Below are positions 1 to 64,000 of a stretch of 64,000 bases of DNA, in pieces. The DNA is taken from positions 120,218,001 through 120,282,000 of the forward strand of contig OZ296649.1 of NCBI GenBank assembly GCA_965655095.1, read 5' to 3'. The position numbers and the translations under genes are program-made. The notes below the pieces were generated by a model that worked only from the letters and a program-made list of their open reading frames with translations, was not told the origin of the DNA and searched no databases. This DNA comes from Haplodiscus bocki. Lineage: Eukaryota. Position 1 is the first letter of the stretch. Each line of letters starts with the position of its first letter.

Positions 1-1149
1 CGTATCAGTCAAAAAGAACATTGAGAACACTTCAGAGACGTTCTCACTGCGGTGTGATGGCTCAACTTTATCTTTACTGGCACCAACGCATTGCTCACTG
101 CCACTGACAGTTTGCGTATTCACTGGCTTCCTATATCTGTGAAATGTTTTCCCATTTTCGGGAATCAGTGTCATGGTAATGTTCGCCGTTTATTCCACTA
201 ATTTCTATTGTGAATTGTACTGCTGTTACGGCACACTTTTTTTCGTACCTTCAACTATTACTGTAGGCTTGCCTTTAGAGGAAGTGGTAAATATTATTTC
301 ATTAACATTAGTTGCAACAGGAAACAGATTGTTGCAATAATTTCAGTCATAAATGAGAATAATTCAAACTATGTTTACTTGCATTTGTGAAGTTTTTTAC
401 CTGATTCACTAGGACGCTTTTGTCTGTAGTCTGTAAAAAAATGTTAAACTAGAGCTGTTTAACTGTGTTTCGAGAATTGATAATCAATGTAAAAATGCGC
501 TCAATGTGTGAATCTGTTCTCGTGACAAAAGTTAAAGTAACCACTTAGTTCATTGCTTCTACTGATTTGGTTTGACGCTGTAACGTATTTAGGTCTTAGA
601 TGCAATTGATAGTTGGATGAAATTTTCTGGGGGTCAATTGAAAGTGGGTTAAATTGTATCTGGGGTGAAATAAACTTGGACCCCGAGAGAAATGCGAGAC
701 AATTCCCCGTAGCTGCAGTATAATACGATAGTGTATAGGCAATTACAGGCTCACGTCGTTTGACCACTTTCTAGGGAACTGTCCCTTGACAGCGGCGTCC
801 TTGTTATATATGTATGTCCACCATGGATCCGAAAATAGTATCATTTTGTTCCACGAATTCTGGAGTTTTTATAATTATACTTTTGCAAGCTTGTATTATA
901 TCGCAGGCTTCTTTTTCTCCGAACTGTTCTCGACTTGCATTTGTGCCTGTATTCTGTTGTTGCGTAGATTTTGAGCATGCGCTCTCGCCTTCGCTCAAAA
1001 TATTGTTCATGCGATCTAGCTGTTGAAAAAATTGGGTCACGTGGCATATTTCCACGATTGCGCGCCTATTTTAAATATAAGGCTAATCAACTACTATACT
1101 ACTCACACTTCGTACTCTTTACACTTGTATATAAACTTATGAGAATTAA

Positions 1150-2315
1150 CTGAGTTAATTAAGTTTTTTCCCTCGGAGTTTGGATTTCTTTGAGGCAGGT
1201 AGAGTTCAACTACTTTTGATTAAGGGGGTTTTTTTCGCGTCTGCGTCCTTTTCGAAAGCCCTCGAGCGTTTCGATACACGCGGTTGCAGTGCGCATCGCC
1301 AAAAGGGACCTGCAAGTCAAAATGCCAGCCTTCACACTTTGTTGTTTTCTCACGAAGCCTTCAAATATAGCTTCTGTTTTTTCCGAACATCCGGAGGGAT
1401 TTCGATTTTTTTAGAACTTTATGTTTCCTGGAAATCGCAAAGCTCATCAATGCTTTCAATTTTTCTGTAGTCTATCCCTTGGTTGTCGCAGATATCAGAA
1501 ACAGTATCACAATGAAAGAGAAAGATGCTTTTATTCGGCCAATTTCAAATGCTGTGGTGGATTGTATCTTATGTCAGTTCAGGTCTTTTTTCATAGTGCT
1601 TCTTCAAACCTAGCTTTTTTGGTTGAAGCCCTGACCAGGATGAAATTAGGAGCAAGATAGTACAGCCTAGAGTTATTGTTGAAAAGTTCATGGCGGCGAG
1701 TTCTAAGTCTAACGGAATTCGATCGGGGAATGACGTAGGTGTTACACTGAGTATTGAGTGGATAGTATTTTCCCCGTTTTGTTGACCAAGAGAGCATAAC
1801 TGCAAGCAGGTGTAACATGCCCAAGTTGTTCATGGATGCTGTAAGCTCGATAAAGAGTTGGTGCAAACTTGAACGTGCCGTCGGCTAGCCAATTTGATGA
1901 TGCTCGCTAGAGTATAGCCATCTCATCGTCTCCCAAAAGCAGAATGCGGTCGCTGTCCTCTTTGCCCGTATCAGTCAAAAAGAACATTGAGAACACTTCA
2001 GAGACGTTCTCACTGCGGTGTGATGGCTCAACTTTATCTTCACTGGCGCCAACGCATTGCTCACTGCCACTGACAGTTTGCGTATTCACTGGCTTCCTTC
2101 ATCTGTGAAATATTTTCCCATTTTCCGGAATCAGTGTCATGGTAATGTTCGCCGTTTATTTCACTTATTTCTATTGTAAATGGTACTGCTGTTACGGGGC
2201 ACTTTTTTCATACCTTCAACTATTAGTGTAGGCTTGCCTTTAGAGGAAGTGGTAAATATTATTTCATTAACATTAGTTGCAACAGGAAACAGATTGTTGC
2301 AATAATTTCAGTCAT
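1150..2315 (-). pseudogene. Decayed FLYWCH-MULE (Mutator-like) DDE transposase gene; representative copy, repeated in every monomer
   Basis: Minus-strand translation across frameshifts gives, in order: NEIIFTTSSKGKPTLIVEG / KCPVTAV..EISEINGEHYHDTD (FLYWCH-like C...HxH, ~2139-2270); FLTDTGKEDSDRILLLGDDEMAIL*RASSNWLADGTFKFAPTLYRAYSIHEQLGHVTPACSYALLVNKT (first D, DGTF at 1871-1882); PDRIPLDLELAAMN (second D, ~1701-1712); FHPGQGFNQK / LGLKKHYE (CxxH region, ~1629-1646); IDELCDFQET; EAIFEG / TTKCEGWHF (catalytic E, 1322-1336). Motif order matches animal MULE transposases. Stops and frameshifts are shared by the copies inspected. Confidence 0.9.
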
Positions 2316-5065
2316 AAATGAGATTAATTCAAACTATGTTTACTTGCATTTGTGAAATTTTTTACCTGATTCACTAGGACGCTTTTGTCAGTAGTCTGTA
2401 AAATAATTGTTAAACTAGAGCTGTTTAACTGTGTTTCGAGAATTGATAATCAATGTAAAAGTGCGCTCAATGTGTGACTCTGTTTTCGTGACAAAAGTTT
2501 CAGTAACCACTTAGTTCATTGCTTGTACTGATTTGGTTTGACGCTTTAACGTAATTAGGTTTTGGATGCAATTGATAGTTGGATGAAATTGAAAGTGGGT
2601 TAAATTGTATCTGGGGTGAAATAAACTTGGACCCCGAGAGAAATGCGAGACAATTCCCCGTAGCTGCAGTATAATACGATAGTGTATAGGCAATTACAAG
2701 CTCACGTCGTTTGACCACTTTCTAGGGAACTGTCCCTTGACAGCGGGCGTCCTTGTTATATATGTATGTCCATCATGGATCCGAAAATAGTATCGTTTTG
2801 TTCCACGAATTCTGGAGTTTTGTTTCTATAATTATACTTTTGCAAGCTTGTATTATATCGCAGGCCTCTTTTTCTCCGAACTGTTCTCGACTTGCATTTG
2901 TGCCTGTATTCTGTTGTCTCCTAGATTTTTAGCATGCGCTCTCGCCTTCGCTCAAAATATTGTTCATGCGCTCTAGCTGTTGAAAAAATTGGGTCACGTG
3001 GCATATTTCCACGAATGCGCGCCTATTTTGAATATAAGGCTAATCAACTACTATACTACTCACACTTCGTACTCTTTACACTTGTATATAAACTTATGAG
3101 AATTAACTGAGTTAATTAAGTTTTTTCCCTCGGAGTTTGGATTTCTTTGAGGCAGGTAGAGTTCAACTACTTTTGATTAAGGGGGTTTTTTTCGTGTCTG
3201 CGTCCTTTTCGAAAGCCCTCGAGCGTTTCGATACACGCGGTTGCAGTGCGCATCGCCAAAAGGGACCTGCAAGTCAAATTGCCAGCCTTCACACTTTGTT
3301 GTTTTCTCACCAAGCCTTCAAATATAGCTTCTGTTTTTTTCCGAACATCCGGAGGGATTTCGATTTTTTTATAACTTTATGTTTCCTGGAAATCGCAAAG
3401 CTCATCAATGCTTTCAATTTTTCTGTAGTCTATCCCTTGGTTGTCGCAGATATCAGAAACAGTATCACAATGAAAGAGAAAGATGCTTTTATTCGGCCAA
3501 TTTCAAATGCTGTGGTGGATTGTATCTTATGTCAGTTCAGGTCTTTTTTCATAGTGCTTCTTCAAACCTAGCTTTTTTGGTTGAAGCCCTGACCAGGATG
3601 AAATTAGGAGCAAGATAGTACAGCCTAGAGTTATTGTTGAAAAGTTCATGGCGGCGAGTTCTAAGTCTAACGGAATTCGATCGGGGAATGACGTAGGTGT
3701 TACACTGAGTATTGAGTGGATAGTATTTTCCCCATTTTGTTGACCAAGAGAGCATAACTGCAAGCAGGTGTAACTTGCCCAGGTTGTTCATGGATGCTGT
3801 AAGCTCGATAAAGAGTTGGTGCAAACTTGAACGTGCCGTCGGCTAGCCAATTTGATGATGCTCGCTAGAGTTTAGCCATTTCATCGTCTCCCAAAAGCAG
3901 AATGCGGTCGCTGTCCTCCTTGCCCGTATCAGTCAAAAAGAACGTTGAGAACACTTCAGAGACGTTCTCACTGGGGTGTGGTGGCTCAACTTTATCTTCA
4001 CTGGCACCAACGCATTGCTCACTGCCACTGACAGTTTGCGTATTCACTGGCTTCCTTCATCTGTGAAATATTTTCCCATTTTCCGGAATCAGTGTCATGG
4101 TAATGTTCGCCGTTTATTTCACTTATTTCTATTGTAAATGGTACTGCTGTTACGGGGCACTTTTTTCATACCTTCAACTATTAGTGTAGGCTTGCCTTTA
4201 GAGGAAGTGGTAAATATTATTTCATTAACATTAGTTGCAACAGGAAACAGATTGTTGCAATAATTTCAGTCATAAATGAGATTAATTCAAACTATGTTTA
4301 CTTGCATTTGTGAAATTTTTTACCTGATTCACTAGGACGCTTTTGTCAGTAGTCTGTAAAATAATTGTTAAACTAGAGCTGTTTAACTGTGTTTCGAGAA
4401 TTGATAATCAATGTAAAAGTGCGCTCAATGTGTGACTCTGTTTTCGTGACAAAAGTTTCAGTAACCACTTAGTTCATTGCTTGTACTGATTTGGTTTGAC
4501 GCTTTAACGTAATTAGGTTTTGGATGCAATTGATAGTTGGATGAAATTGAAAGTGGGTTAAATTGTATCTGGGGTGAAATAAACTTGGACCCCGAGAGAA
4601 ATGCGAGACAATTCCCCGTAGCTGCAGTATAATACGATAGTGTATAGGCAATTACAAGCTCACGTCGTTTGACCACTTTCTAGGGAACTGTCCCTTGACA
4701 GCGGGCGTCCTTGTTATATATGTATGTCCATCATGGATCCGAAAATAGTATCGTTTTGTTCCACGAATTCTGGAGTTTTATTTCTATAATTATACTTTTG
4801 CAAGCTTGTATTATATCGCAGGCCTCTTTTTCTCCGAACTGTTCTCGACTTGCATTTGTGCCTGTCTTCTGTTGTCTCCTAGATTTTTAGCATGCGCTCT
4901 CGCCTTCGCTCAAAATATTGTTCATGCGCTCTAGCTGTTGAAAAAATTGGGTCACGTGGCATATTTCCACGATTGCGCGCCTATTTTAAATATAAGGCTA
5001 ATCAACTACTATACTACTCACACTTCGTACTCTTTACACTTGTATATAAACCTATGAGAATTAAC

Positions 5066-6568
5066 TGAGTTAATTAAGTTTTTTCCCTCGGAGTTTGGAT
5101 TTCTTTGAGGCAGGTAGAGTTCAACTACTTTTGATTATGGCGGTTTTTTTCGTGTCTGCGTCCTTTTCGAAAGCCCTCGAGCGTTTCGATACACGCGGTT
5201 GCAGTGCGCATCGCCAAAAGGGACCTGCAAGTCAAAATGCCAGCCTTCACACTTTCTTGTTTTCTCACCAAGCCTTCAAATATAGCTTCTGTTTTTTTCC
5301 GAACATCCGGAGGGATTTCGTTTTTTTTATAACTTTATATGTTTCCTGGAAATCGCAAAGCCCATCAATGCTTTCAATTTTTCTGTAGTCTATCCCTTGG
5401 TTGTCGCAGATATCAGAAACAGTATCACAATGAAAGAGAAAGATGCTTTTATTCGGCCAATTTCAAATGCTGTGGTGGATTGTATCTTATGTCAGTTCAG
5501 GTATTTTTTCATACTGCTTCTTCAAACCTAGCTTTTTTGGTTGAAGCCCTGACGAGGATGAATATAGGAGCAAGATAGTACAGCATAGAATTATTGTTGA
5601 AAAGTTCATGGCAGCGAGTTCTAAGTCTAACGGAATTCGATCGGGGAATGACGTAGGTGTTACACTGAGTATTGAGTGGATAGTATTTTCCCCATTTTGT
5701 TGACCAAGAGAGCATAACTGCAAGCAGGTGTAACTTGCCCAGGTTGTTCATGGATGCTGTAAGCTCGATAAAGAGTTGGTGCAAACTTGAACGTGCCGTC
5801 GGCTAGCCAATTTGATGATGCTCGCTAGAGTTTAGCCATTTCATCGTCTCCCAAAAGCAGAATGCGGTCGCTGTCCTCCTTGCCCGTATCAGTCAAAAAG
5901 AACATTGAGAACACTTCAGAGACGTTCTCACTGGGGTGTGGTGGCTCAACTTTATCTTCACTGGCACCAACGCATTGCTCACTGCCACTGACAGTTTGCG
6001 TATTCACTGGCTTCCTTCATCTGTGAAATATTTTCCCATTTTCCGGAATCAGTGTCATGGTAATGTTCGCCGTTTATTTCACTAATTTCTATTGTAAATG
6101 GTACTGCTGTTACGGGGCACTTTTTTCATACCTTCAACTATTAGTGTAGGCTTGCCTTTAGAGGAAGTGGTAAATGTTATTTCATTAACATTAGTTGCAA
6201 CAGGAAACAGATTGTTGCAATAATTTCAGTCATAAATGAGATTAATTCAAACTATGTTTACTTGCATTTGTGAAATTTTTTACCTGATTCACTAGGACGC
6301 TTTTGTCAGTAGTCTGTAAAATAATTGTTAAACTAGAGCTGTTTAACTGTGTTTCGAGAATTGATAATCAATGTAAAAATGCGCTCAATGTGTGACTCTG
6401 TTTTCGTGACAAAAGTTTCAGTAACCACTTAGTTCATTGCTTCTACTGATTTGGTTTGACGCTGTAACGTAATTAGGTTTTGGATGCAATTGATAGTTGG
6501 ATGAAATTTTCTGGGGGTCAATTGAAAGTGGGTTAAATTGTATCTGGGGTGAAATAAACTTGGACCCC
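5066..6568 (-). mobile_element. One-ended Mutator-like (Phantom-type) DNA transposon relic: TIR-like end, leader and transposase pseudogene; representative copy
   Basis: Transposase relic (~5066-6233) is preceded on the minus strand by ~250 bp of leader and a block of ~16-bp subrepeats starting GGGGTCCAAG at 6568. No matching second TIR is seen on the other side. Confidence 0.7.
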
Positions 6569-9500
6569 GAGAGAAATGCGAGACAATTCCCCGTAGCTGC
6601 AGTATAATACGATAGTGTATAGGCAATTACAAGCTCACGTCGTTTGACCACTTTCTAGGGAACTGACCCTTGACAGCGGGCGTCCTTGTTATATATGTAT
6701 GTCCATCATGGATCCGAAAATAGTATCATTTTGTTCCACGAATTCTGGAGTTTTGTTTCTATAATTATACTTTTGCAAGCTTGTATTATATCGCAGGCCC
6801 CCTTTTTCTCCGAACTGTTCTCGACTTGCATTTGTGCCTGTATTCTGTTGTCTCCTAGATTTTGAGCATTCGCTCTCGCCTTCGCTCAAAATTTTGTTCA
6901 TGCGCTCTAGCTGTTGAAAAAATTGGGTCACGTGGCATATTTCCACGAATGCGCGCCTATTTTGAATATCAGGCTAATCAACTACTATACTTTTCACACT
7001 TCGTACTCTCTACACTTGTATATAAACTTATGAGAATTAACTGAGTTAAATAAGTTTTTTCCCTTGGAGTTTGGGTTTCTCTGAGGCAGGTAGAGTTGAA
7101 CTGCTTTTGATTATGGCGGTTTTTTCCGTGTCTGCGTCCTTTTCGAAAGCCCTCAAGCGTTTCGATACACGCGCTTGCAGTGCGCATCGCCTAAAGGGAC
7201 CTGCAAGTCAAAATGCCAGCCTTCACACTTTGTTGTTTTCTCACCAAGGCTTCAAATATAGCTTCTCTTTTTTTCCGAACATCCGGAGGGATTTCGTTTT
7301 TTTTAGAACTTTATATGTTTCCTGGAAATCGCAAAGCTCATCAATGCTTTCAATTTCTTTGTAGTCTCTTCCTTGATTGTCGCAGTTATCAGAAACAGTA
7401 TCACAATGAAAGAGAAAGATGCTTTTATTCGGCCGATTTCAAATGCTGTGGTGGAATGTATCTTATGTCAGTTCAGGTATTTTTTCATAGTGCTTCTTCA
7501 AACCTAGCTTTTTTGGTTGAAGCCCTGACCAGGATGGAATTAGGAGCAAGATAGTACAGCATAGAATTATTGTTGAAAAGTTCATGGCAGCGAGTTCTAA
7601 GTCTAACGGAATTCGATTGGGGAATGACGTAGGTGTTACACTGAGTACTGAGTGGATAGTATTTTCCCCGTTTTGTTGACCAGGAGAGCATAACTGCAAG
7701 CAGGTGTAACATACCCAAGTTGTTCATGGATGCTGTAAGCTCGATAAAGAGTTGGTGCAAACTTGAACGTGCCGTCGGCTAGCCAATTTGATGATGCTTG
7801 CTAGACTTTAGCCATCTCATCGTCTCCCAAAAGCAGAATGCGGTCGCTGTCCTCCTTGCCCGTATCAGTCAAAAAGAACAATGAGAAAACTTCAGAGACG
7901 TTCTCACTGGGGTGTGATGGCTCAACTTTATCTTCACTGGCACCAACGCATTGCTCACTGCCACTGACAGTTTGCGTATTCACTGGCTTCCTTTATCTGT
8001 GAAATATTTTCCCATTTTCCGGAATCAGTGTCATGGTAATGTTCGCCGTTTATTTCTCTAGTTTCTATTGTAAATGGTACTGCTGTTATGGGGCACTTTT
8101 TTCATACCTTCAACTATTAGTGTAGGCTTGCCTTTAGAGGAAGTGGTAAATATTATTTCATTAACATTAGTTGCAACAGGAAACAGATTGTTGCAATAAT
8201 TTCTGTCGTAAATGAGATTAATTCAAACTATGTTTACTTGCATTTGTGAAAATTTTTACCTGATTCACTGGTACGCTTTTGTCAGTAGTCTGTAAAATAA
8301 TTGTTGAACTAGAGCTGTTTAACTGTGTTTCGAGAATTGATAATCAATGTAAAAATGCGCTCAATGTGTGACTCTGTTCTCGTGACAAAAGTTTCAGTAA
8401 CCACTTAGTTCATTGCTTGTACTGATTTGGTTTGACGCTTTAACGTAATTAGGTTTTGGATGCAATTGATAGTTGGATGAAATTTTCTGGGGGTCAATTG
8501 AAAGTGGGTTAAATTGTATCTGTGGTGAAATAAACTTGGACCCCGAGAGAAATGCGAGACAATTCCCCGTAGCTGCAGTATAATACGATAGTGTATAGGC
8601 AATTACAAGCTCACGTCGTTTGACCACTTTCTAGGGAACTGACCCTTGACAGCGGGCGTCCTTGTTATATATGTATGTCCATCATGGATCCGAAAATAGT
8701 ATCATTTTGTTCCACGAATTCTGGAGTTTTGTTTCTATATTTATACTTTTGCAAGCTTGTATTATATCGCAGGCCCCCTTTTTCTCCGAACTGTTTTCGA
8801 CTTGCATTTGTGCCTGTATTCTGTTGTCTCCTAGATTTTGAGCATGCGCTCTCTTCTTCGCTCAAAATTTTGTTCATGCGCTCTAGCTGTTGAAAAAATT
8901 GGGTCACGTGGCATATTTCCACGAATGCTCGCCTATTTCAAATATAAGGCTAATCAACTACTATACTACTCACACTTCGTACTCTTTACACTTGTATATA
9001 AACTTATCTGAATTGACTGAGTTAAATAAGTTTTTGCTCTCGGAGTTTGGATTTCTTTGAGGCAGGTAGAGTTCAACTGCTTTTGATTATGGCGGTTTTT
9101 TTTCTTGTCTGCGTCCTTTTCGAAAGCCCTCAAGCGTTTCGATACACGCGGTTGCAGTGTGCATCGCCAAAAGGGACCTGCAAGTCAAAATGCCAGCCTT
9201 CACACTTTGTTGTTTTCTCACCAAGCCTTCAAATATAGCTTCTCTTTTTTCCGAACATCCGGAGGGATTTCGATTTTTTTTAGAACTTTATGTTTCCTGG
9301 AAATCGCAAAGCTCATCAATGCTTTCAATTTTTCTGTAGTCTCTTGCTTGATCGTCGCAGATATTAGAAACAGTATCACAATGAAAGAGAAAGATGCTTT
9401 TATTCGGCCGATTTCAAATGCTGTGGTGGAATGTATCTTATGTCAGTTCAGGTATTTTTTCATAATGCTTCTTCAAACCTAGCTTTTTTGGTTGAAGCCC

Positions 9501-12500
9501 TGACCAGGATGGAGTTAGGAGCAAGATAGTACAGCATAGAATTATTGTTGAAAAGTTCATGGCAGCGAGTTCTAAGTCTAACGGAATTCGATCGGGGAAT
9601 GACGTAGGTGTTACACTGAGTATTGAGTGGATAGTATTTTCCTTGTTTTGTTGACCAAGAGAGCATAACTGCAAGCAGGTGTAACATGCCCAAGTTGTTC
9701 ATGGATGCTGTAAGCTCGATAAAGAGTTGTTGCAAACTTGAACGTGCCGTCGGCTAGCCAATTTGATGATGCTTGCTAGAGTTTAGCCATCTCATCGTCT
9801 CCCAAAAGCAGAATGCGGTCGCTGTCCTCCTTGCCCGTATGAGTCAAAAAGAACAATGAGAACACTTCAGAGACGTTCTCACTGGGGTGTGATGGCTCAA
9901 CTTTATCTTCACTGGCACCAACGCATTGCTCACTGCCACTGACAGTTTGCGTATTCACTGGCTTCCTTTATCTGTGAATTATTTTCCCATTTTCCGGAAT
10001 CAGCGTCATGGTAATGTTCGCATTTTATTTCTCTAGTTTCTATTGTAAATGGTACTGCTGTTACGGGGCACTGTTTTCATACCTTCAACTATTAGTGTAG
10101 GCTTGCCTTTGGAGGAAGTGGTATTATATCGCAGGCCCCCTTTTTCTCCGAACTGTTCTCGACTTGCATTTGTGCCTGTATTGTGTTGTTGCCTAGATTT
10201 TGAGCATGCGCTCTCGCCTTCGCTGAAAATATTGTTCATGCGCTCTAGCTGTTGAAAAAATTGGGTCACGTGGCATCTTTCCATGAATGCGCGCCTATTT
10301 CAAATATAAGGCTAATCAACTACTATACCACTCACACTTCCTACTCTTTACACTTGTATATAAACTTCTGTGAATTAACTGAGTTAAATAAGTTTTTGCT
10401 CTCGGAGTTTGGATTTCTTTGAGGCAGGTAGAGTTCAACTGTTTTTGATTATGGCGGTTTTTTTTCGTCTCTGCGTCCTTTTCGAAAGCCCTCAAGCGTT
10501 TCGATACACGCGGTTGCAGTGTGCATCGCCAAAAGGGACCTGCAAGTCAAAATGCCAGCCTTCACACTTTGTTGTTTTCTCACCAAGCCTTCAAATATAG
10601 CTTCTCTTTTTTCCGAACATCCGGAGGGATTTCGATTTTTTTAGAACTTTATGTTTCCTGGAAATCGCAAAGCTCATCAATGCTTTCAATTTCTCTGTAG
10701 TCTCTTCCTTGATTGTCGCAGTTATCAGAAACAGTATCACAATGAAAGAGAAAGATGCTTTTGTTCGGCCGATTTCAAATGCTGTGTTGGAATGTATCTT
10801 ATGTCAGTTCAGGTATTTTTTCATAATGCTTCTTCAAACCTAGCTGTTTTGGTTGAAGCCCTGACCAGGATGGAATTAGGAGGAAGATAGTACAGCATAG
10901 ATTTTTTGTTGAACAGTTCATGGCAGCGAGTTCTAAGTCTAACGGAATTCGATCGGGGAATGACGTAGGTGTTACACTGAGTATTGAGTGGATAGTATTT
11001 TCCCCGTTTTGTTGACCAAGAGAGCATAACTGCAAGCAGGTGTAACATGCCCAAGTTGTTCATGGATGCTGTAAGCTCGATAAAGAGTTGTTGCAAACTT
11101 GAACGTGCCGTCGGCTAGCCAATTTGATGATGCTTGCTAGAGTTTAGCCATCTCATCGTCTCCCAAAAGCAGAATGCGGTCGCTGTCCTCCTTGCCCGTA
11201 TGAGTCAAAAAGAACATTGAACACTTCAGAGACGTTCTCACTGCGGTGTGATGGCTCAACTTTATCTTCACTGGCACCAACGCATTGCTCACTGCCACTG
11301 ACAGTTTGCGTATTCACTGGCTACCTTTATCTGTGAAATATTTTCCCATTTTCCGGAATCAGTGTCATGGTAATGTTCGCATTTTATTTCTCTAGTTTCT
11401 ATTGTAAATGGTACTGCTGTTACGGGGCACTGTTTTCATACCTTCAACTATTAGTGTAGGCTTGCCTTTGGAGGAAGTGGTAAATATTATTTCATTAACA
11501 TTAGTTGCAACAGGAAACAGATTGTTGCAATAATTTCAGTCGTAAATGAGATTAATTCAAACTATGTTTACTTGCATTTGTGAACTTTTTCACCTCATTC
11601 ACTAGGACGCTTTTGTCAGTAGTCTGTAAAATAATTGTTAAACTAGAGCTGTTTAACTGTGTTTCGAGAATTGATAATCAATGTAAAAATGCGCTCAATG
11701 TGTGACTCTGTTTTCGTGACAAAAGTTTCAGTAACCACTTAGTTCATTGCTTCTACTGATTTGGTTTGACGCTGTAACGTAATTAGGTTTTGGATGCAAT
11801 TGATAGTTGGATGAAATTTTCTGGGGGTCAATTGAAAGTGGGTTAAATTGTATCTGGGGTGAAATAAACTTGGACCCCGAGAGAAATGCGAGACAATTCC
11901 CCGTAGCTGCAGTATAATACGATAGTGTATAGGCAATTACAAGCTCACGTCGTTTGACCACTTTCTAGGGAACTGACCCTTGACAGCGGGCGTCCTTGTT
12001 ATATATGTATGTCCATCATGGATCCGAAAATAGTATCATTTTGTTCCACGAATTCTGGAGTTTTGTTTCTATAATTATACTTTTGCAAGCTTGTATTATA
12101 TCGCAGGCCCCCTTTTTCTCCGAACTGTTCTCGACTTGCATTTGTGCCTGTATTCTGTTGTCTCCTAGATTTTGAGCATTCGCTCTCGCCTTCGCTCAAA
12201 ATATTGTTCATGCGCTCTAGCTGTTGAAAAAATTGGGTCACGTGGCATATTTCCACGATTGCGCGCCTATTTTAAATATAAGGCTAATCAACTACTATAC
12301 TACTCACACTTCGTACTCTTTACACTTGTATATAAACTTATGAGAATTAACTGAGTTAAATAAGTTTTTTCCCTTGGAGTTTGGGTTTCTCTGAGGCAGG
12401 TAGAGTTGAACTGCTTTTGATTATGGCGGTTTTTTCCGTGTCTGCGTCCTTTTCGAAAGCCCTCAAGCGTTTCGATACACGCGCTTGCAATGCGCATCGC

Positions 12501-15500
12501 CTAAAGGGACCTGCAAGTCAAAATGCCAGCCTTCACACTTTGTTGTTTTCTCACCAAGCCTTCAAATATAGCTTCTCTTTTTTTCCGAACATCCGGAGGG
12601 ATTTCGTTTTTTTTAGAACTTTATATGTTTCCTGGAAATCGCAAAGCTCATCAATGCTTTCAATTTTTCTGTAGTCTCTTCCTTGATTGTCGCAGATGTC
12701 AGAAACAGTATCACAATGAAAGAGAAAGATGCTTTTATTCGGCCGATTTCAAATGCTGTGGTGGAATGTATCTTATGTCAGTTCAGGTATTTTTTCATAG
12801 TGCTTCTTCAAACCTAGCTTTTTTGGTTGAATCCCTGACCAGGATGGAATTAGGAGCAAGATAGTACAGCATAGAATTATTGTTGAAAAGTTCATGGCAG
12901 CGAGTTCTAAGTCTAACGGAATTCGATTGGGGAATGACGTAGGTGTTACACTGAGTACTGAGTGGATAGTATTTTCCCCGTTTTGTTGACCAGGAGAGCA
13001 TAACTGCAAGCAGGTGTAACATACCCAAGTTGTTCATGGATGCTGTAAGCTCGATAAAGAGTTGGTGCAAACTTGAACGTGCCGTCGGCTAGCCAATTTG
13101 ATGATGCTTGCTAGACTTTAGCCATCTCATCGTCTCCCAAAAGCAGAATGCGGTCGCTGTCCTCCTTGCCCGTATCAGTCAAAAAGAACAATGAGAAAAC
13201 TTCAGAGACGTTCTCACTGGGGTGTGATGGCTCAACTTTATCTTCACTGGCACCAACGCATTGCTCACTGCCACTGACAGTTTGCGTATTCACTGGCTTC
13301 CTTTATCTGTGAAATATTTTCCCATTTTCCGGAATCAGTGTCATGGTAATGTTCGCCGTTTATTTCTCTAGTTTCTATTGTAAATGGTACTGCTGTTATG
13401 GGGCACTTTTTTCATACCTTCAACTATTAGTGTAGGCTTGCCTTTAGAGGAAGTGGTAAATATTATTTCATTAACATTAGTTGCAACAGGAAACAGATTG
13501 TTGCAATAATTTCTGTCGTAAATGAGATTAATTCAAACTATGTTTACTTGCATTTGTGAAATTTTTGACCTGATTCACTGGTACGCTATTGTCAGTAGTC
13601 TGTAAAATAATTGCTAAACTAGAGCTGTTTAACTGTGTTTCGAGAATTGATAATCAATGTAAAAATGCGCTCAATGTGTGACTCTGTTCTCGTGACAAAA
13701 GTTTCAGTAACCACTTAGTTCATTGCTTCTACTGATTTGGTTTGACGCTGTAACGTAATTAGGTTTTGGATGCAATTGATAGTTGGATGAAATTTTCTGG
13801 GGGTCAATTGAAAGTGGGTTAAATTGTATCTGTGGTGAAATAAACTTGGACCCCGAGAGAAATGCGAGACAATTCCCCGTAGCTGCAGTATAATACGATA
13901 GTGTATAGGCAATTACAAGCTCACGTCGTTTGACCACTTTCTAGGGAACTGACCCTTGACAGCGGGCGTCCTTGTTATATATGTATGTCCATCATGGATC
14001 CGAAAATAGTATCATTTTGTTCCACGAATTCTGGAGTTTTGTTTATATTTATACTTTTGCAAGCTTGTATTATATCGCAGGCCCCCTTTTTCTCCGAACT
14101 GTTCTCGACTTGCATTTGTGCCTGTATTCTGTTGTCTCCTAGATTTTGAGCATGCGCTCTCTTCTTCGCTCAAAATTTTGTTCATGCGCTCTAGCTGTTG
14201 AAAAAATTGGGTCACGTGGCATATTTCCACGAATGCGCGCCTATTTTAAATATAAGGCTAATCAACTACTATACTACTCACACTTCGTACTCTTTACACT
14301 TGTATATAAACTTATCTGAATTGACTGAGTTAAATAAGTTTTTGCTCTCGGAGTTTGGATTTCTTTGAGGCAGGTAGAGTTCAACTGCTTTTGATTATGG
14401 CGGTTTTTTTTCTTGTCTGCGTCCTTTTCGAAAGCCCTCAAGCGTTTCGATACACGCGGTTGCAGTGTGCATCGCCAAAAGGGACCTGCAAGTCAAAATG
14501 CCAGCCTTCACACTTTGTTGTTTTCTCACCAAGCCTTCAAATATAACTTCTCTTTTTTCCGAACATCCGGAGGGATTTCGATTTTTTTAGAACTTTATGT
14601 TTCCTGGAAATCGCAAAGCTCATCAATGCTTTCAATTTTTCTGTAGTCTCTTGCTTGATTGTCGCAGATATTAGAAACAGTATCACAATGAAAGAGAAAG
14701 ATGCTTTTATTCGGCCGATTTCAAATGCTGTGGTGGAATGTATCTTATGTCAGTTCAGGTATTTTTTCATAATGCTTCTTCAAACCTAGCTTTTTTGGTT
14801 GAAGCCCTGACCAGGATGGAATTAGGAGCAAGATAGTACAGCATAGAATTATTGTTGAAAAGTTCATGGCAGCGAGTTCTAAGTCTAACGGAATTCGATC
14901 GGGGAATGACGTAGGTGTTACACTGAGTATTGAGTGGATAGTATTTTCCTTGTTTTGTTGACCAAGAGAGCATAACTGCAAGCAGGTGTAACATGCCCAA
15001 GTTGTTCATGGATGCTGTAAGCTCGATAAAGAGTTGTTGCAAACTTGAACGTGCCGTCGGCTAGCCAATTTGATGATGCTTGCTAGAGTTTAGCCATCTC
15101 ATCGTCTCCCAAAAGCAGAATGCGGTCGCTGTCCTCCTTGCCCGTATGAGTCAAAAAGAACAATGAGAACACTTCAGAGACGTTCTCACTGGGGTGTGAT
15201 GGCTCAACTTTATCTTCACTGGCACCAACGCATTGCTCACTGCCACTGACAGTTTGCGTATTCACTGGCTTCCTTTATCTGTGAATTATTTTCCCATTTT
15301 CCGGAATCAGCGTCATGGTAATGTTCGCATTTTATTTCTCTAGTTTCTATTGTAAATGGTACTGCTGTTACGGGGCACTGTTTTCATACCTTCAACTATT
15401 AGTGTAGGCTTGCCTTTGGAGGAAGTGGTATTATATCGCAGGCCCCCTTTTTCTCCGAACTGTTCTCGACTTGCATTTGTGCCTGTATTGTGTTGTTGCC

Positions 15501-16310
15501 TAGATTTTGAGCATGCGCTCTCGCCTTCGCTGAAAATATTGTTCATGCGCTCTAGCTGTTGAAAAAATTGGGTCACGTGGCATCTTTCCACGAATGCGCG
15601 CCTATTTCAAATATAAGGCTAATCAACTACTATACCACTCACACTTCCTACTCTTTACACTTGTATATAAACTTCTGTGAATTAACTGAGTTAAATAAGT
15701 TTTTGCTCTCGGAGTTTGGATTTCTTTGAGGCAGGTAGAGTTCAACTGTTTTTGATTATGGCGGTTTTTTTTCGTCTCTGCGTCCTTTTCGAAAGCCCTC
15801 AAGCGTTTCGATACACGCGGTTGCAGTGTGCATCGCCAAAAGGGACCTGCAAGTCAAAATGCCAGCCTTCACACTTTGTTGTTTTCTCACCAAGCCTTCA
15901 AATATAGCTTCTCTTTTTTCCGAACATCCGGAGGGATTTCGATTTTTTTAGAACTTTATGTTTCCTGGAAATCGCAAAGCTCATCAATGCTTTCAATTTC
16001 TCTGTAGTCTCTTCCTTGATTGTCGCAGTTATCAGAAACAGTATCACAATGAAAGAGAAAGATGCTTTTGTTCGGCCGATTTCAAATGCTGTGTTGGAAT
16101 GTATCTTATGTCAGTTCAGGTATTTTTTCATAATGCTTCTTCAAACCTAGCTGTTTTGGTTGAAGCCCTGACCAGGATGGAATTAGGAGGAAGATAGTAC
16201 AGCATAGATTTTTTGTTGAACAGTTCATGGCAGCGAGTTCTAAGTCTAACGGAATTCGATCGGGGAATGACGTAGGTGTTACACTGAGTATTGAGTGGAT
16301 AGTATTTTCC
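6300..16310. repeat. Higher-order repeat: long-long-short monomer triplet duplicated with 5307-5310 bp period
   Basis: Private variants recur at +5310/+5307: cccttggagtttgggtttctctgagg (7061/12371), ctaaagggac (7191/12501), the MAKV ORF end (7801/13111), and an identical deletion junction (~10121/~15428). Confidence 0.92.
6481..6568 (-). repeat. Five degenerate ~16-bp subrepeats ending in GGACCCC; probable MULE terminal inverted repeat (one per full monomer, e.g. also ~597-684)
   Basis: tggatgcaattgatagt|tggatgaaattttctg|ggggtcaattgaaagt|gggttaaattgtatct|ggggtgaaataaactt|ggacccc. The copies at ~2590 and ~4548 lack 15 bp between two AATT cores, i.e. one unit. Confidence 0.65.
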
Positions 16311-19300
16311 TTGTTTTGTTGACCAAGAGAGCATAACTGCAAGCAGGTGTAACATGCCCAAGTTGTTCATGGATGCTGTAAGCTCGATAAAGAGTTGTTG
16401 CAAACTTGAACGTGCCGTCGGCTAGCCAATTTGATGATGCTTGCTAGAGTTTAGCCATCTCATCGTCTCCCAAAAGCAGAATGCGGTCGCTGTCCTCCTT
16501 GCCCGTATGAGTCAAAAAGAACAATGAGAACACTTCAGAGACGTTCTCACTGGGGTGTGATGGCTCAACTTTATCTTCACTGGCACCAACGCATTGCTCA
16601 CTGCCACTGACAGTTTGCGTATTCACTGGCTTCCTTTATCTGTGAAATATTTTCCCATTTTCCGGAATCAGTGTCATGGTAATGTTCGCCGTTTATTTCT
16701 CTAGTTTCTATTGTAAATGGTACTGCTGTTACGGGGCACTGTTTTCATACCCTCAACTATTAGTGTAGGCTTGCCTTTGGAGGAAGTGGTAAATATTATT
16801 TCATTAACATTAGTTGCAACAGGAAACAGATTGTTGCAATAATTTCAGTCGTAAATGAGATTAATTCAAACTATGTTTACTTGCATTTGTGAAATTTTTT
16901 ACCTCATTCACTAGGACGCTTTTGTCAGTAGTCTGTAAAATAATTGTTAAACTAGAGCTGTTTAACTGTGTTTCGAGAATTGATAATCAATGTAAAAATG
17001 CGCTCAATGCGTGACTGTGTTTTCGTGACAAAAGTTTCAGTAACCACTAAGTTTATTGCTTCTACTGATTTGGTTTGACGCTGTAACGTATTTAGGTTTT
17101 GGATGCAATTGATAGTTGGATGAAATTTTCTGGGGGTCAATTGAAAGTGGGTTAAATTGTATCTGGGGTGAAATAAACTTGGACCCCGAGAGAAATGCGA
17201 GACAATTCCCCGTAGCTGCAGTATAATACGATAGTGTATAGGCAATTACAAGCTCACGTCGTTTGACCACTTTCTAGGGAACTGTCCCTTGACAGCGGGC
17301 GTCCTTGTTATATATGTATGTCCATCATGGATCCGAAAATAGTATCATTTTGTTCCACGAATTCTGGAGTTTTGTTTCTATACTTATACTTTTGCAAGCT
17401 TGTATTATATCGCAGGCCCCCTTTTTCTCCGAACTGTTCTCGACTTGCATTTGTGCCTGTATTCTGTTGTTGCCTAGATTTTGAGCATGCGCTCTCGCCT
17501 TCGCTGAAAATATTGTTCATGCGCTCTAGCTGTTGAAAAAATTGGGTCACTTGGCATCTTTCCTCGAATGCGCGCCTATTTTAAATATAAGGCTTATCAA
17601 CTACTATACTACTCCCACTTCGTACTCTTTAAACTTGTATATAAACTTATGAGAATTAACTGAGTTAAATAAGTTTTTTCCCTCGGAGTTTGGATTTCTT
17701 TGAGGCAGGTAGAGCTCAACTGCTTTTGATTATGGCGGTTTTTTTCGTGTCTGCGTCCTTTTCAAAAGCCCTCAAGCGTTTCGATACACGCGGTTACAGT
17801 GTGCATCGCAAAAAGGGACCTGCAAGTCAAGATGCCAGCCTTCACACTTTGTTGTTTTCTCACCAAGCCTTCAAATATAGCTTCTCTTTTTTCCGAAAAT
17901 CCGGAGGGATTTCGATTTTTTTAGAACTTTATGTTTCCTGGAAATCGCAAAGCTCATCAATGCTTTCAATTTTTCTGTAGTCTCTTCCTTGATTGTCGCA
18001 GTTATCAGAAACAGTATCACAATGAAAGAGAAAGATGCTTTTATTCGGCCGATTTCAAATGCTGTGGTGGAATGTATATGTCAGTTCAGGTATTTTTTCA
18101 TAATGCTTCTTCAAACCTAGCTTTTTTGGTTGAAGCCCTGACCAGGATGGAATAGGAGCAAGATAGTACAGCATAGAATTATTGTTGAAAAGTTCATGGC
18201 AGCGAGTTCTAAGTCTAACGGAATTCGATTGGGGAATGACGTAGGTGTTACACTGAGTATTGAGTGGATAGTATTTTCCCCGTTTTGTTGACCAAGAGAG
18301 CATAACTGCAAGCAGGTGTAACATGCCCAAGTTGTTCATGGATGCGTAAGCTCGATAAAGAGTTGTTGCAAACTTGAACGTGCCGTCGGCTAGCCAATTT
18401 GATGATGCTTGCTAGAGTTTAGCCATCTCATCGTCTCCCAAAATCAGAATGCGGTCGCTGTCCTCCTTGCTCGTATGAGTCAAAAAGAACAATGAGAACA
18501 CTTCAGAGACGTTCTCACTGGGGTGTGATGGCTCAACTTTATCTTCACTGGCACCAACGCATTGCTCACTGCCACTGACAATTTGAGTATTCACTGGCTT
18601 CCTTTATCTGTGAAATATTTTCCCATTTTCCGGAATCAGTGTCATGGTAATGTTCGCCGTTTGTTTCTCTAGTTTCTATTGTAAATGGTACTGCTGTTAC
18701 GGGGCACTTTTTTCATACCTTCAACTATTAGTGTAGGCTTGCCTTTAGAGTGGTAAATATTATTTCATAACATTAGTTGCAACAGGAAACTGATTGTTGC
18801 AATAATTTCAGTCGTAAATGAGAATAATTCAAACTATGTTTACTTGCATTTGTGAAATTTTTTACCTCATTTACTAGGACGCTTTTGTCAGCAGTCTGTA
18901 AAATAATTGTTAAACTAGAGCTGTTTAACTGTGTTTCGAGAATTGATAATCAATGTAAAAATGCGCTCAATGTGTGACTGTGTTTTCGTGACAAAAGTTT
19001 CAGTAACCACTTAGTTCATTGCTTGTACTGATTTGGTTTGACGCTGTAACGTAATTAGGTTTTGGATGCAATTGATTGTTGGATGAAATTTTCTGGGGGT
19101 CAATTGAAAGTGGGTTAAATTGTATCTGGGGTGAAATAAACTTGGACCCCGAGAGAAATGCGAGACAATTCCCCGTAGCTCCAGTATAATACGATAGTGT
19201 ATAGGCAATTACAAGCTCTAGTCGTTTGACCACTTTCTAGTGAACTGTCCCTTGACAGCGGGCGTCCTTGTTATATATGTATGTCCATCATGGATCGGAA

Positions 19301-22300
19301 AATGGTATCATTTTGTTCCACGAATTCTGGAGTTTTGTTTCTATAATTATACTTTTGCAAGCTTGTATTATATCGCAGGCCTCTTCTCCGAACTGTTCTC
19401 GACTTGCATTTGTGCCTGTTTTTTGTTGTTGCCTAGATTCTGAGCATGCGCTCTCGCCTTCGCTCAAAATTTTGTTCATGCGCTCTAGCTGTTGAAAAAA
19501 TTGGGTCACATGGCATATTTCCACGAATGCGCGCCTATTTTAAGTATAAGGCTAATCAACTACTATACTACTCACACTTCGTACTCTTTACACTTGTATA
19601 TAAACTTATGAGAATTAACTGAGTTGAATAAGTTTTTTCCCTCGGAGTTTGGGTTTCTTTGAGGCAGGTAGAGTTGAACTGCTTTTGATTATGGCGTTTT
19701 TTTTCCGTGTCTGCGTCCTTTTCGAAAGCCCTCAAGCGTTTCGATACACGCGGTTGCAGTGCGCATCGCCAAAAGGGACCTGCAAGTCAAAATGCCAGCC
19801 TTCAAACTTTGTTGTTTTCTCACCAAGCCTTCAAATATAGCTTCTCTTTTTTTCCGAACATCCGGAGGTATTTCGATTTTTTTTAGAACTTTATATGTTT
19901 CCTGGAATTCGCAAAGCTCATCAATGCTTTCAATTTTTCTGTAGTCTATTCCTTGATTGTCGCAGATGTCAGAAACAGTATCACAATGAAAGAGAAAGAT
20001 GCTTTTATTCGGCCGCTTTCAAATGCTGTGGTGGAATGTATCTTATGTCAGTTCAGGTATTTTTTCATAGTGCTTCTTCAAACCTAGCTTTTTTGGTTGA
20101 AGCCCTGACCAGGATGAAATTAGGAGCAAGATAGTACAGCATAGAATTATTGTTGAAAAGTTCATGGCAGCGAGTTCTAAGTCTAACGGAATTCGATCGG
20201 GGAATGACGTAGGTGTTACACTGAGTATGAGTGGATAGTATTTTCCCCGTTTTGTTGACCAAGAGGGCATATCTGCAAGCAGGTGTAACATGCCCAAGTT
20301 GTTCATGGATGCTGTAAGCTCGATAAAGAGTTGGTGCAAACTTGAACGTGCCGTCGGCTAGCCAATTTGATGATGCTCGTTAGAGTTTAGCCATCTCATC
20401 GTCTCCCAAAAGCAGAATGCGGTCGCTGTCCTCCTTGCTCGTATGAGTCAAAAAGAACAATGAGAACACTTCAGAGACGTTCTCACTGGGGTGTGATGGC
20501 TCAACTTTATCTTCACTGGCACCAACGCATTGCTCACTGCCACTGACAATTTGCGTATTCACTGGCTTCCTTTATCTGTGAAATATTTTCCCATTTTCCG
20601 GAATCAGTGTCATGGTAATGTTCGCCGTTTGTTTCTCTAGTTTCTATTGTAAATGGTACTGCTATTACGGGGCACTTTTTTCATAACTTCAACTATTAGT
20701 GTAGGCTTGCCTTTAGAGGAAGTGGTAAATATTATTTCATAATATTAGTTGCAACAGGAAACTGATTGTTGCAATAATTTCAGTCGTAAATGAGAATAAT
20801 TCAAACTATGATTACTTGCATTTGTGAAATTTTTTACCTCATTCACTAGGACGCTTTTGTCAGTGGTCTGTAAAATAATTGTTAAACTAGAGCTGTTTAA
20901 CTGTGTTTCGAGAATTGATAATCAATGTAAAAATGCGCTCAATGTGTGACTCTGTTTTCGTGACAAAAGTTTCAGTAACCACTTAGTTCATTGCTTGTAC
21001 TGATTTGGTTTGACGCTGTAACGTAATTAGGTTTTGGATGCAATTGATAGTTGGATGAAATTTTCTGGGGGTCAATTGAAAGTGGGTTAAATTGTATCTG
21101 GGGTGAATTAAACTTGGACCCCGAGAGAAATGCGAGACAATTATCCGTAGCTCCAGTATAATACGATAGTGTATAGGCAATTACAAGCTCACGTCGTTTG
21201 ACCACTTTCTAGTGAACTGTCCCTTGACAGCGGGCGTCCTTGTTATATATGTATGTCCATAATGGATCGGAAAATGGTATCATTTTGTTCCACGAATTTT
21301 GGAGTTTTGTTTCTATAATTATACTTTTGCAAGCTTGTATTATATCGCAGGCCTCTTTTTCTCCGAACTGTTCCCGACTTGCATTTGTGCCTGTTTTTTG
21401 TTGTTGCCTAGATTCTGAGCATGCGCTCTCGCCTTCGCTCTAAATATTGTTCATGCGCTCTAGCTGTTGAAAAAATTGGGTCACGTAGCATATTTCCACG
21501 AATGCGCGCCTATTTTAAGTATAAGGCTAATCAACTACTATACTACTCACACTTCGTACTGTTTACACTTGTATATAAACTTATGAGAATTAACTGAGTT
21601 AAATAAGTTTTTTCCCTCGGAGTTTGGATTTCTTTGAGGCAGGTAGAGTTCAACTGTTTTTGATTATGGCGGTTTTTTTTCGTCTCTGCGTCCTTTTCGA
21701 AAGCCCTCAAGCGTTTCGATACACGCGGTTGCAGTGCGCATCGCCAAAAGGGACCTGCAAGTCAAAATACCAGCCTTCACACTTTGTTGTTTTCTCACCA
21801 AGCCTTCAAATATAGCTTCTCTTTTTTTCCGAACATCCGGAGGGATTTCGATTTTTTTTAGAACTTTATATGTTTCCTGGAATTCGCAAAGCTCATCAAT
21901 GCTTTCAATTTTGCTGTAGTCTATTCCTTGATTGTCGCAGATGTCAGAAACAGTATCACATTGAAAGAGAAAGATGCTTTTATTCGGCCGATTTCAAATG
22001 CTGTGGTGGAATGTATCTTATGTCAGTTCAGGTATTTTTTCATAATGCTTCTTCAAACCTAGCTTTTTTGGTTGAAGCCCTGACCAGGATGGAATTAGGA
22101 GCAAGATAGTACAGCATAGAATTATTGTTGAAAAGTTCATGGCAGCGAGTTCTAAGTCTAACGGAATTCGATCGGGGAATGACGTAGGTGTTACACTGAG
22201 TATTGAGTGGATAGTATTTTCCCCGTTTTGTTGACCAAGAGAGCGTAACTGCAAGCAGGTGTAACATGCCCAAGTTGTTCATGGATGCTGTAAGCTCGAT

Positions 22301-25300
22301 AAAGAGTTGTTGCAAACTTGAACGTGCCGTCGGCTAGCCAATTTGATGATGCTTGCTAGAGTTTAGCCATCTCATCGTCTCCCAAAAGCAGAATGCGGTC
22401 GCTGTCCTCCTTGCCCGTATGAGTCAAAAAGAACAATGAGAACACTTCAGAGACGTTCTCACTGGGGTGTGATGGCTCAACTTTATCTTCACTGGCACCA
22501 ACGCATTGCTCACTGCCACTGACAGTTTGCGGATTCACTGGCTTCCTTCATCTGTGAAATATTTTCCCATTTTCCGGAATCAGTGTCATGGTAATGTTCG
22601 CCGTTTATTTCACTAATTTCTATTGTAAATGGTACTGCTGTTACGGGGCACTTTTTTCATACCTTCAACTATTAGTGTAGGCTTGCCTTTACAGGAAGTG
22701 GTAAATATTTTTTCATTAACATTAGTTGCAACAGGAAACAGATTGTTGCAATAATTTCAGTCATAAATGAGATAAATTCAAACTATGTTTACTTGCATTT
22801 GTGAAATTTTTTACCTGATTCACTAGGACGCTTTTGTCAGTAGTCTGTAAAATAATTGTTAAACTAGAGCTGTTTAACTGTGTTTCGAGAATTGATAATC
22901 AATGTAAAAATGTGCTCAATGTGTGACTCTGTTTTCGTGACAAAAATTTCAGTAACCACTTAGTTCATTGCTTGTACTGATTTGGTTTGACGCTGTAACG
23001 TAATTAGGTTTTGGATGCAATTGATTGTTGGATGAAATTTTCTGGGGGTCAATTGAAAGTGGGTTAAATTGTATCTGGGGTGAAATAAACTTGAACCCCG
23101 AGAGAAATGCGAGACAATTCCCCGTAGCTGCAGTATAATACGATAGTGTATAGGCAATTACAAGCTCACGTCGTTTGACCACTTTCTAGTGAACTGTCCC
23201 TTGACAGCGGGCGTCCTTGTTATATATGTATGTCCATCATGGATCCGAAAATAGTATCATTTTGTTCCATGAATTCTGAGTTTTGTTTTTATAATTATAC
23301 TTTTGCAAGCTTGTACTATATCGCAGGCTTCTTTTTCTCCGAACTGTTCTCGACTTGCATTTGTGCCTGTTTTTTGTTGTTGCCTAGATTCTGAGCATGC
23401 GCTCTCGCCTTCGCTCAAAATATTGTTCATGCGCTCTAGCTGTTGAAAAAATTGGGTCACATGGCATATTTCCACCAATGAGCGCCTATTTTAAGTATAA
23501 GGCTAATCAACTACTATACTACTCACACTTCGTACTCTTTACACTTGTATAAAAACTTATGAGAATTAACTGAGTTAAATAAGTTTTTTCCCTCGGAGTT
23601 TGGATTTCTTTGAGGCAGGTAGAGTTCAACTGCTTTTGATTATGGCGGTTTTTTTTCGTGTCTGCGTCCTTTTCGAAAGCCCTCAAGCGTTTCGATACAC
23701 GCGGTTGCAGTGCGCATCGCCAAAAGGGACCTGCAGGTCAAAGTGCCAGCCTTCACACTTTGTTGTTTTCTCACCAAGCCTTAAAATATAGCTTCTCTTT
23801 TTTTCCGAACATCCGGAGGGATTTCGATTTTTTTCAGAACTTTATATGTTTCCTGGAAATCGCAAAGCTCATCAATGCTTTCAATTTTTCTGTAGTCTAT
23901 TCCTTGATTGTCGCAGATGTCAGAAACAGTATCACAATGAAAGAGAAAGATGCTTTTATTCGGCCGATTTCAAATGCTGTGGTGGAATGTATCTTATGTT
24001 AGTTCAGGTATTTTTTCATAGTGCTTCTTCAAACCTAGCTTTTTTGGTTGAAGCCCTGACCAGGATGAAATTAGGAGCAAGATAGTACAGCATAGAATTA
24101 TTGTTGAAAAGTTCATGGCAGCGAGTTCTAAGTCTAACGGAATTCGATCGGGGAATGACGTAGGTGTTACACTGAGTATTGAGTGGATAGTATTTTCCCC
24201 GTTTTGTTGACCAAGAGGGCATATCTGCAAGCAGGTGTAACATGCCCATGTTGTTCATGGATGCTGTAAGCTCGATGAAGAGTTGGTGCAAACTTGAACG
24301 TGCCGTCGGCTAGCCAATTTGATGATGCTCGCTAGAGTTCAGCCATCTCATCGTCTCCCAAAAGCAGAATGCGGTCGCTGTCCTCCTTGCCCGTATCAGT
24401 CAAAAAGAACAATGAGAACACTTCAGAGACGTTCTCACTGGGGTGTGATGGCTCAACTTTATCTTCACTGGCACCAACGCATTGCTCACTGCCACTGACA
24501 GTTTGCGTATTCACTGGCTTCCTTTATCTGTGAAATATTTTCCCATTTTCCGGAATCAGTGTCATGGTAATGTTCGCCGTTTATTTCACTAATTTCTATT
24601 GTAAATGGTACTGCTGTTACGGGGCACTTTTTTCATACCTTCAACTATTAGTGTAGGCTTGCCTTTAGAGGAAGTGGTAAATATTATTTCATTAACATTA
24701 GTTGCAACAGGAAGCAGATTGTTGCAATAATTTCAGTCATAAATGAGATTAATTCAAACTATGTTTACTTGCATTTGTGAAATTTTTTTACCTGATTCAC
24801 TAGGACGCTTTTGTCAGTAGTCTGTAAAATAATTGTTAAACTAGAGCTGTTTAACTGTGTTTCGAGAATTGATAATCAATGTAAAAATGCGCTCAATGTG
24901 TGACTCTGTTTTCGTGACAAAAGTTTCAGTAACCACTTAGTTCATTGCTTGTACTGATTTGGTTTGACGCTGTAACGTAATTAGGTTTTGGATGCAATTG
25001 ATTGTTGGATGAAATTTTCTGGGGGTCAATTGAAAGTGGGTTAAATTGTATCTGGGGTGAAATAAACTTGAACCCCGAGAGAAATGCGAGACAATTCCCC
25101 GTAGCTGCAGTATAATACGATAGTGTATAGGCAATTACAAGCTCACGTCGTTTGACCACTTTCTAGGGAACTGTCCCTTGACAGCGGGCGTACTTGTTAT
25201 ATATGTATGTCCATCATGGATCCGAAAATAGTATCATTTTGTTCCACGAATTCTGGAGTTTTGTTTCTATAATTATACTTTTGCAAGCTTGTACTATATC

Positions 25301-28300
25301 GCAGGCTTCTTTTGTCCGAACTGTTCTCGTTTTGCATTTGTGCCTGTATTCTGTTGTTGCCTAGATTTTGAGCATGCGCTCTCGCCTTCGCTCTAAATAT
25401 TGTTCATGCGCTCTAGCTGTTGAAAAAATTGGGTCACGTAGCATATTTCCACGAATGCGCGCCTATTTTAAATATAAGGCTAATCAACTACTATACTACT
25501 CACACTTCGTACTCTTTACACTTGTATATAAACTTATGAGAATTAACTGAGTTAAATAAGTTTTTTCCCTCGGAGTTTGGATTTCTTTGAGGCAGGTAGA
25601 GTTCAACTGCTTTTGATTATGGCGGTTTTTTTTCGTGTCTGCGTCCTTTTCGAAAGCCCTCAAGCGTTTCGGTACACGCGGTTGCAGTGCGCATCGCCAA
25701 AAGGGACCTGCAAGTCAAAATGCCAGCCTTCACACTTTGTTGTTTTCTCACCAAGCCCTCAAATATAGCTTCTCTTTTTTTCCGAACATCCGGAGGGATT
25801 TCGATTTTTTTTCAGAACTTTATATGTTTCCTGGAAATCGCAAAGCTCATCATTGCTTTCAATTTTTCTGTAGTCTATTCCTTGATTGTCGCAGATGTCA
25901 GAAACAGTATCACAATGAAAGAGAAAGATGCGTTTATTCGGCCGATTTCAAATGCTGTGGCGGAATGTATCTTATGTCAGTTCAGGTATTTTTTCATAGT
26001 GCTTCTTCAAACCTAGCTTTTTTGGTTGAAACCCTGACCAGGATGAAATTAGGAGCAAGATAGTACAGCATAGAATTATTGTTGAAAAGTTCATGGCAGC
26101 GAGTTCTAAGTCTAACGGAATTCGATCGGGGAATGACGTAGGTGTTACACTGAGTATTGAGTGGATAGTATTTTCCCCGTTTTGTTGACCAAGAGAGCAT
26201 AACTGCAAGCAGGTGTAACATGCCCAAGTTTTTCATGGCTGCTGTGAGCTCGATAAAGAGTTGGTGCAAACTTGAACGTGCCGTCGGCTAGCCAATTTGA
26301 TGATGCTCGCTAGAGTTTAGCCATCTCATCGTCTCCCAAAAGCAGAATGCGGTCGCTGTCCTCCTTGCCCGTATGAGTCAAAAAGAGCAATGAGAACACT
26401 TCAGAGACGTTCTCACTGGGGTGTGATGGCTCAACTTTATCTTCACTGGCACCAACGCATTGCTCACTGCCACTGACAGTTTGCGTATTCACTGGCTTCC
26501 TTTATCTGTGAAATATTTTCCCATTTTCCGGAATCAGTGTCATGGTAATGTTCGCCGTTTATTTCACTAATTTCTATTGTAAATGGTACTGCTGTTACGG
26601 GGCACTTTTTTCATACCTTCAACTATTAGTGTAGGCTTGCCTTTAGAGGGAGTGGTAAATATTATTTCATTAACATTAGGTGCAACAGGAAACAGATTGT
26701 TGCAATATTTTCAGTCATAAATGAGATTAATTCAAACTATGTTTACTTGCATTTGTGAATTTTTTTACCTGATTCACTAGGACGCTATTGTCAGTAGGCT
26801 GTAAAATAATTGTTAAACTAGAGCTGTTTAACTGTGTTTCGAGAATTGATAATCAATGTAAAAATGCGCTCAATGTGTGACTCTGTTTTCGTGACAAAAA
26901 TTTCAGTAACCACTTAGTTCATTGCTTCTACTGATTTGGTTTGACGCTGTAACGTAATTAGGTTTTGGATGCAATTGATAGTTGGATGAAATTTTCTGGG
27001 GGTCAATTGAAAGTGGGTTAAATTGTATCTGGGGTGAAATAAACTTGGACCCCGAGAGAAATGCGAGACAATTCCCCGTAGCTGCAGTATAATACGATAG
27101 TGTATAGGCAATTACAAGCTCATGTCGTTTGACCACTTTCTAGTGAACTGTCCCTTGACAGCGGGCGTCCTTGTTATATATGTATGTCCATCATGGATCC
27201 GAAAATAGTATCATATTGTTCCACGAATTCTGGAGTTTTGTTTTTATAATTATACTTTTGCAAGCTTGTACTATATCGCAGGCTTCTTTTTCTCCGAACT
27301 GTTCTCGACTTGCATTTGTGCCTGTATTCTGTTGTTGCCTAGATTTTGAGCATGCGCTCTCGCCTTCGCTCTAAATATTGTTCACGCGCTCTAGCTGTTG
27401 AAAAAATTGGGTCACGTAGCATATTTCCACGAATGCGCGCCTATTTTAAATATAAGGCTAATCAACTACTATACTACTCACACTTCGTACTCTTTACACT
27501 TGTATATAAACTTATGAGAATTAACTGAGTTAAATAAGTTTTTTCCCTCGGAGTTTGGATTTCTTTGAGGCAGGTAGAGTTCAACTGCTTTTGATTATGG
27601 CGGTTTTTTTCGTGTCTGCGTCCTTTTCGAAAGCCCTCAAGCGTTTCGATACACGTGGTTGCAGTGCGCATCGCCAAAAGGGACCTGCAAGTCAAAATGC
27701 CAGCCTTCACACTTTGTTGTTTTCTCACCAAGCCCTCAAATATAGCTTCTCTTTTTTTCCGAACATCCGGAGGGATTTCGATTTTTTTTCAGAACTTTAT
27801 ATGTTTCCTGGAAATCGCAAAGCTCATCATTGCTTTCAATTTTTCTGTAGTCTATTCCTTGATTGTCGCAGATGTCAGAAACAGTATCACAATGAAAGAG
27901 AAAGATGCTTTTATTCGGCCGATTTCAAATGCTGTGGTGGAATGTATCTTATGTCAGTTCAGGTATTTTTTCATAGTGCTTCTTCAAACCTAGCTTTTTT
28001 GGTTGAAGCCCTGACCAGGATGAAATTAGGAGCAAGATAGTACAGCATAGAATTATTGTTGAAAAGTTCATGGCAGCGAGTTCTAAGTCTAACGGAATTC
28101 GATCGGGGAATGACGTAGGTGTTACACTGAGTATTGAGTGGATAGTATTTTCCCCGTTTTGTTGACCAAGAGGGCATATCTGCAAGCAGGTGTAACATGC
28201 CCAAGTTGTTCATGGATGCTGTAAGCTCGATGAAGAGTTGGTGCAAACTTGAACGTGCCGTCGGCTAGCCAATTTGATGATGCTCGCTAGAGTTTAGCCA

Positions 28301-31300
28301 TCTCATCGTCTCCCAAAAGCAGAATGCGGTCGCTGTCCTCCTTGCCCGTATCAGTCAAAAAGAACATTGAGAACACTTCAGAGACGTTCTCACTGGGGTG
28401 TGATGGCTCAACTTTATCTTCACTGGCACCAACGCATTGCTCACTGCCACTGACAGTTTGCGTATTCACTGGCTTCCTTTATCTGTGAAATATTTTCCCA
28501 TTTTCCGGAATCAGTGTCATGGTAATGTTCGCCGTTTATTTCACTAATTTCTATTGTAAATGGTACTGCTGTTACGGGGCACTTTTTTCATACCTTCAAC
28601 TATTAGTGTAGGCTTGCCTTTAGAGGGAGTGGTAAATATTATTTCATTAACATTAGTTGCAACAGGAAACAGATTGTTGCAATATTTTCAGTCATAAATG
28701 AGATTAATTCAAACTATGTTTACTTGCATTTGTGAAATTTTTTACCTGATTCACTAGGACGCTATTGTCAGTAGTCTATAAAATAATTGTTAAACTTGAG
28801 CTGTTTAACTGTGTTTCGAGAATTGATAATTAATGTAAAAATGCGCTCAATGTGTGACTCTGTTTTCGTTACAAAAATTTCAGTAACCACTTAGTTCATT
28901 GATTCTACTGATTTGCTTTGACGCTGTAACGTAATTAGGTTTTGGATGCAATTGATAGTTGGATGAAATTTTCTGGGGATCAATTGAAAGTGGGTTAAAT
29001 TGTATCTGGGGTGAAATAAACTTGGACCCCGAGAGAAATGCGAGACAATTCCCCGTAGCTGCAGTATAATACGATAGTGTATAGGCAATTACAAGCTCAC
29101 GTCGTTTGACCACTTTCTAGTGAACTGTCCCTTGACAGCGGGCGTCCTTGTTATATATGTATGTCCATCATGGATCCGAAAATAGTATCATTTTGTTCCA
29201 TGAATTCTGGAGTTTTGTTTTTATAATTATACTTTTGCAAGCTTGTATTATATCGCAGGCCTCTTTTTCTCCGAACTGTTCTCGACTTGCATTTGTGCCT
29301 GTTTTTTGTTGTTGCCTAGATTCTGAGCATGCGCTCTCGCCTTCGCTCTAAATATTGTTCACGCGCTCTAGCTGTTGAAAAAATTGGGTCACGTAGCATA
29401 TTTCCACGAATGCGCGCCTATTTTAAATATAAGGCTAATCAACTACTATACTACTCACACTTCGTACTCTTTACACTTGTATATAAACTTATGAGAATTA
29501 ACTGAGTTAAATAAGTTTTTTCCCTCGGAGTTTGGATTTCTTTGAGGCAGGTAGAGTTCAACTGCTTTTGATTATGGCGGTTTTTTTCGTGTCTGCGTCC
29601 TTTTCGAAAGCCCTCAAGCGTTTCGATACACGTGGTTGCAGTGCGCATCGCCAAAAGGGACCTGCAAGTCAAAATGCCAGCCTTCACACTTTGTTGTTTT
29701 CTCACCAAGCCTTCAAATATAGCTTCTCTTTTTTTCCGAACATCCGGAGGGATTTCGATTTTTTTCAGAACTTTATATGTTTCCTGGAAATCGCAAAGCT
29801 CATCAATGCTTTCAATTTTTCTGTAGTCTATTCCTTGATTGTCGCAGATGTCAGAAACAGTATCACAATGAAAGAGAAAGATGCTTTTATTCGGCCGATT
29901 TCAAATGCTGTGGTGGAATGTATCTTATGTCAGTTCAGGTATTTTTTCATAGTGCTTCTTCAAACCTAGCTTTTTTGGTTGAAGCCCTGACCAGGATGAA
30001 ATTAGGAGCAAGATAGTACAGCATAGAATTATTGTTGAAAAGTTCATGGCAGCGAGTTCTAAGTCTAACGGAATTCGATCGGGGAATGACGTAGGTGTTA
30101 CACTGAGTATTGAGTGGATAGTATTTTCCCCGTTTTGTTGACCAAGAGGGCATATCTGCAAGCAGGTGTAACATGCCCAAGTTGTTCATGGATGCTGTAA
30201 GCTCGATGAAGAGTTGGTGCAAACTTGAACGTGCCGTCGGCTAGCCAATTTGATGATGCTCGCTAGAGTTTAGCCATCTCATCGTCTCCCAAAAGCAGAA
30301 TGCGGTCGCTGTCCTCCTTGCCCGTATCAGTCAAAAAGAACATTGAGAACACTTCAGAGACGTTCTCACTGGGGTGTGATGGCTCAACTTTATCTTCACT
30401 GGCACCAACGCATTGCTCACTGCCACTGACAGTTTGCGTATTCACTGGCTTCCTTTATCTGTGAAATATTTTCCCATTTTCCGGAATCAGTGTCATGGTA
30501 AAGTTCGCCGTTTATTTCACTAATTTCTATTGTAAATGGTACTGCTGTTACGGGGCACTTTTTTCATACCTTCAACTATTAGTGTAGGCTTGCCTTTAGA
30601 GGGAGTGGTAAATATTATTTCATTAACATTAGTTGCAACAGGAAACAGATTGTTGCAATATTTTCAGTCATAAATGAGATTAATTCAAACTATGTTTACT
30701 TGCATTTGTGAAATTTTTTACCTGATTCACTAGGACGCTATTGTCAGTAGTCTGTAAAATAATTGTTAAACTTGAGCTGTTTAACTGTGTTTCGAGAATT
30801 GATAATCAATGTAAAAATGCGCTCAATGTGTGACTCTGTTTTCGTGACAAAAATTTCAGTAACCACTTAGTTCATTGATTCTACTGATTTGCTTTGACGC
30901 TGTAACGTAATTAGGTTTTGGATGCAATTGATAGTTGGATGAAATTTTCTGGGGATCAATTGAAAGTGGGTTAAATTGTATCTGGGGTGAAATAAACTTG
31001 GACCCCGAGAGAAATGCGAGACAATTCCCCGTAGCTGCAGTATAATACGATAGTGTATAGGCAATTACAAGCTCACGTCGTTTGACCACTTTATAGTGAA
31101 CTGTCCCTTGACAGCGGGCGTCCTTGTTATATATGTATGTCCATCATGGATCCGAAAATAGTATCATTTTGTTCCATGAATTCTGGAGTTTTGTTTTTAT
31201 AATTATACTTTTGCAAGCTTGTATTATATCGCAGGCCTCTTTTTCTCCGAACTGTTCTCGACTTGCATTTGTGCCTGTTTTTTGTTGTTGCCTAGATTCT

Positions 31301-34300
31301 GAGCATGCGCTCTCGCCTTCGCTCAAAATATTGTTCATGCGCTCTAGCTGTTGAAAAAATCGTGTCACATGGCATATTTCCACGAATGCGCGCCTATTTT
31401 AAGTATAAGGCTAATCAACTACTATACTACTCACACTTCGTACTCTTTACACTTGTATATAAACTTCTGAGAATTAACTGAGTTAAATAAGTTTTTTCCC
31501 TCGAAGTTTGGATTTCTTTGAGGCAGGTAGAGTTCAACTGGTTTTGATTATGGCGGTTTTTTTTCGTGTTTGCGTCCTTTTCGAAAGCCGTCAAGCGTTT
31601 CGATACACGCGGTTGCAGTGCGCATCGCCAAAAGGGACCTGCAAGTCAAAATGCCAGCCTTCACACTTTGTTGTTTTCTCACCAAGCCTTCAAATATAGC
31701 TTCTTTTTTTCCGAACATCCGGAGGGTTTTTCGATTTTTTTTAGAACTTTTTATGTTTCCTGGAAATCGCAAAGCTCATCAATGCTTTCAATTTTTCTGT
31801 AGTCTATTCCTTGATTGTCGCAGATGTCAGAAACAGTATCACAATGAAAGAGAAAGATGCTTTCATTCGGCCGATTTCAAATGCTGTGGTGGAATGTATC
31901 TTATGTCAGTTCAGGTATTTTTTCATAGTACTTCTTCAAACCTAGCTTTTTTGGTTAAGCCCTGACCAGGATGAAATTAGGAGCAAGATAGTTCAGCGTT
32001 GAATTATTGTTGAAAAGTTCATGGCAGCGAGTTCTAAGTCTAACGGAATTCGATCGGGGAATGACGTAGGTGTTACACTGAGTATTGAGTGGATAGTATT
32101 TTCCCCGTTTTGTTGACCAAGAGAGCATAACTGCAAGCAGGTGTAACATGCCCAAGTTTTTCATGGCTGCTGTGAGCTCGATAAAGAGTTGGTGCAAACT
32201 TGAACGTGCCGTCGGCTAGCCAATTTGATGATGCTCGCTAGAGTATAGACATCTCATCGTCTCCCAAAAGCAGAATGCGGTCGCTGTCCTCCTTGCCCGT
32301 ATTAGTCAAAAAGAACAATGAGAACACTTCTGAGACGTTCTCACTGGGGTGTGATGGCTCAACTTTATCTTCACTGGCACCAACGCATTGCTCACTGCCA
32401 CTGACAGTTTGCGTATTCACTGGCTTCCTTTATCTGTGAAATATTTTCCCATTTTCCGGAATCAGTGTCATGGTAATGTTCGCCGTTTATTTCACTAATT
32501 TCTATTGTAAATGGTACTGCTGTTACGGGGCACTTTTTTCATACCTTCAACTATTAGTGTAGGCTTGCCTTTACAGGAAGTGGTAAATAATATTTCATTA
32601 ACATTAGTTGCAACAGGAAACAGATTGTTGCAATAATTTCAGTCATAAATGAGATTAATTCAAACTATGTTTACTTGCATTTGTGAAATTTTTTACCTGA
32701 TTCACTAGGACGCTTTTGTCAGTAGTCTGTAAAATAGTTGTTAAACTAGAGCTGTTTAACTGTGTTTCGAGAATTGATAATCAATGTAAAAATGCGCTCA
32801 ATGTGTGACTCTGTTTTCGTGACAAAAGTTTCAGTAACCACTTAGTTCATTGCTTCTACTGATTTGCTTTGACGCTGTAACGTAATTAGGTTTTGGATGC
32901 AATTGATAGTTGGATGAAATTTTCTGGGGATCAATTGAAAGTGGGTTAAATTGTATCTGGGGTGAAATAAACTTGGACCCCGAGAGAAATGCGAGACAAT
33001 TCCCCGTAGCTGCAGTATAATACGATAGTGTATAGGCAATTACAAGCTCACGTCGTTTGACCACTTTATAGTGAACTGTCCCTTGACAGCGGGCGTCCTT
33101 GTTATATATGTATGTCCATCATGGATCCGAAAATAGTATCATTTTGTTCCATGAATTCTGGAGTTTTGTTTTTATAATTATACTTTTGCAAGCTTGTATT
33201 ATATCGCAGGCCTCTTTTTCTCCGAACTGTTCTCGACTTGCATTTGTGCCTGTTTTTTGTTGTTGCCTAGATTCTGAGCATGCGCTCTCGCCTTCGCTCA
33301 AAATATTGTTCATGCGCTCTAGCTGTTGAAAAAATCGTGTCACATGGCATATTTCCACGAATGCGCGCCTATTTTAAGTATAAGGCTAATCAACTACTAT
33401 ACTACTCACACTTCGTACTCTTTACACTTGTATATAAACTTATGAGAATTAACTGAGTTAAATAAGTTTTTTCCCTCGAAGTTTGGATTTCTTTGAGGCA
33501 GGTAGAGTTCAACTGGTTTTGATTATGGCGGTTTTTTTTCGTGTTTGCGTCCTTTTCGAAAGCCGTCAAGCGTTTCGATACACGCGGTTGCAGTGCGCAT
33601 CGCCAAAAGGGACCTGCAAGTCAAAATGCCAGCCTTCACACTTTGTTGTTTTCTCACCAAGCCTTCAAATATAGCTTCTTTTTTTCCGAACATCCGGAGG
33701 GTTTTTCGATTTTTTTTAGAACTTTTTATGTTTCCTGGAAATCGCAAAGCTCATCAATGCTTTCAATTTTTCTGTAGTCTATTCCTTGATTGTCGCAGAT
33801 GTCAGAAACAGTATCACAATGAAAGAGAAAGATGCTTTCATTCGGCCGATTTCAAATGCTGTGGTGGAATGTATCTTATGTCAGTTCAGGTATTTTTTCA
33901 TAGTACTTCTTCAAACCTAGCTTTTTTGGTTAAGCCCTGACCAGGATGAAATTAGGAGCAAGATAGTTCAGCGTTGAATTATTGTTGAAAAGTTCATGGC
34001 AGCGAGTTCTAAGTCTAACGGAATTCGATCGGGGAATGACGTAGGTGTTACACTGAGTATTGAGTGGATAGTATTTTCCCCGTTTTGTTGACCAAGAGAG
34101 CATAACTGCAAGCAGGTGTAACATGCCCAAGTTTTTCATGGCTGCTGTGAGCTCGATAAAGAGTTGGTGCAAACTTGAACGTGCCGTCGGCTAGCCAATT
34201 TGATGATGCTCGCTAGAGTATAGACATCTCATCGTCTCCCAAAAGCAGAATGCGGTCGCTGTCCTCCTTGCCCGTATTAGTCAAAAAGAACAATGAGAAC

Positions 34301-37300
34301 ACTTCTGAGACGTTCTCACTGGGGTGTGATGGCTCAACTTTATCTTCACTGGCACCAACGCATTGCTCACTGCCACTGACAGTTTGCGTATTCACTGGCT
34401 TCCTTTATCTGTGAAATATTTTCCCATTTTCCGGAATCAGTGTCATGGTAATGTTCGCCGTTTATTTCACTAATTTCTATTGTAAATGGTACTGCTGTTA
34501 CGGGGCACTTTTTTCATACCTTCAACTATTAGTGTAGGCTTGCCTTTACAGGAAGTGGTAAATAATATTTCATTAACATTAGTTGCAACAGGAAACAGAT
34601 TGTTGCAATAATTTCAGTCATAAATGAGATTAATTCAAACTATGTTTACTTGCATTTGTGAAATTTTTTACCTGATTCACTAGGACGCTTTTGTCAGTAG
34701 TCTGTAAAATAGTTGTTAAACTAGAGCTGTTTAACTGTGTTTCGAGAATTGATAATCAATGTAAAAATGCGCTCAATGTGTGACTCTGTTTTCGTGACAA
34801 AAGTTTCAGTAACCACTTAGTTCATTGCTTCTACTGATTTGGTTTGACGCTGTAACGTAATTAGGTTTTGGATTCAATTGATGGTTGGATGAAATTTTCT
34901 GGGGGTCAATTGAAAGTGGGTTAAATTGTATCTGGGGTGAAATAAACTTGAACCCCGAGAGAAATGCGAGACAATTCCCCGTAGCTGCAGTATAATACGA
35001 TAGTGTATAGGCAATTACAAGCTCACGTCGTTTGACCACTTTCTAGTGAACTGTCCCTTGACAGCGGGCGTCCTTGTTATATATGTATGTCCATCATGGA
35101 TCCGAAAATAGTATCATTTTGTTCCACGAATTCTGGAGTTTTGTTTCTATAATTATATTTTTGCAAGCTTGTACTATATCGCAGGCTTCTTTTTCTCCGA
35201 ACTGTTCTCGACTTGCATTTGTGCCTGTTTTTTGTTGTTGCCTAGATTCTGAGCATGCGCTCTCGCCTTCGCTCAAAATATTGTTCATGCGCTCTAGCTG
35301 TTGAAAAAATTGGGTCACATGGCATATTTCCACGAATGCGCGCCTATTTTAAGTATAAGGCTAATCAACTACTATACTACTCACACTTCGTACTCTTTAC
35401 ACTTGTATATAAACTTCTGAGAATTAACTGAGTTAAATAAGTTTTTTCCCTCGAAGTTTGGATTTCTTTGAGGCAGGTAGAGTTCAACTGCTTTTGATTA
35501 TGGCGGTTTTTTTCGTGTCTGCGTCCTTTTCGAAAGCCGTCAAGCGTTTCGATACACGCGGTTGCAGTGCGCATCGCCAAAAGGGACATGCAAGTCAAAA
35601 TGCCAGCCTTCACACTTTGTTGTTTTCTCACCAAGCCTTCAAATATAGCTTCTTTTTTTTCCGAACATCCGGAGGGTTTTTCGATTTTTTTTAGAACTTT
35701 TTATGTTTCCTGGAAATCGCAAAGCTCATCAATGCTTTCAATTTTTCTGTAGTCTATTCCTTGATTGTCGCAGATGTCAGAAACAGTATCACAATGAAAG
35801 AGAAAGATGCTTTCATTCGGCCGATTTCAAATGCTGTGGTGGAATGTATCTTATGTCAGTTCAGGTATTTTTTCATAGTACTTCTTCAAACCTAGCTTTT
35901 TTGGTTAAGCCCTGACCAGGATGAAATTAGGAGCAAGATAGTTCAGCATTGAATTATTGTTGAAATGTTCATGGCAGCGAGTTCTAAGTCTAAAGGAATT
36001 CGATCGGGGAATGACGTAGGTGTTACACTGAGTATTGAGTGGATAGTATTTTCCCCGTTTTGTTGACCAGGAGAGCATAACTGCAAGCAGGTGTAACATA
36101 CCCAAGTTGTTCATGGATGCTGTAAGCTCGATAAAGAGTTGGTGCAAACTTGAACGTGCCGTCGGCTAGCCAATTTGATGATGCTTGCTAGACTTTAGCC
36201 ATCTCATCGTCTCCCAAAAGCAGAATGCGGTCGCTGTCCTCCTTGCCCGTATCAGTCAAAAAGAACAATGAGAAAACTTCAGAGACGTTCTCACTGGGGT
36301 GTGATGGCTCAACTTTATCTTCACTGGCACCAACGCATTGCTCACTGCCACTGACAGTTTGCGTATTCACTGGCTTCCTTTATCTGTGAAATATTTTCCC
36401 ATTTTCCGGAATCAGTGTCATGGTAATGTTCGCCGTTTATTTCTCTAGTTTCTATTGTAAATGGTACTGCTGTTATGGGGCACTTTTTTCATACCTTCAA
36501 CTATTAGTGTAGGCTTGCCTTTAGAGGAAGTGGTAAATAATATTTCATTAACATTAGTTGCCACAGGAAACAGATTGTTGCAATAATTTCAGTCATAAAT
36601 GAGATAAATTCAAACTATGTTTACTTGCATTTGTGAAATTTTTTACCTGATTCACTAGGACGCTTTTGTGAGTAGTCTGTAAAATAGTTGTTAAACTAGA
36701 GCTGTTTAACTGTGTTTCGAGAATTGATAATCAATGTAAAAATGCGCTCAATGTGTGACTCTGTTTTCGTGACAAAAGTTTCAGTAACCACTTAGTTCAT
36801 TGCTTCTACTGATTTGGTTTGACGCTGTAACGTAATTAGGTTTTGGATTCAATTGATGGTTGGATGAAATTTTCTGGGGGTCAATTGAAAGTGGGTTAAA
36901 TTGTACCTGGGGTGAAGTAAACTTGGACCCCGAGAGAAATGCGAGACAATTCCCCGTAGCTGCAGTATAATACGATAGTGTATAGGCAATTACAAGCTCA
37001 CGTCGTTTGACCACTTTGTAGGGAACTGTCCCTTGACAGCGGGCGTCCTTGTTATGTATGTATGTCCATCATGGATCCGAAAATAGTATCATTTTGTTCC
37101 ACGAATTCTGGAGTTTTGTTTCTATAATTATACTTTTGCAAGCTTGTACTATATCGCAGGTTTTTTTCTCCGAACTGTTCTCGACTTGCATTTGTGCCTG
37201 TATTCTGTTGTTGCCTAGATTTTGAGCATGCGCTCTCGCCTTCGCTCTAAATATTGTTCACGCGCTCTAGCTGTTGAAAAAATTGGGTCACGTAGCATAT

Positions 37301-40300
37301 TTCCACGAATGCGCGCCTATTTTAAATATAAGGCTAATCAACTACTATACTACTCACACTTCGTACTCTTTACACTTGTATATAAACTTATGAGAATTAA
37401 CTGAGTTAAATAAGTTTTTTCCCTCGGAGTTTGGATTTCTTTGAGGCAGGTAGAGTTCAACTGCTTTTGATTATGGCGGTTTTTTTTCGTGTCTGCGTCC
37501 TTTTCGAAAGCCCTCAAGCGTTTCGATACACGCGGTTGCAGTGCGCATCTCCAAAAGGGACCTGCAAGTCAAAATGCCAGCCTTCACACTTTGTTGTTTT
37601 CTCACCAAGCCTTCAAATATAGCTTTTCTTTTTTCCCGAACATCCGGAGGGTTTTCGATTTTTTTCAGAACTTTATATGTTTCCTGGAAATCGCAAAGCT
37701 CATCAATGCTTTCAATTTTCTGTAGTCTATTCCTTGATTGTCGCAGATGTCAGAAACAGTATCACAATGAAAGAGAAAGATGCTTTTATTCGGCCGATTT
37801 CAAATGCTGTGGTGGAATGTATCTTATGTCAGTTCAGGTATTTTTTCATAGTGCTTCTTCAAACCTAGCTTTTTTGGTTGAAGCCCTGACCAGGATGAAA
37901 TTAGGAGCAAGATAGTACAACATAGAATTATTGTTGAAAAGGTCATGGCAGCGAGTTCTAAGTCTAACGGAATTCGATCGGGGAATGACGTAGGTGTTAC
38001 ACTGAGTATTGAGTGGATAGTATTTTCCCCGTTTTGTTGACCAAGAGAGCATAACTGCAAGCAGGTGTAACATGCCCAAGTTTTTCATGGCTGCTGTAAG
38101 CTCGATAAAGAGTTGGTGCAAACTTGAACGTGCCGTCGGCTAGTCAATTTGATGATGCTCGCTAGAGTATAGACATCTCATCGTCTCCCAAAAGCAGAAT
38201 GCGGTCGCTGTCCTCCTTGCCCGTATCAGTCAAAAAGAACATTGAGAACACTTCAGAGACGTTCTCACTGGGGTGTGGTGGCTCAACTTTATCTTCACTG
38301 GCACCAACGCATTGCTCACTGCCACTGACAGTTTGCGTATGCACTGGCTTCCTTTATCTGTGAAATATTTTCCCATTTTCCGGAATCAGTGTCATGGTAA
38401 TGTTCGCCGTTTATTTCACTAATTTCTATTGTAAATGGTACTGCTGTTACGGGGCACTTTTTTCATACCTTCAACTATTAGTGTAGGCTTGCCTTTAGAG
38501 GGAGTGGTAAATATTATTTCATTAACATTAGTTGCAACAGGAAACAGATTGTTGCAATATTTTCAGTCATAAATGAGATTAATTCAAACTATGTTTACTT
38601 GCATTTGTGAATTTTTTTTACCTGATTCACTAGGACGCTATTGTCAGTAGGCTGTAAAATAATTGTTAAACTAGAGCTGTTTAACTGTGTTTCGAGAATT
38701 GATAATCAATGTAAAAATGCGCTCAATGTGTGACTCTGTTTTCGTGACAAAAGTTTCAGTAACCACTTAGTTCATTGCTTCTACTGATTTGGTTTGACGC
38801 TGTAACGTAATTAGGTTTTGGATTCAATTGATGGTTGGATGAAATTTTCTGGGGGTCAATTGAAAGTGGGTTAAATTGTACCTGGGGTGAAGTAAACTTG
38901 GACCCCGAGAGAAATGCGAGACAATTCCCCGTAGCTGCAGTATAATCCGATAGTGTATAGGCAATTACAAGCTCACGTCGTTTGACCACTTTCTAGGGAA
39001 CTGTCCCTTGACAGCGGGCGTCCTTGTTATATATGTATGTCCATCATGGATCCGAAAATAGTATCATTTTGTTCCACGAATTCTGGAGTTTTGTTTCTAT
39101 AATTATACTTTTGCAAACTTGTACTATAACGCAGGCTTCTTTTTCTCCGAACTGTTCTCGACTTGCATTTGTGCCTGTATTCTGTTGTTGCCTAGATTTT
39201 GAGCATGCGCTCTCGCCTTCGCTCTAAATATTGTTCATGCGCTCTAGCTGTTGAAAAAATTGGGTCACGTAGCATATTTCCACGAATGCGCGCCTATTTT
39301 AAATATAAGGCTAATCAACTACTATACTACTCACACTTCGTACTCTTTACACTTGTATATAAACTTATGAGAATTAACTGAGTTAAATAAGTTTTTTCCC
39401 TCGGAGTTTGGATTTCTTTGAGGCAGGTAGAGTTCAACTGCTTTTGATTATGGCGGTTTTTTTCGTGTCTGCGTCCTTTTCGAAAGCCCTCAAGCGTTTC
39501 GATACACGCGGTTGCAGTGCGCATCTCCAAAAGGGACCTGCAAGTCAAAATGCCAGCCTTCACACTTTGTTGTTTTCTCACCAAGCCTTCAAATATAGCT
39601 TTTCTTTTTTCCCGAACATCCGGAGGGATTTCGATTTTTTTCAGAACTTTATATGTTTCCTGGAAATCGCAAAGCTCATCAATGCTTTCAATTTTCTGTA
39701 GTCTATTCCTTGATTGTCGCAGATGTCAGAAACAGTATCACAATGAAAGAGAAAGATGCTTTTATTCGGCCGATTTCAAATGCTGTGGTGGAATGTATCT
39801 TATGTCAGTTCAGGTATTTTTTCATAGTGCTTCTTCAAACCTAGCTTTTTTGGTTGAAGCCCTGACCAGGATGAAATTAGGAGCAAGATAGTACAACATA
39901 GAATTATTGTTGAAAAGGTCATGGCAGCGAGTTCTAAGTCTAACGGAATTCGATCGGGGAATGACGTAGGTGTTACACTGAGTATTGAGTGGATAGTATT
40001 CATTTCAGTGTTACATTTTTGCTTGGCTCGTTAGTGAAACTGCCGACTATTGGTTTGGCTTTTTTGTTGCGACACTGGTTCGCATTTCGAATCGATCCAC
40101 TTGAGAGTTGCCTGAATTTCTGAGGCCATGAATTTGCCATACCTTCAGAATTGTCTGAAATAGGCAACAGAAATACCTTCCTTCTTTTCATACACCGAAA
40201 AAACTTGAAATGAGAATTCCAAATCTTTTCGTGATATCCCTTCGAATATACCAAGAAAAAACTCGCAAACGCAAGTTCTCAAAATTTTCAGTGTGATCTT

Positions 40301-40879
40301 TTTTTGGCAAGGTACCACTAATTTTCCAAATAGCATCTTAAACATTAGACTGTTAAAGGGCGCGACTTGAAAAGACATGATTGATATATCAAGTTTTTGT
40401 TTATGACAGTGAGGCAGGTGTTCGTCTCTATTAGGTGACTCAGAAAAAAAAACGAATTTTACTTTTTGTTAAATAGCTACCAAAAATGCGGGCTCCTGAA
40501 GCGCAAATTTACTAAATTATGCTAGAAATACGGTAAGATTTGGCGGAAATGGATATCACTCAAAGCTTGTCTGGTGGTTATTGAAATTTGCGAAAATTCA
40601 TTTTTAATAGTACAAGTGCTCAAAAAGGTTTATCGTCCATGGAAAATAAGGTGTAGTTCGAGAAAAGGTTTCAAACAGCAGTCACCGAGAAACAGAGCTG
40701 AAAGCTTCCTGCTGGCCTCAAAATCAGAAAATTTCCCTCTTGAAGGCCTTTCGAAAAGCTCTGAAAAGCATTCAATTTTGAGTTTTGATCAAAATACGAG
40801 CTAAAATACGCTCGGTGTACCAAATAACAGGCTTGGATATGAGCATTTCTGAAAACCCGAAATACAGTTTCTTAGCCTG

Positions 40880-41700
40880 TACAGCTCTGTGAGAGAAGAG
40901 TATTACTTTTTTGAGTAATTATTGGAACATACCTATACTTGCGTAATACTGAAAACCAACTGAAAATCACAAAATATGATCAGAACAAAAGTTTCTCCGA
41001 ATTTTAACTAGTTTACAATCGTGTTTATTTGAAATCTCTACGATTATCAGTAGTTTTTTTTTGAGAATTTGTGTCTGCATGCAATAATGTAGGAAGTTGT
41101 TTTTGCATAACGTCTTTCGATTTTCCAAATGACTTGTACTCCGTTTGTGTTTACCTTTTCTATATTGTGAAGATGCCGATCATCTGCTGAGTAGACTCAC
41201 GAGCTTGCAGCTCGCCAGTGTTTACACTTTCGAAGAACATAGACCATCGTAGTAAATACAACCTTTACCACAATAACTTTTAGAAGATAATATTCCTCAA
41301 AGATTGCCTATGTTCTTCGAGAGCTCAAATACTGGCGAGCTGCAAACGTGAATGTGTAATCTGTAGATGAGGATCATCTTGACAATATATAAAATGTAAA
41401 CAAAAACTGAGTCCAAGGCACTTGAGACGTTGAAAGTTGTGATGCAGAACCAAATTGTTTCCTTGTTACCTCTAAATGCAAACTTTGAAAAGATAATCTT
41501 ATAGTAATCGTGGAAGTTTCGAACAGACGCCATTGTAAACTAGATAAAATTTTGGGGAACTTTTGTGTCCATTTATTTTAAATTTCAGTTGTTTTTGAGT
41601 ATTTCGCAAGTATCTTTTGTTCCAATAATTACACTCAAAAAAAAGGTTGCTCTCACTACATTCTTTTTCCACTCTACTGTCTTTTCTCACACTATTGTAT
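40880..41700. repeat. Large imperfect inverted repeat, arms ~40880-41250 and ~41300-41700, ~50-bp spacer
   Basis: The left arm (aattattggaaca..atacttgcgtaatactgaaaaccaactgaaa..ctagtttacaat..tgcagctcgccagtg..tcgaagaacatag) aligns colinearly with the reverse complement of the right arm (aattattggaaca..atacttgcgaaatactcaaaaacaactgaaa..ctagtttacaat..tgcagctcgccagta..tcgaagaacatag). Confidence 0.9.
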
Positions 41701-42400
41701 GTATATACGCGCTGCATACGATCGATTTCCTGCCCAAAATATCCGATATTGGCAAACAATGCGGTGAGACTTCTTTCAAGTCTCTCATTTTGCCTTTCAA
41801 TCATCAGAATTGGCAGCTCTACTAGTTATGAAAGTTTGATAATGCCGTGACCATTTCAGTTTCCGATAATGAACGTTGTCTAGACTTGTTTAACCGAAAT
41901 GATGCGCTTTTTTACTTTAATATTTCGAATGATAAACAAGCGATGCTAGAACTTCTCAAGGATTTTCGTGTGTTGGGAATTATCAGCCATTTTGAGAGCT
42001 CCAAATTCAAAACATGTTTCGTTTTTTTTTAGGTCACTTAGTATAGTTTTTTTCGATCAAACGCTTGATTATTTATTGCTCTCAGAATTCTCACTGTGTC
42101 AATTACGTCAGCGATCGTGTTATCAAATAATTTTGAGGATATATGGGTATATTTTTCAAAATTCGTTTAATTCTGGTCAGCATGTGTTGCAAAGCCTCCG
42201 CTTCGCTTCTTTTATTATAATGTCTGAGAAAGTCTTAACGTTCTTTCGGTGATGCTAAAAAGCGGGCAAATAAGTTTCCAGCTATTAAAGCGAGGGAGTC
42301 AGTCAATCAAATCTGTAACAGAGTTGACAGGATTGAAAATTTCACCGGTATATTCGGGTATGTTTACACGCGCTGACTTAAAACGATTATTCTTTAGGCA
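41300..42400 (-). pseudogene. Probable heavily eroded Penelope-like retroelement (RT C-terminus + GIY-YIG endonuclease remnant)
   Basis: Ordered fragments: TCFEFG..NSQH; YRK.KWS; LTALFANIGY..QEIDR; KFYLVYNGVCS; WFCITTFNVS; SVFVY..YIVK..RLH..SSPVFE. These resemble the PLE thumb, linker and VVY..YIG(K/Q)T..EH..SPV region. The 3' part is duplicated in inverted orientation, as is known for PLEs. By-eye similarity only. Confidence 0.45.
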
Positions 42401-42954
42401 GTCAAGTTCCAAATTCCTGGTTTTCTTGGGTGACATACCTAATCACTTAAAGTGAGTTGAGGTCAACAAGATCAGTTGCTAAAATTATCATATCGTTCTT
42501 TGGTTCCCTTTGGGGACGCACTTCCAATTGTCTCTGGTTGAGGAGGTGAATGCAATCTAAAAATCGGACTCTCAATTTGGGAGGCAGAGAAACCCAGTGG
42601 GAGGAATCTTGAGATTATGCAAAGAAAATAATTATCCTTTCTCATTATTCTAACTAGCTTCATTTCACCAAACTCTATCATGTATCTCACCTCCTGCTTA
42701 AGAAACGGGAGAAGTTACCTTGTACAACATTATGTTGAATTTTAATTAGAAAGTCCACCCACTGTTGTTTGTGACGCCTCAAGTAAATTCTCTGATCTGA
42801 TCATTCTGGTCACTTCCCTTGATGTTCCTTGTATAAGCCTTTGATAACGTTCTCTTCTGATGAACTTCTTGTGTCTAGTAATGACGTCGTTACCAGGAGT
42901 AGCAGAACCATCATGAATATTTGCTCATATAGGACAATTTTTGGCCAAAACAAT

Positions 42955-43450
42955 ATTATGATGCAAATACAGTAGCCAGTTCATACCACCAAACCCATTG
43001 TACCACCAAGAATCATACTGATGTTATTCTATTCGGTGGCGGTTCTATAATTTTCCGACCGAGAGACTAATAATGAAAAGTACTAACAAAAAAGTTATTG
43101 CAACAACTAAGAATGAGCAACAATGGGGCTCTTTTCTGTTTTTCCCGCACCTGTGAAAATTCAGTCATTTGCCAATTACTGAATTTTCCAGGCACTAAAT
43201 TTTGATGGTAAAAGCTATTTTTTTTGTTGGTGGGGAACAACAAGCTGTAAATTAAAGCTCGCCCTTCCGCTGTTTTTTTCCATAATTGAAACTTCTCTGT
43301 CACGCAGTGAAAGAGTAAATGTTTCATTTTCCTGATTCCGCAGGACTGGTGCCAGATAAGAAATTTTGCTCGATAGTGCCGACAGCCCTTACAAAAACTA
43401 TTTCCCCATAGCAGCGCTAACTATGGTACCATATTTGCAACCAATAAGTC
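42955..43450 (-). pseudogene. Possible frameshifted DEG/ENaC (ASIC-like) channel C-terminal fragment
   Basis: Ordered fragments: RCYGEIVF; FTACCSPPTKKIAFTIKI; NNFFVSTFHY*SLGRKIIEPPPNRITSV; ILGGTMGL; GM; LATVF. They parallel the DEG/ENaC thumb cysteines, last beta strands and TM2 (GG-x-M/LGL..G..T). Several frameshifts are needed. Confidence 0.35.
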
Positions 43451-44078
43451 TAGTCATATTGGACTAGCGACCGGAGCATCGGTGACTTTGTCCATTTCTA
43501 TTTTTCATCAAAATTTTTCGGTTAAATATAAATATATTTTTGAAATTTCTGTAGGCGAATGCAATCCAAATAGTAAATGTAGCAGTCCGGAGGAAAACTG
43601 GTTGTAACTTTTTGGAAATATTGGATTTAATTTAATTTACCCTGTGTGTATTTAAAGGCATCAAAATTTTAATACTTTAATTTCAAATTCAAAACTTATT
43701 GTTATACAGATACAAACTTTGGCGTGTATCACCCCAACATTGTTACTGCCGAAAATTGGGTCTGATTTAATTGGGCGGTATAAATAGGTTACACTGTGTT
43801 ATGAGGAAAATCGCCTCGTTTCTGGAGATGTATATTGCTTGAGTTCTATAAATTAATAGAACTCCACAATAATTTTTCCGTTCGATTTATGAAAGGATGG
43901 CTTTTCAGCAGATTTCCTAAAAGTATTATTTTGTTTGAATTACTACAGCCCGTGTGGATACATAGGTGTAAATACGATGTAAACAAAGCTTTTTTGCAAT
44001 CTGTTAATCCATTGATTGAAAAGGTGCCTTGATGATATGTAATCCTGGATTTGCAAATGTTGGATTGATTCAGATAAG

Positions 44079-45080
44079 ATGACCTCGATTTCTCAAAACA
44101 AGGATGGGGCTTTGTTGCATTCTGAAACTACCAGTCTGGACCACTCTGAATTCACTAACGCTACCTCCGCCTCTCGGAACAGATTCTTGACACAGGGGGA
44201 GAATGTATTTGCTCACAATGCCTGGGACGACGTAATTTGGGATGAAGAGATGATATCTTCTGCGGAAAAGTCTATCCAGCTAAATTCCTCCAATAAAATG
44301 ACGTCACAAGACGCTGATGATGTTCTAAAAAATGCGGCCCAAAATTGGGATAAGTTCTACGGGGTGCATGAACATAAATTTTTCAAGGACAGAAATTGGC
44401 TTCTGAAGGAGTTCCCTGAACTGGATGACTCTGAATCTTTGTCTACTCCGGCACCAGAGTCGGATGCAAGTGCAAAATCCAGGCACTTCAAAGTCCTGGA
44501 AACCGGATGCGGGGTCGGCAACACTGTTTTCCCGCTTTTACAGTACACCGTTTCTAAAAGTAATTACTTCATTTACGGATGCGATTTTTCGCATGAGGCT
44601 ATCAGGTTAACACATGAGAACCCTTTGTATGATAGAAACCGTTGTTCAACATTTGTATGGGATTTGACAAATGTAGACTTTGTGCCTGAATTTGAAGAGT
44701 GTTCTTTGGATGTCATAGTCATGATTTTTGTTTTATCGGCCATTCAGCCCAAAGTGTTTCAAACTGTTTTGTCGAATTTAGCCCGGTTTTTGAAGCCTGG
44801 AGGTGTTTTACTATTCCGTGATTACGGACGCTACGACATGGCCCAACTTCGTTTTAAACAAGGGCGTTGTATTGGCACAAACTTTTACTGTCGTGGAGAC
44901 GGTACGCAAGTTTATTTTTTCACCCAAGAAGAATTGCATAATCTTATGACCGGAAGTGGATTACGGAAAGTACAAAACATTATTGATCGACGCTTGCAGG
45001 TAAATAGAGGCAAACAAATTAAGATGTACCGGGTTTGGATACAATGCAAATACGAGAAACCCCTTGAAGTTACAGTCTAG
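44079..45080 (+). CDS. METTL2: tRNA N3-methylcytidine (m3C32) methyltransferase, METTL2/Trm140 family; single coding exon, 333 aa
   Basis: Family motifs: VFAHNAWDDV, WDKFY..HEHKFFKDRNWLLKEFPEL, SAM motif VLETGCGVGNTVFPLL, YGCDFS, IFVLSAI, LKPGGVLLFRDYGRYDMAQLRFK, FYCRGDGTQVYFF, DRRLQVNRGKQIKMYRVWIQCKY. The HNAWD N-terminus and RRLQVNR tail fit METTL2/8 rather than METTL6. In-frame TAA upstream at 44040. Confidence 0.95.
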   Translation: MTSISQNKDGALLHSETTSLDHSEFTNATSASRNRFLTQGENVFAHNAWDDVIWDEEMISSAEKSIQLNSSNKMTSQDADDVLKNAAQNWDKFYGVHEHKFFKDRNWLLKEFPELDDSESLSTPAPESDASAKSRHFKVLETGCGVGNTVFPLLQYTVSKSNYFIYGCDFSHEAIRLTHENPLYDRNRCSTFVWDLTNVDFVPEFEECSLDVIVMIFVLSAIQPKVFQTVLSNLARFLKPGGVLLFRDYGRYDMAQLRFKQGRCIGTNFYCRGDGTQVYFFTQEELHNLMTGSGLRKVQNIIDRRLQVNRGKQIKMYRVWIQCKYEKPLEVTV

Positions 45081-46339
45081 GGGAACGTGTTTTCGGTCTA
45101 TTGACTTGGGAAAAATATAGTGACTTGGGTAGGTTGCTTTGATTTGGGAGAAAAGGAAATTACTAGTTTCCTTCTTTGATGGGAGACCCCGCCATGATGG
45201 CCTCCAGAAGAAGGTGCAAGATTGGATTGTAAAGCATAAAATTGGCTAGCTCACTGTGAAATTCCTGAAAATTATCGATCAAGAACATGGGTGCGACGCT
45301 TCAATTGTTCTGTGCGAAACCTCGGACTTTTGGTAATTGCTGCAAAATGAAAGAAATCCAATCATGAAAATTGCTCCAAATTACTTTGGTATCTCTGCGG
45401 ACAATCTAACGCTACTTGAACCCGGCTCCGCCATCCCTTATACAGAAGCTCTCTTTTGTGCAGATGCAAGAAGTAACTTTTCGTTCTTCTATAATTTAAA
45501 CTTCAACCTGGTAAATTTGGGGAAGCTGTTGCGTCAATATTTTATTCAGAGCTGATAAACTAGAACCCTCCTACTTTGGCTCCCTTGGGCCTACGTTGTA
45601 GTGAAAATCTGGGCTCTGAAGGTGGTTGAAGTTCAACTAAGTATTTACCAAACGAATTATATGCGCAATCTTTTTTTGTGAAAAGCTGAGATTTGTTGGT
45701 GCCTCCTGTTTATAAATTGTCAAGTCTTATTCCTCAAATTCTCTGTTTGCTATTTAAATTTCAAAGGGGTAGAGATAGCGATATCTTCGCACTTGCCTAA
45801 GTTTCTTGTGTTGACAGTAAGATTTAGAATAGAAGTAAACAGCGGAAGTTGACTTGTGGAATTATAATTCCCTGGTCATGTTCGATAAATGTCCTTTAAT
45901 CAATATTTCGCTCCCAAGAGGGGAAAGTTTGATCTTTTGTATAATTATAAGCACCAGGAGTGAAATTGGTGGGTTTGAAATAAAAAGTTTGCCAGTATGT
46001 TGTTTACAAAAAAGGAAAGATTTAAAAAACATATTTTGTTCATATTTGCTTAACTGCCGTAGTTTTTTGAACCTTGAAAAACCAGGTATCAGGTTTTCAC
46101 CCTCCCGTGAAAGGAAACTGAAAAGTTTCTCGTGTTTTGTGAGGATCTGCTCTGACTTTCCTAATAAAAATCTGAAGCTCAGCGATAGTTTTTGAAGGTG
46201 CTAAAACTCTTTGTCTCATGCAGTTTTTCACATCTATCTGTTTTCATTGGTTAATCATTCTGAATCCGATCTGTCGTTTTTTGGCCTAGGAGGATAAGCA
46301 GTGTGAAGTCGCACATTTCAATATGTCTGTCTGCTTCTT

Positions 46340-47190
46340 GAATATTTTTTATTTTTCGCCGCATATTTATAATATGCAAGAAAAATTATTCATTCAATAG
46401 GGTCGTTTTTCTTTTTTTTTCAGTCCAATTTTCCCAACTCTTTTTTATTCCAAAATAAATGCCAGCAGTGGGGTTAGGACAAAAGTTTCTCAAGCAGTAG
46501 GTCCGGGTTCGAATCTTTGTCGTATCAGATATTTTTATGATTTCACTGACATTTGTCAGAATTTCCAATTGTTCCCATGGCACAGTCGGTAGCATAACAA
46601 AGTTCTGAAGTGGTAGGTACGGGTTCGAACCCCAGCCTTTAGCTACATTTTTTAACTTTATTAATACGATGGAAAACCGTGATACCCCCCTCTTATGCAC
46701 GAAAATTTCCGATACCAGAATTTTTCTGAAACCAGGAAGCGTTCCTCTACGAAATGTTTCGGCACTCTGCGACAAAAAATTATCGACGAAAAATTGTGAT
46801 ACTCCTTCCCCCCTTGTCAATAAAAATTTTCTGAAACACAGACGGGTTCCTCTACGAAATGTTTCGGAACTGTGAGACAAAAAAATTCAACGGAAAATCA
46901 TGATAACTCCCCTTCTTATCCATAAAATTTTCCGATGCCCCAAATTTTCTGAAACACCGAAGGGTTCACCTCTGATTTCTTTCGGGACTGTGAAACAAAA
47001 AAATTCCAACGGAAAATCGTGGTGTACCCCCATTTTTGCATAAAGTATAGAAATCAGTGTAGGAATTGGTGTTTGTAGAAAACCTTTGGAATCTAGATTC
47101 AAAACAGTAGCCTCGTTTAACGGCAAAAGTTGATCAAAATATTTGTAGTTGGGCGGAAAATATGCCGGTGGTTGCCAGCCGTGTTGTTCT
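46340..47190 (+). mobile_element. Composite non-autonomous repeat: two tRNA-like heads, 3-4 internal ~105-120-bp subrepeats, GC-rich hairpin terminus
   Basis: B boxes at 46506 and 46622. Subrepeat anchors gtgatac(c)n at 46679, 46796, 46900 and 47019. Ends ..gccggtggttgccagccgtgttgtt at ~47187. Boundaries approximate. Confidence 0.55.
46571..46647 (+). other. tRNA-derived (SINE-head-like) sequence with Pol III A and B boxes; not a functional tRNA
   Basis: A box TGGCACAGTCGG (46578-46589) and B box GGTTCGAACCC (46622-46632). Acceptor and anticodon stems do not pair. A more decayed unit lies at ~46460-46525. Confidence 0.6.
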
Positions 47191-47493
47191 ACATTCGTTA
47201 AGTCAATAACTTGTGTAGTTAGAAAATACACGAAGCTCTTAACCTCGGTGCGTGTTTCCCCTCAAATTTCCGTTTTTCAGCAGATACTTGGGTCTAAATC
47301 CAAGGCTCATTGATGAAGTCAACATTGAGTGTTTGTCATTGTCTAAATTTCTGCTTTGAAGTAACTATCTTATCAGTTACCATTTCATTCATCTTTCGTT
47401 TTATCGGCTTGAAGTCTTTTCAGGATTACATGCAGCTGAAAAAACTGAGTCACCCTTGACAATCTGGTCAGAAAATCTTTGTTTTCAAGTTGC

Positions 47494-47544
47494 TCATAAA
47501 TGAAAAATTCGAGTGTTGTCATAAATGAAAAATTCGAGTGTTGT
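47494..47544. repeat. Perfect 25-bp tandem duplication
   Basis: tcataaatgaaaaattcgagtgttg occurs twice in tandem. Confidence 0.9.
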
Positions 47545-47755
47545 ATCACAGGCTGCTTTTCCCCCGATCGTTACAACTCGCATTTATGCCTAGATTCGAA
47601 TGTTGCCTCATGCACCCTCGCGTTCTTGCAATAATTTGTCCATTTTCTCGCTGCAAAAATTTGTTCACGTGGCCTATTTTCATGCCTGCATGCTTTAATT
47701 AAATATAAGGCGAATGAACTGCTATAGCTGTTGTACTTGTTACACTTATGCAGTA
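47543..47755 (+). repeat. Diverged dispersed copy of the non-transposase spacer of the macrosatellite monomer
   Basis: Colinear matches to ~2855-3085: atc(a/g)caggc..tttt, gcattt(a/g)tgcct, aaaaatt..tcacgtggc(c/a)tattt, aatataaggc(g/t)aat(g/c)aact(g/a)ctata, gtact..ttacactt. Confidence 0.75.
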
Positions 47756-48159
47756 GTTTTAAAAACAAACGCATCAAGGAACTGAAAATAGACCTAATTT
47801 GAGAAATCTCATTGGCTAATTAAAATAAATAAGCATTTTTTTTGATCCGCACTTTTTCCTAATTTTGAGTGGGTGTAAAATTCTTCCGCCAAACTTTTCT
47901 TCCAAAAAAATCCCTGATGCTGAAGCCACTGATACCTTTTGAGATCAAAGTTATGTAGAGTTTTTCCATAAAATTAAAATTCTAAATTGGCAAATTTGAA
48001 AATCCTATCTTAATACATGTAAAATCGAAAATCGGTTATTTTGGCCTGGAATAGCCAGACACGGTGCCACTTGTATGGCTCAAAATACTCGTAGAACGGA
48101 GTTGATTTTGATATTTAAAAAACGTACTTTGGTTTAGGTTTTGGTATAATATATAAAAA

Positions 48160-48400
48160 ACATAGCCTATGCTGGGGTTCGAACCCGCTACTTTCAGATT
48201 CGATAGAATATATAAGGGGGGTACGAAAGGTCCAAAATTTTTTCGAAAATATCTAGATTATGGTAGTTTGCGGTATAAAGTGTACAAAAATTGTAGCTTT
48301 ACCGGGTTTCGAACCCGCAACCTATGTCTTTGGAGTCCTTTTCTCCTGCCCATTGGGCTATATAAAGTGTAAAAAATCTAGGCTGTGCCAGGGTTGAAAA
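48160..48400 (-). repeat. Cluster of 2-3 tRNA-derived units
   Basis: Minus strand of 48292-48360 reads tagcccaatggg...aggttgcgggttcgaaacccgg (A box + T arm). Partial units at ~48161-48200 and ~48378-48397. Confidence 0.55.
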
Positions 48401-50652
48401 AATGCTACTATGTACAAATTGGATCAATTCGACGTGAGTTATGTCATCTTACGATAAAGAATTTATTAAAACAGTCGGCCTCGTTACTAAAAGTAAAGCG
48501 CCAACTATAAACGCTGTATAAAAAAACTCGCTCACTAGAAAAATGGAACGTTAGAAAAAGGACGTTTCCAGCATTTGCGCCTATTTTTTTGTCTTTTCAA
48601 GTTTTTCACATTTTAACTGAAAGAAAAGTCTGTATTGGGAACCGTCTTATGCTTAGTTTTTTAAATCTTGTCTGAAACTTGCATTTTGGCATCATCAGAG
48701 CGTCTGGCGATGTAATGAAAACGATTAAAAAAACTATGTTCTAAGACATTTAGCAGGTAGTTTTTTTCGCATTGTAAAAGTGCTAATTTTGTAAACATTT
48801 TTTCTGAAAAAATGCATAACAGCCACCTAGAAAGTCACGTTTTTCAATGTCTTGAATGTGAAGCTCTGATGGTAGCATATTGTTCATTTCCGCGTTGCTT
48901 ACTGTTGAAATCCTACACTTTGCGCTGCAAAATGGCGAAATTTAAAAGCATGATTGACAGATTAATTGTTTGAGTATGAGGCACTTTGATAGGAACTTGT
49001 CTCAATTCGACTTTTTCGAACAGGCTTTCAATTGACAGCCGGTGTAGTAAGTGTCAATCACATCTCCGATCATATTTTCAATTGTTTCTCAAGACTTTTG
49101 ATGTGTAATTCTTATTTTTGGTCTCTACTGACAAGTCAGAATGTGTTTGCGAAGTTTCACTTTGTCTCGGTGCTGAACAATTTGCTAAACCATGAAGTGA
49201 ACCTTTAAGCAGTGAGTCTTGCCAAAAAAAGTGGTCAGGCACTTTTATACTAAAAGAGCCGCTAAGCGTCTGCATCATAGATTCCCCTCTCTGTCAATGT
49301 TCAAGAGATATTGCGAGGTTGGTTAGAGATTGGGTCGACATACCAAAAAATATTTCGAGAAAAAATTGTACCGAAAAGTTGAAATAAGGCAGAAAAAGCA
49401 AACATAGAACCGTTCATAAAAGACCAGTCGTTGAAATTTTGAAAACTCGTTGCCAAAAAATTTCGCTGGAACCAAAGAGAGTGGAAGTCAGGCTTTTTAT
49501 CCAACAAATTTCTGATTCAAGACGCCGAAATAATTGAGTAGTTTGAGTACTATTTGCGAAAAACTAGACTGAAACTTAATAAAAATGGGAAAGTCTTGTT
49601 AATTCAGAAATTCATGTCAGAAGTTTGAGGTAGACTTGCATCCGTTTCAGAGTTTCAGATAATTTAATCTTTTCGAAATCTTGATTGAATGGGCTGAGTT
49701 AGATGTCTGCACCTTTTGAAATCTGTTCAGATGTCAATTCAGGATTCGAATGGGTTTGAAATCTGTGGTAAATTGGTCCAGTCACCTTGCTGTGAAAACT
49801 GGCGTTCTTTTCATTCCCTCGTTATTCTATTCTTTAACATCCCAGAGTTTCAACTGGACTGATTCTTTCCTGCCAAAGAAAGGGAATAGTGACTTGATGG
49901 CGCAGCCAGGATAACAAGACCTTCCAAGAAATTGTTGATGCTAATTGACGGCCGTTGACAGAACTGTCTATTTGATGGAGGTCCCGCTCCGCCTTTTTAA
50001 CATTGATGAGCTCTTCCAACTGGAGCGTGCTGAGCAAATTTGGAAATCAATTGTCAGTAGATGTGTCTCACACAAATGGGAATTGACGTTTTCTTTCTGA
50101 GTTTCGGACAAAAAATGGGTGACGGTTTGGCAGATAAGGGTTTGAAGAGTAGTCATAAACTGTGGCCATTAAAGTGGTGAATGACAACTAATGAGGCTTA
50201 ATCGGTTCGAAATTCCAATAGCTTGGGGCAAAAAATATCTGTCCTACCTTTGCCACTCAACTTGGGGTCAATTTTGAGATGCAGTCGCATTCAAGTGATG
50301 GAATCGCTAAATATCGAGTTCATGTATATTGTACCTGATGATCAGAAACTGTAAAATAACGGTGAGGACTTTTATGCCCGACCATTACATTTTTGAACGT
50401 AATTGGATCGACCAACTTTACTCAAACTAATTTACTTCGCATGAACTTTCCCAAGGAGCATGGAGTAACCGGCATGTTTACGAAACATTTTCAACGAATC
50501 ATCCATCACATGTGTGAAAAAAACCCAAAAAAATCGTGATTTTGCATATGCTTCCTTTGCATTCAAAGCATTTCCGCTACTCAATTAACATCACAACGAC
50601 TTGTCTACTTCATCCCCTGACATATTATTTTAAGGCATGCAAGTACTGTCTA

Positions 50653-51188
50653 TAACAAGCACGGGCAAATACTCACAAACATCAAAATGTTCCTTCTACG
50701 AAATTTTTTCGGCACTGAGACAAAAATTCGTCCAAAATTCCTGATACCCCCCTTATGGATAAAAACTTTTTGGAACCAGAAACTTTCAGAAACACCAAAG
50801 GATTCCGCAACAAAATTCATGAATGTTTCAGTACTGTGGGACAAAAAATTTACGAAAGTCGTGATACCCCCCTTACGCATAAAATTTTTTGATAACGCAA
50901 TCTTTCCGAAACACCAAAAGACGCCTCACGAATTTTTTGTGGTATCTCCTGTTGTTTCCCAAAGTTTTCGCGCCCGACAAAGGGGCAGCGCCAGAAGTTT
51001 TCGGAGACATCAGAAAAACCAAAGAGCCCCCTGACAAATTTTTTCGGTACAGTGAGACTGAGACAAAAAGTTTTCGAAATCTTTTTGTGACACCCCCTTA
51101 TGCGCTCGACGAATGGTTTATGGTTTACTAAAATTTTTGGCGCCCTACACATGGGTCGCGCCAAATTTGAGCTGTTCTTAGCTTGTTA
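50653..51188 (+). mobile_element. Non-autonomous element with ~120-bp internal subrepeats, 8-bp inverted ends and a subterminal hairpin
   Basis: TAACAAGC (50653-50660) and GCTTGTTA (51181-51188). Stem TTTGGCGC/GCGCCAAA at 51136-51165. Subrepeat anchors at 50741, 50861 and 51087 belong to the same family as 46670-47040. Confidence 0.6.
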
Positions 51189-51369
51189 GCAATTAATTAA
51201 ACGAGGGGCTTAGTGACTTTTCTTGGGGAAATCAAGCAGGTAGTTTTGGAGAAGTATGTGTTCGAAAATGGAGGAACATGAAAACGAATCATAAATTTTT
51301 GCTTTTTCACCGGCCAAGATTCTGGTTCAAGGAGCTGAGCCAATTATATGATTCTGGAAGAAATCTCGA

Positions 51370-52150
51370 CAACTAGACAATTGCCAATTCAAATCTTGAT
51401 GAAAGATGTCGTTGGGATAGTTTCGTAGAAGTATTGGTTCGATTCTCGAGAAAAATTAAATATGATTAGAAAGTTAGGCTTTTGCGACGTGTCAAAGAAT
51501 CCAGTATCGTGAGCTAAATCAATGATATGATTTTTGAAGAGCTCTTTCAAACTAGAAAGTAGGTGATGGAGATGTGCATGCAGGAATTAGGTCGACAGAT
51601 TCGCTGATACATGAGTTTGAAAATCAAGCAGGATCCTTACTATTAACTTTTCGAGCATCTTTGGCTCATCACATTTCGGATTCGGGCGGACAAAATGAAT
51701 GCTAGTACAATTGAAAAATCGTCTTTAAGTGCCACCTTGTTGAATGATGTCTTGGTGGGAGAAGTGCTGGAGATAGCTTCAGACACTATTGATATAGAAA
51801 GTCAGTAATCATCATCTTCAGCGCTTTTCGGCATATTCGGGCTCTCAGTTTTCGGATGCAAGGGCCAAGAAAGGATTATAATATTTTCACATAACCTTCT
51901 GCAAGTATACATATGTCGTGTGAGATGTTGATGGAGGAAATCCTGGCCGTGGCTGTGGAGTATAGTGAGTTTGGATATCGTGAAAAATCTTTATTTCCGC
52001 CTTTTTGCGTTTTCGGCCTATTGGGGATTCAACGCTAGCAAGAGAAGCTATGATGTTTTTATCGAATAATCTTCTGAAAATAAATGACTCTCGAAGGAGG
52101 CTTTGATGGATGTTTTTTTGATAGTGTTTTTCGTGTAGTCTATTATAAGT
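51370..52150 (-). repeat. Degenerate ~180-bp tandem repeat, 4-5 units, inverted relative to 56470-58450
   Basis: (t/g)tg(a/g)tg(g/a) anchors at ~51395, 51563, 51750, 51927 and 52103. The reverse complement of 51920-52040 follows the gaatc..ataggccgaaa..cgatat.caaactc..gatttcctccatcaa pattern. Confidence 0.6.
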
Positions 52151-52204
52151 TTTGATTATAAGTTGAATTGTGTAAAATTTTCGGAATTTCTGTAGGTTGA
52201 AACC

Positions 52205-52990
52205 CTGCCACAGTACCCGATAATACCCGGAAAAAATTCAAATATAAAATAATTTTAGGCAACAAGTCGAAAATCCGAAAGTAAAACTGCGGTGAAAAAA
52301 GCATTTGTTCGTAGGAATTGATATCACGAAAGACGTATAAATGTGTGGCTGTAGTGGGGATCGAACCCAGACCTTTGTTTTCCTAACCTTGTTTATTGTG
52401 ACTAACCACTACACTAAGGAAGTCAGGTGTGATGTCGATAAACTTAAGCTAGAAATTACCTGATGGAAAATTAACATAATAGGAAAACAAATGGAGAAAA
52501 AATTTTACATATTGAGTGGATTTTCTTTTCGTTATATATTACAACGGAAAAAAAGCAATGCTAATGATCTGCTTGATGTTTCCGAATGAGTTTTTGTGCT
52601 GCGAACATACCCCGTCATTTTCAGAAACCCCATCCGAAATGAAACTCAAGCTAGGGTACCCGATAATGCTTAAAAAAGTTCAACTTTGAAAAAAGTTCGC
52701 GCAAAACTCTTCAAAAATCCGAAACCAAAACTCTCTGCTGTAAAAAAAAGTTGAATATTTTCCCGTGTAAGTTGATAAAAACGCGAACGACGTTTTGAAG
52801 AGTCTGGTGGCAGTCGGGTTCGAACGTGGACCTTGGTCGTCCGGACATCGTCTTCTGAGATTAAACGCTACACTAAGGAAGTCAGGTAGGATATCGTAAC
52901 CTTGAGCGAAAATTTACTTGAGAAATTGTCTACATAATGAATTCTATTTCTTTTCGTGATAAAATACGGCCGAAAGTAAAATAGTTTTAA
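52205..52990 (-). repeat. Tandem dimer (~445-460 bp), each unit carrying a tRNA-like head
   Basis: gtacccgataat at 52213/52657 and ctacactaaggaagtcaggt at 52409/52868. Minus strand of 52345-52422 reads ttccttagtgtagtggttagtcac...aggtctgggttcgatcccc, resembling the tRNA-Val 5' end plus T arm. Confidence 0.7.
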
Positions 52991-54599
52991 ACAGCGATTG
53001 ACCAAACCAAAATCTCTAGCTCAATTCTCGTTTTTTTTTTCATGTTTCAGTGAATTCATTTCTCATGTTTAACCGTGCGTTGTAATCTGAAACAGTTGAA
53101 TTTCAACCAATTGTTGTCCAAGGGCAAAGAAAACACAGGTTACTTTCTATTTTGAAGTTTTGCTTTTTTTGGTCGCAAAATAGCACAGTTTATTTCGTTG
53201 CACCGCAAAAATCTGTCAAACTGTCTAGTGATTTGACTGATGAAGGCATTTATCCACATCCGGGAGCTTTTCATACTGGCAAAAATATTCTTTTGTTTTG
53301 CACAGAACAATCATAATTCATTTTTTGCATTTTAAAAAATCACCGACGTGTGGTGCATGTCTTTTGTGTTTGTTTCGCCTAGGCCGCCTGATTTGATTAT
53401 AAGTTCTGCACCTGCTTTCACTAAATCCGATCAATAATAGCTGAGGATTCAGCGTTGGAGAATAAGCAGAGTGTCTTTAAGTGCCCCTTTGTTTATCTCC
53501 TGTGTACCAGTACCTTTACGGCTGCATATTCGTGATTAAATAAACGTTTGTGCCATTTATAGTGGGTGCCAAAGCCCCTAGTGTCACCATGCTTGTTGCC
53601 AATCATAATAATCGAAACATCCCATTGTTTACACCAGCCGGAAAAAGCAGCCTCCAAATTCCAACCTTTTGTCAAATTTCAGTGATATCACGTGGTTTAA
53701 ATTTGTTTTTTTTCCACGCTGCGTTCCGGGAGTTCATAGTAACAGAACTGGTCATGGATGTTTGTGTGAGTCATATTTGGCCACAATGTGCGTACTGCGC
53801 TGTTTCAAAATTTTTATTAGCATTGATGCCCCGGCTACGTGGTATTGTCTCATCAATTTTTAAGGGGCTTTGAGGCGCCTGTACAAAATCGATTTGATTA
53901 TTGAAATTGTCTCAACAGAAAATTTAAAATTGGCTTTACAGCAGTTTGAAATGCAGGTTTAAATTTAGAAACATGTAAATATATGCTTCAGCTGTTAAAA
54001 TATTACGAATATGAATTGGAAAATTTCACCTGGTTGGAATTTGATAGTAGTGTGAATGTCAGTATTCACCAGTGTCATCAATAGAATCATGTATCAATGA
54101 AATTGTGCAAAAATTCGGAAAAAAATGCATGGAATAAATTCAGACAAATGATGGTCCAGGAAAGTAAAACTAAAATTAAATACAAAATGGCATAGATGAG
54201 TTACTATTACGGATTTTTTGTATCTGGCGACACATTATTGATGAACGGGACTTGCTTTTTTAACAGGCGGGCTTGGTCCAAAAAATTTTGTGGAAGTAAA
54301 TGGGATGCCAAACTGATGGACTGCTTGAGCAACAAAAATGCTAATTTTTTACCAAAAAGTTTAGAGCTACAATATCAGTGCGGCCTACAAGGCTTGAAAC
54401 ACGTAAGGGGGGCATTTGGTGTTTTGAATTTTTCTGGTTTCCGGAAAGCTTTGATATCTCAATTTTGATCTCGCAGTGCATATTGTTGGTTTGAAAATTT
54501 GCTTTTCCTGTACTGGGTTTCAGTGCATAAAATAAATAAATTAAAAAAATGCCAATTCATAGGTCAATTCATCTGGCAGTAATACTACATCAAAAGTAT

Positions 54600-55900
54600 A
54601 AGTTTACATTGAAAATGTACGTAGTTACGCCAGAAGACACATTCCAGGGCAACTTTTCCGCTCAACAGAGGCCTCGAAAAAAATAATGCGTAAAATAAAT
54701 GCAAGCAATTTTTTTCTGAGCATTCATTGCTTCTGAAACTTTGTAAATTAGTTATAAATTCCAAAGTCTCTAAATTAAACTTCAGGACTGTGAAAATGTT
54801 CAAAGCACACTTGAGACTATTTGAGAGATCTCATTGCAGCTGCAAAATAGTTTTTAAAAAGGAGAGTCCCCATCCACTGGCCTACCTAGCTGAAGTGGGG
54901 GAAGTCATGCATGCGCGGCTGTGGAAGATTGCATGAGAAGGCGAGGGTACTGCATTGAAACGTAGACGTCAAAATTTAGAGATGGGATTAATTTTGATTC
55001 TTTGACTAGTTCCGTTTTAGATGCAAACGTAGTCTCAATACCGCTTCAACTAGCTCTTATTTACCCATGATAAAGTTCGTAAAGAATTGGTGCGGGAATT
55101 TTTTGATGTTCCGTTGACTGAAATTACGAACTGTTGAAGTGCTTGGCAAAACATGGCACTAAAAATTTGTTGAAAAGGACTCTTCGTGCTTCTGATTGTT
55201 GAAGAGGCTTCCAATGAATGGGGATGGGGAATAGCGGTAGAACATAGCAAAGTTCTCGAGGTATAAGATTTTGCCGGTATGTTCTGGACAGTCTCGAGTA
55301 TTTGGACAGGCTTACTACCCGAATACAATTAAACAATAATTTAAGAAGTATTGGCAATGCAGTTAATTTGGCATGGCTCGTTCATGTTCTCTCATGATAT
55401 CTTGTAAACTAGCAAAATTAGAAATTAAAAAATGCCGTGTAAAATCCGTTCTTTAAAATCTTTGGTTTGGGACATAAGTGTGCTAACGAATTGCACCCGT
55501 AAATAAGAACTCCGGATTGAATCAACGGTGTAATATGTAACTTGTACTACATCAGTAATTCACTTCGCGTGAGCATTCCACGGGACCGATAAATCTTAGA
55601 TTTACTGTACAACAGGTTTCTTTTTTTAGTAACATGGTCCTTGAATGATAGCTTGTCGTCTATCGTAACTCCAAAATGTTTGAGGCAGTTTGTTTCCAAT
55701 TTCCGATTCACCAATAACTACTTCATCCTGTGGTTCATCAGTATTATTATTTTTTTCCGTCGCAAATTTTTTTTTCGAAAGGAAAATGTTCAATTCAGTA
55801 GTCGGCGTTTTTTCCTTTTCTTGAAACCGCCCATGACGCGCAGAGGTCAAGTCTGCAGAGTCGTTGGTGTCTTGTATATTACATGTGTCGGGTGTCACTG
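54600..55900 (-). pseudogene. Possible eroded hAT (ZMYM1/DUF4371-like) transposase
   Basis: Ordered fragments: RRQAIIQGPC; MREHER; HEES.STNF; FAKH; TLSWVN / ELVEAV; ELVKESKL..SLNFD; later EISQIV and FRS. They resemble the TTF-finger lead-in, the S..IQNELIE and VKE.K.FS...DE motifs and the dimerisation region. Many frameshifts. Confidence 0.4.
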
Positions 55901-56469
55901 CGGTTTCGGAGCCGGAGGGTTCGAATGTTGCTAACGACCATATTTTTTACGTATTTTTAGATACTCGTTAACACGTTCGTATTTTTTAACAGCAAAAATT
56001 AGAGCTTCTTCGACAAAAATTCAGGATTTTTTGGTAAGTGGGCTCTTTGTCTCAAAAATTATCCCTTTTTCGACGTAACCGAAACAAATTTGTTCTTTTC
56101 GAAAAAATTTTTAAAAGTTGGAGAAAATTTTTTCAATTTTCCTGAGAAAACCGAAAAAAAAAGTTTTGAGTCTGTTAAAAAGTTTGCTGAAGTTTCTTTA
56201 TAAAATTAAATAATTCTACAAATGTTTCCGGTTGTTACGTTTCAGTTTTTTCACTAGCCTAATTTATCCGAAGGCGAAAAATGTTTTTTTTCGAACATTC
56301 TGCTGCATCATATCGTTATGTGATATCGAGATTGACATAATGCCAAAAAGCCCGATTAGTATTGAATTTCCTTGATTTTGAAACTCTTACTGTCTGCAGA
56401 AATATAGATTTAAGTTTGCTATCTAGGTCTCAGTTGGATGGTTTCCACTCGTGGTGAACTGTTCTATTG

Positions 56470-58450
56470 GAGAATTATCGATTTTGTTCCTTGCATCAGA
56501 ATCCTGATAGTCCTAAAATTAAAAAAAGTGCTTTTTGTAGTATATTTTATCGATATTTAGACACTTATTTCTCAACTACTGCGAGCTTGATTTCTTCCTT
56601 CAAAGTCCCAATCGAAAGCCTGATGTTTTTGGAGGATGATTTGATTGAAAACCAATATTTTTGATCCTTCCATTTTACTCCGGTTAGTCAGAAAATTCAA
56701 AAAATGTTTAATATTATTGATTTGTCTCTATAATCAAACTCATATTTCTCAGTAACAACAGGTTTGATTTCTCGTACCAAGTTTCCCATCGAAAACTTCC
56801 GCTTACAAAGGGCGATTCAATTAACAAATCATTTGTTCTGATCCATGTAGCAGTTTTGTGACAGTCCAAAAAGTGCTGTTCTATTCTTATCGATCGATAT
56901 TCAAACTATTAATTCTCTGCCACTACAAGGTCCATTTCCTCCATCAAGATCTCAATCGAAAACTTGGCACTTGCGAACGACTATCCAACGAAAAAATCAT
57001 TGTTTTTTCCCCTTGCATCAGAATCCTGATATTCCGAAAATTCCGAAGAAAACCTTTTAATTTTAATTTTTCTCGATATTCGAACTCTTATTTCACCTAA
57101 ACTACAGGCTTCATCTCTTCCACCAGGGTCGGTATCAAAAACTTTCCAGCTCCACAGAATTTTTCCAAAAGAGATTTGTTGATTTTTGTTCCCTGCATCA
57201 GAGTCTTAACAGTCCCAAATTTCCAAAAAAAATGCTTTTCTTATTCATTTCGCTCAATATTCAAGCTTTTATTCCTCAGTCACTACAAATTCGAAGTCCT
57301 CCATCAAGAACCCTATCTAAAACCTAACACATTTTGAGGTGAAAAAGGTGAAAACATGTTGAGGAATCTTGAGGTGAAAAAGTCTTGATTTTTTTCGTTT
57401 CATCAAAATCCTGATAGTCCGAAATTTCCAAATGAACCTATCAATAATTTTTCTCGATATTCAAAGCCATCCTCATTTGCCACCCATAACTGCAGGCTTC
57501 ATTTCTTCTATCAAGATTTCAATCAATAGCTTTGCAGTTGTATAAACTTTTTCGATTGAAATTTTGTCGATTTTGTTCTTTGCATTGGGGAATACTGGCA
57601 GTCCGATATTCCAAATAAGGCTATTTATAATGTTATGTCGATATTGTAACTCTTAATTCTCTAGAGGCTTGGTATCTTCCATTTTGGTCTCTGCCGAGAG
57701 CTTGAAGCTTGTGGTGATCGATTGACAAATCAAGTCATCGTTTTTTTCTTCGCGTTGGAATCTTGGTACTCCGAAATTTCTAAAATATGCTTTTACTTTT
57801 GATTTATGTCGGCATCCTAAGTCATCTTTGTCGGCAACTACGGGCTTCATTTTTCCACCAAGATCGCAATCGAAGATTTCCGCTGTTGAGAAGTAATAAT
57901 TCGAGGAGTGGTAATGACTATCCTTTCCGTTCCTTTCGATTGACTTCTGATGGTCAAAAATGTCAAGATGTATTCTTCAATATGGAGTCGTCTCGATTTT
58001 CTAACCTGGGTTTCCTCAATAACTACTAACTTGATGTCTTCCTTCAAAATTTCAATCTAATGCTTCGTACTTGAGTTAGAATGTTTGATTAAGAAATAGT
58101 TGAAATTGTACCCTTCTGTTGAATCTTGGTGGACCAGAATTGCCAGAAAGTGCTTTTAGTCTTGACACACCTCGATATTCAAACTCTACTTCTTTTTTTT
58201 CCATCAGGGTGTCAATCTCGGTAGCTGAAGCTTTTTGTTCGTTTCTAAATATCCTAAATTATGGTCTGTACACCGGAATTGAAATCTTGATAGGCCAGAA
58301 GTGGCAAAAGTGCTTTTAGTCCACACATAGCTCAAAGTTCCAACTCATCCTTCTGGAAAACTACAGCTTTGTATTCCTGTATCAAGTTTTCAATGGACGC
58401 TTTCATACTACTACATGACTCAATATTCTTCCATCAAGATCTCCATCGAC
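56470..58450 (+). repeat. Old degenerate ~180-bp tandem repeat, ~11 units
   Basis: gcatcagaatcctgatagtcc-like anchors at ~56491, 56670, 56845, 57013, 57193, 57399, 57581, 57751, 57935, 58115 and 58275. Recurring tcgatattcaaactc and ggcttgatttcttccatcaagat motifs. Confidence 0.85.
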
Positions 58451-59444
58451 ACCTTTTTTCTCTCAAATATCAATGTTCAATCTCTCATTTCTGTGCCGCC
58501 TTGATTGAAAATATCGCAATGCGACTGCGCCTCTTGTTACTTTAGAGTTGTATAAGTTGCATTTGAGCCTATTCACAGCCTTCCATTATCCAATCGAAGA
58601 GGATTTTTTCTAACATGCAAATATCGAAAGACAAAAGCGTTCGTTCGAAGAGAGCATACATCGTTATTTGTGAAATGGATATGGTACGCAGATTGTTCCC
58701 ATATGGAAGAAAGATGAACTTAACATAGCTCCTCGAGGCACGCTGCCGGTTAATACGGTACGTGATATCATATCATTTACTTGACGACGCTGTCGTCGGT
58801 TAGCAAAACTACAACTTAAAGGAAAATGAAGTGCACCTCTGAAGCTTTAACTCGATAACTGCGGCTATAGCTATCAGAAATTTTTGAAAGTGTAGAGATG
58901 CTTAATACAGGGATTCTTTTTTATCATTAGCGATACGTATGTGCTCCAGGATACAGGCGAGAGCATTAATTGTTCTTCGTTTTTCTCTGGAGCGGAATTG
59001 ATTGTCCACCAGAAAATCAAATTTATCAATGTTCTCCGACAACCTCGTATAAAGCACTTGCGCAGAAACTTTGCTAATCTTAGGCAAATGGAAATGATGC
59101 GATAATTAGAAAACATTTTTATCAACATCCTTATATAAAGCAGCAACATTTTGAAGTTTTCAACCCATCTGGGAAAATGTCAGCTGGCATATATCGGTTG
59201 ATGGGAGTAGATAAAAGGTCTGCATTTCCTACTAACTATTGTTTTACCTTTTCACTGCTTTTGGCGGCTGGTGTTTCTAACCGGCCACAATGAGATGATA
59301 TTCTCTCTCACAAGCGCTTGTTGGATGTAAAAAAAATAAACTTGCGTTGCGAGTTAACATAGTTGTGATCTTATTGGAGTGGAGCGATGGATACTGAGAC
59401 CTTCGCCCACAAAATAGTGGCGGAATTGACCAACAGTATTTCTC

Positions 59445-59523
<79 letters not shown>
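59445..59523. repeat. (TCTG)19 microsatellite
   Basis: Perfect tetranucleotide run; it explains the DRQT-repeat ORF 59277-59543. Confidence 0.99.
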
Positions 59524-59527
<4 letters not shown>

Positions 59528-60234
59528 TGGTAAACTGGGACACGTTACTTCATTGCCCTTGCCATTTACATGATTTAGTTGGCGATGAAAATTTTTTATA
59601 TTGCCTCATTCTCGTCAAAATTTTTCTGGACATGTTGGCTCTAAGCCGAACGGATAATTTTTTGTTATAATTCTCTTCAAAACAAAGCTTTTTCCGTTAT
59701 TGGCATCTTTGCGATTTCTGACGGAAGTGTATAGCTTCTTTGTTTTACGTATTGCTGGGGAGGAGACAAATGAAAGCGACAATTTGTACGCAATAATGGC
59801 GTCGTCAGATTGCGATGAAAGTTGCCACTTGGGATTAACATTTCATAGCCTTTCTTTCCTGAATAGCCAACCCAATGGATGGATTAGCGCAAAACGCAAC
59901 TTGCCACGATTTGAATCAGAACACTGAAAGGAGCGGAAGTACTTTTTGAACAGATGATAAGACTTCCGAAACTTCCGTTTACATAAACGTACTTCAGAGT
60001 CGTGTCGAGTTGAATACCCAGAACTTAGAAACCATGGGTGCTGAGATTTTGATGCTATCCAAAAACTTTTCTGTCGGTTTCACAAAATCTGCTGAAAAAG
60101 GAAATGAAAAAACACCCGCAAATTATTATTTTTTATTTTTGCGCTGGTCTTGCAAAGATCAGACACGTCGAAGATGAACGCGACACGTGTCGAGAGCTTC
60201 TCTGCCAGCGTAGGTGATTCTTCACTATAATCTG

Positions 60235-60265
60235 TCGCCCCAGAATCTGGCGAATACTGACTAGT
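60235..60265 (+). mobile_element. Helitron-like 3' terminus (hairpin followed by CTAG|T)
   Basis: TCGCC-ccagaatct-GGCGA stem-loop (60235-60253), then 7 nt, CTAG at 60261-60264 and T. The 5' end was not identified. Confidence 0.4.
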
Positions 60266-60599
60266 CAACAAAGACTAGTCGAAGGGAGATATGCACTTTC
60301 CCATCAAAAACACTGCAACATTGCTTCTCCTTCAGTGTTACGTTAGAATTTCACACCGACCTGCATGGAACAACAGGAGGAGCGAGCGAACATTTTCAGG
60401 TAGAGTTAAGTTTTCGAATTTTTTTGCTGAACCCTCGGCAAATTTACATTCACACCAACTTCAGAAAATCGATCTAAGCTCCGGAATTTTGTTGCGATAG
60501 CTTTTTCAAAGTTTAAGTAAAGTTGCGCTTTATAACCGTTTAAAAACCCGTCAATTTACACGAAAATTCTTAAAATGGAGACTTTGACGATCCTTTACA

Positions 60600-61150
60600 C
60601 CGAATAATTGCCGTAAAACTCGGAATAGGTCCCTGACAGGCTATGTTGTCTACTGATATATTAGAGTTCAATCGACATATGTAAAAAACCTATTCAGTTG
60701 TTCCCATTCCTTCTTGGTGGTAGAATGACCAAAAAACAGTTTCGGCTTTTTCGCAAAACTTTCCGCTAAAACACCCGCTGAAAGAATCTGGGGAAAATCG
60801 CTTGACTCACCATAAGGTCTACTTGATCGCTGGCAATTAATAACCCAGTGATTCAAGCCAAACAGCTTACTTGCATGCCTTGTATGTGGTAGCATTGTCG
60901 GAAAACATGAATTTTCCGACATATGTTGATAAGTTTTCCTCCAATATATCGCCTAAAGAAAACGGTAAAAAAATCTCCTGACATACCTTATGGTCTTGAA
61001 CGTTGACATTTTCCTAAGCAGTGATTCACACCACCCAAGGTCAATGCACACCTTGCAGGTGGTGATATTAACCAAAAACATGAATTTTCCGTTTTTCATT
61101 TTCAGAAGTCTTGTCGCCAAAACTCCCACCGGAAAGTTATCCATTTTTCA
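60600..61150 (-). repeat. Degenerate ~172-bp tandem repeat, ~3 units
   Basis: Minus strand cggaaaattcatgtttt..accac...caagg..tgca...tgaatcactg at ~61092 and ~60920, with a weaker third unit at ~60750. Confidence 0.7.
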
Positions 61151-61739
61151 AACTAGTAAGGCATCAAGAATATTTGATTTGGCGCCGGTTGTAGAAACAT
61201 AGGCAACCATCGAATGAGCGTGGAACTGCTCCTAGTCAAGGTCGACGATTTGCCGTGAAATTTTGAGCGTTTTTAATTTATTTTCGCTAAATACTCCAGG
61301 GCGATAATATTTGAATGCCGAAAGTTTGGGAAATTGTCATTTGCAACCTTGCCGTACAGGTGTTCAGAAAATAGAACGTTCCAAACAATACCTTCAAGAC
61401 ATCACGCTTCAAAGCTGTGAAACACAGAAAAAATGTCACATAGTCACAAATTGTAACTTCGCCAAATGAATCTGAAAAGACAAGCGCCGCTAGTCATTGA
61501 ATATTTTTCCTTTCTTCACATAAAATATGGAGGCGGAAAATATTAATGATTTATGAACACTTTTGACTTCACGAAATTGACTGCCTGGATAAAACTCATC
61601 AAGTTTTTGCAGAAGAGTCGTAGCTAAGACACGTTATTGGTTACGTCCTTCGCATTGGATTACTTGAAGGCCGCAAGTGCAAAAATCGGAAATGGTTTTT
61701 TTCCGCCAACTGCCAACTTTTTTTTCTGAAACCGCTCAG

Positions 61740-63100
61740 AGGGTTTCATCATCGACATCTCAATCGACAATTCTCTACTTGTAGGGTGGTATTCGATAGC
61801 AGTATTATAGTTTTCGCTCCGGAAAATGACAGCGAAAATTCCGAAAAGTGCGATTAGTGATGATCTTGGTCGATTTCCATGCACGCTTTTCGCCAAGACG
61901 ATTGGCTTGCTTTCTTCCATCAAGATTCCTTGCAGCAGTTTTTCACTTGAAGAAGGCTATTGGATGATGTTGTTTTTTTCATAGTTACTCATTTTTTTTC
62001 AGTTTCCGAAATCTGCAATGCCAATAAATGCTATTAATATTGTTGTTGTTCGATTTTCACCCAGTTTCCGCCAAAACGTGCCCGGATTTTTTCTGCCAAT
62101 GTCTCAATCAACTTTTTCTGTTCTACACGCTTTTTGAGAATCATCGCATCGAGCTCCGCCTATCGGAGTCTTGCCAGGTCGAACAGGCCAAAAACGCAAT
62201 TTAGTATTTTTTGCTAATAATTTAGGTCCTTGTTCTCCGAAATGACCCGTTTGGTGTCTTCGATAATGGTGCCAATAGACGGAATTTTCACTATTGAAAG
62301 TCATTTTACACCTATTTTCCGTCATTTTGCTTGCGGTCTTCCCGCAAGAGGCCGAATGTCCCGAACATTTCGACTTCTGTATGTTTGAACTCTTGCTTCT
62401 CCGAAATGATCGGGGAGATTTGATCTATCAAGTGTCAATGGACAATATTCTCTTCGTAGGAGAGCTCAATAGAAACTATCGTTTGGTGCACAGTGCTTGT
62501 GAACATGACCTGGTCGGCCGAACTTTACAAAAAAAGAATTACTAAATAATTTTCTCATTCGTACTGTTTTCTCTCAGCTGCGTTGTTTTTGCTTTAATTA
62601 AGCTCTCCATCTAGTTGGATTTTAGAGGCGGTATTTTGAAGTTCAATTTATTAATTTTGTTCCCTAGCATCGAAAACTGCAAGGCGGATATTTATTGTTC
62701 GATTAGCAATAATCGTGTTGTATTTTCAAAGTGATATCGCCCCGGGGTTATCGGCTCCTATTGTTCCATGAAGGTTTTTTCCGCCACTCTTTCTGTTGTG
62801 AACGGGCTTTTTTCATACAATTTGCTTCGAGAAACTGATTGACCGAAAAAAGCCAAGAAAAGTTTGTAAATTGTTCTGGACATTCCAAGTTTTTTCCGGT
62901 TTTATTTGCAAGGATCCTTTTAATCAATGTCTCGGACCACGATCTTCTTTTGTTTTCAATTTTGTGACTTGCATGGCAGACCCTACAGCTGAAAACTGCC
63001 GGAGTGCAGTTGATGGTTTTTGTTTCCAGTTTCCATATGTATGTTGTGCAGAACTATTTATTGGGTTCGTTTATCAAAGACTTCATCGAGAGCTGTTTGT
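61740..63100 (+). repeat. Further very degenerate cluster of the ~180-bp family
   Basis: One clear unit at ~61840-61930 (gaaaagtgc..tcgattt..ggcttgctttcttccatcaagat). Weaker anchors at ~62095, 62425, 62605 and 62765. Extent uncertain. Confidence 0.4.
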
Positions 63101-63720
63101 AGAAGTTTCGTATTCCATACGGTTCTTTCAATCTCGTTGAAGAATTGATTGTCTGCAATTGGCGAGCGTACTCTACTTGGCCTAGTATCGTCAGTTTTTG
63201 AAAGATGCAATTTGGCCAAAGTGCAGGGATTTTTGTCGTTTGTGCGCCGCCGAAGAGGGAGTATGTCGCCGCGCCTCTAGTTATCGATACTTTTATTTTG
63301 ATGTTCTTGCTGGTCAATTTTGCAATTTTCACTGATGCTTTCTTCACTCTCAAACATTTACCATTCAACTTTCATCGAATTTTCACGGACATCTTTTGTT
63401 GGTTCATCTATGAGGTCATCAGTCCGTTCTTTGAATTTTCGTCCGTTGTCTACGAATTACCTGCTACCCAGGATTAATTTCGTAAAACCTTGTTAATATC
63501 GAATCTGTAGGCAAACGATATTGAAGAGACTACGGCGACCTTTTCTGAGGCCACAATCTATGTCTCGGGCAATTCTGCCTCACCGAATGGTTTCACCTTC
63601 GGCTGCTTTTTTCTAGGCTATACAGCTGAGCAGCTATAAAAATGAATTTCTACTTGAAAAGCGTAAAGAACGTTTCTTGAACCAAACCAAATGGTGTTTC
63701 GACGTTTGCTACTCAAAAAA

Positions 63721-63757
63721 TAACAAGGATCGGTAGTTTTGCTCGCTTCGCTCGCAT
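63721..63757 (-). mobile_element. Terminus-like motif of a non-autonomous element (GCGAGCGAAGCGAGC...CTTGTT)
   Basis: Minus strand reads gcgagcgaagcgagcaaaactaccgatccttgtta; the same CTTGTTA end occurs at 51182 and in the macrosatellite monomer. Confidence 0.35.
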
Positions 63758-64000
63758 TTTTTCTACGTTACCTTAAAAATGGAATTTTCTCGCAGAATCA
63801 GAATATTTTAATACCCTTCTTCTGTCAGGGAAATTGTTTCGTTTTTCTTTAGGTATAAATAGAAAGTGTCAAAATTAGCTTTTTTTGCTCAAACTGTCAT
63901 TTTTTGATTATTTCGCTCATCAGCCTTGAAATTCATCTAGCAATTGTACGCAACTACCATAAACCAATACAAAATGTTAAGTTGGGAAACTTTTTTTTCA

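What the first reader, a model, noticed from the sequence alone, without database searches (positions are those of the whole stretch)
1..40000. A >=40-kb macrosatellite whose monomer is mostly a dead FLYWCH-MULE transposon
Seen: ~75% of each 1975-bp monomer is a one-ended Mutator-like element. Its disabling stop (MA-x-x*-x-ASSNWLADGTF) and frameshifts are shared across copies while monomers remain highly similar, so the element died first and was amplified later as a block. Known: FLYWCH+MULE transposases with subrepeat-rich TIRs define Phantom-type Mutator elements, and TE-derived satellites usually come from TIRs or internal minisatellites rather than the whole coding region. Inference: a co-oriented array of transposase sequence could serve as a small-RNA source (piRNA-cluster-like), a transposase-binding array or a heterochromatin/centromere seed. 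It could also be neutral amplification.
Basis: partly seen in the sequence, partly recalled or inferred. Interest (0 to 1): 0.8.

Follow-up and report, generated by a model that had tools for sequence, protein, structure and literature searches.

The report
Tandem array built from dead transposon
A 53-kb stretch of this animal chromosome is one 2-kb segment copied about 27 times head to tail, three quarters of it a long-dead MULE jumping gene; it is a clear example of a known way for satellite DNA to arise, with no sign of a function.

Summary
It has a 1,976-bp period and runs from 12.6 kb upstream of the window to window base 40000. That is 52.6 kb: 27 units plus a 0.3-unit stub. Units differ by 0.1-5.7%, and the array occurs at one locus in the 1.5-Gb genome.

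On the minus (sense) strand each unit holds:
- 290 bp of an abundant ~430-bp dispersed repeat;
- a ~200-bp spacer;
- ~1,490 bp (75%) of a Mutator-like element: a 5' inverted repeat with TTTCACCCCA-type subrepeats, a weak FLYWCH-like remnant, and the whole DDE/MULE core.

Three stops and three frame changes are shared by essentially all units, so the element was dead before it was copied. The last unit reads without a break into the element's uncopied 3' ~700 bp, which includes the 3' inverted repeat. This shows a segmental tandem duplication at the original insertion site, later expanded by unequal exchange. It was not a double insertion.

Only decayed relics of this MULE lineage (67-70% DNA identity) exist elsewhere. 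Pfam does not recognise the pieces directly. Phantom membership was not tested. Diversity along the unit shows no constraint. No read or RNA data could be obtained, so function is untested. The scan had already noted similar kb-unit, transposon-derived arrays on other DNA of this genome.

The parts
1..40000 (-). In-window part of the tandem array (20.3 of about 27.3 units). The array continues 12,573 bp upstream of the window, to G000:C2:120,205,428.
29514..31489 (-). Reference unit U05 in sense orientation. Unit position u1 = window 31489 and u1976 = window 29514. The novel tandem junction lies between u1976 and the next u1.
31200..31489 (-). u1-290: the 3' ~290 bp, up to the exact 3' end, of a ~430-bp dispersed non-autonomous repeat. 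The repeat gave 993 first-look candidates genome-wide and the unit is 70-76% identical to them. It is truncated at the tandem junction.
31001..31199 (-). u291-489: unassigned spacer between the dispersed repeat and the MULE end. It holds the TCCATGATGGA palindrome that another first-stage note proposed as the junction.
30880..31000 (-). u490-610: MULE 5' terminal inverted repeat region with TTTCACCCCA-type subrepeats.
30440..30618 (-). u872-1050: weak, frame-shifted FLYWCH-like N-terminal remnant, colinear with intact FLYWCH-MULE proteins.
29540..30382 (-). u1108-1950: remnant of the MULE DDE transposase core and C-terminal region. It is read in two frames and broken by three stops.
30263..30265 (-). 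Stop codon (u1225) just before the WLADGTFK motif. It is shared by 27 of 27 units (26 TAG, 1 TAA).
7053..17671 (-). A three-unit block duplicated once (period about 5.31 kb): U12-U14 and U15-U17. Each block holds one 1.36-kb unit lacking u270-880, at window 14337-15697 and 9029-10390.
39390..40000 (-). Truncated first unit (u1365-1976). The array stops abruptly inside the MULE core at window 40000, which is chromosome coordinate 120,258,000.

Best explanation
Proposed history. A ~2.2-kb FLYWCH-type Mutator-like element inserted about 200 bp downstream of a copy of a common ~430-bp repeat. It then decayed, gaining stops and frameshifts. Much later a 1,976-bp segment was duplicated in tandem at that site. 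The segment ran from inside the neighbouring repeat, across the spacer and the 5' TIR, to near the end of the transposase reading frame. The new junction has at most a few bases of microhomology. Unequal exchange then expanded and reshuffled the copies to about 27 units.

Reading. The array is a transposon-derived macrosatellite that arose by ordinary segmental duplication. Transposition played no part, and it is most likely evolving neutrally.

Shown: the anatomy, the shared lesions, the single locus and the continuity into the uncopied 3' end. Inferred: the duplication and unequal-exchange mechanism, and neutrality.
For: Array extent and period.

Single locus: all high-identity matches lie within C2:120,205,427-120,258,000.

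MULE identity: tblastn gives 78.6 bits to Pfam-verified FLYWCH+MULE ORFs. An HMM built from seven intact ORFs of this genome hits four colinear sense-strand pieces, at E 1.8e-12 to 6e-4.

TIRs: sister relic L057 has a 29-31-nt inverted repeat pair bounding a 2.3-kb element. The same subrepeats sit at u490-610 of the unit and in the left flank at L033:6650-6800.

Continuity: the last unit plus the left flank aligns as single HSPs across the array border with L054, L055 and L056. With L057 it aligns from TIR to TIR.

The array's left end falls within about 5 bp of the point where the dispersed repeat is truncated in every unit.

Dead before copying: the stops at u1225, u1563 and u1587 are present in 27/27, 27/28 and 28/28 units. 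Frame-changing indels private to single units are rare.

Unequal exchange: neighbouring units are more alike (97.9%) than distant ones (96.2%). A 3-unit block is duplicated. Units U23-U26 differ by only 0.1-0.5%.

No constraint: diversity is 0.015-0.057 per 100 bp in every part of the unit, and transitions and transversions are about equal. There is no Rfam family or tRNA in the unit.
Against: The right (sense-5') border does not fit a simple duplication. The array starts inside the MULE core (u1365) next to unrelated DNA, instead of at the missing 5' ~140 bp of the dispersed repeat. That border also falls exactly on chromosome coordinate 120,258,000. A later deletion or an assembly join could explain this, and neither could be checked.

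Neutrality is inferred only from even diversity and from the lack of ORFs and RNA genes.

Pfam itself does not recognise the decayed pieces.
Confidence: 0.77

Rival explanations
1. The array was driven by transposition: either a double insertion of two MULE copies at one site followed by expansion, or a rolling-circle or extrachromosomal-circle product of the element that re-integrated.
For: Arrays of DNA transposons are thought to arise this way. Examples are the hobo ~16-copy array, and Bari1 with missing TIR sequence and a partial element at the array edge (PMC5932611). This array also ends in a partial unit.
Against: Every unit carries about 490 bp of non-MULE DNA and lacks the element's 3' ~700 bp and 3' TIR. 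The last unit runs straight into that 3' part at the original locus. The element was already broken in the founder unit, and no intact member of its lineage exists in the genome.
Confidence: 0.04
2. The array is kept for a function. Proposals are a co-oriented small-RNA (piRNA-like) source against MULEs, a sink of TIR binding sites for transposase, or a heterochromatin or centromere seed.
For: There are 27 co-oriented copies of transposase and TIR sequence. The genome holds many MULE loci with long open frames that such a locus could in principle target: 598 first-look candidates and 150 scored hits, all above the Pfam cut-off.
Against: - The nearest intact MULEs share only 36-51% protein identity and no detectable DNA identity with the unit. 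That is too distant for small-RNA targeting.
- The element's own lineage is extinct.
- Diversity is even along the unit.
- The array is a single 53-kb locus at 120 Mb of a 152-Mb chromosome (contig length). An intact METTL6-like ORF lies 4 kb away. This does not look like a centromere.
Confidence: 0.08
3. The array is partly an assembly artefact. The copy number, or the right border, or both, are wrong: a mis-join or a collapsed repeat at C2:120,258,000.
For: The array ends exactly on a multiple of 1,000 in chromosome coordinates, at a point inside the unit that the duplication model does not predict. Units U23-U26 are nearly identical, at 0.1-0.5% divergence. That is the kind of sequence assemblers miscount.
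Against: Most units are distinguishable, at 1-5.7% divergence. They carry structured variants: a 610-bp deletion, a 17-bp deletion and a 3-unit block. There are no Ns. No further copies sit on other contigs. The left border is biologically coherent.
Confidence: 0.1

Closest known systems
Bari1 tandem arrays of Drosophila melanogaster, and the P-element-related array of D. guanche (as summarised in McGurk and Barbash 2018, PMC5932611)
   Same: A fixed head-to-tail array of tens of copies of a DNA transposon that includes its coding region. Terminal sequence is missing at every junction and there is a partial element at one edge.
   Different: Those units are essentially whole elements joined end to end. 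Here the unit is a genomic segment: 25% is non-MULE flank, the whole 3' end of the element is missing, and the element was already dead and old when copied.
hobo ~16-copy array and other transposon dimers formed by double insertion (PMC5932611)
   Same: A transposon-derived tandem array expanded from a founder duplication by unequal exchange.
   Different: Double-insertion arrays have a target-site duplication between complete ends. This array has a junction between the transposase 3' region and a truncated neighbouring repeat.
Other kb-unit transposon-derived arrays in this same genome: scan notes s1-369336, s1-376504, s1-376508 and s1-369382, and the 4 x 2.9-kb MULE-containing array at C5:107,093,674-107,105,269
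   Same: An inner piece of one transposon copy, with a 1.8-2.9-kb unit, copied head to tail on the spot at a single locus.
   Different: The source elements differ: an accessory-gene transposon, Helitron-type elements, and a young MULE family. The C5 array has only 4 units at 98.7-99.8% identity and comes from a MULE family that still has open frames. The scan notes themselves were not re-tested here.
Phantom family of the Mutator superfamily (Marquez and Pritham 2010; group 20 of Dupeyron et al. 2019, PMC6446971)
   Same: An animal MULE with one compact transposase ORF, a FLYWCH-type N-terminus in its intact relatives in this genome, and long TIRs.
   Different: Phantom is defined by phylogeny and its zinc finger varies (none, FLYWCH or SWIM). 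FLYWCH also occurs in other MULE groups, and cnidarian MULEs fall in other groups. No phylogenetic placement was done.

Membership tests
Mutator-like element (MULE, Mutator superfamily) | DDE transposase carrying the MULE domain (PF10551) | tested here: met
   Direct Pfam scans of the stop-free pieces give no hit. The pieces do match Pfam-verified MULE ORFs of this genome colinearly, at 78.6 bits. An HMM of intact ORFs gives E 1.8e-12. A genome-wide search with a 54-aa piece gives E 1.2e-7 and lands on the same loci as the PF10551 search.
Mutator-like element (MULE, Mutator superfamily) | Long terminal inverted repeats | tested here: met
   Sister relic L057 has a TIR pair at 4774-4814 and 7031-7065. 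Matching subrepeat blocks lie at u490-610 of the unit and, inverted, at L033:6650-6800 in the left flank.
Mutator-like element (MULE, Mutator superfamily) | 8-10-bp target-site duplication | tested here: inconclusive
   The outer ends of the decayed TIRs cannot be fixed to the base, so no duplication could be read.
FLYWCH-MULE / Phantom family | FLYWCH zinc finger (PF04500) at the N-terminus | tested here: inconclusive
   Pfam finds nothing in the unit or in the relics. There are weak colinear matches at u872-1050: tblastn E 0.006, and HMM E 0.65 and 5.8. Sister relic L056 matches HMM positions 34-148 at E 5.8e-5. Intact MULEs of other lineages in this genome do carry FLYWCH.
FLYWCH-MULE / Phantom family | Phylogenetic placement within the Phantom clade | not tested
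   No reference Phantom sequences were fetched. Dupeyron et al. show that FLYWCH is not diagnostic.
Macrosatellite / satellite DNA | Head-to-tail tandem array of a kb-scale unit in tens of copies | tested here: met
   27 units plus a stub, all co-oriented, 52.6 kb.
Macrosatellite / satellite DNA | Copy-number polymorphism between individuals | not testable with these tools
Transposon array by double insertion | Junction made of two complete element ends separated by a target-site duplication | tested here: not met
   The junction joins u1976, inside the transposase 3' region, to the middle of an unrelated repeat. The 3' TIR is absent from all units.
Centromeric satellite | Large arrays, usually shared among chromosomes, bound by CENP-A | tested here: not met
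   The array is one 53-kb locus in the whole assembly. CENP-A binding cannot be tested with these tools.
piRNA cluster | Dense small-RNA production with the piRNA signatures | not testable with these tools
   No runs could be obtained.

The most novel reading that the evidence does not exclude
This genome may have a recurrent, size-biased process that amplifies 1.8-2.9-kb segments holding transposon relics into 10-150-kb arrays on the spot. The process could be circle-based or replication-based. This MULE array, the C5 MULE array and several arrays noted elsewhere by the scan would all be its products. Some of them might serve as co-oriented small-RNA source loci.
Probability: 0.08. Interest if true: 0.55.

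Novelty: new member of a known kind. Interest (0 to 1): 0.27.

Why it matters
This is an unusually clear case of how a satellite is born from a transposon without any transposition. Both the founder element and the edge of the duplicated segment are still readable, because the last unit runs into the uncopied 3' end of the same element. That gives a datable example: family decay is about 32%, against array divergence of about 3.4%. Such a case is useful for studies of macrosatellite origin and for repeat annotation, where an array like this could be mistaken for 27 MULE insertions or for a gene cluster. It does not change what is known about satellites or MULEs.

Tried and rejected
- Pfam scans of 19 stop-free pieces of the unit and of sister relics gave no MULE or FLYWCH hit. 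Identity had to be shown through intact relatives instead.
- The ~300-bp dispersed repeat is not the MULE's own TIR or a derived MITE. It is absent from 15 loci of other MULE lineages and from the four sister relics L054-L057, and it has no terminal inverted repeats.
- A first BLAST of the left flank against the unit and against intact proteins found nothing. The 3' remainder of the element only appeared through the sister relics.
- The right flank has no relation to the unit, to the relics or to the missing part of the dispersed repeat.
- An RNA gene as the reason for amplification is rejected. Rfam gave no hit at gathering score and there is no tRNA in window 27000-64000.
- The palindrome proposed as the amplification junction in scan note s1-376738 lies in the spacer (u337-395), about 340 bp from the true junction.
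Depth, expression and small RNAs are therefore untested.
- The large protein searches were not used, because the family scans and the own-genome searches settled the identity.
- The organism was not identified. One scan note calls it a probable reef coral. The Atlas clusters nearest the neighbouring METTL6-like ORF are mostly arthropod. Neither point was pursued.
Full report
OBSERVATION.
A k-mer offset analysis shows a dominant period of 1975-1977 bp over window 1-40000. No repeated 20-mers occur from 40001 on. Tandem Repeats Finder missed the array only because its longest period is 500 bp. BLAST of one monomer tiles the region head to tail at 94.6-98.7% identity. Base composition is flat across the array (GC 0.39-0.41, steady negative AT skew) and changes at 40001.

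I fetched 40 kb upstream of the window. The array continues to window -12573. It therefore covers G000:C2:120,205,428-120,258,000, which is 52,573 bp without any N. It contains 27 co-oriented units plus a 611-bp stub. Own-genome searches with three parts of the unit find high-identity copies only inside this interval. It is a single locus in a 1.5-Gb assembly.

ANATOMY OF THE UNIT.
The minus strand is the sense strand. I number unit positions u1 = window 31489 to u1976 = window 29514.

- u1-290 is the 3' ~290 bp of a ~430-bp dispersed, non-autonomous repeat, and it runs to that repeat's exact 3' end. The own-genome search raised 993 first-look candidates, at 70-76% identity to the unit. Twelve fetched copies are 74-87% alike and extend about 140 bp further on the 5' side than the unit does. 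The repeat has no terminal inverted repeats and does not occur in other MULE loci.
- u291-489 matches nothing else.
- From about u490 the unit is colinear with four decayed relics of one MULE lineage elsewhere in the genome (L054-L057), at 67-70% DNA identity.
- Relic L057 has an inverted repeat pair (4774-4814 and 7031-7065, up to 90% complementary) that bounds a 2.3-kb element. The pair is built of TTTCACCCCA-type subrepeats. The same subrepeat block lies at u490-610.
- Further in, intact FLYWCH+MULE ORFs of this genome (413-487 aa; Pfam MULE E about 1e-13, FLYWCH down to 8e-12) align to the unit by tblastn. The DDE core aligns at u1108-1518 (78.6 bits, 35% identity over 145 aa). The C-terminal part aligns at u1365-1949 in another frame. 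There is a weak N-terminal match at u872-952 (E 0.006).
- These tblastn E-values refer to a tiny database. The genome-wide figure comes from searching with the 54-aa piece that begins RASSNWLADGTFK. It gives E 1.2e-7 and below on about 120 loci, which coincide with the PF10551 hits.
- An HMM built from seven intact ORFs hits four colinear sense-strand pieces (E 1.8e-12, 2.6e-6, 4.9e-5, 6e-4). It hits the FLYWCH region only at E 0.65 and 5.8. Sister relic L056 keeps a detectable N-terminal match that includes the second half of FLYWCH (E 5.8e-5).
- Pfam itself reports nothing for any stop-free piece.

The FLYWCH label rests on weak, position-consistent evidence.

THE ELEMENT IS ONE-ENDED INSIDE THE UNIT AND COMPLETE AT THE LOCUS.
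Relics L054 and L055 share about 500 bp beyond the point that corresponds to u1976. The unit therefore lacks the element's 3' part.

An own-genome search with the 800 bp left of the array hit those same downstream parts of L054 and L055. Local BLAST confirmed this and added the right TIR of L057. The TIR alignment shows the inverted subrepeat block at L033:6650-6800, which is about window -13350 to -13200.

The last unit plus the left flank aligns as single HSPs across the array border with L054 (composite 1124-2217), L055 (1725-2137) and L056 (1291-2328); the border is at composite position 1971. With L057 the composite aligns from TIR to TIR. The original element was about 2.2 kb. The array sits at its original insertion site.

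THE JUNCTION.
In every unit the dispersed repeat is cut at the same point, and there it abuts the transposase 3' region. The array's left end lies within about 5 bp of that point. At most a few bases are shared across the junction.

This is the signature of a segmental tandem duplication (A-B-C becoming A-B-B-C) whose segment B runs from inside the neighbouring repeat to u1976. It is not the TIR-TSD-TIR junction expected from a double insertion (PMC5932611).

DEAD BEFORE COPYING.
Along the reading path supported by tblastn:
- the stop at u1225 (window 30263-30265) is present in 27 of 27 units;
- the stops at u1563 and u1587 are present in 27 of 28 and 28 of 28;
- the changes of frame are shared, because only a few units carry private indels in u860-1500.

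Mean diversity among units is 3.4% (range 0.1-5.7%). The element differs by about 30-33% from its sister relics, all of which are also broken. No intact member of this lineage exists in the genome. The nearest open MULE frames belong to other lineages: 36-46% identity over the core and 48-51% over the 54-aa piece.

DYNAMICS OF THE ARRAY.
- Adjacent units are more alike (97.9%) than units more than eight apart (96.2%).
- Units U12-U14 and U15-U17 form a duplicated three-unit block (0.3-1.4% between partners). Each block includes a 1.36-kb unit that lacks u270-880.
- Units U23-U26 differ by 0.1-0.5%, U22 by about 1.5% from them, and U22-U25 share a 17-bp deletion.

This is the pattern expected from unequal exchange.

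Diversity is spread evenly over the repeat fragment, spacer, TIR and coding remnant, at 0.015-0.057 per 100 bp. Transitions and transversions are about equal. For that count a majority string of the units was computed inside the script only; it was neither printed nor saved. The unit holds no Rfam family and no tRNA. The longest stop-free piece is about 150 codons.

WHAT IS NOT EXPLAINED.
On the sense-5' side the array begins inside the MULE core (u1365), against unrelated DNA. The missing 5' part of the dispersed repeat is not there. This border also lies exactly at chromosome coordinate 120,258,000. A later deletion is the simplest reading. An assembly join cannot be excluded.

No read depth, spanning reads, RNA or small-RNA evidence could therefore be obtained, and read laying was not used.

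SURROUNDINGS.
Four kb to the right of the array lies an intact, intron-less 333-aa ORF (window 44079-45080, + strand). It has SAM-methyltransferase domains, and its nearest Atlas clusters are tRNA N(3)-methylcytidine methyltransferases of the METTL6 type. The rest of the right flank is interspersed repeats.

The locus lies at 120 Mb of a 152-Mb chromosome. It is one of a kind and small, so nothing suggests a centromere.

COMPARISON WITH WHAT IS KNOWN.
Arrays of near-whole DNA transposons are on record: Bari1, a hobo ~16-copy array, and a P-related array in D. guanche. They are discussed as products of double insertion or rolling circles followed by unequal exchange (PMC5932611). The present array works like these in its expansion phase. 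It differs in its founder event, which was a segmental duplication that merely happened to contain a dead element.

Within this genome I found a second case: four 2.9-kb units at C5:107,093,674-107,105,269, at 98.7-99.8% identity, that contain part of a young MULE family. The scan's notes describe further kb-unit, transposon-derived arrays on other chromosomes. I did not re-test those notes.

Dupeyron et al. 2019 list FLYWCH in several MULE groups and describe Phantom's zinc finger as none, FLYWCH or SWIM (PMC6446971). I did not build a tree, so the family name stays open.

VERDICT.
The structural interpretation is supported: a dead, one-ended MULE was amplified as a block. The proposed functions have no support from sequence, and no experimental data could be reached. 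This is a new member of a known kind, a transposon-derived macrosatellite, with an unusually legible origin.

Noticed in passing
G000:C5:107,093,674-107,105,269 (L039:3674 to L040:5269): A second MULE-containing tandem array: four units of about 2.9 kb at 98.7-99.8% identity. Each holds part of a young FLYWCH-MULE family, 95-96% protein identity to the open frames L008 and L009. The first copy extends upstream of the array, so this too is a segmental duplication that starts inside a transposase.
   Followed up: partly
window 40000/40001 (G000:C2:120,258,000): The array ends abruptly inside a unit, exactly on a multiple of 1,000 in chromosome coordinates. There is no N and no homology across the break. 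It may be chance, a deletion or an assembly join.
   Followed up: partly
window 44079-45080 (+): An intact, intron-less 333-aa ORF with SAM-methyltransferase domains. Its nearest Atlas clusters are METTL6-type tRNA m3C methyltransferases. It lies 4 kb from the array, and the lack of introns may mean a retrogene.
   Followed up: partly
window 31200-31489 and loci L011-L022: A ~430-bp dispersed non-autonomous repeat with 993 first-look candidates. Fetched copies are 74-87% alike. It ends in a short hairpin (ACACTTGC..GCAAGTGT) followed by AAT and has no terminal inverted repeats. It was not classified.
   Followed up: partly
window 46722-46910: A 105-bp tandem repeat of 1.8 copies, 83% matching, in the right flank.
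   Followed up: no
G000 genome-wide: MULE transposase domains are very abundant: 598 first-look candidates and 150 scored hits, all above the Pfam cut-off. Many lie in open frames of 400-519 aa, so some MULE families may still be active.
   Followed up: no
window 40336-40432: A ~100-bp segment in the right flank matches dozens of places on many chromosomes at 75-84% identity. It is another short interspersed repeat.
   Followed up: no
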